Below the pieces are notes generated by a model that saw only the letters and a program-made list of their open reading frames with translations, ran no database searches and was not told the origin of the DNA. This document shows, in pieces, positions 1-64,000 of a DNA stretch of 64,000 bases. The stretch spans positions 32,711 through 96,710 of the forward strand of contig JAEELE010000074.1 in the NCBI GenBank assembly GCA_016288755.1. The letters are read 5' to 3'. The stretch comes from Oscillospiraceae bacterium. GTDB taxonomy: Bacteria > Bacillota > Clostridia > Oscillospirales > Ruminococcaceae. How positions within the stretch are numbered: the stretch's first letter is position 1; every line of letters begins with the position of its first letter. The position numbers were made by a program, and so were the translations under genes.

Positions 1-2002
1 CCGCCGAGCCGCCTGTATAGGAGCCGCCCGCGTGCACGACCTGCCCGTCGAGCGTGACGATGCGGAATTTGTACCGGAACCGCCGTGCGATCGCCGATGC
101 GGCGTCGATATCCTCCGCGACGGCAATGCGCCCGAGCAGGTTTTCGACGATATTGCGGTATTTGTCCTCGTATTTCACCAGATCGCATGCCAGCGCAACG
201 AAGCCGTCGCAGTCATCGAGCCCGGAGACCGTCAGACGGCTCCCCTCGACGGTCGTCAGCGGCAGGAATGTCGCTCTGCCGCCGTGCGTCTCCTTGAGAA
301 AGCGGATCGCGCGCTTGGCTGCGTCCTCATTTTCCACGATGATGTTCTGCAGGGCACCGCCGAGCGCTGTTTCGATCGCCTGCCCGTATGCGGGCTCCAC
401 AATGATCTTCTGCGAGACCGTGCCGTGCACGCCGCCGAGCCGTCCGCCGGAGACCTGCCTGAGCACGCGCTTGACGCCCTCCTGATAGCCCTCCATGTGC
501 TGCTCGAGGTCGCGGTAGATCCGCTGCTGCTGCTGCACCTTTGCGGTCTCTGCGTTGACTGCGTCGAGCTCCTCCTGCGCTTTGCGGTATTTCTGCTCGC
601 GCAGTGCCGCAAGCTGTTTGCAGCCCGAAAGACGGTTCTCCTGCTCGGTCATCTGCTTCCCGAGCGCATCCAGCTGCGACTGCAGCGATTGTTCCTGCCT
701 GCGGTAATCCTTCATGCGCGCCTCGGTGTCGGCGCCCTCTGCCTCGGCTCTGCGCACCGATTCCTCGGTCTCGGCGCGCTCGGACTGCATGCCCTCGATG
801 CGGATCTTCGCCGCACTCTGCTGCAGATAGAGCGTGCGCAGCTCGGAATCCTGCGCGGCACATGCCTCAGACTTTGCCGCGTGCGCGCCCGCGAGCCGCT
901 CCAGCTCAGCGGTCTGCGCGCTGAGCTCCTCGGTCAGCTTTGCCTGCCGCGCCGCGAGCTCCTGAATGTAGGCGTCCTGCTCGGCGAGCTTTTTCTCCCA
1001 TTCGTCGCCCGATTCCGAGAGCTCCGCCTGCTGCGCCTGACAGGCTGCGATCTGGTCATTGCTGTGGCGCATCTCGGTCTCACAGACCGCGATGCGCGCC
1101 GTGACCTCCGCATTCTCCTGCTCGGAGGAAACGATCTTGTTCTGCAGCGTCTCGATATCGACGGTCGCCTGCTGCATGTCGGCATAGGCGAGCTGGAGCT
1201 TTTCCTCCTCGCGCGCGATATCCGCCTGCAGATTGTCGTATTCCGCGGTCAGCCGCAGATATTCGTCCGAGAGCGTCTGGAGCTGGGCGGTCAGCCTGCC
1301 GAGCCGGTGCACCCAGAACGATACCTCGAGTGTCTTGCGCTCGGCTGCGAGCACGAGATATTTCTCCGCCTTTTCCGCCTGCGTTTTCAGCGGACCGAGC
1401 CGCGATTCGAGCTCCTGCGCGATATCGGAGAGCCGCACGAGGTTCTCCTCCGCCGCCTGCAGCTTGCGCTCCGCCTCGGTCTTCTTATAGCGGAACCGGG
1501 AGACGCCTGCCGCCTCCTCGAAGATATCGCGGCGCTCCTTCGATTTTGCGCCGACGATCTCGGCGATTCTGCCCTGCCCGATGATTGCGTAGCCGTCGCG
1601 CCCGAGCCCCGTGTCCATGAACAGCTCGTTAATGTCCTTCAGACGGACATTCTTGCCGTTGATGAGGTATTCGCTGTCGCCGCTGCGGTAGAGCCTGCGC
1701 GTGACCGCGACCTCGGGCTCGTCGTTGTGGAGCGCGCCGTCGGCATTGTCGATCACCAGCGTGACCGCCGCGAAGCCCATCGGCTTGCGCTGCGAGGTGC
1801 CCGAAAAAATGACATCCTCCATGTTTTTGCCGCGGAGCTCCTTGGTCGACTGCTCGCCGAGCACCCAGCGCACTGCGTCGCCGATGTTGCTCTTTCCGCT
1901 GCCGTTCGGTCCGACGACGGCGGTCATGCCCTCGTCAAAGGTCAGGCGGATCCTGTCGGGAAATGATTTGAAGCCCTGCAGCTCCAGTGATTTTAAGTAC
2001 AT
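1..2002 (-). CDS. smc: Chromosome segregation protein SMC, N-terminal ~667 aa (3' end lies beyond left edge)
   Basis: Minus-strand ATG (cat at 2000-2002) reads MYLKSLELQGFKSFPDRIRLTFDEGMTAVVGPNGSGKSN (Walker A), followed by coiled-coil-type sequence. It is absent from the ORF track because no stop lies in the window. The 32..1966 + ORF is its antisense shadow. It sits downstream of rnc, as in other Firmicutes. Confidence 0.9.
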   Translation of the reverse strand, partial: MYLKSLELQGFKSFPDRIRLTFDEGMTAVVGPNGSGKSNIGDAVRWVLGEQSTKELRGKNMEDVIFSGTSQRKPMGFAAVTLVIDNADGALHNDEPEVAVTRRLYRSGDSEYLINGKNVRLKDINELFMDTGLGRDGYAIIGQGRIAEIVGAKSKERRDIFEEAAGVSRFRYKKTEAERKLQAAEENLVRLSDIAQELESRLGPLKTQAEKAEKYLVLAAERKTLEVSFWVHRLGRLTAQLQTLSDEYLRLTAEYDNLQADIAREEEKLQLAYADMQQATVDIETLQNKIVSSEQENAEVTARIAVCETEMRHSNDQIAACQAQQAELSESGDEWEKKLAEQDAYIQELAARQAKLTEELSAQTAELERLAGAHAAKSEACAAQDSELRTLYLQQSAAKIRIEGMQSERAETEESVRRAEAEGADTEARMKDYRRQEQSLQSQLDALGKQMTEQENRLSGCKQLAALREQKYRKAQEELDAVNAETAKVQQQQRIYRDLEQHMEGYQEGVKRVLRQVSGGRLGGVHGTVSQKIIVEPAYGQAIETALGGALQNIIVENEDAAKRAIRFLKETHGGRATFLPLTTVEGSRLTVSGLDDCDGFVALACDLVKYEDKYRNIVENLLGRIAVAEDIDAASAIARRFRYKFRIVTLDGQVVHAGGSYTGGSA

Positions 2003-2018
2003 TCTACTTCTCCAAATA

Positions 2019-2468
2019 TCAGTTCAGCGCCATTTTCAAAAGCGGCACCCATCCGTCCTCGAGCATCTCCTCGCCCGTCAGCGAAAAGCCGTGCCGCTGA
2101 TAGAACGCAATGCCGCGCGTATTGTATTTCAGCGCCCAGAGGTGATCTGCGCCCTGTGCGACCGCATATTCCAGAAGCTGCGCGCCGATGCCTCTGCTCT
2201 GAAATGCCGGCTCGACAAAGAGCTTTTCAAGCAGACTGCCGCGGATGCGCGCAAAGCCTTTGATAATGCCGCCGTCGTCAAAGACAACGGTCTGTGCGAG
2301 TGCTGCGGTTCCCTCTGCGTATTCCGCAGCGGTATCGCGCACGTTGAGTTCATCGTAATAATACGCATCATTTTTGAAAAACGGGTAGAAATTCACGCGG
2401 TAATCCGTCACGAAAATCTCCGCGATGCGAAATGCGTCCGCCGGTCCGGCGGGTCTGATCTGTGCCAT
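2019..2468 (-). CDS. GNAT family N-acetyltransferase
   Basis: 149 aa. Acetyl-CoA binding motif A-like segment VEPAFQSRGIGAQLLEYA. C-terminal YQRHGF is typical of GNAT folds. Confidence 0.8.
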   Translation of the reverse strand: MAQIRPAGPADAFRIAEIFVTDYRVNFYPFFKNDAYYYDELNVRDTAAEYAEGTAALAQTVVFDDGGIIKGFARIRGSLLEKLFVEPAFQSRGIGAQLLEYAVAQGADHLWALKYNTRGIAFYQRHGFSLTGEEMLEDGWVPLLKMALN

Positions 2469-2480
2469 ACAACACCCCGT

Positions 2481-2600
2481 TTCAGCCGTAATTCAGCGCT
2501 TCGCTAAAAAAATAACAGGCGAAAGAACCGGAAGTGACGGAACAACTCCTCACTTCTCACTTCTAACTTCTCACTTGACTTTCTGCGCCCTCCTGCCCGG
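2481..2600. repeat. Dispersed intergenic repeat, copy R1 (half element, pyrimidine-tract orientation)
   Basis: ggaacaactcctcacttctcacttctaacttctcacttgactttct from 2539. The upstream ttcagccgta... and downstream flank align with copy R5 (39521-39598). Confidence 0.8.
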
Positions 2601-2602
2601 GG

Positions 2603-3520
2603 TCAGTCCCAGATGCCGTGGTCGATCAGCAGGATCTCGCTGTGCGTCGTGCAGATCAGGCTGTGATCGCCGCCGTAGCAGCCGCCGAGCTCCACACATA
2701 GCCCGTCCCAGATCACCCTTTTTGCCGCATCGGGAATGACGGTCCCGGAAGGCAGGTCCCAGCCGATCTGCCGCAGCACCGTATTGGCGCAGAGCGGCAT
2801 CACACGCCGGTCGTAAAACTGCACGCACTGCTCATACATGCTGCGCCCGTTTTTCAGCAGGCGCGCCCGCTCAAACGGAAAAATGTCCCAGAAATCCGGG
2901 GCAAGCTCCTCCTCAGCGGCGAGCTTCATCAGCATCGCCTGCACGATGTGCTTTTCCCGCATGCTGCTGCATTTCGGGAACCGGATCAGATAGAGCACAC
3001 AGCCGACCGGCGGCGCGGGAGACAGATCATAGATCTGCAGAAACGCTTCGTTCCATTCAAGCTCTGCGGCGATCCTGCTGAACCGGTCATAATGCCCGAT
3101 CAGCTTCTCCAGCATATTCAGCAGCTGATAGGACAGGCACGGCAGATCGAGCCGCAGCCTCTCGCTGACTGCCCGCTTCAGCTTCGCAGGCGTCGTGCGG
3201 AGATCGGTCGAATAGAAATACCGGCAATAGACCTGCCCGGACGCAAAAAACTGCATCCGCACATCCGGGACCGTCAGCGAAACGCTGTACCTGCCCTGTG
3301 CATCCAGACAGATCAATGCAATGACGGGGGCATCGGAATCGCCCTCATGCACAGACCAGACCGTGCAGCTGTGTGCGGGCAGCGCGTCAGCCAGCGTGCC
3401 GACCCATGCCGAGAGCATCATGCTGCTGTCAGCCGGCAGCGTAAACTGCGTGCCTGCGCTGTCTGCCAGCTCCGAAAAGCTGTCCCGCACGACCGCGATC
3501 CGGCGCCGCTCTGTGATCAT
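2603..3520 (-). CDS. Hypothetical protein, long paralog of the next gene (C-terminal ~180 aa homologous to 3539..4078)
   Basis: 305 aa ORF. It shares motifs with its neighbour: PDFWDIFPFERARLL vs PDFWQIPVHERAQWL, and the C-termini LLIDHGIWD vs MITEYGVWD. No family recognised by eye. Confidence 0.65.
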   Translation of the reverse strand: MITERRRIAVVRDSFSELADSAGTQFTLPADSSMMLSAWVGTLADALPAHSCTVWSVHEGDSDAPVIALICLDAQGRYSVSLTVPDVRMQFFASGQVYCRYFYSTDLRTTPAKLKRAVSERLRLDLPCLSYQLLNMLEKLIGHYDRFSRIAAELEWNEAFLQIYDLSPAPPVGCVLYLIRFPKCSSMREKHIVQAMLMKLAAEEELAPDFWDIFPFERARLLKNGRSMYEQCVQFYDRRVMPLCANTVLRQIGWDLPSGTVIPDAAKRVIWDGLCVELGGCYGGDHSLICTTHSEILLIDHGIWD

Positions 3521-3538
3521 ACCGCAGCTCCTTTCCGC

Positions 3539-4078
3539 TCAGTCCCAGACGCCGTATTCCGTGATCATCAGCGTGTCCGGCGTGAGGGTCAGCACCTTGT
3601 GGTCAACCGGATACCAATCATCCCCGCCGAGATCAATGCGCTCGCCGCTTCTGATCAACTGCAGCACCGGCTCCGGCAGCGGTTTGTTTCCGGAATACGC
3701 TGCGATTTCCTGCAGCAGCGTATCTGCATCCAGCGGCTGCATGCGCAGTGCCGTGAGAAGAAACTCCCTGCGGAACTCCGGGGCACATTCTGTCAGCCAT
3801 TGTGCACGCTCATGCACCGGGATCTGCCAGAAATCCGGCTCCCAGCCCTCGCCGTCTGCATTCCGCATCAGCAGCGCCTGCACAAAGCGCTCCGGGAGAT
3901 GCGCCTGCACATCCCCCGCCGCAAAGCGTACCGCAAATATGTTGCAGCCCTTCGGATAGCGCGAGGACAAGTCACCGTCGTAAATACACGCCGCCTCTGC
4001 CCATTGCAGATTCACAGCGATCTCACAAAAGCGCGGATAGCTGCTGAGCATTTCGCGCAGGGCTGCCGTGTCGGTCAT
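3539..4078 (-). CDS. Hypothetical protein, short paralog of 2603..3520
   Basis: 179 aa ORF. Its start overlaps the rnc stop by 4 nt (operon-like). Homology to the neighbour is described above. Confidence 0.65.
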   Translation of the reverse strand: MTDTAALREMLSSYPRFCEIAVNLQWAEAACIYDGDLSSRYPKGCNIFAVRFAAGDVQAHLPERFVQALLMRNADGEGWEPDFWQIPVHERAQWLTECAPEFRREFLLTALRMQPLDADTLLQEIAAYSGNKPLPEPVLQLIRSGERIDLGGDDWYPVDHKVLTLTPDTLMITEYGVWD

Positions 4079-4764
4079 ACCTGCTCACCCATCAGCGAGA
4101 GCGCCTCCCTTGCGGCTGCCTGCTCCGCGAGCTTTTTGGAGCGCCCCGTGCCCCTGCCGATCACGTTGGAATTGAGCCGCACCTCGACCGTGAAGGTCTT
4201 GTTGTGGTCGGGGCCCTCTTCGCCGACAAGCACATATTCCACATGCTCCTCGGGGTTCTGCTGGATGACCTCCTGCAGCACGGTTTTATAGTCGTGAAAG
4301 GCGTCCGACGGGCGGTCAAACTGCTCGGGCAGAAAGCGCAGGATATGGCGCTCTGCAGGCTCCATGCCGCCGTCGAGAAAGATTGCCGCGATCACCGCTT
4401 CAAAGGCGTCCGAGAGCACGGAGGGGCGCTCTCTGCCGCCCGACTGGTCCTCGCCGTGCCCCAGCAGCAGAAAATCGCCGAGCCCGAGCCGCTTCGCCCA
4501 CTCATAGAGCGATTTTTCGCACACGAGCGACGCACGGATCTTCGTCAGGTCGCCCTCGGGAAGCTTCGTGTGCCGGAACAGATAATTCGAGACAACGATC
4601 GAAAGCACGCTGTCCCCGAGAAATTCAAGGCGCTCATTGCAGCGCAGTGCCCCGCGCTTTTCGTTCGCGTAAGACGAATGGCAGAGTGCCTCCGTGAGCA
4701 GTGCGGCGTCCTTAAAGGTGTAGCCGATGCGCTGCTCGAGCTCTGTCTGCGGTTTTGCTCCCAT
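4075..4764 (-). CDS. rnc: Ribonuclease III
   Basis: 229 aa with the RNase III signature NERLEFLGDSVL and a C-terminal dsRBD (GPDHNKTFTVEV...GRGTGRSKKLAEQAAA). Confidence 0.95.
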   Translation of the reverse strand: MGAKPQTELEQRIGYTFKDAALLTEALCHSSYANEKRGALRCNERLEFLGDSVLSIVVSNYLFRHTKLPEGDLTKIRASLVCEKSLYEWAKRLGLGDFLLLGHGEDQSGGRERPSVLSDAFEAVIAAIFLDGGMEPAERHILRFLPEQFDRPSDAFHDYKTVLQEVIQQNPEEHVEYVLVGEEGPDHNKTFTVEVRLNSNVIGRGTGRSKKLAEQAAAREALSLMGEQV

Positions 4765-4765
4765 G

Positions 4766-5251
4766 TCAGTTGCCTCCCGTTTCCGAATGCATCGCCTGTT
4801 GGATCAGGCGGATTTTTTCACTGTCGTTTTTGTGCTTGGTGTCGCGCCGGTAGCCGTCCTTCGCAGAGGCGGTGTAGACACGCAGATAATCGGCGAGCTC
4901 CAGAAGCAGGTATTCTGCACCCGATTTCTCCAAGCGCGGAATCGCGGCGAGATCGACCCCCGCAAAGCTGTGAAGCTCCTCAAGTCCGGCAAACGCCATA
5001 TGCAGCCCGCAGCGCGAAAAAGCGTGCTCGTGCAGATCGCAGAGCGTGAAGCCCTCCTGCTGCATGAGCGCGATCACAGTCTCCCATTTCCCGCACAGAT
5101 ATTCCCCGGGGATCAGCACGTCGATGTCATCCGCGTGCAGATCGCACCGCAGCCGCTCCGACAGCCCGAGTGAGCCGTAGAGCAGCGGCGTCACGCCGAT
5201 CGCGTTGAAGCGCCGCGCCGCCGCGAGAAATGCTTCAATTTTGGTCCGCAC
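4766..5251 (-). CDS. Nucleotidyltransferase-fold protein (Pol-beta superfamily-like)
   Basis: 161 aa. GS...DxD arrangement: LYGSLGLSERLRCDLHADDIDVLIP. No closer assignment is possible by eye. Confidence 0.5.
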   Translation of the reverse strand: MRTKIEAFLAAARRFNAIGVTPLLYGSLGLSERLRCDLHADDIDVLIPGEYLCGKWETVIALMQQEGFTLCDLHEHAFSRCGLHMAFAGLEELHSFAGVDLAAIPRLEKSGAEYLLLELADYLRVYTASAKDGYRRDTKHKNDSEKIRLIQQAMHSETGGN

Positions 5252-5257
5252 GGCAGA

Positions 5258-5734
5258 TCATACCGTCCGGATGACGGCGTCACGGTCGTTAAAGCGCATG
5301 TGCGTCTCATACCCGCCGATGAAGCCGCGCGCAAATGCCGCCCGGAGTACCTTCTTCACGGTCTCCGCCTCCGACAGCAACGCCTGCGGCAGCGTAACGG
5401 CTCTGACTGTCACGTCCTCGCCCTCGCGGTGCCGGCTCACCTGCACAAATGCGCGGATGACATCATCACCGGCGAGCAGAAAATACTCATGCGGCTCCGG
5501 GTCATATTCGCCTGTGACACCGAATTCGGCGCGTAGCCTTTCGTGCTCCGCCTTTGCCTGTGCGGAATCCTCATACGCCATGCTGAGAAATGTAAAGGCA
5601 CGGTCGTCCGTGGTCAGACCGCGGTGACGCGGGCAGAGATACAGCGGCGTGCCGAAGCTGCTTTTCAGCCCAAGCTGCCCGATCGCGTGATATTCGCTGT
5701 CGGTCAGCTGACGGAATGCTGTGAATTGCTGCAT
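5258..5734 (-). CDS. Hypothetical protein (158 aa)
   Basis: The track ORF 5258..5860 overlaps plsX. The internal ATG at 5734 (MQQFTAFRQL...) starts 1 nt after the plsX stop, so the short form is chosen. Confidence 0.55.
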   Translation of the reverse strand: MQQFTAFRQLTDSEYHAIGQLGLKSSFGTPLYLCPRHRGLTTDDRAFTFLSMAYEDSAQAKAEHERLRAEFGVTGEYDPEPHEYFLLAGDDVIRAFVQVSRHREGEDVTVRAVTLPQALLSEAETVKKVLRAAFARGFIGGYETHMRFNDRDAVIRTV

Positions 5735-5735
5735 G

Positions 5736-6752
5736 TTATTCACCCTCTGTGTCCGTCTTCCGGGCTGCCTTGCGCGCGGCAAGTGCCTCCGTGATCGTCT
5801 CGCAGATTCTGCCGTTGACGCAGTCCTTTGCCTGCCGGAGCGCGTGGAAGAACGCTTCACCGTTCGAGCTGCCGTGCGCCTTGATCACCGGCTGCCGGAT
5901 GCCCAGCAGCACCGCGCCGCCGACCTTCTTGTAATCAAAGCTGTCCTTGAGCGCGTTGATCTTGTCCAGCATGAACAGCGCACCGATCTTGCCCGCGCCC
6001 GAGAACATCTCCTTCATTTTGTTTGCGAAGAATTTGCCGAGCCCTTCATAGAGCTTCAGCACAATATTGCCCGTGAAGCCGTCGGTCACAAGCACATCCG
6101 CAGTGCCGGACGGGATATCCCGCGGCTCAAGATTGCCGATGAAGCTGAGGTCGCTGCCCCTGAGGAGCTGATAGGTCTCCTGCTCGAGCGCGCGCCCCTT
6201 TGTCTCCTCCGCGCCGTTGTTGATGATCGCGACACGCGGCTGACCGATGCCCATGACCTTCTCCATATAGACGCTGCCCATGATGGCGAACTGCTCGAGC
6301 ATTTCGGGGCGGCATTCGAGATTCGCGCCGCCGTCCATCAAAATCGCGTGACCCTTGTCGGTCGGCAGCAGCGGCGCCATCGCCGCACGCTTGATGCCGC
6401 GGATGCGCAGCGGGATCATCGTCGCACCGACCAGCAGTGCGCCGGAATTGCCCGCGGAGACAAATGCGGTCCCGCGGCCGTCTGCGAGCGCCTGCAGCCC
6501 CAGTGCCATAGAGCAGTTTTTCTTCGATTTTACGACCTCCGAGGGCTGATCCTCCATCGAGATCACCTCGTCGGTGTGGAGAATTTCAATGCCGTCGAGC
6601 GCGATGCCGTTCGCCGAAGCGGCTTCCCTGATCTTTGCCTCGTCGCCGCAGAGCAGCACCGTCACGCCGAGCTCCTTCACAGCCCTTGCCGCACCCTCCA
6701 GCGGTGCGAGCGGGGCATTGTCGCCGCCCATTGCATCGAGTATGATTTGCAT
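5736..6752 (-). CDS. plsX: Phosphate acyltransferase PlsX
   Basis: MQIILDAMGGDNAP... N-terminus and the GFTGNIVLK motif. ATG at 6752 is preceded by GGAGGAAATGCC. The longer track ORF (to 6917) overlaps the upstream gene. Confidence 0.92.
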   Translation of the reverse strand: MQIILDAMGGDNAPLAPLEGAARAVKELGVTVLLCGDEAKIREAASANGIALDGIEILHTDEVISMEDQPSEVVKSKKNCSMALGLQALADGRGTAFVSAGNSGALLVGATMIPLRIRGIKRAAMAPLLPTDKGHAILMDGGANLECRPEMLEQFAIMGSVYMEKVMGIGQPRVAIINNGAEETKGRALEQETYQLLRGSDLSFIGNLEPRDIPSGTADVLVTDGFTGNIVLKLYEGLGKFFANKMKEMFSGAGKIGALFMLDKINALKDSFDYKKVGGAVLLGIRQPVIKAHGSSNGEAFFHALRQAKDCVNGRICETITEALAARKAARKTDTEGE

Positions 6753-6778
6753 GGCATTTCCTCCGTTCTGTATGCGGT

Positions 6779-7270
6779 TCAGCGGATCACAACCGCCATG
6801 ATGCCCGCGATCGCCGCCGAGAACAGCGGATAGCCGACCAGCGTCATCAGCCACTTGCCCGCAAGCGTTTTGCCGTAGATATAGGGCATCAGGTCCTCCG
6901 TGCCCGGAATGACCCATGCCTTTGTTTTGCCGACCCAGTAAAAGTCGATGAAGAGCCGGTCAAAGAGCCCCTCGATCAGCCAGATCGCCGCAAGCTGCCA
7001 GAAGCCCTCGAAAAAGCCGCGTGCGCCGTTCAGCCCGTAGACCGCCGCGACCGAAAAAGCGATTCCCGGCAGCAGCACGCAGAGCCTGAACAGATTTGCG
7101 TTGTGTTTGATGCGCGCCTGCGTGGTCAGACCGAGCTTTACCGCCCGCTCCTGCACCTCTTTTTCATAGAGGCAGACAAGCCCCGCAGCACCGTTCGCGA
7201 TGCCGACGGTACACCCGATCAGCAGGAACAGGCAGAGCACAGCGCTCTCCAGCAATACCTGAACGATCAT
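6779..7270 (-). CDS. Hypothetical integral membrane protein
   Basis: 163 aa with about 4 hydrophobic segments. Overlaps the trmFO stop by 4 nt. Confidence 0.6.
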   Translation of the reverse strand: MIVQVLLESAVLCLFLLIGCTVGIANGAAGLVCLYEKEVQERAVKLGLTTQARIKHNANLFRLCVLLPGIAFSVAAVYGLNGARGFFEGFWQLAAIWLIEGLFDRLFIDFYWVGKTKAWVIPGTEDLMPYIYGKTLAGKWLMTLVGYPLFSAAIAGIMAVVIR

Positions 7271-8586
7271 ATTGTCTCCGTTTCTGCGATCGCCGCGTCC
7301 AGCGCCGCGAGCGCTCTGTCCGCATACGCCTGATATTTGCGCTGCTTGCCGTCCCTGCCGCGGAATTTCTCCGTCAGCATCGGCAAGAGCCCCATGTTCG
7401 CGCCCATCGGCTGCAGATTCTCAGTGTAGGGGTCGGTGATGTATGCCGTCAGCGCGCCGAGCATCGTCTCACGCGGGAGGATCAGCGGCTTTTGCCCTCT
7501 GAGCCGCCGCACCAGATTCAGCCCCGCCAGAATACCGCTCCCCGCCGATTCCATATAGCCCTCGACGCCGGTCATCTGTCCGGCGAAGCGGATGCGCGGC
7601 TCTGTACGCAGCGAATAATCGGGGTTAAGCAGGCGCGGAGAATCGAGAAAGCTGTTGCGGTGCATGACGCCGTAGCGGACGAACTCTGCGTTCGTCAGCC
7701 CCGGAATCATCGTAAATACGCGCTTTTGCTCGCCCCATTTCAGGTTTGTCTGGAAGCCGACGAGATTCCACATCGTGCCCTCGCGGTTTTCGCGCCGCAG
7801 CTGCACGACCGCATAGGGGCGTTTTCCGGTGTGCGGGTCGGTCAGCCCGACGGGCTTCATCATGCCGTAGCGGATCGCGTCCTCGCCGCGCCTTGCAAGC
7901 ACCTCGACGGGCATGCAGCCCTCGTAGACGCGCAGCGCCTCCTGCTCAAAACCGTGCAGCGGGGCGGTCTCCGCGTGGATCAGTGCGTCGTAGAACGCGA
8001 GATATTCGTCGCGCTCCATCGGGCAGTTGAGGTAATCCTCGCCGCCCTTGCCGTAGCGCGACGCAAAGAACGCGCGGTCCATGTCGATGCTCTCGCCCGT
8101 GACGATCGGGGCGGCGGCATCGAAGAAATAGAGCGGTTTGCCGGTCAGCGCCGCGATCGGCTCCGCAAGCGCATCGGAGGTCAGCGGACCGGTCGCGATG
8201 ATGACCTCGCCCGCCGGGATCGCCGAGACCTCGCCGGGCTGCACCGTGATATTCGGGTGACTGCACAGCTTCTGCGTCACGAGCGCCGAAAACTGTTCGC
8301 GGTCGACCGCCAGCGCGCCGCCCGCCTCGACCGCACATGCCTCTGCACAGGGTACCAGCAGCGAGCCCAGCCGCCGCATCTCCTCCTTGAGCAGTCCGGC
8401 TGCGGAGTCGATGCGCGACGCCTTGAGCGAATTGGAGCAGACCAGCTCGGCGAAACCGGGATTGTGATGCGCGGGAGAGTATTTCTCCGGCTTCATCTCG
8501 CAGAGCGTGACCGCAAAACCTGCCTCAGCGACTGCCCATGCAGCCTCGCAGCCCGCCATGCCCGCGCCGATGACCGTGATGCTCAC
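7267..8586 (-). CDS. trmFO: Methylenetetrahydrofolate--tRNA-(uracil-5-)-methyltransferase TrmFO
   Basis: 439 aa. N-terminal FAD motif VIGAGMAGCEAAW, then ELVCSNSLK. Follows topA, as in the canonical dprA-topA-trmFO order. Confidence 0.93.
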   Translation of the reverse strand: MSITVIGAGMAGCEAAWAVAEAGFAVTLCEMKPEKYSPAHHNPGFAELVCSNSLKASRIDSAAGLLKEEMRRLGSLLVPCAEACAVEAGGALAVDREQFSALVTQKLCSHPNITVQPGEVSAIPAGEVIIATGPLTSDALAEPIAALTGKPLYFFDAAAPIVTGESIDMDRAFFASRYGKGGEDYLNCPMERDEYLAFYDALIHAETAPLHGFEQEALRVYEGCMPVEVLARRGEDAIRYGMMKPVGLTDPHTGKRPYAVVQLRRENREGTMWNLVGFQTNLKWGEQKRVFTMIPGLTNAEFVRYGVMHRNSFLDSPRLLNPDYSLRTEPRIRFAGQMTGVEGYMESAGSGILAGLNLVRRLRGQKPLILPRETMLGALTAYITDPYTENLQPMGANMGLLPMLTEKFRGRDGKQRKYQAYADRALAALDAAIAETETI

Positions 8587-10664
8587 AGCGGTCTTTCGTA
8601 GCCGCAGCCGGGGTTTTCACAGACCAGCTTGCCCGCGCGTCCGCCCTTTTTGAAGAGCGTATTCTGACATTTGGGGCAGCGGTCCCCGACCGGCGTCGAC
8701 CATGTCATGAAGCTGCACTCGGGGTATCCCTCGCAGCCGTAGAAGCTGCGCCCCTTCTTCGATTTCTTGATGATGATCTTCTTGCCGCACAGCGGGCAGA
8801 AGCCCTTCGTCGGCAGCACGATCTTCTTGGTGTTGCGGCAGTCCGGGAATCCGGAGCAGGCGAGGAATTTGCCGAAGCGCCCGATCTTGATGACCATCGG
8901 CTTGCCGCAGACATCGCAGACCTCGTCGGTCTCCTCGTCGGGCACGCGCAGACGCTTGCCGTCCATCGCCTTTTCGGCGGTCTCGAGGGTCTTCTCAAAG
9001 CCCTCGTAGAAGGTGCGCAGGCACTCGACCCAGTCGGTCTGCCCGTGCTCCACGCCGTCGAGATCGCTCTCCATGCCGGCGGTAAATTTCACGTCGACGA
9101 TCTGCTTGAACTGCTCCTTCATGAGCTGTGTGGTGACCTCGCCGAGCGAGGTGGGCTTTAATTGCTTGCCGTCGCGCTCGACATACATGCGCGAGAGGAT
9201 CGTGCCGACCGTCGCCGCATAGGTGGACGGACGCCCGATTCCGTTCTCCTCGAGCGCCTTGATCAGCGTCGCCTCGGTGTAGCGGGAGGGCGGCTGCGTA
9301 AAGTGCTGGTTCGCATCGACCGACTTGACCCGGAGCGGGTCGCCCTCGGTCAGCGGCGGCAGCTCCTTGTTGTCCTCCTCGGTCTGTGCGCCGTCCTTCG
9401 CCTCCTCATAGAGGCGGGTGAAGCCGTCGAACTTGACGCTGAACCCGGTCGCGCGGAAGAGGCAGTCTGCGGCGGTGATATCCGCGGAGACCGTGTCGAG
9501 CTGGCAGTTTGCCATCTGGCTCGCGATGAAGCGCTCCCAGATCAGCTTGTAGAGCTTGTACTGATCGGTCGTGAGGCTCGCCTTGACCTGATCGGGCGTC
9601 AGCGCGGGCATGGTCGGGCGGATCGCCTCGTGCGCATCCTGCGCTCCTGCCTTTGTCTTATAGGTCGGCGGGGTCGCCGGGAGATACTGCTTTCCGTAAG
9701 CCTTTGCGATATACGCCGCTGCCGCCGCCTTTGCCTCGTCGGAGACGCGCAGCGAATCGGTACGCATATAGGTGATCAGACCGACCGCGCCGAGGTCGGG
9801 CAGCTCCACGCCTTCATAGAGCTCCTGCGCGGTCTTCATCGTGCGGCGCGCCTGAAAGCTCATGCGGCGCGAAGCCTCCTGCTGGAGCGTCGAGGTGATG
9901 AAGGGCGGCGCGGGCTTGCGGCTCGTCACGCGCTTCTTCACCGATCTGACCACGAATGCCGCTCCCTCCAGCGTCTCGAGAACGGCGTTTGCCTGCTCGC
10001 CGGTCGCGAGCTCCGCCTTTTTGCCGCCGACCTCGACCAGATGCGCCGAGAACACGCGGCGCGAGGATTTCGCGGTCAGCTTGGCGTCGATCGACCAATA
10101 TTCCCGCGGCACAAAGGCGCGGATCTCCTCCTCGCGGTCGACGACCAGACGCACGGCGACCGACTGCACTCTGCCCGCAGAGAGCCCGCGGCGGATCTTG
10201 CGCCAGAGAAACGGGCTGAGCTGATAGCCGACGATGCGGTCGAGGATGCGGCGCGCCTGCTGTGCATTGACCAGATCGAGGTCGATGCGGTGCGGGTGCG
10301 ACATGCCGGTCTGCACGCCGGTCTGGGTGATCTCGTTGAATTCGACACGGTTGTCCTGCGCGATATCGAGCCCCAGAAGCTGCGCTAAATGCCACGAGAT
10401 CGCCTCTCCCTCGCGGTCCGGGTCCGTCGCGAGCCAGACGCGGCTGGCTTTCTTCGCGCGGCTTTTCAGGTCGCGGATGACGTCCTCCTTGCCCTTCATC
10501 TCGATGTAGGTCGGGGCAAAGTCGTGCTCGATATCGACACTGAGCTTGGATTTCGGCAGATCGCGCACATGACCCATCGACGCGACGACCTCAAAGCCCT
10601 TGCCGAGGTATTTCTGAATGGTTTTTGCCTTTGCAGGCGATTCCACGATTACGAGTTCTGACAT
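8583..10664 (-). CDS. topA: DNA topoisomerase I
   Basis: 693 aa. TOPRIM N-terminus (LVIVESPAKAKTIQKYLG), active-site region ITYMRTDS and C-terminal Cys4 zinc ribbons. Confidence 0.96.
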   Translation of the reverse strand: MSELVIVESPAKAKTIQKYLGKGFEVVASMGHVRDLPKSKLSVDIEHDFAPTYIEMKGKEDVIRDLKSRAKKASRVWLATDPDREGEAISWHLAQLLGLDIAQDNRVEFNEITQTGVQTGMSHPHRIDLDLVNAQQARRILDRIVGYQLSPFLWRKIRRGLSAGRVQSVAVRLVVDREEEIRAFVPREYWSIDAKLTAKSSRRVFSAHLVEVGGKKAELATGEQANAVLETLEGAAFVVRSVKKRVTSRKPAPPFITSTLQQEASRRMSFQARRTMKTAQELYEGVELPDLGAVGLITYMRTDSLRVSDEAKAAAAAYIAKAYGKQYLPATPPTYKTKAGAQDAHEAIRPTMPALTPDQVKASLTTDQYKLYKLIWERFIASQMANCQLDTVSADITAADCLFRATGFSVKFDGFTRLYEEAKDGAQTEEDNKELPPLTEGDPLRVKSVDANQHFTQPPSRYTEATLIKALEENGIGRPSTYAATVGTILSRMYVERDGKQLKPTSLGEVTTQLMKEQFKQIVDVKFTAGMESDLDGVEHGQTDWVECLRTFYEGFEKTLETAEKAMDGKRLRVPDEETDEVCDVCGKPMVIKIGRFGKFLACSGFPDCRNTKKIVLPTKGFCPLCGKKIIIKKSKKGRSFYGCEGYPECSFMTWSTPVGDRCPKCQNTLFKKGGRAGKLVCENPGCGYERPL

Positions 10665-10712
10665 GTTGGTTTCCTTTCATGGCGGACACTGCCGCCGGGA
10701 TTTCGCCGCCGG

Positions 10713-11972
10713 TCAGACGGCGCGGTATTGCTTTCCGAAGAGCGATTCGATATAGCCGTCGAGCTCAAGCCCCGTCAGCGTGCTGAGCATGTCGCTGAGG
10801 TCGATGTCGAGCGCGCGGGCAATGTCGTCGGCATAGGTCGGTCCGTTCCGGCGCAGAAATTCCACGATCTGCCGCTCCGTCTCATCCTCCGGCAGCGGTG
10901 ATGTGCATTCCGCCGGTGCGGGCGGCTGCGGCGGCTTCTGCGGCTCGGGTGCCGCGGGCGCTGACTGCGGCTCGGGCTTCTGCGGATGCCGCTCGTCCGT
11001 GAGCGTCTCCGGTGCGCCGGCATAGACCGCGTGCGCCGAGACCCTGTCGCCGTCCGGCGGGAGCATGATATCCTGCGGATGCTCCGGGTAATAGAGATTG
11101 AGGATATCGCGGTGACTCATCAGCGGATAGGCGCCGTCGCGCAGCAGCGGCACGACGCCCGCATAGCGCGGGTCGAACAGATCGGCAGGCGGCACGGCGA
11201 AGAGATAGCGCCCCTGATCGAAGGCGCACTGCGCCGTGACGAGAGACCCCGAGCGCATCGCAGCCTCCATGACGGCAGTCGCCTCGCTCAGACCGCTCAG
11301 GATGCGGTTGCGGCGCGGGAAATTCGCCGGATAGGGCTGGATGCCGGGCAGATACTCCGAGAGCAGCAGCCCCTGCCCCGAGGAGAGCATCCGCTCGCGC
11401 AGCGCCGAATGCTCACGCGGATAGTTGACATTGATGCCGCAGCCGAGCACGGCGATTGTCTTGCCGCCGCAGTCGAGCGCCGTGGTGTGCGCGATCGCGT
11501 CGACGCCCTTTGCAAAGCCACTGACGATCACGAAATCGTTCTCCAGCAGATTTCTGAGGATGGTCGCGGTGACGCGCTCGGTGTAGGGCGAGGGGCGCCG
11601 CGTGCCGACGACCGACAGCGCGACCGGGCTGTGCAGCAGCGAGAGATTGCCCGCCGCTGTCAGCAGAATCGGCGGCGCGGAGATGCTCGAGAGCATCTCC
11701 GGATAATCGGGGTGATCCATCGGCAGCAGCGTGATGCCGTGCTGCAGGCAGTAATAGACAATGCTGTCCGCCTCGCCGATCGTATGCTTGACCATCTGCT
11801 GCTGCACATTCTGCGGTACACCGTGCACGGCTCCGGACTGCATTGCGTCATACAGTGCATCCGCCGAGCCGTATTCGCGGAGATACTGCAGCACCTTTGT
11901 ACTGCCGGGCTGAAAGACCATCGACAGCCAAACCCAGTATCGGAGCTGTCCCGGATCGCGTTGATCAGCCAT
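10713..11972 (-). CDS. dprA: DNA processing protein DprA (Smf)
   Basis: 419 aa. Rossmann-like DprA core SGFAKGVDAIAH...FPRRNRILSGLS...SGSLVTA. Pro-rich linker and a C-terminal winged-helix-like tail. Confidence 0.9.
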   Translation of the reverse strand: MADQRDPGQLRYWVWLSMVFQPGSTKVLQYLREYGSADALYDAMQSGAVHGVPQNVQQQMVKHTIGEADSIVYYCLQHGITLLPMDHPDYPEMLSSISAPPILLTAAGNLSLLHSPVALSVVGTRRPSPYTERVTATILRNLLENDFVIVSGFAKGVDAIAHTTALDCGGKTIAVLGCGINVNYPREHSALRERMLSSGQGLLLSEYLPGIQPYPANFPRRNRILSGLSEATAVMEAAMRSGSLVTAQCAFDQGRYLFAVPPADLFDPRYAGVVPLLRDGAYPLMSHRDILNLYYPEHPQDIMLPPDGDRVSAHAVYAGAPETLTDERHPQKPEPQSAPAAPEPQKPPQPPAPAECTSPLPEDETERQIVEFLRRNGPTYADDIARALDIDLSDMLSTLTGLELDGYIESLFGKQYRAV

Positions 11973-11993
11973 ATTCTCACCTCAGTTGCAGAT

Positions 11994-12791
11994 TCAGTGA
12001 CCTCGGCACATCTCCCAGAGGAAAATGCCCGCAGCCATCGCGGCATTGAGCGAATTGGAGGCTTCGCCCATCGGGATCGTCAGGCGGTGCGCACAGGCAT
12101 CGCTGACCGCGCGCGGCAGACCGTTGCCCTCGTTGCCGATCAGCACGCAGCCGCCCGCAGAAAAAACAAACTGTCCGAGCAGCTCTGCGTCACGGTCGAC
12201 GACCGCCGCACAGGTCGGGATGCCGGATGCCGCACATTCCGACAGGAACGCCGCGTCATCGCCGATGCGCATGACCGGCAGCCGGAACAGCGCGCCCATG
12301 CTGCTGCGGAGCGTTTTGGGGTTGTAGAGGTCGACGCAGTGATAGAGGATGACGCCGTCGGTGCCGAGTGCCTCCGCCGTGCGCAGGATCGCGCCGAGAT
12401 TGGCGGGGTCCTGCAGGCTGTGCAGGCAGAGATAGCATCTGCCCGGCATGAGCGCGAGCGCCTGCTCGGGACGCATTTCGCCGATCGCAAAGACGCCCTG
12501 TGCGTTCTCGGTGTCGGCGATCTGCTTTGCGAGTGCATCGCTGATCAGCAGTCTGCGGACATTCGGTGCCGCCTTCGCGAGCGCCTCCCCGACCGACTGT
12601 CTTGCGTGCTCGGTCAGCAGGATCGCGTGCAGCTTCACGCCCGACTGTGCGGCATCGAGCACGAGCCGGCTGCCCTCCATCGCAAAGAGCCCGAGCTTGT
12701 CCCGATAGTGCCGGCTGCTGTTCAAATGCGCGAAATTACGCACCGTTTGATTGTTGGTGCCGCTCTGGAGCACACGGGAATCGTCCGGCAT
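11994..12791 (-). CDS. TrmH/SpoU family RNA 2'-O-methyltransferase
   Basis: 265 aa. SPOUT motifs LQDPANLGAILRTAEALG, LIGNEGNGL and IPMGEASNSLNAAMAAGI. Confidence 0.87.
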   Translation of the reverse strand: MPDDSRVLQSGTNNQTVRNFAHLNSSRHYRDKLGLFAMEGSRLVLDAAQSGVKLHAILLTEHARQSVGEALAKAAPNVRRLLISDALAKQIADTENAQGVFAIGEMRPEQALALMPGRCYLCLHSLQDPANLGAILRTAEALGTDGVILYHCVDLYNPKTLRSSMGALFRLPVMRIGDDAAFLSECAASGIPTCAAVVDRDAELLGQFVFSAGGCVLIGNEGNGLPRAVSDACAHRLTIPMGEASNSLNAAMAAGIFLWEMCRGH

Positions 12792-12814
12792 CTGCGCACC
12801 TCCCTTTCAGTTAT

Positions 12815-12859
12815 CAGAAAACAGCAAACACGCTCTGACGGAGTCCGAGAGAGCGTGTT
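12815..12859 (-). terminator. Intrinsic terminator after rplT
   Basis: On the minus strand AACACGCTCT...AGAGCGTGTT (12827-12836 / 12850-12859) is followed by TGCTGTTTTC. Confidence 0.6.
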
Positions 12860-12869
12860 CATGCCTATT

Positions 12870-13226
12870 TTAGGAAAGCGCCGCCTTTGCCTGCTCGACG
12901 ATCTTGCTGAAGCCAGCCGGATCATGGATGGCAATCTCGGAGAGCATCTTGCGGTTGAGGGTGATGCCCGCCTTCGTGCAGCCGTTCATGAACGTGGAGT
13001 AGTTCACGCCGTTGAGCTTGCATGCTGCGGAGATGCGGGTGATCCACAGACGGCGGAAGAAGCGCTTGTTCTGCTTTCTGCCGATATAGGCATACTGGCC
13101 GGACTTCATCACCGCCTGCTTCGCCATCTTGAAGTGCTTGGATTTTGCGCCCCAGTAGCCCTTTGCGAGCTTCAGGACTTTATTTCTTCTCTTGCGCGTC
13201 ATCATTGCGCCCTTAATACGAGCCAT
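12870..13226 (-). CDS. rplT: 50S ribosomal protein L20
   Basis: 118 aa: [33 protein letters not shown]... Confidence 0.98.
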
Positions 13227-13310
13227 GTTCTTTTTCCTCCGTTAAATCTCATTCGCCGCACCGAATGCCCCGCGCGGCATGGGGTCCCGATCCCTTGGGA
13301 TGTGATGTGA

Positions 13311-13529
13311 TTACTTGTACGGGACCATCTCGCGGATCGTCGATGCATTTGCAGCGCTTGCAACGCCGGCGTTTCTCGCGATGCGCTTGACCTTCTTGTC
13401 CTTGGAGACGAGACGATGACGCTTGTATGCGTGCTGGAATGTCACCTTTCCGGTTCCGGTGACCTGAAAGCGCTTCTTCGCGCCGGAATGGGTTTTGACC
13501 TTGATTTTCTTGACCTTAACGGCTGCCAT
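13311..13529 (-). CDS. rpmI: 50S ribosomal protein L35
   Basis: 72 aa: [18 protein letters not shown]... Confidence 0.95.
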
Positions 13530-13621
13530 GGGTACTTCCTCCTTGAATTTTCGGTATATATGATACGTCTTTGTTCACCGGCACATCTGCCGCAAATCCG
13601 GACGCTGCATATCCGTTCCGA

Positions 13622-14227
13622 TTATGCCTCTTCCGGCTGCTTTGCTTCCTCTGCGGGAGCCGCAGCCTCAGCGGGCTTCTTGGGCTTTGCAGGCTTCTCT
13701 GCCTTTTCGGGCTTGCCTGCCTTCGGTGACATGAACATCACATAGGCTCTGCCCTCCATCTTCGGGGGCTTGTCGACGACCGCGGCGTCACCGATCATTT
13801 CGCGGTATTTCTCGAGCAGCTCGCGACCGAGCTCCGGATGTGCAATCGCACGCTTGCGGAACCGCACCGACACCTTGATCTTGTCGCCGCCCTGCAGAAA
13901 TTTCTTTCCCTGCGCGACAAGGCGCTCAAAGTCATGGGCTTTGATCGCGGAGAACATGCGGATCTCCTTGATCTCGACGATGCGCTGATTCTTGCGCGCT
14001 TCCTTCTCGCGCTTCTGCTGCTCGAACATGTACTTTCCGTAGTCCATGATGCGGCAGACCGGCGGGGTCGCCTGCGGGGCGATCTTCACGAGATCGAGAT
14101 TCTGGTCGTATGCGAGCTTTTGCGCATCTCTTGCAGACATGACGCCGCGCTTTGTGCCGTCAGCATCGATCACCAGCACCTCACGGTCGCGGATGTCCTC
14201 ATTGATTTGCAGTTCCTGCTTGCTAAT
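13622..14227 (-). CDS. infC: Translation initiation factor IF-3, with a non-canonical ATT start
   Basis: The track ORF starts at an internal GTG (14179). The frame stays open upstream and reads ISKQELQINEDIRDREVLVIDADG, starting at ATT (revcomp of aat 14225-14227), 7 nt after GGAGGTG. An AUU start is the classical infC autoregulatory feature. Confidence 0.88.
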   Translation of the reverse strand: MSKQELQINEDIRDREVLVIDADGTKRGVMSARDAQKLAYDQNLDLVKIAPQATPPVCRIMDYGKYMFEQQKREKEARKNQRIVEIKEIRMFSAIKAHDFERLVAQGKKFLQGGDKIKVSVRFRKRAIAHPELGRELLEKYREMIGDAAVVDKPPKMEGRAYVMFMSPKAGKPEKAEKPAKPKKPAEAAAPAEEAKQPEEA

Positions 14228-14259
14228 TGCAAAGCACCTCCCCTTTGTCAGTCGGTTGC

Positions 14260-14302
14260 AAAAAAGTGATGTGAGTGCCGCAGAATTACAGCTCTCACAT
14301 CA
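14260..14302 (-). terminator. Leader (attenuator) terminator upstream of infC
   Basis: The minus strand reads GTGATGTGAG-(18 nt loop)-CTCACATCAC followed by TTTTTT (stems 14293-14302 / 14266-14275, T-run 14260-14265). It lies between the promoter and the infC SD. Confidence 0.75.
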
Positions 14303-14407
14303 CACTTCACACATATAGCACGGCGCAGTGACCGTTCAAATGCCGGGTGATTACCGCTTCGCGTCTTTCAGCCTGCGGTGAGAGCGTCTGCTCTGCTTGC
14401 AATCCAC
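14303..14407 (-). promoter_or_regulatory. Structured 5' leader of the infC-rpmI-rplT operon (candidate L20 leader)
   Basis: About 105 nt of untranslated RNA between the predicted TSS and the attenuator terminator. The position and architecture match the Firmicute L20-dependent attenuation leader. The covariance model was not run. Confidence 0.5.
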
Positions 14408-14413
14408 CCTAAC

Positions 14414-14442
14414 ATTTTACCCGGAATGCCGGGATTTGTCAA
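14414..14442 (-). promoter_or_regulatory. Sigma-A type promoter of the infC operon
   Basis: Minus strand: TTGACA (14437-14442), 17 nt spacer, TAAAAT (14414-14419). Confidence 0.7.
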
Positions 14443-14475
14443 GCACCCCGCGAAACTTTGTGAGCTCCCACAAAA

Positions 14476-16314
14476 TCAGACCGGAAATTTGTCGATCAGA
14501 TGTGCAAGATACTCAAGCAGCAGGCTGCTGTCGTCCGCGGTGATGCCTTCGGCGCCGTTCATCTCGGCGTTGATCTTGCCCTGCGCCGAAACCTCGATCT
14601 CCTGATCCTCCGCGAGGAACCGCGCGAGCAGCACGGCATCCGCGACGTTCACCTCGCCCGAGCAGTCGACGTCGCCGGTCAGCTTGGTCAGGACCGGAGC
14701 GGTCGTATCGGGTTCTGTTTCGGTCGTGGTCGTGGTCGTTGTTGTCTCGGTGGTCGTTGTTGTGACGGTGGTCTCGGTGACCTGCGCCTCGCGCCGGACG
14801 ACGGCGGCTGTGTAGTTGACGACGCCGGAGCCGGTCGAATTGCTGCCGAGCACCAGCGACTCGTTTGCGCCGATCTCCTTCGAGAAAATTTCAAAGGTCA
14901 CGGTGTTGTCGGTGTTCGCGACAAGCCCGGTCTGCGTCCAGCTCTTCAGCCAGTTCGGCGTGATGCCCTGCTCCATCGAAAGGCGCGAATCGACCAGCAC
15001 ATAGACGGTGACATCCTCTGCCGCCTTGAGCGTGGCGCAGTCGCCGGACGCATTCTTGGAATCACATGCCGTGCGGATGTACTCCGCGCCGATCAGCTCG
15101 TTGGGCAGTGTGACGTAGGTGAAGGCGCGGTCGCCGAAGACGGCGTCGCCGACCCTGAGCTCGTCGTCGATGCCCCAGTCCGTGCCGGCGATCTGCTCGT
15201 GCACGGTCAGCTTTTCAATCAGCTCGCCGGAAAGTGTGGGCTCCTCCTCGGGCAGCAGCGCCAGATTGACAACATTCTTGCCCCAGTTGCCGTACCAGGC
15301 ATAGCCCGTGCGGCGCTCCTTGCTGATCTCGGAGACGTCGTAATGGACCGAGCTGTCGCGGTCGGAGAAGAGCGGAATCTGCCGGTCGATATCGTAGAAG
15401 CGCGCCCACAGCGGGTCGGCGTTCGCATCCTGCACGACGACCTTGTCATCGCCCTGCGAGACAAATTTGATGCCGGTCAGCGTGACCTTTTGGAACCACC
15501 TGATCGCGGCATTGACCGCGCGCACAATGTCGATGCGGTTGGTCTCCTGCGCGTATTTGTAGAGGAAGGTGATAACGCCCGCGGACTCGCTCGTGCACAG
15601 CGACGGCAGCTCATAGGCGCGTGCGGCAGCGGGAGCGAGCGTGTTCTCGTCGTGCTGCTGGCACCATGCGGTCTTGACGCCGTTGACGGTGATCTGCATG
15701 TCGAGCAGGCACTGGATCGCTTTCTCGAGCGACTGCCCCGCCTTCTGAGCATATTCGTCGCTGACTCCGGTGAAATCGCCGGTCTTGCTGCGCATTTCCT
15801 TCATGATGTCCATGATGTGGAGATAGGCGCCGTCATTGAGCGTGATGTGCGCGTGATAGGTGCCGGGCGTGTTGAGCACCTGCATGTAGCCGCCGTTGGA
15901 ATACTGCATCTTGAAGAGGCAGTCGATGCCGCGCATCGCACAGTCAAAGTATTTCTGCTGCCCGGTCGCCTTCCAGACGCGCATCAGAATGCGGATCTGC
16001 GAGGTGGTCGCATCGTTGTCGACCGTCGAGTGCGACCAGTCGCCGGTCTGCTCGGTCGCCATGCCCTTGCGCCAGCCGCCCTCGCCGGAGATCTGATACC
16101 TGATGCAGTCATCCGCGACGCCGATCGCCTCGGAGGACGATGCCCAGCTCGCGTCCTTTTTCAGATAGGTGCTCCACGGGTAGTCGTCGGCAGCGGCGGA
16201 GGCGGTGATCGCCTGCGGCGCGCAGGGCAGCGCATCGGGCAGATACGCCCCCAGCGACAGCAGCAGTGCTGCGCTCATCACGAAAGCGCCGCGGCGGAGT
16301 GTCTGTTTTCTCAT
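14476..16314 (-). CDS. Secreted pectate lyase (PL10-like) with a CBM-like module, Thr linker and type I dockerin
   Basis: 612 aa. Signal peptide MRKQTLRRGAFVMSAALLLSLGA. PelA/Pel-15E-like core (GEGGWRKG, VDNDATTSQIRILMRVW, MQYSNGGY). A ~140 aa beta-module (FGDRAFTYVTLPNELIGAEYIRTACD). Poly-Thr linker. Dockerin GDVDCSGEVNVADAVLLARFLAED...ITADDSSLLLEYLA. Confidence 0.75.
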   Translation of the reverse strand: MRKQTLRRGAFVMSAALLLSLGAYLPDALPCAPQAITASAAADDYPWSTYLKKDASWASSSEAIGVADDCIRYQISGEGGWRKGMATEQTGDWSHSTVDNDATTSQIRILMRVWKATGQQKYFDCAMRGIDCLFKMQYSNGGYMQVLNTPGTYHAHITLNDGAYLHIMDIMKEMRSKTGDFTGVSDEYAQKAGQSLEKAIQCLLDMQITVNGVKTAWCQQHDENTLAPAAARAYELPSLCTSESAGVITFLYKYAQETNRIDIVRAVNAAIRWFQKVTLTGIKFVSQGDDKVVVQDANADPLWARFYDIDRQIPLFSDRDSSVHYDVSEISKERRTGYAWYGNWGKNVVNLALLPEEEPTLSGELIEKLTVHEQIAGTDWGIDDELRVGDAVFGDRAFTYVTLPNELIGAEYIRTACDSKNASGDCATLKAAEDVTVYVLVDSRLSMEQGITPNWLKSWTQTGLVANTDNTVTFEIFSKEIGANESLVLGSNSTGSGVVNYTAAVVRREAQVTETTVTTTTTETTTTTTTTETEPDTTAPVLTKLTGDVDCSGEVNVADAVLLARFLAEDQEIEVSAQGKINAEMNGAEGITADDSSLLLEYLAHLIDKFPV

Positions 16315-16365
16315 AAATCATTCCCCCTGTTTCCTTTTGCGGGAGCATACTACTCCCCTCATTTT

Positions 16366-16394
16366 ATTATACCGCAGAACATCTGCGATTGCAA
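16366..16394 (-). promoter_or_regulatory. Sigma-A type promoter of the pectate lyase gene
   Basis: Minus strand: TTGCAA (16389-16394), 17 nt spacer, TATAAT (16366-16371), about 50 nt upstream of the ATG. Confidence 0.6.
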
Positions 16395-16524
16395 TAGCAG
16401 ATTGCACACGAAAACTGACAAATTGTAGCCAATCAAGAGCAAGAAATGGCGATTCCATGTTAGCTGCACAAACTTATTTACAAAACCTTAAGGCAAAATT
16501 GTCAGAAACCGTCAAGGATTCACG

Positions 16525-16553
16525 TTGACTTTTCAGCAGATTTGTGGTATGAT
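16525..16553 (+). promoter_or_regulatory. Sigma-A type promoter of the diguanylate cyclase gene
   Basis: TTGACT (16525-16530), 17 nt spacer, TATGAT (16548-16553). Confidence 0.6.
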
Positions 16554-16637
16554 AGAGTGAGAAGAATCCTGTATGTGCATGCGCGGACCGAACCGTGCGC
16601 ATGCCCGCAGCAGATCAAAAGGGGGGGCTTTCTGTTG

Positions 16638-18074
16638 ATGCTCTCAGCCATGTCTGTCATTCTGCTGATCGGGATGTTTTTAACAGGAGGCGTCGTCCTC
16701 GTAATCCTGATGGATCAGCACGAAAACGCACTGCGCGAATATGCCGTGCTCGGGCTGTTCTGCTCCATCCTGATCATGCTTGCGTACTATGTCGAGCTCA
16801 ACACGCCGGGCTTCGCTGCGAAGATCGACGCGGTCAAATTCGGATATGTCGGCAAGGTCTTTGTCAATCCGATGCTCCTCATGCTGGTCATGCGGTATTA
16901 TAATGTCCATGTCGGCAGATTCTGGCAGGCAATGCTCTATCTGATCCCGATTGTTACGATCTATCTGGTTTTCAACTGCGAACGGCAGACGCTGTATTAT
17001 GCCGATATCCGCATGGATGCGGAGGGGCTGATCCACGTCGTGCCCGGCGTTTTCTATTATGTCTACATCGGCTACAACACTCTGCTGGCAATGCTCCATC
17101 TCGCGTTCTGTCTCTATGAGCGCGCAGGGCTCCGCGGACGGGAAAAAGCAAACAACAATCTGCTGATCGCCGCCTGTCTGCTGCCCTTTCTCGCACTGCT
17201 GACCTATCTCTCCGGCTGGACCGGCGGACTGGACACCAGCCCGCTCGGCGTCATGGCGGGCGCGCTGAGCATCGCCTTCTCGATCTTCCGGTACGGTCTG
17301 CTCAATAAGGACGACATGCTGCAGAGCATGGCGACCGGGCTGATCTTCCTCGACAGCGACAACCGCCTGATCTACGCCAACCGTGCCGCGACCCGCATTT
17401 TCCCGGTGCTGAGCAACGCACACACCGCCGCAAAGCAGGACCTCTCACCGCTGTGCACGTCGGAGCTTGCCGCAGTGCAGCGCGACGGCGCGACCTATCA
17501 GCGCCGCATCACAGAGTGGAGCAGCGGCGACGGACAGCACGGCAAGCTGCTCACCTACGACGACGTGACCGAGATCCGCGCGCGCCTGAGCCGGGACGGC
17601 ATGACCGGTCTGCTCAACCACGCGACCTTCTATCCCACGCTTGACGACGCCATGTCCGACGCGAACAACGGCGGACCGAATGTCTCGGTGTCCATCGCCG
17701 ATATCGACAGCTTCAAGCAGATCAACGACGCATACGGGCACGCGAACGGCGACACTGTTCTGATCGAGCTCGCAAGGATTCTGCAGGAGATCTGCGGTCC
17801 GCACGGCGATGTGTTCCGCTACGGCGGCGAGGAATTTGCAGTGATCTTCCGCATGCCGTTCGCCAAGGCGGAGGCGGTCATGGCGGAGGCGCTGGCAAAG
17901 TTCAGCGCGATCGAATTCGACTTTATCGGCAGACCGGTCACCTTCAGCTACGGCACCGCGGAATTCAACGCGACCGAAAACTCCGTCGAGCTCTTTGAAC
18001 GCGCCGACCAGCTGATGTATCAGCGCAAGCGTGCCCTGCACCAGCGCGAGCGCGAGGCGGCAGGCGCACAGTGA
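16638..18074 (+). CDS. Membrane-bound diguanylate cyclase (7TM sensor - PAS-like - GGDEF)
   Basis: GGEEF active site (FRYGGEEFAVIF) and a multi-pass hydrophobic N-terminal domain. The ATG at 16638 follows AAAGGGGGG; the track ORF start at 16542 lies inside the promoter. Confidence 0.88.
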   Translation: MLSAMSVILLIGMFLTGGVVLVILMDQHENALREYAVLGLFCSILIMLAYYVELNTPGFAAKIDAVKFGYVGKVFVNPMLLMLVMRYYNVHVGRFWQAMLYLIPIVTIYLVFNCERQTLYYADIRMDAEGLIHVVPGVFYYVYIGYNTLLAMLHLAFCLYERAGLRGREKANNNLLIAACLLPFLALLTYLSGWTGGLDTSPLGVMAGALSIAFSIFRYGLLNKDDMLQSMATGLIFLDSDNRLIYANRAATRIFPVLSNAHTAAKQDLSPLCTSELAAVQRDGATYQRRITEWSSGDGQHGKLLTYDDVTEIRARLSRDGMTGLLNHATFYPTLDDAMSDANNGGPNVSVSIADIDSFKQINDAYGHANGDTVLIELARILQEICGPHGDVFRYGGEEFAVIFRMPFAKAEAVMAEALAKFSAIEFDFIGRPVTFSYGTAEFNATENSVELFERADQLMYQRKRALHQREREAAGAQ

Positions 18075-18118
18075 GCGTCGAACTCTGAAAGGAGGCGGGC
18101 ACAGTCCCGCGCAATGCA

Positions 18119-18640
18119 ATGTTAGGTTCTGATTACCGGGAGCTGATCGTTCCCAGACTCGACAACAAGGGCAAGGCGGCCGCAATCCTGATCGGCGGGG
18201 CAGCGCTGACGCTGCTGCTGCTCCTGCTCGCAGCGTTCTCCGGCACGCTGCTTCTGCTGATCGCCGCGGCGGCGGCTGGCTTTGCAACATGGTACTTTTG
18301 GACACAGGAGCGGATCGAATATGAGTATATCATCTCCGGCGACCAGCTCGAGGTGACGAAGATCATCGCGCAAAGCAGGCGCAAGCCCATGCTGACGGTC
18401 TCGCTGAAGGCATTCACAGCCTTCGGGCAGCTCACGCACGCGGAGCAGATTTCCGCCGGCGCAACGACCGTCCTCGCATGCACCGCGCAGGACGAAACTG
18501 CCTTCTATGCGGATTTTGACCACAGCGACTACGGACAGACCCGTCTCATTTTCACACCGAATGACGACATTCTGCTCTATCTGACAAAAGCACTTCCGCG
18601 CAGTCTCGGCTTCCGCTGGGAGCCACAAAACGCAAACTAA
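18119..18640 (+). CDS. Hypothetical membrane protein
   Basis: 173 aa with two N-terminal hydrophobic helices (AAILIGGAALTLLLLLLAAF / LLLLIAAAAAGFATWYFW). The start codon has a poor SD; the nearest GGAGG is ~24 nt upstream. Confidence 0.55.
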   Translation: MLGSDYRELIVPRLDNKGKAAAILIGGAALTLLLLLLAAFSGTLLLLIAAAAAGFATWYFWTQERIEYEYIISGDQLEVTKIIAQSRRKPMLTVSLKAFTAFGQLTHAEQISAGATTVLACTAQDETAFYADFDHSDYGQTRLIFTPNDDILLYLTKALPRSLGFRWEPQNAN

Positions 18641-18659
18641 ATAAGAAGAGGTGTTCTTT

Positions 18660-20180
18660 ATGCGGCTCGTTACTCCGCTCGAAATGATGAAGCTCGAGGA
18701 CCTTGCCAATCAGGCAGGCGTCACCTATGACATGATGATGGAGAATGCCGGTGCCGGTCTCGCCGAGTATCTCGGGCAGTTTGCCGAGAGCATCGCATCG
18801 GATGAGATTCTGTTCCTCTGCGGCAACGGCAACAACGCGGGCGACTGCTTCGTCGCCGCAAGGCTCCTTTCTGACCGGTTCCGGATAACGATCTGCCTGA
18901 CCAGCGGTGTGCCGAAAACGCGCACTGCCTTCATGAAATACAAGGAAATGCGCAATGTCACCACGATGGAGGACCCCGACCAGATCAGGCAGGCGGTCAC
19001 CGGCGCGCCGCTGGTCGTCGACGGGCTCTTCGGCATCGGCTTCCGCGGTGAGCTCAGCGCCTTCATTCAGGAGCTCTTCAAGATCGTTGACGCAGACCCC
19101 GACAAGAAGTGCGTCGCGGTCGATATCCCCAGCGGCGGCAACGGGCTCGGCGGCACGGTCACTGCGGGGACGCCGCACTGTGACGCGACCATCACCTTCG
19201 GCGCGGCAAAGCGCGGTCTGCTGCTCGCACCCCTCTCCGAATATGTCGGTGTGCTCAAGCTCGTCGATATCGGCATCCCGCAGGAGGCATTCGACACGCT
19301 GAGCTATCCGGTGCTGCGCATCTCCGGCAACACGGTCAAGGACGCGCTGCCCAAGCGCCCGATCAGCGCACACAAGGGCATGTTCGGCAGACTGCTGATC
19401 GTCGGCGGCTGCCGGAATATGCCGGGCGCCGCGATGCTCGCGGCACAGGCTGCGATCCGCGGCGGCGTCGGCACCTGCTGCATCGCCTCGGATATCGACG
19501 TGTGCAGAATGGTCGTCAGCCAAACGCCCGAGTGCATGATGCTCCCCGTTCCGTCGGACGCAAAGGGCATGCTGACCGTTCAGGCGGTGCACCCGATCCT
19601 CGAATACGCAAAAACCTGCACGGCAGTGCTGATCGGTCCCGGGCTCGGACAGTCCGGCGACCTGAAGCAGGTCGTCGCGGCGCTGATCGAGGGTCTGGAT
19701 TGTCCGATTATTTTGGACGCGGACGGTCTAAATCTCATTGCCAGCAGCATAGATATATTACAGAAGGCGAAGCAAACCGTCATTCTGACGCCGCATCCCG
19801 CCGAAATGGGCAGGCTGCTGCACTGCTCGGTCACGGAGGTGCAGCTCGACCGCATCGCGACGGCGAAACGGCTCGCCGACCGCTACAGGAACACGGTCGT
19901 CGTGCTCAAGGGCGCCGGCACGGTCGTCGCAACAACCGATCATGCGTCGATCAACATGACCGGAAACTCCGGCATGAGCAAGGGCGGCAGCGGCGATGTG
20001 CTCGCCGGTCTGATCGGCAGCTTTACCGCGCAGAAGATCGATCCGGAGAAATCTGCGCAGTGCGGTGTCTATCTGCACGGGCTCGCCGGTGACTGCGCGG
20101 CTGCGGAGTTTTCGCGCAGAGCCATGCTGCCGAGCGATATCATTCGCCAGCTTCCGCTGGTCTTCGGCGACTACGACTGA
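18660..20180 (+). CDS. nnr: Bifunctional NAD(P)H-hydrate repair enzyme Nnr (epimerase + ADP-dependent dehydratase)
   Basis: YjeF_N part (CGNGNNAGDCFVAARLL, VDGLFGIGFRG) plus the carbohydrate-kinase part (TPHPAEMGRL, GMSKGGSGDVLAG). ATG at 18660 lies 6 nt after AAGAGGTG. Confidence 0.9.
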   Translation: MRLVTPLEMMKLEDLANQAGVTYDMMMENAGAGLAEYLGQFAESIASDEILFLCGNGNNAGDCFVAARLLSDRFRITICLTSGVPKTRTAFMKYKEMRNVTTMEDPDQIRQAVTGAPLVVDGLFGIGFRGELSAFIQELFKIVDADPDKKCVAVDIPSGGNGLGGTVTAGTPHCDATITFGAAKRGLLLAPLSEYVGVLKLVDIGIPQEAFDTLSYPVLRISGNTVKDALPKRPISAHKGMFGRLLIVGGCRNMPGAAMLAAQAAIRGGVGTCCIASDIDVCRMVVSQTPECMMLPVPSDAKGMLTVQAVHPILEYAKTCTAVLIGPGLGQSGDLKQVVAALIEGLDCPIILDADGLNLIASSIDILQKAKQTVILTPHPAEMGRLLHCSVTEVQLDRIATAKRLADRYRNTVVVLKGAGTVVATTDHASINMTGNSGMSKGGSGDVLAGLIGSFTAQKIDPEKSAQCGVYLHGLAGDCAAAEFSRRAMLPSDIIRQLPLVFGDYD

Positions 20181-20253
20181 AAAATCAAACGAAACGGGCA
20201 TTTCCCGGGAAAGCAACGGATGTCAAAGCGAAATCTGATTTGGAGGCTGCTTT

Positions 20254-20892
20254 ATGAGATCCAGTGTTTTCCTGAGAAATGCCCTTTTTTGTGTATCTGC
20301 GTGCTTTTTGCTGAACGGATGTGCCGCGCCGGGTGCGCCGTCGGACAGCTTCAAGCCGCGGCTCGACGAGAGCTATTCGCTGGACGCCGCAATGGAATAC
20401 AGCGACGGCAAAACCGCACAGCTTGCCCTCACACGCTATGCCGCCGGCAGCTGGGAGGCGGAATTCTCCGAGCCGGAAACGCTCAGCGGCGTGCTGCTGC
20501 GGCTCGACGGGAACGCCGTCAGTGCCAGCTACAAGGGACTTGCCTTCACTGTGCCGAAATCGGCGCTGCCCGCAAAAACGATGCTCTGCCTGATGACCGA
20601 CGTGCTCGACGGGCTCGGCACGACCGATGCGCTCAGCTTCACTGCACAGCAGGACGGCACACACACGGCGGAGGGCGACGCCGAGGGCGGGCACTACATC
20701 CTCACCTTCGCGGACGGCGGCGAGCTGCGCTGCTTTGAGATGCCCGGTCAGCCGCTGAAGATCACCTGCACGAATTATCAGCCGATCGCGCAGCAGACCG
20801 AACAGACGACGCACACCGAGACGACCGCTTCGTCTTCGTCGGAAGCCGAAACCACAACAACAACAACAGAAAACGAGGGCGTGTCGCAGTGA
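20254..20892 (+). CDS. Hypothetical lipoprotein
   Basis: 212 aa. Signal peptide with lipobox (CFLLNGC|AAPG). C-terminal Thr/Ser-rich tail. Confidence 0.65.
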   Translation: MRSSVFLRNALFCVSACFLLNGCAAPGAPSDSFKPRLDESYSLDAAMEYSDGKTAQLALTRYAAGSWEAEFSEPETLSGVLLRLDGNAVSASYKGLAFTVPKSALPAKTMLCLMTDVLDGLGTTDALSFTAQQDGTHTAEGDAEGGHYILTFADGGELRCFEMPGQPLKITCTNYQPIAQQTEQTTHTETTASSSSEAETTTTTTENEGVSQ

Positions 20893-20901
20893 CACGCCCT
20901 C
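20875..20901. terminator. Bidirectional terminator hairpin between convergent genes
   Basis: GAGGGCGTGTC-gcagt-GACACGCCCTC. It is followed by ATTTGATTG on the plus strand and GTTTTCTGTTG on the minus strand. It overlaps the lipoprotein stop codon. Confidence 0.65.
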
Positions 20902-20914
20902 ATTTGATTGTGGA

Positions 20915-23845
20915 TTACAGCGCGGACGGTGCAACCGGGAAGTCCTTCTGATCCTTGATGATACCTGCGAGGTACTCAAGAATTGCAGTCAAGTCATCGG
21001 TGTTGATCGCATCTGTGCCGTCGTCGCAGCACTGTGCATTTGCCTTGCCCTGTGCCGTGACCGTAGCTTCGTTGTCCTCCGCGAGGAAACGAGCAAGCAG
21101 AACAGCGTCAGCAACATTAACATCGCCGCTGCAGTCAACGTCGCCGAGAAACGTGTCACCGGTAGGCGGATCGTCAATGATGACGGTACCGTCTGCATCG
21201 TACTCGTCCTCGATGAAGCTCATGATCCAAGCGAACGGGGAGTTCCAGTTGATGGTAACCTCGTTGACGGACCATGCCTCGATGGAGTCAACATAGCAGA
21301 GCTGAGACGGAACCTGGCCGCGCTTATAGCCCATACCTGCAACGTACGGATCCTGCATACCTGCGTTCGGACCGCCGGAAAGGACGCCGGAAGGAGCATA
21401 CGGGAAGTTCTTGTCGTTCTCATGAGACCACAGTCTGTGGTGCGGGTTGGTGCAGTGGTAAGTGCCGTAGCCGGTCACGAAGGAGAAGTCCAGCGCGTTG
21501 CGGCCGAAGAGGTAGTCCAGAGCGCCGATGGTACCGTTCAGGTACTTGGTGTCCTTGGAGGAGTTGTAAGCATAAGCCAGAACGATTGCGTTGTTGATGA
21601 CCATGGAGTTGGAACCCCACTCATAGCCCTTGACAACGACATCGTTGCCGTTCTCATCCTTCGGGATGTTGATCGGGTCGGTGAACTCGGAGCCGGTGTA
21701 CGGCAGACCGAAGCCTTCCTTCGCCATCTGTGCGAGGAACGTATCTGCTGCGCCCTCGATGGAAGCCTTCAGGGTCTTGACCTTATCGGCAGCAAGCTTA
21801 CCCTGATTCAGGTACAGGGACAGCGTGCCCAGACCTGCGGTGTTGCCCCAGTTGAAGGAGGTGAAGGTCGAGCTGTTCTCACCGCCGCTCAGCGAGGTGG
21901 TCAGCTTGTATGCATCCTTGTATTTCTCAAGGTCGCTGAGGTAGGTGTCGTCGCCGGTGGAGATGTAGAGCTCGCAGGCTGCCCAGTAGAAGTCGTCGGA
22001 CGCCTCGTTGTCACCGTAAGCGCCGCCGCCGATTGCCTGATCCAGCGGAGCGAAGAGCTTCGGATTTGCCTTAGCTGCCTCGTAGGTGGACTTTGCCTCC
22101 TCAAGGAACTTGCTGGCAGTCGTGCTGTCATAATCCTTGAACAGACGGTATGCCTGTGCGAAGCAAGCAGCGCCGTTCAGGGTCGCGCAGACAGAAGGCG
22201 GTTTCACGATACGGGTGATACCTGCCCAGTCCTTGTCGTCGATGTAGTCCCAAGCGTGAACAGCCAGACCGGTCCACTTGGAGTCATGCAGCTTGTGGAA
22301 GAGCATGCCTGCGTACTTGCCGGTATCTGCACTGCCGGACGGTGCGCCGCCGTCAGCAGCAGCAGTGCCGTATGCAGACATCTTGTAGGAGGACGGAACG
22401 ATCATCTCCTCGAAGAACTTGAGCTCAACGAGGGTCTCGTCGAGGATATCCGGCAGCTTGTTGCCGGTCTCCGGAATGAGGATCGAGGAAGAACCGTCTG
22501 CGAACTTATCCTTCGCGGACTTGGTGGAATCCTGCAGCGTCCACTCGTACATGTTCTGCAGCGTCCAGACGGAGATACCGCCGTTAACGACGTACTTACC
22601 GTGGTCACCTGCATCGTACCAGCCGTCGTTTGCGGTGATCTGACCGTTCGACTTCTGGACGTCGGAGCCGTCGTTTGCGTATGCCTTGATCCACTTATCC
22701 TGGATGTAAGCCTCATCCGGATTGTGACCATACTGGCTGTGCGCCAGATCGGACTTGCTCTGGTTGGCGCCCTTGGAGGTGATGTAGGTCTCGGAAATCG
22801 GCACACCTGCACGGTTCTGATAGAAGTAGTTGAGTGCATCCTTCGTCACGCCGTCATAGATGTCGGTGCCGATCTTGAAGTCATAGGAATCGCGGGTCTT
22901 GCCGTCGGTGGAGAAGTAGTAGGTGCCCTCGGTCGTCAGATCGGTGAAGTCGACCGTACCGCAGTACATGCCGGAAGCCTCATCCTTGCTGCTGCCGCAG
23001 GTGACGTCCTTCTTCCAGACCTCCTTACCGGTGGAATCGAGGATGTAGACGGTCTTCTTCTCGCCGGCATCGCCGTGGACGGTTGCCTGCTTCTTCAGCG
23101 TCGGATAGTAGCCGACCTGGTTGCCGTGGACGGAGTACTCAGGTGCCGGATCCGGCTCGACCCATGCATCGTGACCGCTCAGGTTCTTCAGGCTGAGGTT
23201 GTCGAACTTCAGCACAGTGTCGACCGGGAAGCAGTCAGTCGGCTGGTGGTCGCCTGCGCCGCCGAAGTGGAACGCGAACTCAGCCGTCTCCAGAGAGGTC
23301 TTTGCCTCGAACTCTGCGTCGATGACGAGCTTCTCGCCCTTCTTGACCTTCAGAGTCTCGCCGCCCATCGACCACTGGTCGGTGCCGGAATAGGACGCCT
23401 CGCTCGTGCCGCCGTAAGCGTTGTGCCAGACCTCGTTGTCCCAGGAACCTGCGAGGTCGGAGATCTTTGCGTAGATCTCGCCGTCGTTGGAAGCGGTGAC
23501 CTCAGCGTGGACATGGTACTTGTCGCCCGAACGGATCGACAGCTTTCTGTGGCGGAGCTGGCAGTCCCAGCGGGACGCGCCGCCTCTCGACTTACCGCCC
23601 GGATTCTTGATGGTGACGACCATCATGCCGTCCTCCACCGTGGACTGGAGCTCTGCAGGCTGCGTGACACAGGTGTGCCACGGCAGACCCTTCGCCGTGG
23701 AAAATGTACCTTCTCCGAGCATCTCAACGCCGTCTGCTGCAGACGCCGCCAGCATGCCCGGGAGCACCGACGCAGCCGCACTTGCCAGCATTGCTGCCGA
23801 CACGAGACCGCCTGCGAGGCGCTTGCCGAATTTGTTTTTCAGCAT
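20915..23845 (-). CDS. Cellulosomal endoglucanase: CBM4-like - Ig-like (CelD_N) - GH9 - dockerin
   Basis: The ATG at 23845 follows GGGAGGG. Signal peptide MLKNKFGKRLAGGLVSAAMLASAAA. GH9 motifs DAGDHGKYVVNG and SFVTGYGTYHCTNPHHR. C-terminal dockerin GDVDCSGDVNVADAVLLARFLAED...INTDDLTAILEYLA. Confidence 0.9.
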   Translation of the reverse strand: MLKNKFGKRLAGGLVSAAMLASAAASVLPGMLAASAADGVEMLGEGTFSTAKGLPWHTCVTQPAELQSTVEDGMMVVTIKNPGGKSRGGASRWDCQLRHRKLSIRSGDKYHVHAEVTASNDGEIYAKISDLAGSWDNEVWHNAYGGTSEASYSGTDQWSMGGETLKVKKGEKLVIDAEFEAKTSLETAEFAFHFGGAGDHQPTDCFPVDTVLKFDNLSLKNLSGHDAWVEPDPAPEYSVHGNQVGYYPTLKKQATVHGDAGEKKTVYILDSTGKEVWKKDVTCGSSKDEASGMYCGTVDFTDLTTEGTYYFSTDGKTRDSYDFKIGTDIYDGVTKDALNYFYQNRAGVPISETYITSKGANQSKSDLAHSQYGHNPDEAYIQDKWIKAYANDGSDVQKSNGQITANDGWYDAGDHGKYVVNGGISVWTLQNMYEWTLQDSTKSAKDKFADGSSSILIPETGNKLPDILDETLVELKFFEEMIVPSSYKMSAYGTAAADGGAPSGSADTGKYAGMLFHKLHDSKWTGLAVHAWDYIDDKDWAGITRIVKPPSVCATLNGAACFAQAYRLFKDYDSTTASKFLEEAKSTYEAAKANPKLFAPLDQAIGGGAYGDNEASDDFYWAACELYISTGDDTYLSDLEKYKDAYKLTTSLSGGENSSTFTSFNWGNTAGLGTLSLYLNQGKLAADKVKTLKASIEGAADTFLAQMAKEGFGLPYTGSEFTDPINIPKDENGNDVVVKGYEWGSNSMVINNAIVLAYAYNSSKDTKYLNGTIGALDYLFGRNALDFSFVTGYGTYHCTNPHHRLWSHENDKNFPYAPSGVLSGGPNAGMQDPYVAGMGYKRGQVPSQLCYVDSIEAWSVNEVTINWNSPFAWIMSFIEDEYDADGTVIIDDPPTGDTFLGDVDCSGDVNVADAVLLARFLAEDNEATVTAQGKANAQCCDDGTDAINTDDLTAILEYLAGIIKDQKDFPVAPSAL

Positions 23846-24062
23846 TTGTAGAAACCCTCCCGTTTTTTTTATTATATAACCGGGGTCAGTACACACCCCG
23901 AATTATATCCCTGTGTGACAGACCGGAAATTCGGCGCTCCCCTGCCGGCTCCCGTGCAGCGCGGCGGGTTATCAACTGTCAGTGTTTACGCTCCGAATTT
24001 ATACCGTCTGTACTATTTCTGCGATTTTTCGGCATAGTTACGCCGAATCCATCGTTACTGAT

Positions 24063-24091
24063 ATTATAATACAACTTTGGGCGATTGTAAA
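24063..24091 (-). promoter_or_regulatory. Candidate sigma-A promoter far upstream of the GH9 gene
   Basis: Minus strand: TTTACA (24086-24091), 17 nt spacer, TATAAT (24063-24068). This implies a ~210 nt 5' UTR. Confidence 0.4.
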
Positions 24092-24282
24092 GGGGTTTCC
24101 GAAACTTTGTTGGAAGTGTATAATCCAGGCACAATATTTTGTGCATTACTTCCAAATTTCAGCTTTCTGACATCGAACGTACACAGTCCTGCACCGCCTT
24201 TTCACGCAAAAAAGCGCCCGGAATCGCAAGATGATACTACCGATTGTAAAATTTTCTCCCGTTCGTGCAGTTCTGTATAACG

Positions 24283-24351
24283 AAGGAGTTGTTCCGCACA
24301 GACAGCCGGGAGCATCCTCATTTCTCATTTCTCACTTCTCATTTCTCATTC
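24283..24351. repeat. Dispersed intergenic repeat, copy R2 (short, internally deleted form)
   Basis: ggagttgttccgcacagacagccgggagcat (core at 24285-24295) is joined directly to cctcatttctcatttctcacttctcatttctcattc (24316-24351). Confidence 0.8.
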
Positions 24352-24387
24352 TGTGAAATATGTTCGCCGGGATTTTGTGTTTCCCCC

Positions 24388-24416
24388 TTGACAAACGGGA
24401 CAAAGTATGATATAAT
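24388..24416 (+). promoter_or_regulatory. Consensus sigma-A promoter of the symporter gene
   Basis: TTGACA (24388-24393), 17 nt spacer, TATAAT (24411-24416). Confidence 0.75.
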
Positions 24417-24488
24417 CGGTTTGTCGCGTTAAAGCGTTGTAGCCTTAAATCGGCAAATCATACTATATATTTAGGAGGGATCCCCCGC

Positions 24489-26072
24489 ATGACTGCTTCC
24501 CAGATCATCACCCTTGTCGTGGTCATTGTCTATGCCGCAGCGATGGTCGCCATCGGCATTCTGACCTCGAGAAAGACCAAAAACGTCGACGACTTCGTCT
24601 TCGGCGGCAACAAGATCGGTCCGTGGATGACCGCATTCGCCTTCGGGACCGCGTATTTCTCCGCCGTCGTTTTCATCGGCTATGCCGGACAGTTCGGCTG
24701 GAGCTACGGTGTTTCCGCCGCGTGGATCGGCGTGGGCAATGCGCTGATCGGTGCGACGCTCGCGTGGGCGGTGCTCGGCAAGCGCACCCGCCTGATGACC
24801 AAGCATCTCGAGGCAAAGACCATGCCGGACTTCTTCATGAAGCGCTACGGCAGCAGCCCGCTCAAAACCGTCGGTGCACTGATCGTTTTCCTGTTTATGA
24901 TCCCCTACACCGCGTCGGTCTACAACGGTCTCTCGCGTCTCTTTGCAATGGCATTTGACCTTGGCGAGAACGGCTACGAATACGTCATGATCGCTATGGC
25001 GGTGCTGAGCGCGATCTATGTGGTGCTCGGCGGCTACTCCGCAACGGCGGTCAACGACTTCATTCAGGGCATGATCATGCTCATCGGCATCACGGCGGTC
25101 GTCATCAGCGTGCTCCGCGTCAACGGCGGTCTCGGCGGCTCGATTGACGCGCTGAAATCCGTCACGGCTGTCCCGGACGGCAAGCTCGCGTCCGTGTTCG
25201 GTCCGGACCCGATCAACCTCTTCGGCGTCGTCGTGCTGACCTCGCTCGGCACTTGGGGTCTGCCGCAGATGACCCACAAATTCTACGCCATCCGCGACGA
25301 GAAGGACATCAAGCGCGGTCTGATCATCTCGACCTTCTTCTGCTTCGTGGTCGCCGGCGGCTGCTATCTGCTCGGCGGCTTCACCCGTCTGTTCAACACG
25401 ACCGAGGCGGGCGAGGGCATCGGCTCCAACATGATTCATAAGCTCTCGAACGGCAAGCTCGAATTCGACGCGATGGTCCCCGCAATGCTCCAGCAGGCGC
25501 TGCCGAGCATTCTGATCGGTCTGGTCGTCGTGCTCGTGCTCTCCGCATCGCTCTCGACGCTCTCCGCACTGGTCCTGACCTCCTCCACCACGCTCGCACA
25601 TGACCTCATCCGCCCTGCCGCAAAGGGCAGGCTGGACGACAAGAAGGAATTCAAGCTCATGCGTGTGCTGATTCTCTTCTTCCTGCTGATCTCGGTCGTC
25701 ATCGCGATGAACAAGAATGCCGCGATCACGACGCTGATGAGCTACAGCTGGGGCGCGCTGTCCGGCTCCTTCCTCGGACCGTTCCTGTGGGGGCTCTACA
25801 GCAGGAAGACCACCCGCGCAGCCGTCTGGACGAGCTTTTGCTGCGGCGTGGTGTTCACGGTCGCGCACATGTGCATCTTCACGTTCTTCCGCGAGAGCTG
25901 CGCAGACATCGTGAAGTGGGCAGCCTCCCTGCCGCTCAACCTCGCAAGCCCGATCAACGCGGGCGCACTGCTCATGATCTTCTCGATCGTCATCGTGCCG
26001 GTCGTCTCCGCCTTCACCAAGCCGGTCGAGCAAAAGACCGTCGATGAGGCCTTCGCCGCATATCAGAAGTAA
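24489..26072 (+). CDS. Sodium:solute symporter family (SSF) transporter
   Basis: 527 aa with about 13 hydrophobic segments and an SSF-like N-terminus (GGNKIGPWMTAFAFGTAYFSAVVFIGYAG). The substrate cannot be determined from the sequence. Confidence 0.85.
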   Translation: MTASQIITLVVVIVYAAAMVAIGILTSRKTKNVDDFVFGGNKIGPWMTAFAFGTAYFSAVVFIGYAGQFGWSYGVSAAWIGVGNALIGATLAWAVLGKRTRLMTKHLEAKTMPDFFMKRYGSSPLKTVGALIVFLFMIPYTASVYNGLSRLFAMAFDLGENGYEYVMIAMAVLSAIYVVLGGYSATAVNDFIQGMIMLIGITAVVISVLRVNGGLGGSIDALKSVTAVPDGKLASVFGPDPINLFGVVVLTSLGTWGLPQMTHKFYAIRDEKDIKRGLIISTFFCFVVAGGCYLLGGFTRLFNTTEAGEGIGSNMIHKLSNGKLEFDAMVPAMLQQALPSILIGLVVVLVLSASLSTLSALVLTSSTTLAHDLIRPAAKGRLDDKKEFKLMRVLILFFLLISVVIAMNKNAAITTLMSYSWGALSGSFLGPFLWGLYSRKTTRAAVWTSFCCGVVFTVAHMCIFTFFRESCADIVKWAASLPLNLASPINAGALLMIFSIVIVPVVSAFTKPVEQKTVDEAFAAYQK

Positions 26073-26075
26073 TAC

Positions 26076-26462
26076 ACCAAAAGGGCTTGGGGTTCACGCT
26101 CCAAGCCCTTTGTCTGTCCAATGCAGGGAGGAGGGAGGAGGGAGAAGGGAGGAGTTGTTCCCGCACGGAGCCCGCGCTGGCATTTCCCCGGTCACCGTTT
26201 CGCGGAGCCTCCCAGTATTGTGCAGCACACGGCGCTGGCGCGCCTTCTTGCGGCGCGATACTCCCAGCCTTTGGCGAGATCAGCTGCTGAAAGAACAATC
26301 GTACAAGGGGTTTGGGGCTTGCCCCATTCAAATCCATCGCGTAGCGATTCCGCCATTATTCTTTCTTCTTTATTCTTTTCCTTCCTCCCTCCTTCTTCCT
26401 ATTTCCTACCTCGCAAAAAATGAACTGAGGGCTTGGAGTGTCACGCTCCAAGCCCTTTTGAT
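26076..26462. repeat. Dispersed intergenic repeat, copy R3: full-length palindromic-ended element flanked by duplicated hairpins
   Basis: Left hairpin GGGCTTGGGG-ttcacg-CTCCAAGCCC (26083-26108). Purine tract gggaggagggaggagggagaagggagg plus core ggagttgttcc (26126-26161). About 195 nt of conserved interior. Complementary pyrimidine tract (26357-26412). Right hairpin GGGCTTGGAG-tgtcacg-CTCCAAGCCC (26429-26455). Confidence 0.85.
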
Positions 26463-26476
26463 CTGTATACAATCAC

Positions 26477-27856
26477 TCACTGAAAGCGTATGACGATGAC
26501 ATTGAACGCTTCCTCCGTCATCAGCGACGCCTTTGCCCCGCCGACAAGTTCATACCCGTCCCCGCTATTCAGCAGCGCATTCTTTGCTGTTTCAAACACA
26601 CTGCGGTTTGCACAGCGGAACTCGAAAATATCGCCGTTCCGTTTTTTGCGCATCATCTTCTGCAGTGCCTCCGGCGAATACCGCTCAAGATACAGCCCGT
26701 TCTGCACATAATAGTTATACCTTGTCCCCCGGCAGTCCGGCACAAAGATCACATCATCTGCATACCTGCGGCTTCTGAGCATCTCCTCCGTTGTGATCAT
26801 GCAGTAGCAGTGTGTCATCCGGTCCTGATGCCGGTCACGCACCGCTTCGGAGGTGGGGTCATCATGCGTGAGGTCAATATAGTAGAACTCGTCGCCGAGC
26901 TGCACATAATTCCATGCGTGAACTCCGCCCGACTTCATGACCCCGCCGATAAAGCCGCAGCTGATCCCGAGCCGATGCATCAGAATCTGAAAGCCGCGGG
27001 TATACCCCGCACAGACCGCTTTCCCCTCCACCAGACAGCCGTATGCGCCAAACGCATGCGGATATTTGGTGAGACAGTCGTCGTGGCCATCCCCGTATCT
27101 GTATGCTTCATAGTGATATTCACAGTGATTTGCAATATAATCGTGGATCCAGATCATCTGATCGTAGATGCGGGGGCAGGCGCGGGCAGCATTCAGGATC
27201 TCCGTGATTTTCTGCTCCAGACGTCGTTTCTTCTCCGGGACAAGGCTGATGTCAAAGAATGTGCTGACCGTCAGCGTGGTCTTCATGTCCCGCACGACGT
27301 AGGAAGCGCCGCCGTTCATCCAGAAGATTTCGGGATGGTCGTCGCGGATATAACGGACCAGCTCAGCGGCTCGTTCCGGTTCAGAGTAGCCGAGCGAAAA
27401 GGTCGTTTTCATTTCCAGAATATTCCGGAGAATGATGCTGTACAGCTGCTTTTCCGAATCCGGCAGCGTTTCATAATTGAATCTGCGGACATTCCCCGGA
27501 CGGACCAAAGCGGCGAGCTCATCCGCGGCGGGAGGTGCGGGCGCTTTTGTGATGCCGCTCAGGATATTCTGCACAGCTGCGCCGTCGGATAACGCCCTGA
27601 TCACAGCTTCGCCCTTCCCTGTGCCGCTGCCGGATGATGCCGGTACGGGGCGTGAAGCTCCCGGAGCGGGTTTTGAAGCACCCGGTGCGGATTTGGAAGC
27701 CCCCGGAGCGGGACGTGAATCACCCGGTGTGGCTTTTGATGCTCCCGGAGCGGAGTCGGAGGGCTTCGGCGGATTGTTGTTCTGTGTCGGTTTCTTTCTG
27801 GATGCAATCAACAGGAACAAACCGAAGCACATTATGACGCCGATCACAAATACCAT
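26477..27856 (-). CDS. Membrane-anchored transglutaminase-like cysteine protease domain protein
   Basis: The ATG at 27856 follows GGAGGAATGG. An N-terminal TM helix, then Pro-rich PGASK repeats. Transglutaminase core with Cys...His...Asp context (GKAVCAGYTRGFQILMHRLG ... GGVHAWNYVQL ... YIDLTHDD). Confidence 0.75.
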   Translation of the reverse strand: MVFVIGVIMCFGLFLLIASRKKPTQNNNPPKPSDSAPGASKATPGDSRPAPGASKSAPGASKPAPGASRPVPASSGSGTGKGEAVIRALSDGAAVQNILSGITKAPAPPAADELAALVRPGNVRRFNYETLPDSEKQLYSIILRNILEMKTTFSLGYSEPERAAELVRYIRDDHPEIFWMNGGASYVVRDMKTTLTVSTFFDISLVPEKKRRLEQKITEILNAARACPRIYDQMIWIHDYIANHCEYHYEAYRYGDGHDDCLTKYPHAFGAYGCLVEGKAVCAGYTRGFQILMHRLGISCGFIGGVMKSGGVHAWNYVQLGDEFYYIDLTHDDPTSEAVRDRHQDRMTHCYCMITTEEMLRSRRYADDVIFVPDCRGTRYNYYVQNGLYLERYSPEALQKMMRKKRNGDIFEFRCANRSVFETAKNALLNSGDGYELVGGAKASLMTEEAFNVIVIRFQ

Positions 27857-27943
27857 GTTTCCATTCCTCCATGCAATACCGGCGCCGCGCCGTGATAGTT
27901 CGGTCGGGACGCACAAAGCCGAATCTGCGTGCGGATTGTTTTC

Positions 27944-29008
27944 TCACGCCTTCAGCGCGTTGACCACAAAGATAATCAGGCAGAAAGTCACCATCGACAG
28001 GAATCCGATATTGATGCAGGCAGTTTTGAACTGTTTATCCTGCGGCAGACGAATCAGCGGCGCCTCCAGATGAATTTTTTTGCGGTTGACGATCAGAACA
28101 ATGATGCCCGCGATTGCAACGGAATAGATCACGGCATCGTAGATCAGGAACGGGATCAGCTTGGGCAGCAGCTTCATTGCCTCGCTGATATCGCCGGACG
28201 CAATGCTCCGGATGCGCTCCCAACCGATGTTCCGCATCAGAGTGCCCGCAACGACTGAGCTGAGCGTGTTGATCGCCATGTGCAGAAAAATCGTGTTGAG
28301 GATGTTGCCGGTGCGCAGGTAGATATACGCAAAGAACATGCCGAGCATCGCGGCATAGAAAAACTGCGTGAAATTGCCGTGATACAGCCCGAACAGAATT
28401 CCCGAAAGCAGAATCGCCGTGCCTTCGCCGTATTTGCGGATTCGGTCGATCAGCACCTTGCGGAAAAGCATTTCCTCGACGATCGGTGCTCCGAATGCCG
28501 CGGCAAGCGTGAATAAGCCGTAGCCCTCGCTTGAGAAGCCGGTCTGCAGGAAGTCCGTACCGGTCTCGATATGGAAAAGCGCGCTGATGATATATGTCAC
28601 GACCGCACCTGCCAGCGCGCCGGTGACTGCCATGCCCTCACTCATGCAGAAGCACAGAAGCCACTGCCAGAAGCCCAGCTTATGCCGCGGCGGCTTTGAT
28701 GCAGCTATGGGCTTTGAGAGCAGCAGATACAGCGGAAATGAGATCAGGTACATGATGCCGAAATGTACCGCATACCGGACGGTGTTCGACAGCTTGTCGA
28801 CCGGGTGCCCGGTGAGCTGCAGCATCAGCGTGACCGCAAAAATCAGCGCCTCGCCGATGACGGCATAGAGCGCCAGATTCAGCATCGTGCGCGAATAGGT
28901 GCGGCGTGCAAACGGAACCGCCTCAGGGTGCTCCTGCAATTCCGGCGGCGTGCCCGGAGTCTCCGGCGGCTGCACGGGCTCAAGGCTGACATTGGTGTTT
29001 TCGTCCAT
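27944..29008 (-). CDS. CPBP family intramembrane glutamic endopeptidase (CAAX protease/Abi)
   Basis: 354 aa polytopic protein. Motifs EEMLFRKVL, LFGLYHGNF and FLHMAINT. Confidence 0.85.
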   Translation of the reverse strand: MDENTNVSLEPVQPPETPGTPPELQEHPEAVPFARRTYSRTMLNLALYAVIGEALIFAVTLMLQLTGHPVDKLSNTVRYAVHFGIMYLISFPLYLLLSKPIAASKPPRHKLGFWQWLLCFCMSEGMAVTGALAGAVVTYIISALFHIETGTDFLQTGFSSEGYGLFTLAAAFGAPIVEEMLFRKVLIDRIRKYGEGTAILLSGILFGLYHGNFTQFFYAAMLGMFFAYIYLRTGNILNTIFLHMAINTLSSVVAGTLMRNIGWERIRSIASGDISEAMKLLPKLIPFLIYDAVIYSVAIAGIIVLIVNRKKIHLEAPLIRLPQDKQFKTACINIGFLSMVTFCLIIFVVNALKA

Positions 29009-29017
29009 AATACCTCC

Positions 29018-29048
29018 AAAAAAGCAGCGGCATCGGAATGCCGCTGCT
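29018..29048 (-). terminator. Intrinsic terminator after the Pro-rich repeat protein gene
   Basis: The minus strand reads AGCAGCGGCAT-tccg-ATGCCGCTGCT followed by TTTTTT, which runs directly into the GGAGGT SD of the CPBP gene. Confidence 0.75.
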
Positions 29049-29062
29049 CTTGTCTGAACAGA

Positions 29063-31255
29063 TTATTTCTTGCCCTTACCGACAAAAGCACCGGTGGAAG
29101 GATCAATGCCGCGCGCACGGAGCTGCTGCTCAAACTGCGCATTGATCTTATCGAGCTTCTTGCGGCGCTTTGCCTCGGCAGCGGTGACAGGACCGGTCTG
29201 CTCGGGATCCTTGGGCTTCGGCGCCGACTTCTTCTTCGCCTTCTTCTCCGGCACGCGGTACTCGGTGAAGTGCACGACCGGACCGTCGTCCGTCTTCTTC
29301 TTGGAGGGGTCCTGAATACCCATCGTGTCCATCAGCTGCTCCAGATCAAGCACGGGAGCACCGGCGCCTGCCTGCGGGATGCCCGAGGCGCCGCCGACAA
29401 ACGGGGTCTTGGGCTGCTCAGGCGGTGCGCTGTAGACCGGCTCGGTGATCGGGATCGGGTTGCCGAGTGCGTCATAGGTCTGGAAGATCTGGTGACCATC
29501 TGCGCCGTAGCCGACAAACAGCGGCGTCGGGGCAGAGGGGTCGGGATTGCTGCGTGCAGCCGGCACGGAGAAGAGGCTGTGCTGCTGTGCGGAGGGCTGC
29601 TGCGGAGCTGCAGGCGCCGTCGGAACGCTCAGAACCGGTGCGGCGGGCTGCTGCGGCACACCGTAGCCCTGCTGCGGCGCAGCGGGAAGCGGTGCGGTCG
29701 GCACAGTCGGTGCGACGGTGCCCGGGAATGCGCCGTTCGGTGCAGCCGTGACCGGTGCTGCCGGAACCGGTGCGGTCGGCACCTCGAGCACGGGAACGCC
29801 TGCCTGCACACCGGTCGGCGCCGTCGGAACGGTCGGCACTGCGAATGCGGGTGCCTGCGGCGCGGTCGGGACGGTCGGGACGGTCAGTTCGGGCAGACCG
29901 GCTGCCTCTGCGGGAGAGGTCGGGACCGTCGGCACAGCGATCTCGGGGAAATCGTCGGCAGGAGCGCCCGGCATCACGAGGATGTCGTCAAGGTCGTCGG
30001 AGATCGGTGCGCCTGCCGGACGGCTGAACGCATCCAGCCCCTCGGCAGCGGGTGTCGGCGTGACGTCGACGATATCGGGAGCAGCCGCGCCGGGGAATGC
30101 AGATACGGGAACCTCATCGGGAACCTGAACACCGGAGCCGCCGTTGAAGATGCTGTCAGCCAGTGCATCGAATCCGGAACCGGGTGCACCGGGAACGCCG
30201 GTCGGCACGGTCGGGATCGCAAACTGCGAAAGCACATCGTCTGCGGGAGCCGGGGTCGGCGCGGCGGAGGGCATCGCGCCCGGAACGCCCGTCGGCACGG
30301 TCGGGATCGCAAACTGCGAGAGCACATCGTCTGCGGGAGCCGGAGCCGGGGTCGGCGCGGCGGAGGGCATCGCGCCCGGAACGCCCGTCGGCACGGTCGG
30401 GATCGCAAACTGCGAAAGCACATCGTCTGCGGGAGCCGGAGCCGGGGTCGGCGCGGCGGCAGGCATCACGCCCGGAACGCCCGTCGGCACGGTCGGGATC
30501 GCGAACTGCGAAAGCACATCGTCTGCAGGAGCCGGAGCCGGGGTCGGCGCGGCGGCAGGCATCACGCCCGGAACGCCCGTCGGCACGGTCGGGATCGCAA
30601 ACTGCGAAAGCACATCGCCGCCCGGAGCGGGTGCCGGGGTCGGCTGCGGCGTCGGTACGCCCGTCGGCACGGTCGGGATCGCGAACTGCGACAGCACATC
30701 GCCGGGTGCCGGAGACGGCATCACGCCGGGGATCGAGGTCGGAACGGTCGGAATACCGGTCGGCACGGGCGGGATCTGCTGAGCCGGAGACGGCATCGAA
30801 GCCGGGACGGTCGGAACCTCGGGCGGCGGCGCAACGATCGGCGCCTTTGCCTGCGCCTGAAGCTGCTGCTGCTGACGGCGCAGGGAGGGCGGGACATACT
30901 CTCCGCCTCTGCTGCCCGATGAGGACGGCGCGGAAGGAGACGGCAGGACAAGATCCTCGTCATCCTGATGATGCTTGGCGGCCGCACGCTCGCGCTTGCG
31001 CTCTTCCTTGAGCATCGCAGCCATTTCCTTGTTGTTTTCCCGGATCATCTTCTTTGCGATCACAGTCTTGCACTTTTCGCATTCGATGCGTGTGATCTGG
31101 GAAACATCGACGAGCTCACCGATCGTCGTGAAAGCACCGATGTTCTCAGGCTTTGTCAGGTTGATGCCGCATGCGGTTCTCTTCCCGCTCTCTGACGCAT
31201 GAACCTCCTTCGGGCGCCCGCCCTTGCCGGTTGATTGCAACAGGTCAACGTGCAT
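29063..31255 (-). CDS. Pro/Ala/Thr-rich repeat protein of unknown function
   Basis: 730 aa. ATG at 31255 lies 7 nt after GGAGGT. No signal peptide. N-terminal ~90 aa with Cys...CxxC (TACGINL...IECEKCKTV), then a charged KE-rich segment. Six tandem ~32 aa units (DDVLSQFAIPTVPTGVPGVMPAAAPTPAPAPA). Basic C-terminus. Confidence 0.8.
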   Translation of the reverse strand: MHVDLLQSTGKGGRPKEVHASESGKRTACGINLTKPENIGAFTTIGELVDVSQITRIECEKCKTVIAKKMIRENNKEMAAMLKEERKRERAAAKHHQDDEDLVLPSPSAPSSSGSRGGEYVPPSLRRQQQQLQAQAKAPIVAPPPEVPTVPASMPSPAQQIPPVPTGIPTVPTSIPGVMPSPAPGDVLSQFAIPTVPTGVPTPQPTPAPAPGGDVLSQFAIPTVPTGVPGVMPAAAPTPAPAPADDVLSQFAIPTVPTGVPGVMPAAAPTPAPAPADDVLSQFAIPTVPTGVPGAMPSAAPTPAPAPADDVLSQFAIPTVPTGVPGAMPSAAPTPAPADDVLSQFAIPTVPTGVPGAPGSGFDALADSIFNGGSGVQVPDEVPVSAFPGAAAPDIVDVTPTPAAEGLDAFSRPAGAPISDDLDDILVMPGAPADDFPEIAVPTVPTSPAEAAGLPELTVPTVPTAPQAPAFAVPTVPTAPTGVQAGVPVLEVPTAPVPAAPVTAAPNGAFPGTVAPTVPTAPLPAAPQQGYGVPQQPAAPVLSVPTAPAAPQQPSAQQHSLFSVPAARSNPDPSAPTPLFVGYGADGHQIFQTYDALGNPIPITEPVYSAPPEQPKTPFVGGASGIPQAGAGAPVLDLEQLMDTMGIQDPSKKKTDDGPVVHFTEYRVPEKKAKKKSAPKPKDPEQTGPVTAAEAKRRKKLDKINAQFEQQLRARGIDPSTGAFVGKGKK
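30186..30725. repeat. In-frame tandem DNA repeat, six units of 84-96 bp
   Basis: The anchor string ggaacgcc recurs at 30192, 30282, 30378, 30474 and 30570 (ggtacgcc at 30654). The central 96-bp units differ by only a few substitutions. Confidence 0.9.
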
Positions 31256-31351
31256 AAATCATACCTCCGAAGAGAATTGTTTCTCGGCGCCGCCACAGTC
31301 AAATGCCCCCAACTTCCCATCTGATGACGCGCCTAAAATATCACAAATATC

Positions 31352-31380
31352 ATTATACTACATTCCCGAAGAAAAATCAA
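31352..31380 (-). promoter_or_regulatory. Sigma-A type promoter of the Pro-rich protein gene
   Basis: Minus strand: TTGATT (31375-31380), 17 nt spacer, TATAAT (31352-31357), inside a ~300 bp AT-richer intergenic region. Confidence 0.6.
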
Positions 31381-31510
31381 CACATTTTAGGGGAAAATCG
31401 CAATTTTTGTCTAAGTTTTTGTGCATTACAGAAAAAACGGCACTACTTTTTGGCATTCATGACAGTTTTTTTGGCTTTTCCCGGGGCAAATCGGTCCCGA
31501 AACGGGCAAA

Positions 31511-31538
31511 AGAGGTCAGATTTTCCCCTCTGACCTCT
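31511..31538 (-). terminator. Terminator-like hairpin after the YesL-like gene
   Basis: AGAGGTCAGA-8 nt-TCTGACCTCT followed by TTTG on the minus strand. The T-run is short. Confidence 0.5.
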
Positions 31539-31553
31539 CCGAATTGCACAAAT

Positions 31554-32462
31554 TCACGAAATGACCTTTCCCTTTTTGCCGGATTTATTTTCGGTCGGCT
31601 GTTCGCTGCCGCCGCGGTCGGTGAACACACGTTCTTCATCCGGGACCGGCTCGTCCTCCTCGGGATTGGGCTCGCCGGAATCCTCGTAATACGGGTTGAT
31701 GACGAACCGCTGGATGACCGGATAGTTGACAAAGAGCACCAGATAGCCGATGAACGCCGCCGGGAAGAATGCGAACAGGAACATCAGATAGCTCGAGATC
31801 ATGAGCAGCAGCACGCAGAGCGCCAGAATCAGAATGATGCCGCCCAGCGTGATGAGGCACTGCTTGGGCGAAAGCGCCGCGAGCATGAAGGAATTTTTCA
31901 GCACGCTCCCCTTCTTCAGCGTGGTCGCCGCCTGCAGCGGGAAGATGAAAAAATTCATGAACAGCAGCATCAGCGCGACCGCCAGCGAGACCACAAACGG
32001 GATCCACACGGCATTCGTCTGATATTTCTGCGCCAGCTGCGGATAGATGAACCAGCCGCAGTAGACCGACGAGATCACGACCGCGTCGATCAGCCAATAC
32101 AGCAGTGCGGCGCCGAAATTCGAGGAGAAGCCCTTGCGGAATTCCTCGCCGAGAAAGAACGCCTTGTCCAGCACGATCAGCCGCAGCACGCGCGCCGAGC
32201 CTGCCATGATCGGACCCTCGATCACAAATTGCAGCACGAGCAGGAAAATGCACATCGGAACGGTCAGCCTGTTGTCGGTCTGAATATAGAAAATCATGGA
32301 GAGCAGCAGCGGCGAATGCAGCAGCGTAATCATCACGTTGAGCGATAACAGCTTGCCGATATTGCGCCAGAGCAGCTCCCAGAAGCGGAAAAACGGTTTC
32401 TTTTTCGGAGCGTAGGGGTTGATGCCGGGACCGGCATTCTGATAGCCTCCAAAGAGACCCAT
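31554..32462 (-). CDS. YesL-like (DUF624) membrane protein
   Basis: An internal ATG at 32462 follows AAAGGAAG within the 526-aa track ORF and gives 302 aa: MGLFGGYQNAGPGINPYAPKKKPFFRFWELLWRNIGKLLSLNVM..., with multiple TM segments. The upstream part of the track ORF overlaps the next gene in another frame. Confidence 0.65.
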   Translation of the reverse strand: MGLFGGYQNAGPGINPYAPKKKPFFRFWELLWRNIGKLLSLNVMITLLHSPLLLSMIFYIQTDNRLTVPMCIFLLVLQFVIEGPIMAGSARVLRLIVLDKAFFLGEEFRKGFSSNFGAALLYWLIDAVVISSVYCGWFIYPQLAQKYQTNAVWIPFVVSLAVALMLLFMNFFIFPLQAATTLKKGSVLKNSFMLAALSPKQCLITLGGIILILALCVLLLMISSYLMFLFAFFPAAFIGYLVLFVNYPVIQRFVINPYYEDSGEPNPEEDEPVPDEERVFTDRGGSEQPTENKSGKKGKVIS

Positions 32463-32485
32463 GTGTATACTTCCTTTCGGGTCGG

Positions 32486-33127
32486 TTATTGAATCAGCAG
32501 GCGGTCGCTGAGCAGCCAGACGAGCCAAGTGTGCAGCGCGCCCGCAATGAGCGTCAGCGGCAGGAGCAGCAGCATGCGCCGGAGCACCCCGCGCAGCACG
32601 TCGGCGACAGCGGGATCGGGCTTTGCACGCAGCAGATAGCCTGCAGTGCTGTGCGAGAGCCGCAGCGACGCCTGTGCCCCCTGCGTCAGAATCAGCGCGG
32701 ACAGAAAGCCAAAGGGCAGGACCATTCCCGCACAGGCGCAGAACGCGGTCTGGAGCGGATAGCTGAGAAAGCATTCCGCAGCGGCTGTCCCGAGCCCGAT
32801 GCCGCGCAGAAACAGCAGCAGCAGCGTCACAGGCTGCCCGAGTGCAGAGGTCCCGCTCAGCAGCATGAGCCAGAGCATCGCGAGCACCGGGCAGACCGCA
32901 TCGCGGCAGACATCCCAGAGCGTGCGCAGGCTGTCCGAGACTGCCATGCCCTGCTCCGCAATCGGGCGGAGCGTCTCCGGAAGATGCACCGAGAGTGCCG
33001 TTCCGGCGGCGATGCCTGAAAGCAGCACGAGCATCAGCAGACGCCCGGGGCTGAAATATTCCGCGGCAATGCCTGTCCCTCTGCGGCAGGAAAACGTGCG
33101 GTAAAAGAGCTGACTGACAGATTTCAT
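32486..33127 (-). CDS. spoIIM: Stage II sporulation protein M-like membrane protein
   Basis: 213 aa polytopic protein. The segment LMLLSGTSALGQPVTLLLLFLRGIGLGTAAA parallels B. subtilis SpoIIM [31 protein letters not shown] (recalled from memory). Confidence 0.55.
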   Translation of the reverse strand: MKSVSQLFYRTFSCRRGTGIAAEYFSPGRLLMLVLLSGIAAGTALSVHLPETLRPIAEQGMAVSDSLRTLWDVCRDAVCPVLAMLWLMLLSGTSALGQPVTLLLLFLRGIGLGTAAAECFLSYPLQTAFCACAGMVLPFGFLSALILTQGAQASLRLSHSTAGYLLRAKPDPAVADVLRGVLRRMLLLLPLTLIAGALHTWLVWLLSDRLLIQ

Positions 33128-33175
33128 TAGGCATCCCTCCGCTGTCAGTCTATGCGGCAGACGCCGGGAATATGC

Positions 33176-33982
33176 TTATTTGCCGCCGGAGAGCTCGTAT
33201 GCGCGGGCAGTGCACGCCTCGCAGCAGCTTTTCACGGTGTCGGTCAGATTCCCCGCATAGAGCCTGTCCAGACCGGCGAGCGTCGTGCCGCCGGGAGAGG
33301 AGACCATGCGGATCAGCTCGTCGACCGTTTTGCCCGAATCGGTCAGCATCTTCGCCGAGCCGACCATCGCCTGTGCAAAGAGCCGCAGTGCTGCACCCTC
33401 GTCCATGCCGACCGATGCGGCATAATCGAGAAAGCCCTTCGCGTAGAGATACAGAAATGCAGGGCTCGAGCTGTTGACCGCGATGACCTCGCGCATCTGT
33501 GCCTCAGGCACCTCCTCTGCGATGCCGCAGGTTGCGAACATCGCCTTTGCCAGTGCAAATTCGCCGTCGGTGATGCCCTCGCACTTTGCGAGCGCGGTCG
33601 CACCGAGACCGAGCATCAGCGGGGTGTTCGGCATGACCAGAATGACGCGCGCATCGGGAATCGTGTGCGAGCGGATGAATTCCGCAGAGATGCCCGCACA
33701 GATCGAGATGATGACCTGCTGTCTGCGCACGGAGAGTGCGTCGAGCACGCCGCCCAGCACCTGCGGCTTGACTGCCAGCACGAGAAAATCAACGGCATCG
33801 GCGAGCGCCTGTGCGCTCTCACAGCCCTGCACACCGATCTCCGTGAGGGCGGCGAGCTTGTCCGCGTCGGTGTCGAAGGCGAGAATCTCCCCGATCATGC
33901 CCGATTTGCAGATATCCGATGCGGCAATGCCCCGCATCATGGCGGTGCCCATGTTACCGGCACCCAAAAATCCGAGTTTCAT
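33176..33982 (-). CDS. proC: Pyrroline-5-carboxylate reductase
   Basis: 268 aa. MKLGFLGAGNMGTAM Rossmann motif and a C-terminal SPGGTTLAGL motif. Confidence 0.93.
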   Translation of the reverse strand: MKLGFLGAGNMGTAMMRGIAASDICKSGMIGEILAFDTDADKLAALTEIGVQGCESAQALADAVDFLVLAVKPQVLGGVLDALSVRRQQVIISICAGISAEFIRSHTIPDARVILVMPNTPLMLGLGATALAKCEGITDGEFALAKAMFATCGIAEEVPEAQMREVIAVNSSSPAFLYLYAKGFLDYAASVGMDEGAALRLFAQAMVGSAKMLTDSGKTVDELIRMVSSPGGTTLAGLDRLYAGNLTDTVKSCCEACTARAYELSGGK

Positions 33983-33997
33983 AGCAATTCTCCTAAA

Positions 33998-34594
33998 TTA
34001 CGCCGCAGTGCGTCTTTTCCCGAAGGTCTGCTCATAGGCTGCGAGCACGGCGGGCATCAGCAGCGTAATCAGCACGAGATCAAACGGCAGCTCTGCGACA
34101 TTTTTCAGCACGCGCGCTGCGATCGCCGCACCGACCGTGCGGTCGCTGAGAAAGCCGTAATGGAAATTCGCAGCGGTGTTGCAGACAAGATTGATGAGCA
34201 GCACGTCAATCAGGCGCGCGATGCAGACACGCAGCGTCACCTTGAAAAAGTATTTGCTGTCGGTGCGCTCTGTCAGCTTGCGGTAGGCGATCAGACCGTA
34301 GATCAGACCCTGTGCCATGCCGATCAGCGTATAGAGCGGAAAGAACGCGCCGTCCGGGGCAACCAGATAGCCCAGCACATCGCAGATGCCGCCCGCAAAC
34401 AGCGCCACTGCGGGACCGTAGAGCATTCCGATCGCGGCGATTGCGAGGAAAGCGAAGTTGATCTTGGCAAACCCCAGATTGATCGTAAATGCCTCGACGG
34501 TCATCGAGACCGCGATCAGCAGACCCGTGACGATGACATTGCGCAGATTTCTGAGCTCTGCGGCAGACTCCTTGAATGAACCGAAAATTTTCAT
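33998..34594 (-). CDS. folT: Folate-family ECF transporter S component
   Basis: 198 aa from the ATG at 34594, with about 5-6 TM segments. It lies directly downstream of a THF riboswitch. Confidence 0.75.
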   Translation of the reverse strand: MKIFGSFKESAAELRNLRNVIVTGLLIAVSMTVEAFTINLGFAKINFAFLAIAAIGMLYGPAVALFAGGICDVLGYLVAPDGAFFPLYTLIGMAQGLIYGLIAYRKLTERTDSKYFFKVTLRVCIARLIDVLLINLVCNTAANFHYGFLSDRTVGAAIAARVLKNVAELPFDLVLITLLMPAVLAAYEQTFGKRRTAA

Positions 34595-34636
34595 AAAAAA
34601 CACTCCTTTGCACAATACTGAATGCACAAAGGAGTG
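34595..34636 (-). terminator. Riboswitch expression-platform hairpin (terminator that also sequesters the SD)
   Basis: The minus strand reads CACUCCUUUGUGCA-loop-GUGCAAAGGAGUG, then UUUUUU, then AUG. The AAGGAG SD is in the 3' arm of the stem. Confidence 0.75.
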
Positions 34637-34647
34637 CTGATTCCCTT

Positions 34648-34778
34648 ATGCCTCAGCGGGATGCGGGGGTCCTACCGCAAGCACATGTCCCGATGCCCGG
34701 GCGCTGCGTGCTTTTCGTCCGCGCGGCAACTCCCCGTCCGCACGGCACTTTACGCAGGATCCTCTACTCTGACGCGGG
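34648..34778 (-). promoter_or_regulatory. THF (tetrahydrofolate) riboswitch aptamer
   Basis: The minus-strand RNA CAGAGUAGAGGAUCCUGCGUAAAGUGCCGUGCGGACGGGGAGUUGCCGCGCGGACGAAAAGCACGCAGCGCCCGG...GCAUCCCGCUGAGG matches the remembered THF-I pattern (AGAGUAG.UGAU.CGCGUUAAGUG...GGGA.GU...ACGAAGC...GCGC...GCAUCCGCUC). A folT context is typical. Confidence 0.8.
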
Positions 34779-34810
34779 TTTCCCCGCGCGGCATACAAAA
34801 TTGCAGTCGG

Positions 34811-35770
34811 TCAGATGCTGATGACCTTGGTGAGCTCATAGAGGTCGTCATCAAACGGCTTCTTCATCTGAAGCGCCTCCTGAATGTCATAGTCCACGAG
34901 CTTGGTGCCGCGGATGCCGACGACGCGGTTGCCGATGCCCTTCTCGAGCAGGTTGACGGCATAGTTGCCCATCTGGCTTGCGAGAACGCGGTCGCGCACG
35001 GTCGGCGAGCCGCCGCGCTGCACATGACCGAGGATCGTTGCGCGGGATTCGATGCCCGTCTCCTCCTCGATGCGCTTTGCGAGCTCCTGCGAGCCGCCGA
35101 TGCCCTCTGCGACGATGATGATGAAGTTCTGCTTGCCGAGCTTGCGGCTCGCCTGCATCTTCGCGATCATCTCTTCAATATTGTACTCCTTCTCAGGGCA
35201 CAGCACCTCGACGGCGCCGCATGCGACTGCGGTATTGACCGCGATATAGCCCGCATCTCTGCCCATGACCTCAACGACCGAACAGCGGTCGTGGCTGTGG
35301 CTGGTGTCGCGGAGCTTGTCCACCAGCTCGACGACCGTGTTCATCGCGGTGTCGTAGCCGATGGTGAAATCGGTGCTGGAGATATCGTTGTCGATCGTGC
35401 CCGGCAGACCGATGGTCGGGATGCCGTGGCGGGACAGATCGCCCGCGCCTCTGTAGGAGCCGTCGCCGCCGATGACGACCAGACCCTCAATGCCCATATC
35501 ATGACATGCCTGCACGCCCTTGAGGACGCCAGCCTCCTCCTTGAACTCCTTGCAGCGTGCGGAGAAGAGCTTCGTGCCGCCGCGCTGGATGATTGAGGAG
35601 ACGGAACGCACGTCCATCTCGTAGACATCGCCGTTGAGCAGACCGTTGTAGCCTCTGTTGATGCCGACGACCGTCATGCCCTTATAGATCGCGGTGCGCA
35701 CAACCGCGCGGATTGCCGCGTTCATGCCCGGCGCATCGCCGCCGCTCGTCAATACTCCGATACGTTTCAT
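34811..35770 (-). CDS. pfkA: ATP-dependent 6-phosphofructokinase
   Basis: 319 aa: MKRIGVLTSGGDAPGMNAAIRAVVR, GGDGSYRGA, TIDNDI. Confidence 0.96.
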   Translation of the reverse strand: MKRIGVLTSGGDAPGMNAAIRAVVRTAIYKGMTVVGINRGYNGLLNGDVYEMDVRSVSSIIQRGGTKLFSARCKEFKEEAGVLKGVQACHDMGIEGLVVIGGDGSYRGAGDLSRHGIPTIGLPGTIDNDISSTDFTIGYDTAMNTVVELVDKLRDTSHSHDRCSVVEVMGRDAGYIAVNTAVACGAVEVLCPEKEYNIEEMIAKMQASRKLGKQNFIIIVAEGIGGSQELAKRIEEETGIESRATILGHVQRGGSPTVRDRVLASQMGNYAVNLLEKGIGNRVVGIRGTKLVDYDIQEALQMKKPFDDDLYELTKVISI

Positions 35771-35854
35771 ACTGTGATTTTCCTCCCATTCTCACCGCAG
35801 ATGCGGTATCATCCTTTTCATGGGTGTGCTGTCAGAAACACACTGTCCCTTTCT

Positions 35855-35883
35855 ATTTTACTAGTTTGACGTAAATTTGTCAA
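35855..35883 (-). promoter_or_regulatory. Sigma-A type promoter of pfkA
   Basis: Minus strand: TTGACA (35878-35883, overlapping the spoIIID stop codon), 17 nt spacer, TAAAAT (35855-35860). Confidence 0.6.
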
Positions 35884-36212
35884 GGGGGGAAGACCGATTT
35901 TCTTGCAGTTTTCATCTGCAGGGCAGTTTTCGGGGCGATTTTCCGCTGCTGCTCATATTTCCGCTTGGTGGCAAGCCCGCCCCGGAGGTGGCGCTCCTGC
36001 TTGTTCTTCTCGATGATGCAGCGCACCTGCTCATAGAGCCCCGCGTGGAGCAGCGGCAGGCGCGACGTGATATCCTTGTGCACGGTCGATTTCGAGATGC
36101 CGAACACGGCGGCGGTCATGCGCACGGTGGCTCCGTGCTCTGCGATATAGCTCCCGAGCTGCACGGCGCGGTCGTCGAGCGCCTGTGCCGAATCAATGCG
36201 GTGATGCTTCAT
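35880..36212 (-). CDS. spoIIID: Sporulation transcriptional regulator SpoIIID
   Basis: 110 aa. HTH region VRMTAAVFGISKSTVHKDITSRLP and the HLRGGLATKRKY motif parallel B. subtilis SpoIIID. Confidence 0.88.
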   Translation of the reverse strand: MKHHRIDSAQALDDRAVQLGSYIAEHGATVRMTAAVFGISKSTVHKDITSRLPLLHAGLYEQVRCIIEKNKQERHLRGGLATKRKYEQQRKIAPKTALQMKTARKSVFPP

Positions 36213-36292
36213 CCGGTATCACTCCTCATAGGCAATCCATTGCCGTTTGCTAGAGCCTATGCACCGCGAAGCAAAATCATTCCGGACGGGGC

Positions 36293-36349
36293 TTGACAAA
36301 TACCCCCGATGGGTATATAATAGAAGCAGAAAATACCCGTCCGGGGTAT
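36293..36349 (+). promoter_or_regulatory. csoR-copA promoter with two CsoR-type operators
   Basis: TTGACA (36293-36298), 17 nt spacer, TATAAT (36316-36321). The palindrome ATACCCCCGATGGGTAT (36300-36316) fills the spacer. A second palindrome ATACCCGTCCGGGGTAT (36333-36349) lies just downstream. Confidence 0.75.
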
Positions 36350-36368
36350 CATGAACGGAGGGCAACGC

Positions 36369-36680
36369 ATGGAACATGATCTGAATACGCCGTGCTGCTG
36401 TCAGAAGCACACCGCGCGCTCCGACGAGGAGCGGAAACGGCTCATCAACCGCCTGAGGCGCATTGAGGGGCAGGTGCGCGGGCTGCAGAGCATGCTCGAA
36501 AAGGACGCCTACTGCACCGATATTCTCACGCAGTGCGCGGCGGTCAAGGCGGCGCTCAATGCCTTCGACCGCGATCTGCTCGCAAGGCATATCCGCACCT
36601 GCGTCGTGCGCGACCTGAAAAACGGCGACGAATCCGTCATCGACGAGCTCGCCGACACCATTCAAAGAATGATGAAATGA
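36369..36680 (+). CDS. csoR: CsoR-family copper-sensing transcriptional repressor
   Basis: LINRLRRIEGQVRGLQSMLEKDAYCTDILTQCAAVKAAL is a CsoR/RcnR signature with the ligand Cys. ATG at 36369 lies 6 nt after GGAGGG. Confidence 0.88.
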   Translation: MEHDLNTPCCCQKHTARSDEERKRLINRLRRIEGQVRGLQSMLEKDAYCTDILTQCAAVKAALNAFDRDLLARHIRTCVVRDLKNGDESVIDELADTIQRMMK

Positions 36681-36860
36681 GCGCGGAGCCCGCGCGGGCA
36701 TTTCCCTTCGGGTACATTGCAGCGGAGCCTCCCAATACTACATAATGCACGGCGCTGATCGCGCCTTCTTATCAGTCATTTCTCCCAATGCTTCTATAAA
36801 TCAGCGGCGGGAACAACAGCACCGGAACAGCTCCTCACTCCTCACTCCTAACTTCTAACT
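36681..36860. repeat. Dispersed intergenic repeat, copy R4 (left-arm half element) between csoR and copA
   Basis: gcgcggagcccgcgcgggcatttccc...gcggagcctcccaatacta...ggcgctgatcgcgccttctt aligns with 26165-26250 of R3. It ends with ggaacagctcctcactcctcactcctaacttctaact (36824-36860). Confidence 0.85.
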
Positions 36861-36903
36861 ATGCTTCCAACAGAATAGTTTTCTGCTCAAATAACGAAAG
36901 GGT

Positions 36904-39405
36904 GTGATTCCTTTGACCCAATACCGTGTCACCGGGATGAGCTGTGCGGCTTGCAGCGCGCGCGTGGAAAAGGCGGTCAGCGGCGTGGCGGGCGTGCAAA
37001 GCTGCGCGGTCAGCCTGCTGACGAACTCGATGGGCGTCGAGGGCGATGCCGACCCCGCGGCTGTCATCGCGGCGGTCACCGAGGCGGGCTACGGCGCCTC
37101 GCTCAAGGATGCGGCGCAGCCCGAAGCCTCTGAGGATGCCCTCGCCGACACCGAAACGCCGAGGCTCGTCCGGCGGCTGATCGCCTCGGCGGTGCTGCTG
37201 CTCGTGCTGATGTATTTCTCGATGGGGCACATGATGTGGGACTTCCCCGTACCCGCGTTCTTTGCGGGCAATCACATCGGGCTGTCGCTGCTGCAGATGC
37301 TGCTCGCCGCCGCGGTCATGGTCATCAACGGGCGGTTCTTCGTCAGCGGCTTCCGGGCTGCACTGCACCGCGCCCCCAACATGGACACGCTCGTCGCGAT
37401 GGGGTCGGGGGTATCCTTTGTCTGGAGCGTCTGCATCGTTTTCGCGATGACCCGCGCCGACAGCGAAGCCGCGCACAGCCTGATGATGCAGCTCTATTTT
37501 GAATCCGCGGCGATGATCCTCACGCTGATCACGGTCGGCAAGACGCTCGAGGCGCGCGCGAAGGGCAGAACGACCGACGCGCTCAAGGGGCTGATGTCGC
37601 TCGCGCCGAAAACCGCGCTGATACTGGAAAATCAGGTCGAGCGGGAGGTGCCTGTATCACAGGTGAGACCCGGGACGGTCTTTGTCGTGCGCCCCGGTGC
37701 CGCGATCCCCGCAGACGGCATTGTGCGGTCGGGTGCGGCGGCGGTCGACGAATCGGCGCTGACCGGCGAGAGCATCCCGGTCGACAAGGCGGCTGGCGAT
37801 CCCGTCAGCGCGGGCACGGTCAACAAATCGGGCTATATGACCTGTGAGGCGACGAAAACCGGCGAAGATACGGCGCTTTCGCAGATCATCCGCATGGTGG
37901 GCGACGCCGCCGCGACCAAGGCGCCGATCGCAAAGCTCGCCGACAGGGTCTCCGGGGTATTCGTGCCGGCGGTGCTCGCGGTCGCCGCGGTGACCTTCGC
38001 CGTCTGGCTGCTGCTCGGGCAGACCCCTGCCTATGCGCTTGCCCGGGGGGTATCGGTGCTGGTCATCAGCTGCCCCTGCGCGCTCGGGCTCGCCACGCCG
38101 GTCGCGATCACGGTCGCAAACGGCGTCGGCGCAAGGCACGGCATTCTCTATAAAACCGCCGCCGCGCTCGAGGAGACCGGGCGCGTGCAGACCGTCGTGC
38201 TCGACAAGACCGGCACCGTGACGCAGGGCGCGCCGTCGGTCACCGATCTGCTGCCCGCCGACGGCGTGACCGAATCGGAGCTGCTGACGCTGGCGGCTTC
38301 GCTGGAGCAGTTCAGCGAGCACCCGCTTGGCAGGGCGGTCACGGAATATGCGCAGGCACGCGGAATTTCGCTGTCCGATGCCGACGGTTTCTCGTCGGAG
38401 GCGGGCGCGGGGGTATCGGCGCAGGTTGGCGGACATGCCCTGCGCGGCTGTAACGGTCAGACCGCCGCCGGGATCTGTGATATCCCGGAAGACATGCAGC
38501 GTCAGGCGGAATTGCTCGCGGGATCAGGCAAAACGCCGCTGTGGTTCATCCGTGACGGCAGGCTGCTCGGCATCATTGCCGCTGCCGACACGATCAAGCC
38601 CGACAGCGCCTTCGCGGTCGCCGAGCTCAAAAAGCTGGGGCTCTCGGTCATCATGCTGACCGGCGACAACGCGCGCACCGCCGAAGCGATCGGCAGGCAG
38701 GCGGGCGTCGACCGCGTCATCTCCGACGTCAGACCCGACGGCAAGGAGCAGGTCATCCGGGAGTTGGCGGAGCAGGGCACCGTCTGCATGGTCGGCGACG
38801 GCATCAACGACGCGCCCGCCCTCACCCGCGCCGACGTCGGCATGGCGATCGGCACCGGCACCGACATCGCGGTCGATGCGGCAGACGCCGTGCTGATGCA
38901 GCCCTCGCTGACCGGCGTGCTCAATGCGGTACGCCTGAGCCGTGCGGCGCTGCAGAAGATCCGGCAGAACCTTTTCTGGGCATTCTGCTACAACATCATC
39001 GGCATACCGCTCGCAGCGGGCGTGCTCGTGCCGTTCGGGCTGACGCTCAGTCCGATGTTCGGTGCGGCTGCGATGAGCCTCTCGAGCTTCTGTGTGGTCA
39101 CAAACGCGCTGCGGCTCAACCTCTTCAAGCCGGTCACATCCCCGGAGACGGCGGATGTCCGAGATACCAAAATCATCGAAATGAAAGGCAGGAACCAGAC
39201 TATGAAGACACTGGAGATCAAGGGCATGATGTGCCCGCACTGTGAGGCACATGTCAAAAAGGCGCTCGAGGGCATCGGTCTGACCGTGCAGAGCGTCAGC
39301 CACGAGAGCGGCACGGCTGCGGTCGAGGCAGCAGAGACCGTGGACGAGGCAGCCATCCGCAAGGCGATCACTGACGCCGGCTATGAGCTGACGGGAATCC
39401 GGTAA
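36904..39405 (+). CDS. copA: Copper-translocating P1B-type ATPase with N- and C-terminal HMA domains
   Basis: N-terminal HMA GMSCAACSARVEKA. CPC motif (SCPCALGLATP), DKTGT, and GDGINDAP. An extra C-terminal HMA GMMCPHCEAHVKKAL after the last TM segment. The start is uncertain (GTG 36904 or in-frame TTG 36913). Confidence 0.93.
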   Translation: MIPLTQYRVTGMSCAACSARVEKAVSGVAGVQSCAVSLLTNSMGVEGDADPAAVIAAVTEAGYGASLKDAAQPEASEDALADTETPRLVRRLIASAVLLLVLMYFSMGHMMWDFPVPAFFAGNHIGLSLLQMLLAAAVMVINGRFFVSGFRAALHRAPNMDTLVAMGSGVSFVWSVCIVFAMTRADSEAAHSLMMQLYFESAAMILTLITVGKTLEARAKGRTTDALKGLMSLAPKTALILENQVEREVPVSQVRPGTVFVVRPGAAIPADGIVRSGAAAVDESALTGESIPVDKAAGDPVSAGTVNKSGYMTCEATKTGEDTALSQIIRMVGDAAATKAPIAKLADRVSGVFVPAVLAVAAVTFAVWLLLGQTPAYALARGVSVLVISCPCALGLATPVAITVANGVGARHGILYKTAAALEETGRVQTVVLDKTGTVTQGAPSVTDLLPADGVTESELLTLAASLEQFSEHPLGRAVTEYAQARGISLSDADGFSSEAGAGVSAQVGGHALRGCNGQTAAGICDIPEDMQRQAELLAGSGKTPLWFIRDGRLLGIIAAADTIKPDSAFAVAELKKLGLSVIMLTGDNARTAEAIGRQAGVDRVISDVRPDGKEQVIRELAEQGTVCMVGDGINDAPALTRADVGMAIGTGTDIAVDAADAVLMQPSLTGVLNAVRLSRAALQKIRQNLFWAFCYNIIGIPLAAGVLVPFGLTLSPMFGAAAMSLSSFCVVTNALRLNLFKPVTSPETADVRDTKIIEMKGRNQTMKTLEIKGMMCPHCEAHVKKALEGIGLTVQSVSHESGTAAVEAAETVDEAAIRKAITDAGYELTGIR

Positions 39406-39418
39406 CAGCCAAGAATCA

Positions 39419-39598
39419 AAGCGAGGAGTGAAAAGTGAGGAATGAGAAGTGAGAAACGGCGGTATCGCTTCGTGATGGATTTTGAATGAGGCAAGCCCCA
39501 AGTCCCTTGTGCAACCTTCGTTCAGCCGCTTATCCCGGATAACGGAACAACTCCTCCCTTCTCACTCCCAACTTCTCACTCGGCTTTCTCTCTCCTAC
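39419..39598. repeat. Dispersed intergenic repeat, copy R5 (right-arm half element, opposite orientation)
   Basis: Purine tract gaggagtgaaaagtgaggaatgagaagtgagaaa (39423-39456). ggcggtatcgcttcgtgatggattttgaatgaggcaagccccaagtcccttgt aligns with the reverse complement of 26296-26354. It ends with ggaacaactcctcccttctcactcccaacttctcact. Confidence 0.85.
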
Positions 39599-39684
39599 CA
39601 TAAAATTTTTTCTGCGCCGTGTGATATTTGACCCGCCTCGGTTGTTTGTGTAGTGAAAGGTCTTTCAGAAGGAGCGCAGATTCC

Positions 39685-40158
39685 ATGGAACAGGCACAGA
39701 TGGCGGAAATCTACGACCGCCTCAAAAACACGGTCTACCGCACGGCACTCGCCTACTGCCGCAATGTGCAGGACGCCGAGGATATCACGCACGATATGTT
39801 TCTCAAGCGGTTTGCGCGGGAGCAGCCCTTTCCCGATGCGGAATCGGAAAAGGCTTGGATGCTCCGCGTGACGGTCAACGCATGCAAAAACCTGCTTCGG
39901 TGCTTCCGAAGACGGCATTCCGTGCCGCTCGACGACGCAAAGGAGCTCTGCGTCACGCCCGAGGAGCACACGCTCTGGGAGGCGGTCTGCGCGCTGCCCG
40001 CGAAATACCGCCTTGTCATCCACCTCTATTATTATGAGGGGTATTCCGTCCGCGAGATCGCACAGATGCTCAGAAAAACAGAGACCGCCGTACAGACGCA
40101 GCTTTACCGCGCAAGAAAGCTGCTGCGCGAGGCGCTCGGAGAGGAGATCACACCGTGA
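39685..40158 (+). CDS. ECF-type sigma-70 family RNA polymerase sigma factor
   Basis: 157 aa from the ATG at 39685 (GAAGGAG upstream). Region 2 DAEDITHDMFLK, region 4 GYSVREIAQMLRKTETAVQTQLYRARKLL. Confidence 0.85.
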   Translation: MEQAQMAEIYDRLKNTVYRTALAYCRNVQDAEDITHDMFLKRFAREQPFPDAESEKAWMLRVTVNACKNLLRCFRRRHSVPLDDAKELCVTPEEHTLWEAVCALPAKYRLVIHLYYYEGYSVREIAQMLRKTETAVQTQLYRARKLLREALGEEITP

Positions 40159-40937
40159 ATATGCAGATTTTCTGCCGCGTGACAGACCGCATCACCGTTT
40201 CTGAACAATGCAGGGAGGAGGTATTGCATATGGCAATGCAAAAACATCAAAGGCATACCGTAAGAAGGCATCTGCTCGGCGCACTGGCGGGCGCAGCCTG
40301 TGCAGGAATTGCCGGGAGCGTCGTGCTTGCATCGGCAGGGTGGCGTAAACCCGCAGAAATACCGCAGCCAGACACTGCCGCGGCGGAACCGCTCATCGCA
40401 GAAGCACCCGAGCCGGTCATCGTGACCGACGCCCCGTCCTTTACTGTCGGGGAGAAGGTCTATCATAAGCCGATCACGCAGGAGGAGATCGCAGAGCTGA
40501 CGATCGAGGAGCGCACAGAGCTTGCCAAGCAGGATCACAATGATCTTGCGGTCTGCGGCTGCACGCTGCAAAGCATTGAAACAGAATCTGCGGACAAACG
40601 AGGCTATGCGTTTACGCTGAATGCTTCCGATCTCTATGCGGCACAGGGCTGCTCGGATACGCTGAAGCTGACGGTGCGGCTGCGCAGTGCGGACGGCACT
40701 GCTGCCCCAGTCACCGGCGCAGACGGTACGGTATCGGATTCTGTGTGCTGCCCGCTTTCGGCGGATGACACAGCGGTCACACTGCCGTTTTACATTGACA
40801 GCGACGCCGCGGAGAACGGCAGTCTGACAATGGAATACACGGTCAGTGTTGACTGGATCATTCTGAATTACGAAAGGAAAACCGATTATCCGCTGTTTAC
40901 GGATGAAAAGCCGCTCAGCATTACCAATGAAACCTGA
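40155..40937 (+). CDS. Putative anti-sigma factor (single-pass membrane protein)
   Basis: Its start overlaps the sigma stop codon (GTGA). One TM helix (LLGALAGAACAGIAGSVVLASAG) follows a short cytoplasmic N-terminus, then a ~190 aa extracytoplasmic domain of unknown fold. Confidence 0.6.
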   Translation: MNMQIFCRVTDRITVSEQCREEVLHMAMQKHQRHTVRRHLLGALAGAACAGIAGSVVLASAGWRKPAEIPQPDTAAAEPLIAEAPEPVIVTDAPSFTVGEKVYHKPITQEEIAELTIEERTELAKQDHNDLAVCGCTLQSIETESADKRGYAFTLNASDLYAAQGCSDTLKLTVRLRSADGTAAPVTGADGTVSDSVCCPLSADDTAVTLPFYIDSDAAENGSLTMEYTVSVDWIILNYERKTDYPLFTDEKPLSITNET

Positions 40938-40943
40938 AACAGG

Positions 40944-40973
40944 GGGCTTGGAGCACAAACTCCAAGCCCTTTG
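40944..40973 (+). terminator. Terminator hairpin belonging to the conserved GGGCTTGGAG...CTCCAAGCCC family
   Basis: GGGCTTGGAG-cacaaa-CTCCAAGCCC, then TTTG. The following ttgcttgtccgcaatacc resembles tttgtctgtccaatgc after the hairpin at 26083-26108. Confidence 0.7.
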
Positions 40974-41025
40974 CTTGTCCGCAATACCGGGCGGATATTC
41001 CTGTATCAGATTTTGCATCTTCCGC

Positions 41026-41054
41026 TTGACAGTTAAACTGAATTTTGGTATAAT
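41026..41054 (+). promoter_or_regulatory. Consensus sigma-A promoter of the mgtE leader
   Basis: TTGACA (41026-41031), 17 nt spacer, TATAAT (41049-41054). Confidence 0.75.
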
Positions 41055-41060
41055 AGATGT

Positions 41061-41313
41061 GTTGCAGGAGAACAATGATAAAGTGAGGTGAGCATAGTGG
41101 CGAACAGTGACAGTTGCGGTTCAAACCGGCGAAGCATGCTTCAAGCCGTCGGAACTGACACGGCAGAGGATCGCCCTCCCGCCGCCCTTGCTCTCCGGCT
41201 TGAAGCTGCTGACCCCGTCTGAACCGCAGACAGGGGTCTTTTTACTGGTTTGTCCGTTACGGCTGTCATGAGATCTGCAGCAGATTTCATGCGCACGAAA
41301 CGGAGGATTTCCT
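41061..41313 (+). promoter_or_regulatory. Structured ~250 nt leader of mgtE (riboswitch-like; possible Mg-sensing M-box, unconfirmed)
   Basis: Long-range 11-bp helix GCTTCAAGCCG (41138-41148) / CGGCTTGAAGC (41196-41206), an AGGUGAG segment near the 5' end, and an internal terminator. The mgtE context is the classical M-box location, but I could not match the full consensus by eye. Confidence 0.45.
41211..41243 (+). terminator. Leader terminator upstream of mgtE
   Basis: GACCCCGTCTG-aaccg-CAGACAGGGGTC followed by TTTTT, 70 nt before the mgtE ATG. Confidence 0.8.
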
Positions 41314-42753
41314 ATGGCAGAGGAAACAAAGCTCACGGATACCGCAGCCGACACCGAAGCGGCTGTCGCGAGTATCCCGGATTACGAACGCGAGATCATC
41401 ACGATCATTCGCGGCAATGCCAGCCCGAAGGCGATGCAGCAGAAGCTCGAGGGCTATCACGGCAAGGACATCGCGGAGGTCATGGATGCCCTGACCGTGC
41501 AGGAGCGCAGACGGCTCTACCGCGTCTGTGCCGCCGACCTGCTCTCCGAGGCGTTTGAATACCTCGACGAAGCAACCGCCGGCATCTATCTCAACGAAAT
41601 GGACCTCTCAAAAGCGGCAGAGGTCGTCTCTCAGCTCGAGACCGACACCGCTGCCGACGTGCTCCACGAGATCGCGAAGGACAAGCGCATTCTCATCATC
41701 GAGGCGCTCCCGCCCGATATCCGCGACGAGATCCGCCTGATCGCATCCTTCGACGAGGACGAGATCGGCAGCCGCATGACGACCAACTGCATCGTCATCC
41801 GCGAGAATCTCTCGGTCAAGGCGGCAATGAGCGAGCTCGTGCGGCAGGCAGAGGACAACGACAACATCTCCACGCTGTTCGTGGTCGATGAGCACCGCGC
41901 TTTCTACGGCGCGATCGACCTCAAGGAGCTGATCACCGCGCGCAGCGGGCAGCCGCTCGAGAGCCTGATCGTCACGTCATTCCCCTATGTTTACGCGCAC
42001 GAGACAATCGACGACTGTATCGAAAAGCTCAAGGACTATTCCGAGGACTCCATTCCGGTGCTCGACAACAGCAACCGGCTGCTCGGCGTCATCACCGCGA
42101 AGAGCATCATCGAGGTCGTCGACGACGAAATGGGCGAGGACTACGCGCGTCTGGCAGGTCTGACCGCGGAGGAGGACCTGCAGGAGCCGCTGGGGCAGAG
42201 CATGAAGAAGCGTCTGCCGTGGCTGCTGATTTTGCTCGCGCTCGGCTTGGTCGTCTCGGCGGTCGTCGGCGTGTTTGAGCGCGTGATCGCACAGCTCACG
42301 CTGATCATGGCATTCCAGTCGCTCATTCTCGATATGGCGGGCAATGTCGGCACGCAGTCGCTCGCGGTCACCATCCGCGTGCTGATCGACGAAAACCTGA
42401 CCTTTAAGCAGAAAATGCATCTGGTCGGCAAGGAGATGCGCGTCGGCTTCTGCAACGGTCTGCTGCTGGGGTCACTGTCATTCCTGTTTGTCGGCGTGTA
42501 TATCATGCTCTTCAAGCACCGCGGCGCGCTGTTTTCGTTCTCGGTGTCGGGGTGCATCGGCATCTCGCTGCTGCTGGCAATGCTGATCTCCAGCGCCGTC
42601 GGCACGCTGATCCCGCTGTTCTTTAAGAAAATCAAGGTCGACCCGGCAGTTGCCTCCGGTCCGCTCATCACGACCATCAACGACCTTGTCGCCGTCGTGA
42701 CGTATTACGGTATGAGCTGGCTGCTGCTGCTCAATGTTCTGAAGCTCGCATGA
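41314..42753 (+). CDS. mgtE: Magnesium transporter MgtE
   Basis: 479 aa. MgtE N-domain, a CBS pair, and a C-terminal 5-TM domain ending with GPLITTINDLVAVVTYY. Confidence 0.93.
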   Translation: MAEETKLTDTAADTEAAVASIPDYEREIITIIRGNASPKAMQQKLEGYHGKDIAEVMDALTVQERRRLYRVCAADLLSEAFEYLDEATAGIYLNEMDLSKAAEVVSQLETDTAADVLHEIAKDKRILIIEALPPDIRDEIRLIASFDEDEIGSRMTTNCIVIRENLSVKAAMSELVRQAEDNDNISTLFVVDEHRAFYGAIDLKELITARSGQPLESLIVTSFPYVYAHETIDDCIEKLKDYSEDSIPVLDNSNRLLGVITAKSIIEVVDDEMGEDYARLAGLTAEEDLQEPLGQSMKKRLPWLLILLALGLVVSAVVGVFERVIAQLTLIMAFQSLILDMAGNVGTQSLAVTIRVLIDENLTFKQKMHLVGKEMRVGFCNGLLLGSLSFLFVGVYIMLFKHRGALFSFSVSGCIGISLLLAMLISSAVGTLIPLFFKKIKVDPAVASGPLITTINDLVAVVTYYGMSWLLLLNVLKLA

Positions 42754-42818
42754 ATCATGCTCCGGATGCGTGCCGTCGGCATCTGTCCGGAGCATTTTCT
42801 GCATGAAGGGAGAAGACT

Positions 42819-43448
42819 GTGGCTTTTGACTACAAAAAGGAAATGAAGGCGCTCTACGCACCGAAGGCTGAGCCCGCGATCGTCACCGTGCCGAAGGCGG
42901 CGTTTCTCGCGGTGCGCGGCGAGGGCGACCCAAACGCCGAGGGCGGCAGCTATGCGCAGGCACTGAATGTGCTCTATGCCCTCGCCTACACGCTGAAAAT
43001 GAGTCCGAAAAGCGGGCACGCGATCCCGGGATATTTTGAATATGTCGTGCCGCCGCTCGAGGGCTTCTGGCGCACCGAGAAGCCCGGGATGCCCGACCTG
43101 ACCGACAAATCCGCGTTTCAGTGGATCTCGGTCATCCGCCTGCCGGAGTTTGTCACGCAGGCGGAATTTGCTTGGGCGGTCGAAATGGCATCGCGCAAAA
43201 AGCAGCTCGACTGTTCCGCTGCCGGGCTGCTGGAGATCGAGGAGGGGCTCTGCGTGCAGATGCTGCACGTCGGACCCTATGACAACGAGCCCGCGACCGT
43301 CGCGCGCATGGACGCCTTCGCCGCGGAGCAGGGCTATGTGACGGATTTCTCCGACACGCGGCTGCACCATGAGATCTACCTCTCCGACCCGCGCCGCACC
43401 GCCCCCGAAAAGCTGAAAACAGTCATCCGGCACCCGATCAGGAAATGA
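42819..43448 (+). CDS. GyrI-like small-molecule-binding domain protein
   Basis: 209 aa. Typical MAFDYKKEMKALY...FLAVRGEGDPN...EGFW...QMLHVGPYDNE...HEIYLSDPRR pattern. Confidence 0.75.
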   Translation: MAFDYKKEMKALYAPKAEPAIVTVPKAAFLAVRGEGDPNAEGGSYAQALNVLYALAYTLKMSPKSGHAIPGYFEYVVPPLEGFWRTEKPGMPDLTDKSAFQWISVIRLPEFVTQAEFAWAVEMASRKKQLDCSAAGLLEIEEGLCVQMLHVGPYDNEPATVARMDAFAAEQGYVTDFSDTRLHHEIYLSDPRRTAPEKLKTVIRHPIRK

Positions 43449-43521
43449 GAAATGAAAAATGAGAAATGAGAAATGGAGCAGTCACCTTTGCGCTGAAGCC
43501 TTTCGCAAGGATTGCTGCTCC
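43441..43521. repeat. Dispersed intergenic repeat, copy R6 (purine heptad tract plus hairpin)
   Basis: ggaaatgagaaatgaaaaatgagaaatgagaaatggag begins within the last codons and stop of the preceding gene. It is followed by the hairpin GGAGCAG...CTGCTCC (43475-43521). Confidence 0.75.
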
Positions 43522-43551
43522 ATCCGGCGTTCTCACGGATTCTGAAAGGCG

Positions 43552-44781
43552 GTGAACACTTTGCAGCTCAACGAAAACTGCATGCGGCTCAAGCAGGACT
43601 ATCTGTTCAGCGAGATCGCCGAACGCGCGCGCAGGCATCTGGCGGCGCACCCGGGCGCGGAGCTGCTCAGTCTCGGCATCAACGACGTCACCCGCCCGCT
43701 GGCGCCTGCCGTCTGCGCCGCGATGGCTGCGGCGGCACAGGAAATGCAGTACCCCGCGACCTTCCACGGCTACGGCGACGTGCAGGGCGAACGCTTTCTG
43801 CGCGAGGCGATCGCCGGATATTACCGGCAGCGAAATGTCAGCATCGGCGCCGACGACATTTTCATCGGCGACGGCGCAAAGAGCGACCTCGGCAACCTCT
43901 GCGACCTCTTCGCGCCCGAGAGCACGGTGCTCCTGCCCGACCCGGTCTATCCGGTCTTCTACGACACCAGCGTCATGGCGGGGCGGACGATCCGCTTTCT
44001 CAGCGGCTCGCGCGAAAACGGCTTTCTGCCGATGCCCGACGACAGCGTGCACGCCGATCTGGTCTACCTCTGCTCGCCGAACAACCCCACCGGCGCGGTC
44101 TATACCCGCGCACAGCTGCGGCAGTGGGTCGAATACGCCCACGCGCACAAAGCCTGCATCATCTACGACGCGGCGTATGAGGCATACATCCGCAGCGCCG
44201 CGCTCCCCCGCAGCATCTTCGAGATCGCGGGCGCGGAAACCTGCGCGATCGAGGTCAACTCCTTCTCGAAAACGGCAGGCTTCACCGGCGTCCGGTGCAG
44301 CTGGGTCATTGTGCCGCGCGCGCTGATGCAGGACGGCATCTCGCTGCACCGCCTCTGGAAGCGGCGGCAGGCGACCAAATACAACGGCACCTCGTATATC
44401 GTGCAGCGCGGCGCGGCGGCGGTGTTCACCCCGGCGGGACAGCAGCAGGTGCAGCGCGATATCGACGCCTACATGGAAAACGCGGTCATGATCCGCGATG
44501 CGCTCGAGGTCAGCGGCGTGTTCTCGACCGGCGGCACACATGCGCCCTATGTCTGGATGCAGTGCCCGCACGGCATGAGATCGTGGGACTGCTTCGACAG
44601 CCTGCTCAAACGCTTCGGCATCATTTCGGCGCCGGGTGCGGGCTTCGGCGCACAGGGCGAGGGCTGGCTGCGATTTTCGTCCTTCGGCAGCCGCGAGACG
44701 ATCGAAAAGGCGGCAAAGCGCCTCGCCGACATGGACTGGGACGCCTTCGCGGTCTTTGCGGGCGCTGACGTCAGACTGTAA
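43552..44781 (+). CDS. dapL: LL-diaminopimelate aminotransferase
   Basis: 409 aa: NENCMRLKQDYLFSEI..., LSLGINDVT, SFSKTAGFTGVRCSW (PLP lysine). The start could be GTG 43552 or TTG 43561. Confidence 0.88.
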   Translation: MNTLQLNENCMRLKQDYLFSEIAERARRHLAAHPGAELLSLGINDVTRPLAPAVCAAMAAAAQEMQYPATFHGYGDVQGERFLREAIAGYYRQRNVSIGADDIFIGDGAKSDLGNLCDLFAPESTVLLPDPVYPVFYDTSVMAGRTIRFLSGSRENGFLPMPDDSVHADLVYLCSPNNPTGAVYTRAQLRQWVEYAHAHKACIIYDAAYEAYIRSAALPRSIFEIAGAETCAIEVNSFSKTAGFTGVRCSWVIVPRALMQDGISLHRLWKRRQATKYNGTSYIVQRGAAAVFTPAGQQQVQRDIDAYMENAVMIRDALEVSGVFSTGGTHAPYVWMQCPHGMRSWDCFDSLLKRFGIISAPGAGFGAQGEGWLRFSSFGSRETIEKAAKRLADMDWDAFAVFAGADVRL

Positions 44782-45604
44782 GACGCATGACGATCAGCTC
44801 GGGGCGGTTGAACGCTCGCAGCGGAAACGCGCTGTTGCCGAGCCCGCGGCTGACGACCATCGACGTGCCGCCCTCGGTGAAAACGCCCTCGGTCATATCC
44901 GGGAGCAAGCCCTGATCGGGCGCATAGAGCCCCTGATGCGTGAACGGGATCCGCCACTGTCCGCCGTGTGCATGCCCGGTGAATACCAGATCGACGCCGG
45001 CTGCGGCGTAATCCGGGAGATACTGCGGCTCGTGTGCGAGCAGAATGCGCACGGGTCCGGGCGAATCCTGCACAAGCTGATCGAGCTTGAAGCTGCCGAG
45101 CGAATTGTCGTCGAGCCCGAGCAGCGAGATCTCCGCACCGCCGCGCGTGAGCTGCACGAAGCGGTCGTCGAGGAGCACCGTGCCGGTCTGCGCAATTTTG
45201 TCATAAAAATCCGCCTGCTCCTCAAGGGAGAGCCGGTGCTCGTGGTTGCCGGTGACATAATAGGTCGGCGCGATCTGCGCAAGCTGCCCGACCGTTTTCA
45301 GCGCCGACCGCGTATCGGTGTGCGTGCTTGTGTCCACAACATCGCCGGTGATGACAATGATATCCGGCGACTGCGCCCGGATCGCCTTCAGCAGCGAGGA
45401 ATTGTTCCAGAGGAATTCCTTGTTGTGCAGATCGGACACCTGCACGATGCAGAAGCCTTCAAATTCCGCAGGCAGTGCCGCATTCTGACAGGTCAGCTCC
45501 GTGACGCAGAGGCGGTTGTTCGCGTCAAAGGCGAACGCCAGAAAGCCCAGATACAGCGCAAGGACGATCACTGCTGTTTTGTCGGTTTTCCGTTTCTTCT
45601 TCAT
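44771..45604 (-). CDS. Membrane-anchored metallophosphoesterase (YkuE-like)
   Basis: 277 aa. N-terminal TM helix. Motifs VSDLHN, ITGDVVD, GNHEH and GHAHGG. Confidence 0.88.
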   Translation of the reverse strand: MKKKRKTDKTAVIVLALYLGFLAFAFDANNRLCVTELTCQNAALPAEFEGFCIVQVSDLHNKEFLWNNSSLLKAIRAQSPDIIVITGDVVDTSTHTDTRSALKTVGQLAQIAPTYYVTGNHEHRLSLEEQADFYDKIAQTGTVLLDDRFVQLTRGGAEISLLGLDDNSLGSFKLDQLVQDSPGPVRILLAHEPQYLPDYAAAGVDLVFTGHAHGGQWRIPFTHQGLYAPDQGLLPDMTEGVFTEGGTSMVVSRGLGNSAFPLRAFNRPELIVMRLTV

Positions 45605-45618
45605 ATTTCAAACACTCC

Positions 45619-45654
45619 AAAAATCCGCGCACGGCTTTTGCACCGTGCGCGGAT
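45619..45654 (-). terminator. Intrinsic terminator after the GH9 gene
   Basis: The minus strand reads ATCCGCGCACGG-8 nt-CCGTGCGCGGAT followed by TTTTTGG. Confidence 0.75.
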
Positions 45655-45658
45655 CGCA

Positions 45659-47470
45659 TTACAGGGAGTCGCTCATTCCCGCAAGATATTCAAGGATGCA
45701 GGTCAGATCGTCGCTTGTCACGTCACTGTCGGTGTTGACATTGGCATTGAGCTTGCCCTGCGCGGTCACCGTCACATCGTGGTCCTCCGCGAGGAAGCGC
45801 GCCAGCAGCACGCAGTCCGCGACATTGACATCGCCGCTGCAGTCGACATCGCCGGGCGTCCGGGTGCCGGGCTGCGGGGTCGTTGTGGTCTCGGAGGTTG
45901 TGGTCGTCGTCGTGGTCGTGGTCGTCTCGGTCGTGGTCGTTTCCTGCGTCTGCTGCGAATCGCCGAACACAAACGACTCGTTGATCTCAGAAGCATTCTG
46001 CGCAACGGTCTTCATCGCGGAAGCATCGCCGCCGTAGAGGGAATACAGACCGGTGATCGCAAGCGCAAAGCAGGCGTTGTAGTCCAGCGCAGGCTCGGTG
46101 TACTGATACTTGTCGGCATGGTCCTCATAGCCGTTGTTGTCCGGACCGCCGACCATCGTGCCGTAAGGCGTGAACTTGATCTCGGGGTTCGACGCAAGCG
46201 ACTGCCCCTCCGAAAGATGCGCCGCCGCGCGGTGGTGGATATGCGTCGGCCACTTGCTGCCGTAGCCGACCACAAAGCTGTACCCATAGCTGTTGTTGCC
46301 GAGGATGTAGTCCATCTGGTATTTCGCCGCTTTTGCGTACTCAGAATCCTTGTCATCGCCGGCAGCCGTGAGCGCATCCATCTGGAGTGCGCAGTTGTAA
46401 CGGGAGTTGCCCCAGCCTGCATTGCCGTTGTAGGAGCTTGTGGAAAGACCGCCTGCATTCTTCATTTCGTAGATCAGCTCGTTCTTCCAGACTTCTTCGC
46501 CGGTCTTTTTGTACATCATCGCGGCATAGCCCTGCCAGGTCTTGTCCCATGTGAACTTCCAGCCGTCGTACTGACCGCCGGTGTAGGCTCCGTTTCCGGT
46601 AAGCTGCATCGAGGAACCGCTGCCCTCGCCGAGCAGCATGAGCCATGTATCGCACATGGCCTGCTCATCCTGATACTGCGCATCGGTGGAATAGAAGCTC
46701 ATGCCGTCGCAGTTGTTTCCGGTGTGCTGCGTGCCGAACGCCTCAAGCGCCTTGGCATATTTGATACACTTCTGCGCGTAGGCGGGGTCGGAATCCTTGA
46801 CAACATAAGCCGTGCCCGCCAGACCGGCTGCCATTTCACAGCAGACAGCAGAATTGTTTTTCGAGGCGGTCAGCCAATAGACCGTGCGCGCATAGGTCTG
46901 CTCCTCGGGCGGCGTAAAGATGCCGTGGTCGGTGTTGCCGTCGCCGACGGTACCCGCAACTGCAACAACATTGCCGCTCTCGTCGAGGAAGGTGGTCTTC
47001 ATCAGATAATCCGCACCGCGGCGAAGCACATAGATCAGGTGATCCTTGCAGCCCGCCTTCGCATAGACGCCCTCGCGCAGATACTCCGAGAGCGCGAGAC
47101 CGTTCAGCGCAAAGCCGATCGTGACGTTGAACTTCACATGGTCGCCGGCGTCATGATAGCCGCCGCTGAGATCGACATTGCCGTCGCCGTCCGGGTCGAC
47201 ATACTGCCGGATCGAGCCGTCGACGCCGCTTGCCGCACCCTGTCCGTCATAGGTGTGGCAGTCACCGCGCCATGTCAGCGGTCCGCCGGTGATGCCGGAG
47301 CCGCAGGCATTCGAGTCGTAGAAGTAGAGCGACATCGCGAGCGCTTCCCCGTAGTTGGGGTCTCCCGCATCTGCCGCGGCAGTCATCGGCGAATACGCCG
47401 CAGCGGTGCTCCCGAGCATGGCGGCACAGAGTATGCCGGCTGTCAGGCGCTTTTTGAATTGGTGCTTCAT
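45659..47470 (-). CDS. Cellulosomal GH9 endoglucanase (GH9 - Thr linker - dockerin)
   Basis: The ATG at 47470 follows GGGAGGAAA. Signal peptide. HDAGDHVKFNV and VVGYGSKWPTHIHHRAA. Dockerin GDVDCSGDVNVADCVLLARFLAED...VTSDDLTCILEYLA. Confidence 0.9.
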   Translation of the reverse strand: MKHQFKKRLTAGILCAAMLGSTAAAYSPMTAAADAGDPNYGEALAMSLYFYDSNACGSGITGGPLTWRGDCHTYDGQGAASGVDGSIRQYVDPDGDGNVDLSGGYHDAGDHVKFNVTIGFALNGLALSEYLREGVYAKAGCKDHLIYVLRRGADYLMKTTFLDESGNVVAVAGTVGDGNTDHGIFTPPEEQTYARTVYWLTASKNNSAVCCEMAAGLAGTAYVVKDSDPAYAQKCIKYAKALEAFGTQHTGNNCDGMSFYSTDAQYQDEQAMCDTWLMLLGEGSGSSMQLTGNGAYTGGQYDGWKFTWDKTWQGYAAMMYKKTGEEVWKNELIYEMKNAGGLSTSSYNGNAGWGNSRYNCALQMDALTAAGDDKDSEYAKAAKYQMDYILGNNSYGYSFVVGYGSKWPTHIHHRAAAHLSEGQSLASNPEIKFTPYGTMVGGPDNNGYEDHADKYQYTEPALDYNACFALAITGLYSLYGGDASAMKTVAQNASEINESFVFGDSQQTQETTTTETTTTTTTTTTSETTTTPQPGTRTPGDVDCSGDVNVADCVLLARFLAEDHDVTVTAQGKLNANVNTDSDVTSDDLTCILEYLAGMSDSL

Positions 47471-47533
47471 GGTAATTTCCTCCCTTTTTACATCAGCTGA
47501 TTGTTTTTTCGCTGACATTTGTATATGCGAACG

Positions 47534-47561
47534 CGGATACGGTCATTTCCGACCGTATCCG
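47534..47561 (-). other. Intercistronic hairpin without a U-tract between two GH9 genes
   Basis: CGGATACGGTC-atttcc-GACCGTATCCG (11 bp stem). No T-run follows on either strand. Confidence 0.5.
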
Positions 47562-47600
47562 TGTTGCTGCTATGGGAATTTGCCGTTTCCGGCAGTCATC

Positions 47601-49862
47601 TTACAGGCTCTTGCGGATGCCTGCAAGATACTCGAGGATCGCCGTCAGGTCGCCTGCACCGATGCCGGAGACACCGTCGCAGTCCGCATTGAGCTTGCCG
47701 ATCGAGGAAACGGTGATCTCCTTGTCCTCGGCATTGAAGCGTGCGAGCAGAACTGCGTCTGCAACCGTGACCTGATTATCGCAGTCGACGTCGCCGAGCA
47801 TGGTGGGCTGGTTATTCGAGGGCTGCGGGGTCGTGGTGGTCGTCGTGGTCGTGGTGGTCGTGGTGGTCGTTGTCTCGGTGGTGGGCTTGGTGGTGGAGGT
47901 CGCACCGTCAAGATAGAACTTCACGGAGTCGATCTTGAATTCCTGGCAGTCGACCCACCAGAAGCCGACCTTCAGAGAACCGTCGTAGTTATACTGAATG
48001 ATGTTTGCGACGCTGGAGGACGGCTCCCAGCTGATCGTGCCGCTGGTGCCGCTGATCGTCTGGGTGATCTCGTCGCTCATGTACCAGTAGCCGTCTGCTT
48101 CCACGGTGGTGGAGGTGCCGAATGCGCCGACATACTTGTTGATGCTCTGACCGTTGGTCGAGGAGATGTTGACTTCGACCTTCTTGATCTTCGCGGTGGA
48201 GCCTTCCAGACCGAAATCCTTATACGGGAATTCGACCATGCGCTTGTCCTCAGGCAGTGCCTGCAGCCCGCTGATGGTGTAGGACTTGCCGACCTTGACC
48301 TCGACGGTATCGCCGTTGACGCTCGGGGTGTCCGAACCGCCGGTGACGATCGGCTCAGTGCCCTGCTTCGGGGTCGTGGTGGTCTCCTGCGGCTGATCGG
48401 AGGACGGGGTCGTGGTGATCGAGGAACCGTCATCGAGCACGACGCTCTTCACGCCGGTGATGTTGGAATCGGGCGTGCCGGACTTGGCTGCTGCGCACAG
48501 ACCTGCTGCTGCGCCGACGAGACATGCGTTGTAGTCAACAGCGACCTCGTTGCCGACATAGTCCTGCACGGAATCCGTGTAGACCAGCGGGCCGGAGCCG
48601 TCTTCGTTCTGTGCGTAGGGACCGCCTGCAAGTGCGCCGATCAGCATCTTGCCGTTGGGACCGTACTGGGTATTCTTGCCGAGCTCATCGTAGTTGTTGT
48701 AGCCGGATGCTGCTCTGTAGTGTGCATTCTTGGTGGAATTGGAGGCGTAGCCGGTCACGAAGCAGGTATTGAACGGGTTCTGACCGAGGATGTAGCTCAT
48801 CTGACCCTGGCACCAGGAATTGAAGCTGCCGTGACCGCGCTTGGTCGCGACCAGTGCTGCCAGCTGCATGCCGCAGTTCAGTCTTGCGCTGCCCCATCTG
48901 TCAAGGTGATAGTAGCCGTCCTTCATCTTGCTGCTCATGGAACCTTCCATCCAGGAGGTAACGCCGTTCCACTCGCCGGTGATCTCAGCGCGCAGGATCT
49001 CTGCGCCCTGTGCGACGGTGTTCCAGTTGTGGACCCAGCCGAGATACTGCTCTCTGTGCGCAACCATCTCTTCCTTGTAGTAGTTATCCTTCGTTGCGAG
49101 ATAGAGCCATGCTGCAGCCCACTCCTGCTCGTCCTTCGCGCTCGCGTTGCTGCCTGCATAGTAGAAGGTCTGACCGTTCTCTGTCGGACCGTTGGTCTCG
49201 ATCTTGTTGTACTGCGTGGAGAACTTGTACAGCGCCTTAGCGACCTTCAGGGACTCCTCATCGCCGTAGAACAGATAATCCTGTGCGAGCGCTGCCGCGT
49301 AGTCGCCTGCGATGTCGCTGGCACTGTTGGTGGTCCAGTACATCTTTCTGCCGCCCGGCTGATTCTCAGGCGCGCCCCAGTAGGAGTGATCCTCCACGCC
49401 GGAGCCCTTCTGATACAGGAACTCGGAAACGCTGTCGCCGTTCATCTTGACGGATGCCTTGAAGAAATTGGTGAAGTGCTTGAAAATGGTCTTGAAGTGT
49501 GTTTCCTGCTTTGCCTGCTTGAACGCCTCCGGAAACTCGTAGTACGCCCAGCCGATGGTCGATGCGGCATAGCCCTGCGGCAGACCGAACATTGCATGGT
49601 CGCCGGCATCGTGATAGCCGCCGGGAACCGCGTCGTCGGTGTGGCAGTTGCCGCGCCATGACATTGCGCCCTGCGACTCGACGTCCTTGCCGCACATGTT
49701 GGCGTCAAAGAAGTACAGAGAATACTGCAGGAGTCTTGCGTAGTTGGCATCGGCTGCCTTTGCCGGTTCCGGGGTCGTGCTGCCGGGAAGCGCGAAGCAT
49801 CCGAGTGCGAGCACCGCTCCGGTACACAGTGCGCCCATGCGTTGGGTAAAGGTTCTGATCAT
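47601..49862 (-). CDS. Cellulosomal GH9 endoglucanase with an unassigned ~140 aa module (GH9 - X - Thr linker - dockerin)
   Basis: 753 aa. Signal peptide. GGYHDAGDHAMFGLP and FVTGYASNSTKNAHYRAASG. A module at nt ~47900-48320. A run of 14 Thr within a longer Thr-rich linker. Dockerin GDVDCDNQVTVADAVLLARFNAED...GAGDLTAILEYLA. Confidence 0.9.
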   Translation of the reverse strand: MIRTFTQRMGALCTGAVLALGCFALPGSTTPEPAKAADANYARLLQYSLYFFDANMCGKDVESQGAMSWRGNCHTDDAVPGGYHDAGDHAMFGLPQGYAASTIGWAYYEFPEAFKQAKQETHFKTIFKHFTNFFKASVKMNGDSVSEFLYQKGSGVEDHSYWGAPENQPGGRKMYWTTNSASDIAGDYAAALAQDYLFYGDEESLKVAKALYKFSTQYNKIETNGPTENGQTFYYAGSNASAKDEQEWAAAWLYLATKDNYYKEEMVAHREQYLGWVHNWNTVAQGAEILRAEITGEWNGVTSWMEGSMSSKMKDGYYHLDRWGSARLNCGMQLAALVATKRGHGSFNSWCQGQMSYILGQNPFNTCFVTGYASNSTKNAHYRAASGYNNYDELGKNTQYGPNGKMLIGALAGGPYAQNEDGSGPLVYTDSVQDYVGNEVAVDYNACLVGAAAGLCAAAKSGTPDSNITGVKSVVLDDGSSITTTPSSDQPQETTTTPKQGTEPIVTGGSDTPSVNGDTVEVKVGKSYTISGLQALPEDKRMVEFPYKDFGLEGSTAKIKKVEVNISSTNGQSINKYVGAFGTSTTVEADGYWYMSDEITQTISGTSGTISWEPSSSVANIIQYNYDGSLKVGFWWVDCQEFKIDSVKFYLDGATSTTKPTTETTTTTTTTTTTTTTTPQPSNNQPTMLGDVDCDNQVTVADAVLLARFNAEDKEITVSSIGKLNADCDGVSGIGAGDLTAILEYLAGIRKSL

Positions 49863-50182
49863 GTGAATTCCCCTCTCGAAAAATAGTTTTTTCCAAAAAT
49901 CCCTCTCATTTTTGGGTCGGTAAGCCCGACACTTTCATTATATCCGAAAACAGATAGTATTATATGGAATTTCCATGAACTTTTCGTGAACAGTTTTTTA
50001 ATTCTTCCATTTATTGCGGAGTTTTTTCCGTGGATTTGCACAAAGCAGCACGTTCCGTTTTGTTTAGTTTTTCAATCGTCATAATTCGCAAGATGCTCCA
50101 AATTGAGCTGTCCGCGGCAAAAACAGCCTCATTCCGTAAAACGCACGCAGAATTATACAGATTGTATATTCCAGACAAAGAT

Positions 50183-50213
50183 AAGCTGCCGGCACAACCG
50201 ATGCCGGCAGCTT
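50183..50213 (-). terminator. Terminator-like hairpin after the small ORF
   Basis: AAGCTGCCGGCA-7 nt-TGCCGGCAGCTT (12 bp stem), followed by ATCTTTGTCT on the minus strand. Confidence 0.55.
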
Positions 50214-50229
50214 TGGGATCAGAACGCTG

Positions 50230-50502
50230 TCAGTTTTCGCGCAGCACAAAGATCATCTTGACCATTGCGCCGTTTTCGGTCACGAGCAGCTCGCGCGACA
50301 AGCCGCCGCGCTTGACGTCCCTGACCCAGTCATTGCGGGTGCGCACCTGAATTTTGCGGTCGATGAGCCAGTTCTGGATGTACTCGCTCGCGGCGCGCTT
50401 TGCCGGACCGATCATCTCGGCGTCGAAGCTGCCGACCGCCTCCTCGTCGGAAAACTCGTTGACCCCGAGCTTGCGGATGACGGTGATGGTGTATTGATTC
50501 AT
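50230..50502 (-). CDS. Small hypothetical protein (90 aa), apparently monocistronic
   Basis: The ORF has its own consensus promoter, an SD (GAGG 8 nt before the ATG) and a downstream hairpin. No recognisable family. Confidence 0.55.
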   Translation of the reverse strand: MNQYTITVIRKLGVNEFSDEEAVGSFDAEMIGPAKRAASEYIQNWLIDRKIQVRTRNDWVRDVKRGGLSRELLVTENGAMVKMIFVLREN

Positions 50503-50553
50503 ACAGATCGCCTCGTTTCGGCTGAATTACGGGACTTTGAGCCCCGCAGCTTC

Positions 50554-50582
50554 ATTGTATCACGGACTGCGCGGTTTGTCAA
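50554..50582 (-). promoter_or_regulatory. Sigma-A type promoter of the small ORF
   Basis: Minus strand: TTGACA (50577-50582), 17 nt spacer, TACAAT (50554-50559). Confidence 0.65.
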
Positions 50583-50587
50583 GCGGT

Positions 50588-53203
50588 TCAGTCAAATCCG
50601 CGCAGCGACTCGACGATCGGCTCGCGCTGCATGCGTCCGAGCGGGAGCAGTGCCGCGATCACGGCGACCGCAAACGCGCAGACCGCTGCTATGCCGATGA
50701 CCGGCAGCGGCTTTGTGTAGGTCAGCCCGAGCTGATCTGCCAGCTCCGGCAGCCCGACCGCGTTGACCAGCTTGCGCATCGCGAAGACCGCCCCCATTGT
50801 GAAGACCAGCGCCAGCACGATGCCGCCGATGACAAACTGCACGCATTCGCAGAGCACCAGCCCGAGCTGCTGCCTGCGCGTCATGCCGACCGACTGCATG
50901 CCCGCCAGCTCCGATCTGCGGTTGAGGATGCCCGTCGAAATGACATTGATCATGCTGACCGCTGCGATCATCGAAATCAGGAGCGACAGCACGCGGATGG
51001 TCAGATCGACCGCTGCCGTGCCCGTCTCGATCTGCCGCACCATGCTGTAGTAATCCTCATGTTCCTCATACTGATAGCGCGGGTGCGTCTTAATCCACTC
51101 CAATGCCGCGGAATAGCTGTCATCGTCCTTGAAATCCAGCGCGAAGGTATACTCGGCATGCTGGAGGGAGGTCAGCATCTCGTTCTCCATATAGACATCG
51201 ACCGTGGAGACAAGGAAGGTGATGCCGTATTCCGTAAACAGCGTCGATTTTTTGCTCTGCTGCCCGGCTATTTCAGCGGTGAATGCCTTGTTGACGATCT
51301 CGCCGTCCGCTTCGATCGGCTGCTTTTTTTCCGCGTCCCAGCCGACGAATGACGTGAAGAAATGCGGTCCGTCCGCTTCCGGCTCGTATTCCTCCCCTTC
51401 TGCCTCTGCCGCCTTTCGCTTCTCCTCCTGCTGTGCCTCCCATTCTGCGACCTTCTCTGCGCGGCGCTCGTCGGAGAGCGGAACGATCGCACTCAGCGCG
51501 ACCGTCAGCCTGTTGTCGTGGATCGGCAGTGTTTCAGGCGCAGGTAACTGCTTGCCCGTGATGAGCACATAACGCCTGCTCTGCGTCAGCTCCTGATAGG
51601 AGATCTGCGGTTCGCCGTCAAAATAATTGTTATAATCCTCTTCATTCAGATAGATGAAATAGTACATGCCGCCCATTTCCGGCAGGGAGTAATTCTCGTC
51701 AGCCTGTGCCTTTGCAGCCTCGGGGATATCCTCCGGATTATCGACACGACTGAGCTTTTCTCCGCCGTACACGCCGTACAGCACGCGCGCCGACTTGAAA
51801 TAGCCGGTGTCACTGAGCTCCTTCTCGAGCTGCTTTCCGGCATCCTTTCCGATCGAATCGGCATAGCCCTCGATCATCATCTGGCACTCCACTCCGGTGA
51901 CTGCACCGAATTCGGAGACCGCGGCAGTTGCGATTCTGCGGTAGCTGTCTGCCGCATAGGAGACCGTTGCGACCAGCGTGACCGACACCGCCAGCGACAG
52001 AATCGTCACGACATAGCGCTTCTTGCTTCTGCGGACATTTCTTGCCGCAAGTGCCCCGACCCATCCGAACAGCAGCCCGAAGACCGAGTGCTTTTTGACC
52101 TTTCTGATCTTCGACTGCGACGCGCGCACCGCCTCGATCGGCGCCTTCTTCTTCACCATGCGCAAGCCCGTGCCGTATGCCGAGAGCAGCACCCAGCCAA
52201 GACCCGTGATCGCCGCGGTAATCAGCCCGCCGGCGCCGACCTTGAAGATCACGTCGTCCATGCCGTGCTCGCCCCATGTCCAGTAGATCACCTTGGTCGA
52301 GAGCACGACGCGGTAGGTCAGGTAGGCAAAGCCGATGCCGAGGCAGAGCCCGAGCGGCACGCCGATCACGGAGAGCTGCAGCCCCTCCCGCGTGATGATG
52401 CGGACGATCTGCTTTTTCGTCGCGCCGATGGACTGGAGCACGCCGAACTGCCGCTCCCGCTCGCGCGAGGAGATCTCAAACGCGGTGTCGATCACCATGC
52501 GCAGTGCCATTGCGAAGAGCACGACCAGCACAAAGACCAGCGTGAACATCATCGCCATGCTGAATTTGCCGTCCATGCCGATGTAATCAAAAATGATCAG
52601 CTCATCGTTGCGGAGCTGGTGGATCTCGCCGGAGAGACCTGCGTTGTTGATCGCATCGGTCACGACGCTGTAGGGCTCCATCATCCCCTCCTTCAGGCGG
52701 AAGGCATAGTTGATGTAGACCGGCTTTGCGCCCTTTTCCGGGACCCGGATCACCGAGGAGCCGGACTGCATCCGCAATTCTCTGCTTTCGGCGCTGCCCG
52801 GGTCTGAAAGCGCAGCAAGCTCCTCCTCCGAATACTTCTTATATGCGAGATAGTAGTTATAGACCGACTTCATCGGCGAATACTCGACGTATCTGCCGGG
52901 CTTCTCCGGCGTGTAATACTGATCGGGCTCGAAATAGCCGCAGTCGGCGATCGCCGGCGACGCCCGCAGCTCGTCCAGAAGTGATTCCGGGATGACCTTC
53001 TCGGAGAGCAGCACCGTGTGGAACGGCATCTCCGTGTTGATGATGTGCGTGCGCTCCGAGGCGAACATCGTCTGCACGAGAATGAAGATCATCGCCATCA
53101 TCGCGACCGCGATCGTGATGCTGCAAACGGTCAGCAGGCTGTGCCGCTTCTGCGAGAAGATATAGCGCCGGGCGAGCGTTCCCTCAAACCGCATTGTCCT
53201 CAC
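50588..53203 (-). CDS. ABC transporter permease, FtsX/MacB family with two FtsX domains and large extracytoplasmic regions
   Basis: 871 aa. Two 4-TM FtsX-type bundles (around aa 230-350 and 740-860) separated by long hydrophilic segments. Its start overlaps the ATPase gene end. Confidence 0.85.
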   Translation of the reverse strand: MRTMRFEGTLARRYIFSQKRHSLLTVCSITIAVAMMAMIFILVQTMFASERTHIINTEMPFHTVLLSEKVIPESLLDELRASPAIADCGYFEPDQYYTPEKPGRYVEYSPMKSVYNYYLAYKKYSEEELAALSDPGSAESRELRMQSGSSVIRVPEKGAKPVYINYAFRLKEGMMEPYSVVTDAINNAGLSGEIHQLRNDELIIFDYIGMDGKFSMAMMFTLVFVLVVLFAMALRMVIDTAFEISSRERERQFGVLQSIGATKKQIVRIITREGLQLSVIGVPLGLCLGIGFAYLTYRVVLSTKVIYWTWGEHGMDDVIFKVGAGGLITAAITGLGWVLLSAYGTGLRMVKKKAPIEAVRASQSKIRKVKKHSVFGLLFGWVGALAARNVRRSKKRYVVTILSLAVSVTLVATVSYAADSYRRIATAAVSEFGAVTGVECQMMIEGYADSIGKDAGKQLEKELSDTGYFKSARVLYGVYGGEKLSRVDNPEDIPEAAKAQADENYSLPEMGGMYYFIYLNEEDYNNYFDGEPQISYQELTQSRRYVLITGKQLPAPETLPIHDNRLTVALSAIVPLSDERRAEKVAEWEAQQEEKRKAAEAEGEEYEPEADGPHFFTSFVGWDAEKKQPIEADGEIVNKAFTAEIAGQQSKKSTLFTEYGITFLVSTVDVYMENEMLTSLQHAEYTFALDFKDDDSYSAALEWIKTHPRYQYEEHEDYYSMVRQIETGTAAVDLTIRVLSLLISMIAAVSMINVISTGILNRRSELAGMQSVGMTRRQQLGLVLCECVQFVIGGIVLALVFTMGAVFAMRKLVNAVGLPELADQLGLTYTKPLPVIGIAAVCAFAVAVIAALLPLGRMQREPIVESLRGFD

Positions 53204-53915
53204 CCTCCTCTGCCTGCTCCTCCGTGCGGCTGGCTCTGCCGGTCAGCTCGTCGCGCAGGATCCTGCCGTCCTCGATCGCGATCACGCGGTCGCAGAGCAG
53301 CGCAATGTTTTCGTCATGCGTGATGATCAGCATGGTCTGCCCGAAGTCGTGGTTGAGCTGACGCAGCAGCTCCATGATCTCGCGGCTGTTCTTGGAATCG
53401 AGGTTTCCGGTCGGCTCGTCCGCGAGAATGACGCTCGGCATGTTGAAGAGCGCTCTGGCGATCGAGACGCGCTGCTGCTGCCCGCCCGAGAGCTGCGAGG
53501 GCAGATGGTTCCGGCGCTGCAGCAGCCCCATCTGATCGAGCATTTTGTCAACGGCAGCCTTCTCGGGCTTCTTGCCGTCCATGATCATCGGCAGCGTCAT
53601 ATTCTCCTCGGCGGTCAGCACCGGAATGAGGTTGTAGAACTGATAGATCAGCCCGACCTCGCGCCGCCGGAAGATCGCGAGCTGCTCGTCCTTGCGGGCA
53701 AAGACGTCCTCGCCGTTGAGATAGACCTTGCCGGAGGTGGGGCGGTCGACCGCGCCGATGATGTGCAGCAGCGTCGATTTGCCCGACCCGGACGGTCCGA
53801 TGATCGCGAGCATCTGCCCCTTCGGCACGGTGAACGACACATCGTCGAGGGCGCGCACCTCGTTCTCGCCCTTTCCGTAGATTTTTGTCAGGTGCTCCAT
53901 TTTCAGCAGTTCCAT
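53184..53915 (-). CDS. ABC transporter ATP-binding protein (MacB/LolD-like)
   Basis: 243 aa from the ATG at 53915. Walker [10 protein letters not shown], signature LSGGQQQRV, Walker [12 protein letters not shown]. Confidence 0.93.
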
Positions 53916-53980
53916 CTGAACCCATCCCTTCTGCGGATCGCTCCGCGCTGTTTTGTTGTCTCTATTGTAGCACACGAAAA

Positions 53981-54040
53981 TGACTCTGCCGTGACTCTGA
54001 AATGACAGTTTCGTCACTTTCGCGGTCACCGAAGGTCATT
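53981..54040. promoter_or_regulatory. TGAC/GTCA repeat array (operator-like) upstream of the ABC operon
   Basis: TGACTCTG-ccg-TGACTCTG-aaa-TGACAG-tttc-GTCACT-ttcgcg-GTCACC-gaag-GTCATT: three forward and three inverted half-sites. It lies just upstream of a candidate extended -10 element (TGcTACAAT, -10 at 53964-53969, minus strand). Confidence 0.4.
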
Positions 54041-54106
54041 TCCGGCAAAAAAAGCGTGCCTGCAAGCCTGTTTTCGCCCGCAAATCACAAAATCCGCCCG
54101 AAACAG

Positions 54107-54135
54107 TAGACAAAACGCTTCTGAAATGCTATAAT
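54107..54135 (+). promoter_or_regulatory. Sigma-A type promoter of the HD-GYP gene
   Basis: TAGACA (54107-54112), 17 nt spacer, TATAAT (54130-54135). This leaves a ~125 nt 5' UTR. Confidence 0.55.
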
Positions 54136-54264
54136 ATGGTAGCATGGATTAACTGTGCAGATTTGCTGAAAACCGGGCTGCTGCATCCGGACATGCCCTT
54201 GTCCCTTCGGCTGCCTTCCGGAACCACTGATATGCTATGATTTGACAGAAAGGGGGCTCTGTCT

Positions 54265-55965
54265 TTGGCTGAGCTCTATTACACCGTACTCTTCGCACTG
54301 TCCTTTGCGTGCACGGTCACCTATGCCTGCATCTGGCACAAGCATTTTGATATCTACTTCACGCTGATGTTCACGCTGATCCCGATCTCGCTGATGGGCT
54401 ATGTGATCATGGCACGCGCGACCACACTCGAAACGGCACTCGCCGCAAACAGGATCGTCTATATCGGCGGATGCTATGAGCTGCTCTTCGTGACATTCAG
54501 TGTTTTCAGCCTGTGCCGCATCCATCTGAAACAGATCATTCATGCGCTGCTGCTGCTCGTCACGACCGGCGTCTATCTGAGCGCGATCACGGTCGGTGAA
54601 TCGACGGTCTTCTACCGCACCCAGACCTTTGAGATCGTCAACGGTGTCGGCGTGCTGCGCAAGGAATACGGTCCGATGCACACGGTCTTTATCATCATGG
54701 TGTGGGTATTTTTCACCATGAACATCTGTGCGCTGCTCTACAGCTATTTCAAAAAGCGCGATGTTTCCAACCGGATGATCGCCCTGCTGTTCCTGCCCGA
54801 GCTGCTCGCCGTATTCAGCTATTTCGGCTCGAAGGTTCTGCCCGTCCCGGTCGATCTGACGCCGCTCTCCTATGTCGTGGCACAGTGCATGTATCTCATT
54901 ATCATCCGCCGCATCACGCTCTTCGATATCGACGACACGGTCATTGATTCGCTCGTGCAGACCGGCAATACCGGCTTTGCGTCGTTTGATTTCAAGCTGC
55001 GCTATATCGGCAGCAACGAGACCGCCCGCCGGATGCTGCCCGTGCTCAAGGAGGCATCCGTCGACCGGCTCCCCGAGAAAAACGCAAGGCTGAGCGACAC
55101 GGTGCTGAAATGGCTCGCCGACTTCAAGACAGATCATCAGAGATCGCAGGTGCGCTACGAATCCGACGGGCATGTCTACATCATTCATGTGCAGTATCTC
55201 TACACCGGCATGAAGCGCCGCGGCTATCAGCTCGTGATGAACGACGACACCGAGAATCAGCGCTATATCTCGCTGATGGGGCGCTTCAACACCGAGCTGC
55301 AGAGCCGTGTTGCACAGCAGACCGCCCACATGCGCGAGATGCACGATCACCTGATCCTGAGCATGGCGGCGATGGTCGAAAGCCGCGACAATTCGACCGG
55401 CGGTCACATCAAGCGCACCAGTGCCGCTGTGCGCATCCTGATCGACGAGATGAAGCAGGACGGCACACTCGGTCTGACCGACAGCTTCTGCGACCGTGTC
55501 ATCAAGGCGGCGCCTATGCATGACCTCGGCAAGATCGCCGTTGACGATGCCGTGCTGCGCAAGCCCGGACGCTTCACGCCGGAGGAATTCGAGAAGATGA
55601 AGGCACACGCCGCCGAGGGCGCGCGCATCGTCCACCAGATTCTCGAGGGCACCGACGACGACGAATTCCATGTGATCGCCGAGAACGTCGCGCACTTCCA
55701 CCACGAGCGCTGGGACGGCTCGGGGTATCCGATGGGCTTAAAGGGCGAGCAGATTCCGCTCGAAGCCCGCATCATGGCGATCGCCGACGTCTACGACGCA
55801 CTCGTCAGCCGCCGCGTCTACAAGGACAGCATGAGCTTTGAGCAGGCGGACAGGATCATCATGGAGGGCATGGGCAAGCACTTTGACAAGCGGCTTGAAC
55901 CCTTCTATGTCGCGGCAAGACCCCGCCTCGAGGAATTCTACCGCCGTGAACAGGCTGAGCAATAA
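54265..55965 (+). CDS. Membrane-bound HD-GYP c-di-GMP phosphodiesterase (7TM sensor - PAS-like - HD-GYP)
   Basis: 566 aa. The TTG start lies 8 nt after AAAGGGGG. HD motif (PMHDLGKIAV) and HHERWDGSGYPMGL (GYP). The N-terminal polytopic domain is architecturally parallel to that of the cyclase at 16638..18074. Confidence 0.88.
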   Translation: MAELYYTVLFALSFACTVTYACIWHKHFDIYFTLMFTLIPISLMGYVIMARATTLETALAANRIVYIGGCYELLFVTFSVFSLCRIHLKQIIHALLLLVTTGVYLSAITVGESTVFYRTQTFEIVNGVGVLRKEYGPMHTVFIIMVWVFFTMNICALLYSYFKKRDVSNRMIALLFLPELLAVFSYFGSKVLPVPVDLTPLSYVVAQCMYLIIIRRITLFDIDDTVIDSLVQTGNTGFASFDFKLRYIGSNETARRMLPVLKEASVDRLPEKNARLSDTVLKWLADFKTDHQRSQVRYESDGHVYIIHVQYLYTGMKRRGYQLVMNDDTENQRYISLMGRFNTELQSRVAQQTAHMREMHDHLILSMAAMVESRDNSTGGHIKRTSAAVRILIDEMKQDGTLGLTDSFCDRVIKAAPMHDLGKIAVDDAVLRKPGRFTPEEFEKMKAHAAEGARIVHQILEGTDDDEFHVIAENVAHFHHERWDGSGYPMGLKGEQIPLEARIMAIADVYDALVSRRVYKDSMSFEQADRIIMEGMGKHFDKRLEPFYVAARPRLEEFYRREQAEQ

Positions 55966-55968
55966 GAG

Positions 55969-56010
55969 AATCTCCCGTTTCCGTCAGCAGCGGATTCGGG
56001 AGATTTTGTC
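55969..56010 (+). terminator. Intrinsic terminator after the HD-GYP gene
   Basis: AATCTCCCG-19 nt-CGGGAGATT running into TTTTG. Confidence 0.6.
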
Positions 56011-56070
56011 TATTCTTAAGGCAGCACCGCGTGCGAGCGCCGCATGATCAGTCCTTTTCGACAAACGGCG

Positions 56071-56116
56071 AAAAAATGACCCGGCACAGAGCGCTCCGTG
56101 CCGGGTCTGTTTTGTG
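56071..56116. terminator. Bidirectional terminator
   Basis: ACCCGGCAC-10 nt-GTGCCGGGT. It is flanked by AAAAAA upstream (a T-run for the minus strand) and CTGTTTTGTG downstream. Confidence 0.7.
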
Positions 56117-56120
56117 AGAA

Positions 56121-56190
56121 TCAGCCGAGTGTGACGACGATCTCATTGACCTCCGCGAGCTGTTCTGCCGGCAGGACGGGGAACCCCCGC
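56121..56190 (-). pseudogene. Orphan 3'-terminal fragment homologous to the end of the cellobiose phosphorylase gene
   Basis: The minus-strand frame reads ...GFPVLPAEQLAEVNEIVVTLG*, versus ...EGNFLPAEQLAEVNEIVVTLG* for the intact gene end at 56259-56320. About 52 nt are near-identical, with only synonymous differences (gca/gcg, gag/gaa, gga/ggc). Confidence 0.7.
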
Positions 56191-56258
56191 CGGTATTTCC
56201 CCCGCATGCAGACAAATCGGCACGGACAAAAACGCCGTGCCGATCGTTATTGTTGATT

Positions 56259-58652
56259 TCATCCGAGTGTGACGACGATCTCATTGACCTCTGCGAGCTG
56301 CTCTGCGGGCAGGAAATTGCCCTCGACCGGCTTGCCGTTCACGGTCATCGCCTTCACGCCGCTCTGGACGTGGTTCGGATTCTGCACGTCGATGTTCAGC
56401 TTCTTGCCGCGGAACAGCTTGTGAATCTTAAAGCCGTCCCATGCCGCCGGGATCGACGGGTCAATGCGCAGACCGCCGAGCTCCGTGCGCATGCCGCAGA
56501 TGCCCTCGACGCAGCCGACCATCACGGTCGAGGCAGTGCCGGTGAGCCAGTGCACATGCGAACGCCCTGCAAACGGCGAGCGGGTCGCCTCGGTGAACTG
56601 CCCGTGGACATACGGCTCCATGACGCGAATCTCTGCTTTGTCGTTCATCGCGGCGGGCGAGGACTCCATGAAATACTCAAACGCTCTGTCGCCGTGCCCG
56701 AGCAGTGCCTCCGCGAGGATCAGCCAGCCCTGCGACTGCGAGAAGATGCCGCCGTTCTCCTTGGTGTCCGGGTTGAAGATGTGCATGAGCGCGCCGTCGA
56801 AATAGTGATCGACATAGGGCGGCTCGAGCAGCTTTGCGCCGTAGGGCGTGTTGAGGATGCTGTGCACGCTCTCCATCGCCTTCTCCGCCTGCTCTGCGCT
56901 CGCAAACTGCGAAATGACCGACCAGCTCTGCGGATTCAGCCACATGCTCGCCTCGGGGTCTGCCTTCGCGCCGACGACTGTGCCGTCCTCGCGGATGCCG
57001 CGGATGAAGCGGTCCTCGTCCCAGCAGGCTGCGAGCGACTTGCCGAGCTCTGCCTGTGCCTTCTCCAGATATGCGATGTAATCGGTGTCATTCTTTGCCT
57101 TCGCCATCTCGAGCATCTCGCGGATCGCGTACCAGAGCTGGAATGCGACGAACGTCGATTCGCCCTTTGCGCCCAGACGCAGGCAGTCGTTCCAGTCCGC
57201 GTGCAGACCGGCGGGCATATGGTGTGCACCGAGCCGCTCCATCGAGAACCGGATCGCGCGCTTTAAGTGCCCGTAGACGGTGTCCTCGCCGCCGTTCGCG
57301 TAGACGATGACCTCATCGAGGAATGCCTGATTGCCCGACTCGCCGATGTACTTGATGATCGTCGGGAAGAGCCAGAGCGCGTCGTCTGCGCGGTAGGACG
57401 GGTGACCGGTCTCCTTGACGTATTCGGGGTCATCCGGGGTATTCTCGTGACCGGCGTTGTGGTTGAACTTGACCAGCGGCAGACCGCCGCCGTTGTCGAC
57501 CTGTGCCGAGAGCATGAAGCGGATCTTTTCGAGCGCCATCTCCGGGTTGAGGTGGATGATGCCCTGAATATCCTGCACGGTGTCGCGGTAGCCGTAGCCG
57601 TTGCGCTCGCCGCAGTAGATCAGCGATGCCGCGCGGCTCCAGATCGAGGTGATGAAGCACTGATAGGCATTCCAGACATTGATCATGTTGTTGAACTCGT
57701 CCGACGGGGTCTCGACCTCGAAGTGCGAGAGCTGCTCGTGCCAGTAGGCGCGGAGCTTTTCGATCTCGGCGTCCGCGGTGCCGGAGGTCTCATACTTTTT
57801 CAGAATCTCGGCTGCCTCTGCGGAATTGCGCTGCCCGAAGACATAGGTGAGGACCTTGGTCTCGCCCGGCTGCAGCTCGATATCGGACTGCAGAGCGCCG
57901 CAGGCGTTGGAGTTGTAATTCATCGTGCCGTCGCATCTGCCGTTTTCCACCGCGATCGGGTTGGAGTAGGTGCGGTAGGGACCGATGAAGGCAGAGAGGT
58001 CGCCGTTTGCGGAGGCAACGGGTGCACCGGCGACGCCGAAGAAGCGCTCCTTGTGGTTGGAGCCGGAAGCGTCCTTGCCGGAATTCTCGTTGATGTGCTG
58101 GATGATGCGGTTGCCGCCCTCGAAGCTGGTGCGGGTGATGAAGAGCGTGTACTGGAGGTTCACCTGATCCTGCTGATAGTTGCTCTCGTTGGTGAACTCG
58201 ATGAAGCCGGTGACGGCGAGCCTTCTGGGCTTGTCCGAGGTATTGGTGATCCTGCACTGCCAGACCTCGTAGGTGTCCGGGACATAGTAGGTCGTCACGG
58301 TCTCGATGCCGGCATACTCGGATTCGAGCACGGTATAGGCGGTGCCGTGGCGGCAGACGGACTTGTACTGCTCGACCGGCTTGCCCACGGGCTGCCACGA
58401 TGCCGACCAGTAATCGCGGGTCTCACGGTCGAACAGATAGATGTATCTGCCCGGGAGCGCCATCATGGAATTGAAGCGGAATCTGCCGATTCTGCCGTTC
58501 GCGCCGGACTTGACAAAGCTGTAGCCGGCGGCATTGTTCGAGATGATCGCACCGTACTCCGGGTCGCCGAGGTAGTTGGACCATGCCGAAGGAGTGTCGG
58601 GGCGGGTGATCACATATTCTTTGTTTGCGAGATCAAAGTAACCGTATTTCAT
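56259..58652 (-). CDS. cbp: Cellobiose phosphorylase (GH94)
   Basis: 797 aa. N-terminus MKYGYFDLANKEYVITRPDTPSAWSNYLG parallels known cellobiose phosphorylases. No signal peptide. Confidence 0.9.
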   Translation of the reverse strand: MKYGYFDLANKEYVITRPDTPSAWSNYLGDPEYGAIISNNAAGYSFVKSGANGRIGRFRFNSMMALPGRYIYLFDRETRDYWSASWQPVGKPVEQYKSVCRHGTAYTVLESEYAGIETVTTYYVPDTYEVWQCRITNTSDKPRRLAVTGFIEFTNESNYQQDQVNLQYTLFITRTSFEGGNRIIQHINENSGKDASGSNHKERFFGVAGAPVASANGDLSAFIGPYRTYSNPIAVENGRCDGTMNYNSNACGALQSDIELQPGETKVLTYVFGQRNSAEAAEILKKYETSGTADAEIEKLRAYWHEQLSHFEVETPSDEFNNMINVWNAYQCFITSIWSRAASLIYCGERNGYGYRDTVQDIQGIIHLNPEMALEKIRFMLSAQVDNGGGLPLVKFNHNAGHENTPDDPEYVKETGHPSYRADDALWLFPTIIKYIGESGNQAFLDEVIVYANGGEDTVYGHLKRAIRFSMERLGAHHMPAGLHADWNDCLRLGAKGESTFVAFQLWYAIREMLEMAKAKNDTDYIAYLEKAQAELGKSLAACWDEDRFIRGIREDGTVVGAKADPEASMWLNPQSWSVISQFASAEQAEKAMESVHSILNTPYGAKLLEPPYVDHYFDGALMHIFNPDTKENGGIFSQSQGWLILAEALLGHGDRAFEYFMESSPAAMNDKAEIRVMEPYVHGQFTEATRSPFAGRSHVHWLTGTASTVMVGCVEGICGMRTELGGLRIDPSIPAAWDGFKIHKLFRGKKLNIDVQNPNHVQSGVKAMTVNGKPVEGNFLPAEQLAEVNEIVVTLG

Positions 58653-58684
58653 AGCAACCTCCTGAAGACAAAATAAGTATCTTC

Positions 58685-58713
58685 ATTCTACCATAAATCA
58701 GAATAAATTGCAA
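58685..58713 (-). promoter_or_regulatory. Sigma-A type promoter of cbp
   Basis: Minus strand: TTGCAA (58708-58713), 17 nt spacer, TAGAAT (58685-58690). A second TTGCAA lies 10 bp upstream (ttgcaaagcccttgcaa). Confidence 0.6.
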
Positions 58714-58784
58714 GGGCTTTGCAATAATTTCTGAAAAACTGTCCTTTGCAGCGGTTTCTCCGGTCGTTCCGCGGCACTTGCCTC

Positions 58785-58813
58785 TTGCAAAAACGTCGCA
58801 TTCATGGTATAAT
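58785..58813 (+). promoter_or_regulatory. Sigma-A type promoter of the DUF389 gene
   Basis: TTGCAA (58785-58790), 17 nt spacer, TATAAT (58808-58813). Confidence 0.6.
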
Positions 58814-58843
58814 GGTCATATTGATCTGATAGGAGTGCTCGCC

Positions 58844-59605
58844 ATGAATGATTTGATGCAGGTGCTGCGGCGGATTTTCTCTCTGCACGGCGACTCCGCG
58901 ACCCATGAGGAGATCAAGGAGCGCATCATCTCCGGCGGACAGGTCACCGGCACGAACATGTGCGTGCTGATCTGCGCGATCCTCATTGCCTCGGTCGGGC
59001 TCAACACCGGCTCCGCCGCCGTCATCATCGGCGCGATGCTGATTTCCCCGCTCATGGGCAGTCTCCTCGCAATGGCATACAACACGGTCGCCGTGCACCG
59101 GCACCATCTGCGGCGAAATACATACGGCTTTGTGTTCCAGATTCTGATCAGCCTGCTGGTCTCGACGCTGTTTTTCCTTGTCTCCCCGGTCAATGCGCCC
59201 TCCTCGGAGCTGCTTGCGCGCACGAAGCCGACCTTCTTCGACGTGATCGTCGCGGTCGCGGGCGGGTTTGCGGGCATCATCGGCAACACGCGAAAGGAGC
59301 GCGCCAACAACGTCGTGCCCGGTGTCGCGATCGCGACGGCACTGATGCCCCCGCTGTGCACCTGCGGCTATTCGATCGCGCATGCACAGTGGCGGATGCT
59401 GCTCGGCGCGGCATATCTGTTCACGGTCAACTGCTACTTTATCTATATGTCCGCCGCGGTCATCCTCAGTGTGCTGAGCATCCCGCGCGAGACCGCGGTC
59501 ACCGATAAGGAGTGGAACCGCCTGCGCCGCCAAATGGTCCGCAACACGATCATCGTCGTGCTGCCGAGCATCATTCTCGCCTTCCTCATGACACACGACG
59601 GGTGA
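58844..59605 (+). CDS. DUF389 (TIGR00341-like) integral membrane protein
   Basis: 253 aa from the ATG at 58844 (TAGGAGTG upstream). Typical LICAILIASVGLNTGSAAVIIGAMLISPLMG and VPGVAIATALMPPLC segments. Confidence 0.75.
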   Translation: MNDLMQVLRRIFSLHGDSATHEEIKERIISGGQVTGTNMCVLICAILIASVGLNTGSAAVIIGAMLISPLMGSLLAMAYNTVAVHRHHLRRNTYGFVFQILISLLVSTLFFLVSPVNAPSSELLARTKPTFFDVIVAVAGGFAGIIGNTRKERANNVVPGVAIATALMPPLCTCGYSIAHAQWRMLLGAAYLFTVNCYFIYMSAAVILSVLSIPRETAVTDKEWNRLRRQMVRNTIIVVLPSIILAFLMTHDG

Positions 59606-59690
59606 AGCGGGAAATGAGAAATGAGAAGTGAGGAGTGAGGAGTTGTTCCCGTGTTTTGCAAAGCAAAACCGGCGCGTTTGCCGATCGGCA
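59606..59690. repeat. Dispersed intergenic repeat, copy R7 (purine tract + core + hairpins)
   Basis: gaaatgagaaatgagaagtgaggagtgaggagttgttcc (core at 59639-59649), then GTTTTGC-aaa-GCAAAAC and the palindrome tgccgatcggca. Confidence 0.8.
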
Positions 59691-59747
59691 GACTTGCGCA
59701 TCTCCGCATTCATATAAAGAATCCGATAAAAAAATTTCCGCCCTCGT

Positions 59748-60386
59748 GTGGGGATTCGGCGCGCGCGTCCGAATACAATGGTGAGGGCGAACGGTGAGGT
59801 GATGGATGTGACCGTCATGGAAGACACAGCCTTGCTTGCCCTGATGCGGGAGCGTCCGGAAAAGGGCTGTGAGCAGCTCCTGCAGCAGTATACCGGTCTG
59901 GTGCTGGCGATCGTGCGCCGGCGGCTCGGCGGCTGCACCTTCTGCACGGCAGAGGACATGGAGGAGCTCGCAAGCGATATCCTCTTCGCCTTCTGGCAGC
60001 AGCGGGAGCGCGTGACCCCCGACCGCGGCACAGTGCGCGCGCTGCTCGCAACCATGACCGGCAGGCGCTGTATCGACTGGTATCGGGCACATGCGGCAAG
60101 GGCTGTGATGCAGTCCCCCGAGGAGCTCAGCGAGACGGTTCAGGACCCGACAGCAGCACCCGATGAACAGGCTGTCACCAACGACCGCAAGCGCGAGCTG
60201 CTTGCCGCGATCCGCGCACTCGGCGAACCGGACTGTGAAATACTGCTCCGGAAATATTACAACGGGGAGACCGCAGCGTCCATCGCAGAACGGCTCTCCA
60301 TGCGAACGGGCACCGTAGAGATGCGAATTTCACGCGCGATGAAAAAGCTGCGTACCATGCTGGGAGGTGATGAGGATGCGTCTTGA
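59748..60386 (+). CDS. ECF-type sigma-70 family RNA polymerase sigma factor
   Basis: Region 2 (AEDMEELASDILFAFW) and region 4 (GETAASIAERLSMRTGTVEMRISRAMKKL). The true start is uncertain (ATG 59778, 59802 or 59817). Confidence 0.8.
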   Translation: MGIRRARPNTMVRANGEVMDVTVMEDTALLALMRERPEKGCEQLLQQYTGLVLAIVRRRLGGCTFCTAEDMEELASDILFAFWQQRERVTPDRGTVRALLATMTGRRCIDWYRAHAARAVMQSPEELSETVQDPTAAPDEQAVTNDRKRELLAAIRALGEPDCEILLRKYYNGETAASIAERLSMRTGTVEMRISRAMKKLRTMLGGDEDAS

Positions 60387-61245
60387 GGATGAGCTCACAA
60401 AGCTGATGACAGCACTGACGGACGAAGAGGCAGCCGAGCTGATCGCAGAATTCTCCGCACCGGTCGATCCGGCGGCTGAGGCACGCATCCGCACCGCTGT
60501 GCAGGAGCGGGCATTCCCCCGGCAGAGAATCAGGCTGACACATATGCGGTATGTCTATACCGCTGCGGCAGCTAGTCTGATCGTCTGTCTTTCCGTCGCG
60601 GCAGCAATGTTTCTCCTGAACCGCCCGCAGCGCCCGCCGGTCGTCCCCGGCAGTGAAACGGTCACGGAAACAACGGCATCAGCGGAAAACAGTGCAGCCA
60701 CCGGCGGCGTATCTGAGGACAGCGGGCACGGGAGCGATTCCGCCCCGGCACAGACCACAGCCGCATTGCAGACGGACACTGCACAGTCGACAGAATCCGG
60801 CGTCACCGCGCAGACGACGGCTACCACAGAGAGCAGGACAGAATCCGTTTCCGCGACCGCAGACCCGCCGAAAACAGAGAACAGCGCACAGCAGACCGCC
60901 GTCACGCAGACGACCGTGTCCGCGCAGAGCACCGTCACGCAGAGCACCGTCGGGCAGAGCACTGTCACGCAGAGCACTGCGTCGACCACACGCACGACGA
61001 CCGCGACCCTGCACACCACAGCGTCGACGACGGTCACCCGTGCAACGACTGCGCAGTCCTCGACCAATACAGACCGCATGCCGTCATCCGACAAGGAAAT
61101 CGAAGGACCCACCGGACCGGATGAGCCCGTCGAGGACGGGAACTCCGGCGCACCGATGACCAGTGCATCTGCCGGAGCAGGTCCCCCGCCCGACTGGAAC
61201 GACGTGACGGAGACCACCACGACCGAGACAGAACCGGTCCACTGA
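60376..61245 (+). CDS. Putative anti-sigma factor with a Thr/Ser/Gln-rich low-complexity ectodomain
   Basis: ATG at 60376 lies 8 nt after GGAGG and overlaps the sigma gene end. One TM helix (YVYTAAAASLIVCLSVAAAMFLL). The ectodomain is dominated by TAQ/STVTQ repeats. Confidence 0.6.
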   Translation: MRLEDELTKLMTALTDEEAAELIAEFSAPVDPAAEARIRTAVQERAFPRQRIRLTHMRYVYTAAAASLIVCLSVAAAMFLLNRPQRPPVVPGSETVTETTASAENSAATGGVSEDSGHGSDSAPAQTTAALQTDTAQSTESGVTAQTTATTESRTESVSATADPPKTENSAQQTAVTQTTVSAQSTVTQSTVGQSTVTQSTASTTRTTTATLHTTASTTVTRATTAQSSTNTDRMPSSDKEIEGPTGPDEPVEDGNSGAPMTSASAGAGPPPDWNDVTETTTTETEPVH

Positions 61246-61256
61246 TATGAATGCAG

Positions 61257-61290
61257 CCCCGGAGAGCAGGTGCTTTCCGGGGACTTTTTT
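61257..61290 (+). terminator. Intrinsic terminator after the anti-sigma gene
   Basis: CCCCGGA-12 nt-TCCGGGG, then ACTTTTTT. Confidence 0.7.
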
Positions 61291-61304
61291 CGCCCTTTCG
61301 GCAT

Positions 61305-61392
61305 GAGGCAGGAAGGAGGAGGCAGCAGGTGCCCGAAACCCGGGCTCAGCAGCAGAAATGAACTTGACGGAACAGCTCCTCCCTCCTCCGTG
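61305..61392. repeat. Dispersed intergenic repeat, copy R8 (miniature palindromic form)
   Basis: ggaaggaggaggcagcagg ... gcccgaaacccgggc ... ggaacagctcctccctcctccg (core at 61369-61379). Confidence 0.75.
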
Positions 61393-61442
61393 TAATTCTT
61401 TTGCGAAATGCGCAAGCATTTGGGGAATGCGCAACCTTTGAC

Positions 61443-61471
61443 TTGACAGATCTGTCGGAATATGGTACAAT
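61443..61471 (+). promoter_or_regulatory. Sigma-A type promoter
   Basis: TTGACA (61443-61448), 17 nt spacer, TACAAT (61466-61471). Confidence 0.65.
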
Positions 61472-61500
61472 GAAGATGGAAAACTGTTGAAAGGAACGCG

Positions 61501-62322
61501 GTGTATATGAAGTGTATGAAAATGATCCGCACAGTGATGACTGCCTGTCTGGGGCTGTTCGCGGCACCGATCCTGATCGGGCTGCCGATATGCACCGCGT
61601 CTGCGTCGGATGCCGGCAGCGCGCTGCGTGTCGACGAGGCAGTGCGGCAGGATATCGGCGTGCTGACCGAGAAGCTCCGCCGGAACGATCCCGACGCACA
61701 CACATGGTATGACCTTTCCCGCACAGCAGAGGTCCGGAGCTATTCCTTCGACGTGCTGCGGGAGAGCGGCAGCCTGCAGAAGGCGATCCGGCAGACCGGT
61801 TCCGCGGCGTACCTTGTTCCCTGCGGCGGCTCGCAGGGCGACTGCGACGCGGTCTTCCGCAGCGACGGTCACGGCATTCTGACCTATATCGCGACTGTTC
61901 CGCTGAACGGGCTGCAGCACTTTGACATCAACGCGATCGCGGCACAGCTCTCGGGCTGGGAGATCAGCGATCTGCGGCTCTATACCGACCCGGCAATGCG
62001 GTTTGTCTGGTTTGAGAGCGACGGCACGGAATATGCGGTCGTCTGCTCGTTCCTGCCGGAGTTTTACGCATCCGGCAGCATTCCGCAGGGCTCGGTCATC
62101 AAAATGGATGAACTGCTCGACTGGGTGCAGCAGCTCCCGAAGGCAGAGCACACCGAGGCGGACACCGCGGTCTACGGCGCAGTCACGCTGAACACCGACA
62201 AGGGCGCCGGACAGCACGGGCTCTCGCTCCCCGCTGTGATCATTTCCGCGGCGGCAGGCATTCTGCTCGCCTACGCGGTCGCGCACGGGCGTCAGGCAGA
62301 CAGGGACACCAAATTACTATAA
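61501..62322 (+). CDS. Secreted hypothetical protein with a C-terminal membrane anchor
   Basis: 273 aa. Signal peptide (MIRTVMTACLGLFAAPILIGLPICTASA), a C-terminal TM helix (LSLPAVIISAAAGILLAYAVA) and a basic tail. High GC3 in this frame. The exact start is uncertain (GTG 61501 or ATG 61507/61516/61522). Confidence 0.65.
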   Translation: MYMKCMKMIRTVMTACLGLFAAPILIGLPICTASASDAGSALRVDEAVRQDIGVLTEKLRRNDPDAHTWYDLSRTAEVRSYSFDVLRESGSLQKAIRQTGSAAYLVPCGGSQGDCDAVFRSDGHGILTYIATVPLNGLQHFDINAIAAQLSGWEISDLRLYTDPAMRFVWFESDGTEYAVVCSFLPEFYASGSIPQGSVIKMDELLDWVQQLPKAEHTEADTAVYGAVTLNTDKGAGQHGLSLPAVIISAAAGILLAYAVAHGRQADRDTKLL

Positions 62323-62332
62323 CAATCGCTGC

Positions 62333-62380
62333 GGCGAATCGGCACGCGGGGGCTCCCCTGCGGCGGATTCGCCGTTTTTG
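62333..62380 (+). terminator. Intrinsic terminator
   Basis: GGCGAATC...(inner stem CGCGGGGG/CCCCTGCG)...GATTCGCC followed by GTTTTTG. Confidence 0.75.
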
Positions 62381-62502
62381 TTGCGGTGCAGAGGTCTCCG
62401 GACGGTTCGGATATGCCGCATACTGCGAAGCAAAACAGCAAATTTTGCAGAAAATTGCGCAATTATGAAACGCAAGAATGACACATATCACAACATTGTC
62501 CG

Positions 62503-62532
62503 TTGACACGCTCCGCAAAACAATGCTACAAT
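62503..62532 (+). promoter_or_regulatory. Sigma-A type promoter of the esterase gene
   Basis: TTGACA (62503-62508), 18 nt spacer, TACAAT (62527-62532). Confidence 0.6.
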
Positions 62533-62605
62533 GAAAAACGGACAGCAGGGGTGGCTGTCCGCTCAACTGCATCCACGCATCATATTTCAGAATAGGGGGA
62601 TTTTT

Positions 62606-64000
62606 ATGTCATTCAGAAATAAACAACTTCGGGCAATTTCCGCTGCGGCGGGCTGTCTGCTCCTGATGCAGACGGCTGCGGCACTGCCGGTCTCGGCGGC
62701 TGACGGCATCATTTTCAGCGACGGCTTTGAAAACGGTGACTGCGGCTGGGAGGGCCGCGGCGGCGCATCGGTCGCGGCAGACAGCACCGCGCCCTATGCA
62801 GGCAGCGGCGCGCTGGCTGTCACCGGTCGTTCCGATTCGTGGAACGGCGCGCAGAAGGACATCTCGTCCTATGTGACCGCAGGCAGCACCTACAGCATCA
62901 GCGTCTGTGCGCGGTATGAATCCGGTTCGGGCGTCGAGCTGATGCTTTCGCTCTGCTACAAGGACGCTTCCGGCGAAACACAGTACGACCACATTGCGCA
63001 GCAGACCACGATGAGCGGCTTCTATGTCCAGCTCGCGAACGATTCCTACACGGTACCTGCAGGCGCGACCGATCTGCTGCTCTATGTCGAGACAAAGTCC
63101 GGCAGCTCGCCGCTCTATATCGACGAAGCGATCTGCGCCGAGGCGGGCACCGCGATCGACGGTCCCGGTCCGGTCAGCTTCACGCTCGGCGATGTCAACT
63201 ACGACGGCGTGATCAACGGCACAGACCTGTCGCTCGCAAAGCAGATCATGCTCTCGGGCAAGAGCATGAAAGCAACGCTCAAGGCTGCCGATGTCAACTG
63301 CAGCAGGGAGGTCGAGATGGCGGATATCGTCTGGTATGTCAAATTCCTGCTCGGACAGGAGAAGGAGTACCCGGAGGCTGTGACACCGGCTGTTACGCCG
63401 TATGACTATCAGCCGCTTGTCTATCACGATTTTGACTCCGAATATCTCAAGGACGCATCGCAGAAGGGGCAGGTCATCGAGGAGCACTACAGCATCAACG
63501 GCGGCTCCAACACCTGCTATGTCTATCTGCCCTACGGCTACGACGAATCGCAGAAGTACAACATCTTCTATCTGATGCACGGCGGCGGCGAAAACGAAAA
63601 GACGCTCTTCTTCCAGAGCGACACCATGATCCAGAATATCGCCGACCACATGATCCAGAACGGCGAGCTTGACCCGACCATCATTGTCACGCCGACATGG
63701 AACAAGAGCAGCGCGGATACCTTCTGGTCTGAATTCCGTGAGAAGCTCGTGCCCTACATCGAGACGAAGTATTCGACCTATGCCGAATCCGGCTCGCCGG
63801 ACGATCTGGTCGCATCGCGCTATCACCGTGCCTACGGCGGCTTCTCGATGGGCTCCATCTCCACATGGGGCGTGCTGATGCACTGCCTTGATATCTGCGC
63901 CTACTACATGCCGCTTTCCGGCGAATACAAGGTCAACAATCTCTCCTATGCGCAGCAGGCTCAGATGGTCGGTCAGGCGATCGACGACTCCGGGCTCGGG
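62606..64000 (+). CDS. Cellulosomal carbohydrate esterase: signal peptide - CBM22-like - internal dockerin - CE1 (feruloyl/acetyl-xylan esterase-like), 3' end beyond the window
   Basis: Not in the ORF track because no stop lies in the window. ATG at 62606 follows AGGGGGA. Reads MSFRNKQLRAISAAAGCLLLMQTAAALPVSAADG..., then the CBM (FENGDCGWEGRGGASV...LYIDEAIC). Dockerin GDVNYDGVINGTD...ADVNCSREVEMAD (nt ~63188-63371). Esterase VYLPYGYDESQKYNIFYLMHGGGENE and the nucleophile elbow GGFSMGS. The 62609..63883 minus ORF is its shadow. Confidence 0.85.
   Translation, partial: MSFRNKQLRAISAAAGCLLLMQTAAALPVSAADGIIFSDGFENGDCGWEGRGGASVAADSTAPYAGSGALAVTGRSDSWNGAQKDISSYVTAGSTYSISVCARYESGSGVELMLSLCYKDASGETQYDHIAQQTTMSGFYVQLANDSYTVPAGATDLLLYVETKSGSSPLYIDEAICAEAGTAIDGPGPVSFTLGDVNYDGVINGTDLSLAKQIMLSGKSMKATLKAADVNCSREVEMADIVWYVKFLLGQEKEYPEAVTPAVTPYDYQPLVYHDFDSEYLKDASQKGQVIEEHYSINGGSNTCYVYLPYGYDESQKYNIFYLMHGGGENEKTLFFQSDTMIQNIADHMIQNGELDPTIIVTPTWNKSSADTFWSEFREKLVPYIETKYSTYAESGSPDDLVASRYHRAYGGFSMGSISTWGVLMHCLDICAYYMPLSGEYKVNNLSYAQQAQMVGQAIDDSGLG

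Follow-up and report, generated by a model that had tools for sequence, protein, structure and literature searches.

A probable BOX/BIME-like mosaic repeat family with internal heptanucleotide arrays in uncultured rumen-type Oscillospiraceae

The BIMEs and REP sequences of enterobacteria and pseudomonads are mobilised by RAYT tyrosine transposases. A different kind of dispersed repeat, the STRR heptanucleotide arrays of heterocystous cyanobacteria, was reportedly described by Mazel and colleagues in 1990. BOX elements, with the order boxA-boxB(n)-boxC, have been described together with BIMEs and the NIMEs of Neisseria as mosaic repeats, and some BIMEs are attenuators within operons (PMC3049150). 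The terminal inverted repeats of BOX resemble those of ISSpn2, and the enzyme that mobilises BOX is uncertain (PMC3049150).

Here we analyse eight intergenic sites in a 64-kb stretch of DNA (the window), which an initial annotation had grouped as copies of one modular repeat with heptad tracts, an 11-nt core and conserved arms. We think it probable that they belong to a family of small mosaic repeats, lineage-specific, non-coding and non-autonomous, that is similar to BOX and BIMEs and is built around internal heptanucleotide microsatellites. The family is apparently undescribed and lives in an uncultured rumen-type group of Oscillospiraceae; it is a new repeat family of a familiar kind (BOX, BIME, REP), not a new type of system.

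Eight intergenic copies in the window

All eight sites proved to be real copies with the content originally ascribed to them. The core GGAGYTGTTCC occurs seven times in the window against 0.06 expected, a count reached in none of 100 shuffles, and the double-heptad pattern RTGAGRARTGAGRA (at most one mismatch) occurs 19 times against 0.27 expected, every match falling within the eight sites. Tandem Repeats Finder reported period-7 arrays at seven of them and no such array at 61305-61392. Both arms that had been proposed as conserved are genuine repeated modules by self-BLAST, in which 26163-26297 aligns with 36681-36818 (68% over 138 nt) and 26275-26390 with the reverse complement of 39420-39537 (74% over 119 nt). 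Gene calls based on GC3 bear out the claim that the copies lie between genes at all eight sites, which fill 8 of the window's 33 spacers longer than 50 nt; the family makes up about 14% of the window's non-coding DNA. The sites and their modules map as follows.

2519..2583, minus strand: site 1, solo head (array, core, short D-like segment)
~2550-2583: site 1 heptad array, GTGAGAA/GTTAGAA
2539-2549: site 1 core, GGAGTTGTTCC
~2519-2538: site 1 short D-like segment, GTCACTTCC...
24285..24350, plus strand: site 2 (core, 21-nt spacer, reversed array)
24285-24295, plus strand: site 2 core
24315-24350, purine strand minus: site 2 reversed (GAGAAAT/GAGAAGT) array
26082..26111: terminator-like hairpin left of site 3, not a family module
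26112..26427, plus strand: site 3, Type II composite
26125-26154: site 3 (GGGAGGA)n array
26151-26161: site 3 core
26163-26267: site 3 module A, inserted in reverse; its CAGCAGCTGA leader reaches ~26297
26303-26354: site 3 module B
26350-26378: site 3 T box, CCGCCATTATTCTTT...
26379-26410: site 3 reversed purine array
26428..26458: terminator-like hairpin right of site 3, second copy
36680..36860, minus strand: site 4, canonical Type I element
36832-36860, minus strand: site 4 array
36824-36834, minus strand: site 4 core, GGAGCTGTTCC
36788-36823, minus strand: site 4 segment D
36680-36787, minus strand: site 4 module A
39419..39598, minus strand: site 5, canonical Type II element, folding back on itself
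39555-39598, minus strand: site 5 head
39544-39554, minus strand: site 5 core
39513-39543, minus strand: site 5 D-like segment
39458-39512, minus strand: site 5 module B
39419-39455, minus strand: site 5 3' arm, a reversed heptad array
43442..43521, plus strand: site 6, degenerate member (array, D-like segment, no core)
43442-43475: site 6 (GAAATGA)n array; first unit is the stop codon of gene 42819-43448
59606..59709, plus strand: site 7 (head arrays, core, hairpin-rich tail, vestigial array end)
59610-59643: site 7 head arrays
59639-59649: site 7 core
~59699-59709: site 7 vestigial reversed array end, CTCCGCATTCA
61305..61392, minus strand: site 8, short foldback member, also with a GC hairpin
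61380-61392, minus strand: site 8 head, GGAGGAGGGA
61369-61379, minus strand: site 8 core, GGAGCTGTTCC
61346-61368, minus strand: site 8 segment D, GTCAAGTTCATTTCTGCTGCTGA
61305-61329, minus strand: site 8 3' pyrimidine arm

The neighbours of site 1 are the stop of a gene at 2603-3520 (minus strand) and a GNAT acetyltransferase gene at 2019-2468 (minus strand), and site 2, in a divergent spacer, precedes the TTGACA/TATAAT promoter of an SSF transporter gene by about 40 nt. Site 4 is flanked by csoR and copA, site 5 by copA and a gene for an ECF-type sigma factor, and site 7 by a DUF389 gene and the gene of an ECF sigma factor. The core, attributed to the sites at large, is generally present, with the exception of 43441-43521, which has an array and a D-like segment without it; here the GTCACCTTTGCGCTGAA segment follows the array within a GGAGCAG...CTGCTCC hairpin, and the heptad array at 43442 does supply the upstream gene's stop codon, as the reported overlap implied. 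The element placed at 59606-59690 is also there and probably runs further, to about 59709, where the vestigial array ends.

Architecture of the wider family and its described counterparts

Further copies clearly exist elsewhere: a metagenome scan recovered at least 116 additional contigs (0.9 Mb), mostly from one metagenome project, with 166 more cores, 147 of them non-identical; near-full A units that are not identical number 59. Module order is fixed, with e, g, s, core and D, and then either A(n) or B-T. In the head, arrays of three heptads come one after another, (GAGAAAT)n, (GGAGGGA/GGAGGTA)n and (GAGTGAG)n, and lead into the core GGAGTTGTTCC, after which stands the conserved segment D (GTCACyTTCACTTCTGCTGCTGA...); the heptamers of the family as a whole are GAGAAAT/GAGAAGT, GGAGGGA/GGAGGTA, GAGTGAG and AATGCGG. 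Type I tails consist of one to three tandem copies of module A, each about 107 nt with short GC hairpins (tandem arrays at L120, L137, L141, L171, L189 and L196), and Type II tails of module B with a T-rich box, often followed by reversed arrays that allow fold-back. Many copies are solo heads that end sharply at the core, and site 3 has an A unit embedded in reverse orientation in a Type II element. In an ungapped consensus the heptads stay in phase with the core over at least 45 nt, which fits change by whole units.

This architecture bears on the possibility that nothing was dispersed at all, and that low-complexity DNA slipped independently at each place or metagenomes were mis-assembled at simple repeats. 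The arrays are indeed of low complexity, and the concentration of related contigs in one project would suit such an artefact, but non-repetitive modules (the 11-nt core, D, the 107-nt A, and B) recur with sharp boundaries in a fixed order, and records independent of each other share the same composites (the window against L115, the JAEEGK/JAEEGL series, ERZ842401 and OCVV01), as do Logan and ENA assemblies. We give this account almost no credence and regard it as already effectively refuted.

With BOX of Streptococcus pneumoniae and S. suis the family has its architecture in common, by analogy only. Each is a small, intergenic and non-coding repeat in many copies, with fixed end modules and an internal unit in variable tandem number (here head-core-D and one to three A), and each is rich in stem-loops, diverse in its module sets among related species and often co-transcribed with its neighbours. 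Sequence homology is not expected because the hosts are unrelated, ours being a high-GC member of the Oscillospiraceae; BOX, moreover, lacks the three ordered heptanucleotide microsatellites and the 11-nt core, and no IS element with matching ends was found near the elements here. With BIMEs and REP sequences the family shares extragenic mosaics in which a palindromic unit and other short motifs stand in defined orders, tandem clusters, the lack of a target-site duplication and, at the end of module A, a GC palindrome with compensatory variants that corresponds to the REP/BIME basic unit. Its units are, however, longer (107 nt for A), and its heptad arrays have no counterpart there. No GTAG-like tetranucleotide beside the hairpin is conserved in the A alignment, and no RAYT-like gene was found in the 0.9 Mb of loci, the genome being incomplete. 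As with STRR sequences, tandem heptanucleotide arrays are dispersed over many non-coding sites of one genome, but the heptamers differ (CCCCAGT and others in cyanobacteria, a different phylum, against GAGAAGT and GGAGGGA here), and the present arrays are embedded in a larger ordered element with core and tail, whereas STRR arrays are free-standing.

Genomic context and possible host roles

The family is abundant, intergenic (members lie essentially never within genes) and independent of orientation. Relative to flanking genes the core is tandem-same in 29 cases, tandem-opposite in 40, convergent in 28 and divergent in 22, modules A, B, D and T are likewise randomly oriented, and gene 3' ends and convergent spacers have copies as often as positions near promoters do.

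The initial annotation had raised the alternative of structured RNA modules, under which the copies would act in their neighbours' transcripts as non-coding or cis-regulatory RNAs (leaders, attenuators, terminators or mRNA stabilisers). Several copies do lie within probable transcripts: site 4 is apparently inside a csoR-copA transcript, because the only promoter-like site is at 36293-36321 and none intervenes, and has a weak hairpin that, with its T-rich tail, resembles a terminator; a 78% relative (L240) has a foldback member separating a response-regulator gene from a kinase gene; and the csoR 5' UTR of L236/L237 contains a W+B unit. For sites 3, 5 and 8, which fold back, the z-scores are -1.5 to -2.2, and two stem positions of module A's terminal hairpin carry CG-to-GC compensatory swaps (29 and 16 cells). 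Such changes are confined to this one short GC hairpin, and a DNA palindrome would give them equally. On the other side stand the random orientation of every module and the equal use of convergent, divergent and tandem spacers, together with an almost complete absence of consensus folding in module A (RNAalifold on 59 units gave only 5 consensus pairs, -4.0 kcal/mol). The putative core hairpin covaries no better than shuffled partners, the Type I element at site 4 is no more stably folded than shuffled sequences (z -0.5), and module content differs freely among copies. In the Rfam scan of the window the gathering score was reached only by a THF riboswitch elsewhere in it, twelve element-rich loci gave no match, and no element matched at any threshold, with only noise (at most 19 bits) at E<=10; neither here nor in the literature, where the core string found no relevant match, did we meet a named element or ncRNA, which agrees with the initial annotation. 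The RNA alternative is thus poorly supported, and we consider it quite unlikely.

The elements might instead be kept as host DNA signals, as protein-binding sites, recombination hot-spots or phase-variable spacers by promoters, for example if a nucleoid or regulatory protein bound the core or the homopurine/homopyrimidine arrays with their G-quadruplex and H-DNA potential. Heads abut the -35 boxes of divergent genes at several loci (L130, L139, L140, L144 and L136), related strains repeatedly carry differing elements in the same spacer, and (GGAGGGA)n with n of at least 4 is a homopurine mirror repeat that fits a G3N4 x4 quadruplex motif, features that could have structural consequences in the DNA. 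An element lies within 400 nt upstream of 5/13 ECF sigma factor genes against 127/662 other genes, but this enrichment is weak, gene 3' ends and convergent spacers are as populated as promoter regions, close relatives lack elements at the same genes, and near-identical contigs show no heptad-number polymorphism. As an explanation of the family we find host signalling rather unlikely, and a host function may be selected at some sites.

Turnover at orthologous sites is fast

The presence/absence variation for which the initial annotation had proposed a check is seen among relatives, as is replacement. The csoR-copA, copA-downstream and SSF-downstream spacers are all without an element in L116 (CopA 92% identical), and an 84% relative (L117) has remnants only. 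L194 and L210 have a common head at the same site and differ in heptad number, heptad type and tail modules. In L238, which shares 90.2% nucleotide identity with the window over 2.3 kb, the position of site 7 is occupied by an inverted head of another subfamily, (GAATGCG)n with GGAATTGTTCC, and the adjacent spacer is conserved in both. Copies within the window are quite diverged (A units 68% and B units 74% identical), yet a genome of 88% identity has none at the orthologous sites; this counts against the mosaic-repeat reading unless several diverged source copies, loss in the relative or fast local evolution are assumed. No 7-nt length polymorphism turned up among contig pairs of 90% or higher identity (87 kb), so that array slippage is not directly observed on short timescales.

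Of the REP/MITE-like designation originally proposed, the description as a dispersed, non-autonomous, REP-like modular family holds, and the MITE label lacks support in the form proposed, with no target-site duplication above control: the longest direct repeats between the flanks of 110 composites were no longer than those of mismatched flank pairs. The family resembles MITEs (Correia, RUP, Nezha) in being short, non-autonomous and multi-copy, and the inverted purine/pyrimidine arms of a minority of copies (sites 3, 5 and 8, L141 and L240) recall eukaryotic Foldback elements in consisting of short tandem repeats. In contrast to both, it has no target-site duplication, is not AT-rich and mostly carries one arm only; inverted terminal arms are absent from Type I and solo copies, and arms do not match their own partners significantly better than those of other elements. 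Among 675 ORFs near elements (incomplete genome) there was no recurrent transposase-like gene, and the ORF clusters are ordinary paralogues (sigma factors, response regulators, ABC ATPases and LRR proteins). We infer transposition, rather than demonstrate it, because target-site duplications do not exceed control and consistent terminal inverted repeats are lacking.

In the mosaic-repeat family that we favour, copies would spread to new spacers at the DNA level, either with the help of a putative trans-acting enzyme or by recombination of one copy with another. At their new sites, arrays would change by whole-heptad slippage and the number of A units by unequal exchange, and modules would insert into or replace one another locally. 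Effects on neighbouring genes would be by-products, such as co-transcription, a weak attenuator-like hairpin, or the stop codons that the purine strand of TGA-containing arrays would offer in three frames. A more radical proposal, that of a new bacterial mobile DNA, would have heptads added enzymatically during mobilisation, by reverse transcriptase- or telomerase-like templated repeat addition or with a hairpin/ssDNA-based transposase, or would have G-quadruplex/H-DNA arrays serve as programmed recombination hot-spots; the latter variant would explain head replacement at the same site in close strains, and we hold the proposal as a whole to be improbable.

The mosaic-repeat family alone alters no general principle. 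It is among the fastest-changing parts of these genomes and a ready strain-typing marker, and it offers a tractable case of how BOX/BIME-like mosaics spread with no evident transposase, terminal inverted repeat or target-site duplication. Elements inside operons (csoR-copA, response-regulator/kinase) and beside promoters are thereby candidates for strain-level expression differences. Because no frame is closed on the arrays' pyrimidine strand, gene callers are likely to be misled, and assemblers and ncRNA screens in rumen Oscillospiraceae MAGs are also liable to confusion.

The single direct-repeat exception is the hairpin duplication around site 3, where the two terminator-like hairpins are 31-bp near-identical direct copies. 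The span of 26076-26462 first assigned to this site holds for the composite at about 26112-26427, and the flanking hairpins fall outside the family. A third, similar terminator-like hairpin is found at 40939-40973.

Reality and anatomy of the repeats

The eight sites described in the initial annotation, with their shared tract, core and arms, withstand inspection: where dinucleotide-preserving shuffles of the 64-kb window predict 0.06 copies of the core GGAGYTGTTCC, there are seven, and the double heptad RTGAGRARTGAGRA, with at most one mismatch, is found 19 times (0.27 expected), all 19 inside the claimed sites. Tandem Repeats Finder reports arrays of period 7 at seven sites and none at the eighth, 61305-61392. 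Self-BLAST establishes the two proposed arms as true repeated modules, the first aligning 26163-26297 with 36681-36818 (68% over 138 nt) and the second aligning 26275-26390 with the reverse complement of 39420-39537 (74% over 119 nt). All eight sites do lie between genes, as claimed, according to GC3-based gene calls; of the 33 spacers that exceed 50 nt, eight contain a site, and the sites together make up 1.9% of the window and about 14% of its non-coding sequence. A map of 11-mer frequencies across the window, aimed at additional copies, was dominated by codon-bias k-mers.

In the larger metagenome sample, tract, core and arms resolve into pieces of one ordered element, whose head of heptad arrays ends in the core and is followed by one of two tails.

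Modules of the element, in core orientation
Module 1: (RTGAGAA) array of GAGAAAT/GAGAAGT units, often ending ATGGC
Module 2: (GGAGGGA/GGAGGTA/GGAGCAG) array
Module 3: GGTCRAGTTAG
Module 4: (GAGTGAG) array
Module 5: core GGAGTTGTTCC
Module 6: segment D, GTCACyTTCACTTCTGCTGCTGATTGAGAGAA
Type I tail, 3' of D: one to three head-to-tail copies of the ~107-nt module A
Type II tail, 3' of D: module B (...GGGGCTTGGGGCGAAGCCCCATTCAAATCCATCGCGAAGCGATTCCGCC), then the T-rich box ATTATTCTTTATTCTTTC, often then reversed arrays

Module A, of which we gathered 59 non-identical near-full copies, is the first arm read from the opposite strand, and module B is the second arm. Solo heads are numerous and end sharply, directly after the core, and in an ungapped consensus the heptads stay in phase with the core over at least 45 nt. 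A sister subfamily combines (GAATGCG)n arrays with the core variant GGAATTGTTCC.

Composition of the eight sites in the window
Site 1, 2519-2583: head and short tail
Site 2, 24285-24350: core and reversed array
Site 3, 26112-26427, plus strand: Type II, interrupted between core and B by a reversed A unit
Site 4, 36680-36860, minus strand: Type I
Site 5, 39419-39598, minus strand: Type II
Site 6, 43442-43521: array and D-like segment, core absent
Site 7, 59606-59709: head and short tail
Site 8, 61305-61392: short foldback

Three similar terminator-like hairpins, GGGCTTGG...CCAAGCCC, occur at 26082-26111, 26428-26458 and 40939-40973; the first two are 31-bp direct near-duplicates on either side of the whole site 3 composite and may be a footprint of its origin.

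Host lineage and turnover at orthologous sites

The only named relatives of the CopA encoded in the window (60% G+C) are "Oscillospiraceae bacterium" MAG proteins at no more than 69% identity, and part of the window is identical to a contig (L115) of metagenome assembly GCA_016295295.1. Searching reference genomes with the 15-mer GKGAGGAGTTGTTCC returned only chance matches in unrelated phyla, and a literature search with the core string returned only unrelated primers. The further copies that the initial annotation had proposed to seek by BLAST were found in metagenomes, where the 20-mer GAGRAGKGAGGAGYTGTTCC, which spans the last heptads and the core, matches at least 116 contigs, mainly JAEEGL01 and JAEEGK01 records; the matched loci listed total 0.91 Mb at 58.7% G+C and add at least 166 cores, and together with the window they hold at least 147 non-identical core instances. 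Viral contigs, a plasmid collection and a phage collection contain no family matches, and a phage or plasmid origin was rejected on these grounds. The family, which is abundant and evolves fast in this uncultured lineage of Oscillospiraceae, appears to be undescribed.

The elements have spread to many spacers and are replaced rapidly at orthologous sites. A related locus, L116, whose CopA is 92% identical and which shares 88% nucleotide identity with the window over 11 kb, has plain short spacers at the places of sites 3, 4 and 5 and no family modules in its 15 kb, and in an 84% relative, L117, the only remnants are a piece of array upstream of copA and an A-like piece downstream. Upstream of a holA-like gene, the orthologous loci L194 and L210 carry a common head in identical position and differ in heptad number, heptad type and tail modules. 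Most telling is L238. Along a 2.3-kb stretch it matches the window at 90.2% identity, and the spacer preceding the DUF389 gene is conserved; in the spacer between the DUF389 and sigma genes, however, it has an inverted GAATGCG-subfamily head at the place of site 7, and site 7 itself still shows a vestige of this array. In a 78% relative (L240), a complete foldback member separates a response-regulator gene from a kinase gene, and the 70% relatives, at 53-55% G+C, are without heads, cores or A units and carry a unit resembling W plus B (L236 9189-9268 and L237 4480-4559) in the csoR 5' leader, immediately before the ribosome-binding site.

Module W (AAAATGGGATTCCAAAGGGGTAGTACCCCTTTGGC...) is itself a dispersed, hairpin-rich repeat with 25 copies, often in inverted pairs (L121, L122, L123, L125, L155, L175). 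L117 has further low-complexity tandem repeats in its spacers at 430-490 and 8755-8810, with (TAAATAATACGG)n between the csoR promoter/operator and the start codon and (GATAGTTTATCAT)n upstream of a GH9 gene.

Nature of the element and its mobilisation

Most evidence favours a DNA element over an RNA element. The alternative offered in the initial annotation, a family of structured RNA modules, fares poorly on orientation, consensus folding and database matches. Core orientation relative to flanking genes is random (29 tandem-same, 40 tandem-opposite, 28 convergent and 22 divergent), as is that of modules A, B, D and T, and Rfam gave no family match even at E<=10. A global RNA structure for module A was rejected, since RNAalifold on the 59 A units found almost no consensus (5 pairs, -4.0 kcal/mol). 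Among three short hairpins in A, specified by hand for pair counts, the terminal GC palindrome alone shows compensatory change, with CG-to-GC swaps at two positions (29 and 16 cells) and three discrete stem variants, a pattern that would also be expected of a DNA palindrome. A hairpin in which the core would form the loop was likewise discarded, as pairing of positions -k and +(k+1) equals that of shuffled partners. Foldback via purine and pyrimidine arms is seen at sites 3, 5 and 8 (z -1.5 to -2.2) and not at the Type I site 4 (z -0.5). Sites 3, 5 and 8 prompted the question of whether the 5' purine and 3' pyrimidine arms of each element co-vary; arms were not significantly more complementary to their own partners than to those of other elements, either among 135 elements or among 13 Type II elements. 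GNA triloops were weighed as a signature of single-stranded DNA hairpins in module B and set aside, since clean cases were too few (8 of 11) and ambiguous with GNRA tetraloops.

The interpretation with the best support is that of a family of non-autonomous mosaic repeats, of the kind represented by BOX, BIME and NIME (PMC3049150). The family is new and the kind of element is already known; what is new in it is a head of three ordered heptanucleotide microsatellites. This head recalls the STRR arrays of cyanobacteria. The REP/MITE-like family first proposed was right in spirit; the MITE label as such is not supported. Target-site duplications were not found above control, and clustering of 675 neighbouring ORFs yielded no recurrent transposase-like ORF, leading us to reject a recurrent flanking RAYT, IS200/IS605 transposase or reverse transcriptase. 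Inverted head pairs were weighed as composite-transposon ends around a sigma/anti-sigma operon; the operon is present in a 96% relative too, and synteny is different in the 78% relatives. The elements may spread via a trans-acting enzyme or recombination, and would be remodelled by slippage and unequal exchange; 87 kb of near-identical contigs showed no 7-nt indels or heptad-number polymorphism.

Neighbouring genes and other features

Local consequences for neighbouring genes are plausible. The genes csoR and copA probably share a transcript that includes site 4, which has a weak terminator-like hairpin, and heads often adjoin promoter -35 boxes. On their purine strand, TGA-containing arrays present stops in all three frames, and one array provides a gene's stop codon. 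By sequence, the (GGAGGGA)n arrays fit G-quadruplex and H-DNA motifs and might have a structural role. Across all loci, an element lies within 400 nt upstream of 5 of 13 ECF-type sigma genes versus 127 of 662 other genes, a weak, tentative association. Two of the eight sites stand immediately upstream of genes of this type (39628-40158 and 59748-60386). At L135 5143-5611, a head, core, partial A unit and reversed array separate a consensus-like promoter from a tRNA-like sequence, and this element may be transcribed as a tRNA leader.

Upstream of csoR, window 36293-36350 holds a promoter that matches the consensus perfectly (TTGACA-17-TATAAT) and, after it, the palindrome ATACCCGTCCGGGGTATC, presumably the CsoR operator; L117 and L237 share this arrangement. 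The minus-strand gene 33998-34627, with an L116 orthologue annotated ECF_trnsprt / ECF-ribofla_trS, is preceded by a THF (tetrahydrofolate) riboswitch (34652-34773, minus strand; 78.8 bits against a gathering score of 36). A 96-nt tandem repeat (30192-30651; 4.8 copies, 94% matches) within the large minus-strand ORF 29063-31255 presumably encodes a repetitive protein domain or linker. Four large genes, including at least one for a GH9 cellulase, share towards their ends a module of about 270 nt (62-80% identity) with GGTCGT-rich simple repeats (14491-14779, 21036-21146, 45659-45941 and 47601-47892), which probably encodes a dockerin or linker-type domain of cellulolytic enzymes. The spacer and 3' end region of gene 56259-58652 contain a 42-nt inverted repeat (56072-56113) and an 81-nt direct repeat (56096-56176 and 56235-56314; 83% identical), which have the look of a locally duplicated gene end.

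Follow-up and report, generated by a model that had tools for sequence, protein, structure and literature searches.

A composite insert between convergent genes in an Oscillospiraceae bacterium as a probable member of a mosaic extragenic repeat family

RESULTS

The window analyzed here, i.e., the whole 64-kb stretch of DNA, contains an insert at 26125-26412 that is located between two convergent genes. On the left side, a gene for a sodium:solute symporter (SSF) spans 24489-26072 on the + strand, and on the right side, a transglutaminase-like gene spans 26477-27916 on the − strand. This arrangement had been proposed in a first-pass annotation made from the DNA letters alone, and we confirmed it by matches to the Pfam families PF00474 (E 2e-46) and PF01841, respectively. 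An identical symporter protein is encoded on a contig of GCA_016295295.1, and the nearest named homologues, which are from Oscillospiraceae and Ruminococcus MAGs, are 84% identical. The transglutaminase-like protein has no homologue with >34% identity besides itself, and its gene is strain specific. We also considered a foreign composition of this gene, but the gap in GC content (0.52-0.60 vs. 0.60-0.63 for the symporter gene) is not decisive. A gene for a GH9 cellulase adjoins in the same window. Based on this neighboring gene and the symporter homologues, we infer that the DNA comes from an Oscillospiraceae bacterium of the rumen that is uncultured and cellulolytic, with the rumen origin representing our reading of the sample labels. 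When the 64-kb window was scanned with Rfam at the gathering threshold, the sole hit was a THF riboswitch at 34652-34773.

The insert splits completely into known parts of the repeat family described below, which are, from left to right, an arm, a core, an inverted module B, a spacer, a module C, a C-linked tract, and a second arm. The left arm (26125-26154, + strand) is a purine tract of four GGGAGGA-type heptamers that forms a 30-nt homopurine run. At its inner edge lies a match to the pattern of the family core, GGAGTTGTTCC (26151-26161, + strand), and this is followed by the ~125-nt module B (26162-26284), which is on the − strand and inverted relative to the core (nhmmer match at 26166-26284, E 4e-25). 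The spacer TGCTGAAAGAACAATCGT (26285-26302, + strand) is the sequence that commonly links the core to module C, as judged by eye from a comparison with copies of the core+C form. Module C (26303-26355, + strand; nhmmer E 5.2e-20) has two hairpins, GGGGC-TTG-CCCC and ATCGC-GTA-GCGAT, around ATTCAAATCC. It is followed by a pyrimidine tract of the TTATTCT/TTCTTCT type (26356-26380, + strand), which is always found after module C, and by the right arm (26381-26412, + strand), a pyrimidine tract that is complementary to the GGGAGGA type and pairs with the left arm. A pyrimidine-rich stretch at about 26351-26412 includes a homopyrimidine run of 28 nt (26373-26400); this and the homopurine run of the left arm are the only such runs with a length of at least 28 nt in the 64 kb. 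The ~195-nt interior described in the first-pass annotation is present, but it is not a unique filling and consists of two independent modules, i.e., inverted B and C.

The proposed arrangement of a purine tract and core facing a pyrimidine tract was borne out, and based on sequence comparison and the predicted fold, the two sides are able to pair. The arms are complementary at 89% over 19 nt, 82% over 22 nt, and 76% over 29 nt. Folding of 26120-26415 as RNA gave −119.9 kcal/mol with z = −3.65 relative to shuffled sequences, and in both the MFE and the centroid structure, a predicted helix between the arms closes the fold. This helix is 24 bp long and, thus, shorter than the stem of roughly 30 bp that had been expected. 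The fold of the opposite strand is less distinctive (z = −1.88), and the insert folded as DNA gave z = −4.61. Positions 26126-26149 of the left arm match a canonical G-quadruplex motif with four units, and GGGAGGAGGGAGGAGGGAGAAGGG is a candidate oligonucleotide sequence for this motif. In Rfam searches at gathering as well as permissive thresholds, the element was unmatched, with the best match in 25950-26600 having an E value of 0.95. A separate scan called no promoter-like site inside the insert. An invertible promoter (inverton) was rejected on the basis of this result and of the constant orientation across 55 orthologous locus pairs.

As had been proposed, the insert is part of a repeat family with dispersed copies, and its modules recur across the window as well as in the 1.13 Mb of listed matches described here. 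The window contains nine sites with 7-nt periodic purine/pyrimidine tracts, seven of which carry the core GGAG(T/C)TGTTCC, and the core was matched 7 times in the window vs. 1.85 times expected. A metagenome scan using a pattern for the junction between arm and core identified at least 116 loci, most of them from sister assemblies of the same project. The matches listed, together with the loci that had already been fetched, make up a set of 1.13 Mb, which stems from this population and related ones. Within the loci from these listed matches, we identified 149 core matches and 281 tracts with lag-7 periodicity, and because the loci were collected with a pattern that contains the core, copy statistics lean to core-bearing forms.

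The modules of the family are of four kinds, i.e., heptamer tracts, the 11-nt core, the ~125-nt module B, and the ~55-nt module C. The tracts are of the types GAGAA(A/G)T and GG(G/T)AGGA, GT(G/T)AG(G/C)A beside the core, and AAGAATA, which is tied to module C. The core is usually the loop of a local hairpin with a stem of heptamers (AGTGAGGAGTTGTTCCGTCACT). In the 1.13 Mb of listed matches, nhmmer identified module B 107 times, including 42 unique full-length copies, and module C 30 times, always followed by ATTATTCTTT-type repeats. Module B occurs beside the core in both orientations. Its terminal hairpin, GC[GC][CG]GG-GCT-CC..GC, has two covarying pairs (CG/GC 20/17 and 31/8), 92% of the cells are paired, and the covariation score of the whole structure exceeds those of all 500 shuffles; this covariation is visible only with a structure drawn by hand, while RNAalifold on the 42 B copies identified only two short invariant helices and no covariation. 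In the alignment of module C, CG, GC, and UA pairs occur at one stem position of the second hairpin.

With regard to neighboring genes, which were called crudely by a greedy longest-ORF approach, module orientation is unbiased (46 co-oriented and 37 opposed for B; 18 and 8 for C), which does not point to a strand-specific function. Among the tracts that adjoin a gene end, about a third abut or overlap the stop codon, and heptamers containing TGA provide stops in all three frames. We also considered and rejected that the family targets terminators; a terminator-like hairpin adjoins 8.8% of the tract ends vs. 1.9% for random positions, in line with the expectation for intergenic DNA.

We searched for the family in other data. 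The exact module C motif had only three chance matches in representative genomes, all within coding sequence. In viral contigs, the arm-core pattern had 0 matches, and seven matches to the B motif were rejected as unrelated and, by inspection, apparently coding sequence. A blastn search of plasmid and phage records with the element gave no match, and a literature search for the sequences, for the accessions of the assemblies, and for Oscillospiraceae repeat families found no description. The family is, apparently, an undescribed and very abundant mosaic noncoding repeat.

The insert was originally described as the only copy with both arms. This did not hold. Two arms are also present in a copy at about 39417-39596 (− strand), which shares the core and the right-hand module with the insert, and in a short copy of the core-only class at 61300-61392 (− strand). 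The former has the canonical core+C form of arm, core, spacer, C, and arm, and its fold has z = −3.97. The remaining copies in the window are an arm with core and B in direct orientation at 36668-36864 (− strand), between csoR-like and copper ATPase genes; a core with a pyrimidine arm at 24283-24352 (+ strand), upstream of the symporter promoter; two single-arm copies of arm and core at 2524-2596 (− strand) and 59596-59654 (+ strand), the latter directly after a stop codon; and a GAGAAAT-type heptamer tract at 43437-43481 (+ strand) that overlaps the stop codon of a gene.

To analyze the architecture of the family, we counted pairs of tracts within 600 nt of each other in the 1.13 Mb of listed matches. 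Purine tracts were followed by pyrimidine tracts 57 times and the reverse order occurred 0 times, while same-sense pairs occurred 16 and 15 times. The count of 57 vs. 0 shows that the family genuinely has two arms that face inward. The arms had also been interpreted as long terminal inverted repeats. The inward orientation is indeed family-wide, but complementarity is not higher within elements (mean, 0.441) than between elements (mean, 0.452; p = 0.65), the insert itself has 0.40, and we found no association between the tract types of left and right arms. The arms of the insert pair because both happen to be of the GGGAGGA type.

The 53 unique two-armed elements have 14 module orders, the commonest being the core alone (22 elements), core+C (10), and core+B (4). 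The order core, inverted B, C is present in 1 of the 53, which speaks against the idea that the insert is the full-length parent of the family, and the short copies in the window are not its deletion derivatives, as earlier proposed, but belong to the commonest module-order classes. The insert corresponds to the frequently seen succession arm, core, spacer, C, arm, except that its core is directly joined to an inverted B. Among 1,432 ORFs in the 1.13 Mb of listed matches, we detected no recurrent nonorthologous family of transposase-like ORFs.

Near-identical hairpins bracket the insert, as first reported, and form direct repeats of 18 nt (exact) and 12 nt (92%). The left hairpin, H_L (26083-26108), has the sequence GGGCTTGGGG-ttcacg-CTCCAAGCCC and is located 10 nt past the stop codon of the symporter gene, for which it appears to be the gene's own terminator-type hairpin; its tail, TTTGTCTGT, is weak and was missed by the terminator scan. 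The right hairpin, H_R (26429-26455), has the sequence GGGCTTGGAG-tgtcacg-CTCCAAGCCC, is located 21 nt past the stop codon of the transglutaminase-like gene, and was called terminator-like for this gene on the − strand, which was the only call in 25800-26800. With a G+C-rich stem-loop, a T run, and a position after a stop codon, both hairpins appear to fit the pattern of intrinsic terminators. Including their 3′ tails, H_L and H_R are ~90% identical, and shuffled sequence gave no match of this kind.

A third paralogue of the hairpin, overlooked in the first-pass annotation, is located at 40944-40969, after the gene downstream of a sigma factor gene. That downstream gene has been called anti-sigma on its position alone. 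Even in a relaxed form, the hairpin has 3 matches in the 1.13 Mb of loci from the matches listed, all of them in this window. This count contradicts the suggestion that the element ends in the hairpin as its outermost module, and we also rejected a genome-wide REP-like unit on this basis. In a comparison of left and right flanks, the insert had a similarity of 24.5, the 51 other two-armed elements had ≤10, and mismatched flanks had at most 13.5. Among the matches listed, none of the 51 other two-armed elements (0/51) has duplicated flanks by this test, which is blind to duplications of less than ~9 bp. Given the three copies and the 0/51, the hairpin is best understood as a locally duplicated terminator rather than a module of the element.

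Related loci support this. In L006 and L007, in which the symporter is 94% identical, one hairpin, GAGCCCGGGG-tatacg-CTCCGGGCTC, follows the symporter gene and there is no element. Based on a common G-T wobble and loop, this hairpin is a positional orthologue of H_L, from which it differs by compensatory changes. Like the third copy in the window, a second hairpin in L006/L007, GGGCCCGGAG-ccatgca-CTCCGGGCC, is located behind the gene that lies downstream of the sigma factor gene. The stems have TT/AA in all copies of one genome and CC/GG in all copies of the other, which suggests concerted change among the hairpin paralogues. In L006, moreover, two hairpin copies flank a gene for a 393-aa protein with no repeat element in between; this pair and the third copy at 40944 argue that the duplication needs no element. 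The flanking hairpins are a small, locus-specific set of paralogues outside the repeat family and, thus, to judge from their sequence, probably the terminators of the two convergent genes, copied around a rearrangement-prone locus.

These observations also bear on a different reading, in which a MITE-type element inserted into a bidirectional terminator and the ~35- to 40-bp hairpin was duplicated as a long target-site duplication. The two copies, which are ~90% identical including the 3′ tails, flank exactly the element and nothing else, their similarity of 24.5 compares with the cross-element maximum of 13.5, and the two-armed architecture is genuine. Also in favor of this reading, the element is missing in all relatives at this locus, and L006/L007 have only one orthologous hairpin. 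Against this, flanks are duplicated in 0 of 51 other two-armed elements among the matches listed, a terminator-like hairpin adjoins only 8.8% of tract ends, the arms are not element-specific inverted repeats, and the 1,432 ORFs in the 1.13 Mb of listed matches include no transposase. Moreover, a hairpin pair flanks the 393-aa gene in L006, and there is a third copy at 40944. We, therefore, consider insertion of a MITE-type element unlikely.

The same intergenic locus in relatives had been suggested as a source of an empty site with a single hairpin. The element is indeed absent in every relative examined, but we found no precise empty site, including at the loci of the 95% and 87% symporter orthologues. 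In L005 and L157, in which the symporter is 97% and 95% identical, respectively, the symporter gene is followed by an unrelated hairpin X and an Rce1-like gene, and there is no H_L, element, H_R, or transglutaminase-like gene. In the window, hairpin X is kept between the Rce1-like and the transglutaminase-like genes. The genes downstream of the symporter gene differ in every relative; relative to L006, they are inverted, with hairpin copies at the junctions.

Such changes could point to a local rearrangement in which the transglutaminase-like gene was gained, a second hairpin arose as palindromic terminators recombined or took part in template switching, and the element either came to occupy the gap later or was carried in. 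In favor of this sequence of events, the transglutaminase-like gene has no close homologue, the 1.85-kb block is missing in L005/L157 while hairpin X survives in the window, the downstream gene order varies in each relative with hairpins at the inversion junctions vs. L006, and the hairpin copies of each genome have their own stem changes. However, the GC content of the transglutaminase-like gene is not clearly foreign, and the order of events is not reconstructible from the loci in hand. A rearrangement would account for the hairpins but not for the nature of the element and is compatible with our preferred explanation of the insert as a family member; as an explanation in its own right, we regard it as very unlikely.

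Turnover of the family is also evident at other sites. In L005, 19.7 kb are syntenic to a part of the window that contains three element sites, and these 19.7 kb are free of tracts; at each of these three shared sites, the element is absent and a different short sequence is present, with no clean junction. Because two of the sites have possible remnants, the element may as well have been lost from L005 as gained in the window. L008 and L009 (86%) have family members elsewhere, while L010 and L158 have none. L027 and L070, which are near-identical strains, have a length difference of exactly one heptamer, and L093 and L108 have the same arm at the same intergenic site with different inner modules. 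In the gap between the ATPase and sigma factor genes, the window has arm-C-arm and L006 has a B fragment. This patchy distribution argues against an old conserved regulatory role and fits invasive or rapidly turning-over repeats.

It also bears on the alternative that the insert is a functional cis-acting or RNA element, e.g., a bidirectional insulator, a protector of mRNA 3′ ends, a G-quadruplex/triplex switch, or a protein-binding array of GAG/GGA motifs spaced by 7 nt. The compensatory changes in the hairpins of B and C, a fold that is steadier than those of shuffled sequences (z = −3.65 for RNA and −4.61 for DNA), and the canonical G-quadruplex motif in the left arm are all consistent with a function. 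So are the many tracts that start at stop codons, with TGA heptamers stopping all three frames, and the regulatory or G-quadruplex roles that have been proposed for heptamer repeats in other phyla (PMC4679880, PMC4692102). On the other hand, the orientation of the modules to genes is unbiased, the arms are not co-adapted, there is no Rfam match and no promoter inside, near-identical strains differ in module content at one site, and the closest relative (L005) lacks elements at all three shared sites. On balance, a functional element of this kind appears improbable.

DISCUSSION

Our data support that the insert is probably a noncoding, nonautonomous member of a mosaic extragenic repeat family that is specific to its lineage and that the hairpins on its two sides are terminators of the adjacent genes. 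If so, dispersed copies would recombine or undergo gene conversion with each other and thereby spread and be reshuffled, tracts would lengthen and shorten by replication slippage, and copies would persist mainly in intergenic DNA. The sole activity that we predict for the insert is folding, in which the ~24-bp stem of GGGAGGA-type arms would form in read-through RNA or extruded DNA. Together with this stem, the G-quadruplex motif in the left arm may add insulation between the convergent genes. The contact with stop codons of about a third of the gene-end tracts could have a functional meaning.

The conserved core and the absolute polarity of the arms are left unexplained by the picture of a passive repeat and may point to a dedicated protein or process. 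One could envision a new type of mobile or recombination-driven element with ends that are heptanucleotide arrays, a fixed inward polarity, and an 11-nt core, in which a core-recognizing protein or a replication-coupled process creates or extends the arrays and in which insertion into a cruciform-prone terminator might duplicate the hairpin. We assign a low probability to this possibility. No described repeat family is known to explain the absolute inward polarity together with the conserved core, and a search for the process behind these elements could start from these two features.

In our preferred explanation, i.e., a member of a mosaic extragenic repeat family, the insert can be compared with several known systems. 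The BIMEs/REP of enterobacteria are extragenic, highly repeated mosaics that combine short palindromes with linker motifs in both orientations, often between convergent genes or within operons; the composition of a site varies by strain, and the stems pair via compensatory changes. Similarly, the family described here is extragenic and highly repeated, has modules in both orientations and strain-variable sites, and its palindromic B and C units keep pairing. Unlike BIMEs/REP, its arms are heptanucleotide microsatellites with a strict inward polarity, its modules are longer (55 and 125 nt), its host is a Firmicute, and no RAYT-type transposase was seen in the 1.13 Mb of listed matches.

Among Firmicutes, BOX of Streptococcus pneumoniae has the organization boxA-(boxB)n-boxC, and RUP and SPRITE have also been named. 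The family resembles BOX in being modular, noncoding, and dispersed between the genes of a Firmicute, with a variable number of repeat units, predicted folding into long stem-loops, and no transposase of its own. This likeness is one of organization only, with the family set beside BOX by description. In contrast to BOX, in which the variable unit is 45 nt long and in the middle, the variable unit of the family is 7 nt long and at the ends, and module order and orientation are much freer.

Heptamer repeats are also found in cyanobacteria, in which they are called STRR. TAACTGA heptamer repeats are abundant and intergenic in Beggiatoaceae, Cyanobacteria, and Bacteroidetes (PMC4679880), and GGGNATC heptamer repeats with G-quadruplex potential occur in Xanthomonas and Nostoc (PMC4692102). 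The family shares with all three the tandem 7-nt units, the enrichment in noncoding DNA, the variable unit number, and a frequent position near stop or start codons. However, those repeats are free-standing direct arrays, whereas the tracts of the family are joined to a core and structured modules and form inward-facing purine/pyrimidine pairs.

Finally, like the Correia/NEMIS MITEs, the family members are small, noncoding, intergenic, and patchy, have two inverted ends, and occur in high copy. Unlike these MITEs, they have no element-specific terminal inverted repeats, no detected target-site duplication, and no related transposase in the 1.13 Mb of listed matches, and the conserved sequence is inside the arms rather than at the tips. 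With regard to inverted ends and target-site duplication, the family does not behave as a MITE in our tests. Based on these comparisons, it may be read as a BIME/BOX-like mosaic repeat combined with heptamer simple-sequence repeats.

If this is true, uncultured cellulolytic rumen bacteria carry approximately one mosaic repeat per 5 to 10 kb, and these repeats turn over between strains that are >90% identical. The original description of a full-length palindromic copy within a target duplication holds only in part, and the copy with the duplicated hairpin is a one-off composite that does not unlock the family. The repeats put long hairpins, G-quadruplex motifs, and arrays resembling ribosome-binding sites between genes. 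Such repeats break metagenome assemblies and are substrates for rearrangement, and their strain-level length polymorphisms could serve as markers.

Variation in the arms and inner modules of the repeat

The arms of the mosaic intergenic repeat are heptamer tracts, and these differ in unit number between closely related sequences. In the fetched loci L027 (484-558) and L070, which come from otherwise near-identical strains, the purine arm differs by exactly one GGAGTGA unit, and therefore the tracts behave as variable-number repeats. A unit that combines the core with tracts of GG(T/G)AGGA and of GTGAGGA is present three times head-to-tail with a 92-nt spacing in L033 (3423-3700), which indicates that tandem amplification of arm units is also possible. 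The inner modules vary as well. L093 (415-739) and L108 represent the same intergenic site, and the flanks and the arm plus core are conserved between them, while the interior consists of two inverted copies of module B in one contig and of an unrelated set of modules in the other.

We also observed that purine tracts often start at the stop codon of the preceding gene or overlap it, as at 43437-43481 and 59596-59654 of the window and in many fetched loci. Because the 7-nt unit of these tracts contains TGA or TAG, a stop codon is available in every frame within three units; each such stop is followed by a Shine-Dalgarno-like GGAG.

Similar arrays outside the family

Heptamer arrays were also identified in viral contigs from IMG/VR (L138/L152, L142, L147/L150 and L141/L144/L155), in which a (GAGGAGT)n or (GAGAAGT)n array is followed by a short loop and then by a complementary pyrimidine array. 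The G+C content of the viral contigs with such facing arrays ranges from about 0.35 to 0.71, and in one case among them (L147/L150) the interior between the two arrays is similar to module C. Inward-facing heptamer arms may be much wider in distribution than the mosaic repeat family. A different repeat lies 3' of the symporter gene in an 86% identical relative (L008, 11600-11760; L009, 4420-4480) and consists of tandem GGGG-loop-CCCC-AAACCCC units, which, when compared in reverse complement, are similar to the first module C hairpin, ATGGGGCAAGCCCCAAACCCC.

Terminator hairpins and the start of the transglutaminase-like gene

Copies of the terminator hairpin that flanks the element are present at 40944-40969 of the window and, in L006, at 11602-11627 and about 12925-12950. 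The copies in the two genomes form a small paralogous set. Changes in the stem are genome-specific and common to the copies of each genome: those of the window genome carry TT/AA, and those of L006 carry CC/GG. Relative to the symporter gene, the ATPase-sigma block has opposite orientations in the two genomes, and the hairpin copies are located at synteny breakpoints.

In L005 and L157, the unrelated hairpin X is the terminator of the Rce1-like gene. A remnant of hairpin X maps together with the start of the transglutaminase-like gene to 27857-27943 of the window. In the ORF list, this gene starts with a TTG at 27916 (479 aa), while the public annotation places the start 60 nt further downstream (459 aa); the later start leaves room for the remnant.

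Other features of the window

The only Rfam family above threshold in the window is a tetrahydrofolate (THF) riboswitch on the minus strand at 34652-34773 (78.8 bits; gathering score, 36). At 30147-30722, within a long ORF pair (28763-30922, plus strand; 29063-31255, minus strand), a 96-nt unit is repeated in tandem five to six times with identities of up to 96%, and we take these repeats to be a repeated protein domain. GGTCGT-rich repeats common to several large ORFs (14694-14799, 45859-45958 and 47807-47912) and 111-nt repeats common to positions 14567, 21036, 45744 and 47686 are not related to the element; our interpretation is that they encode linkers and repeated domains of carbohydrate-active enzymes.
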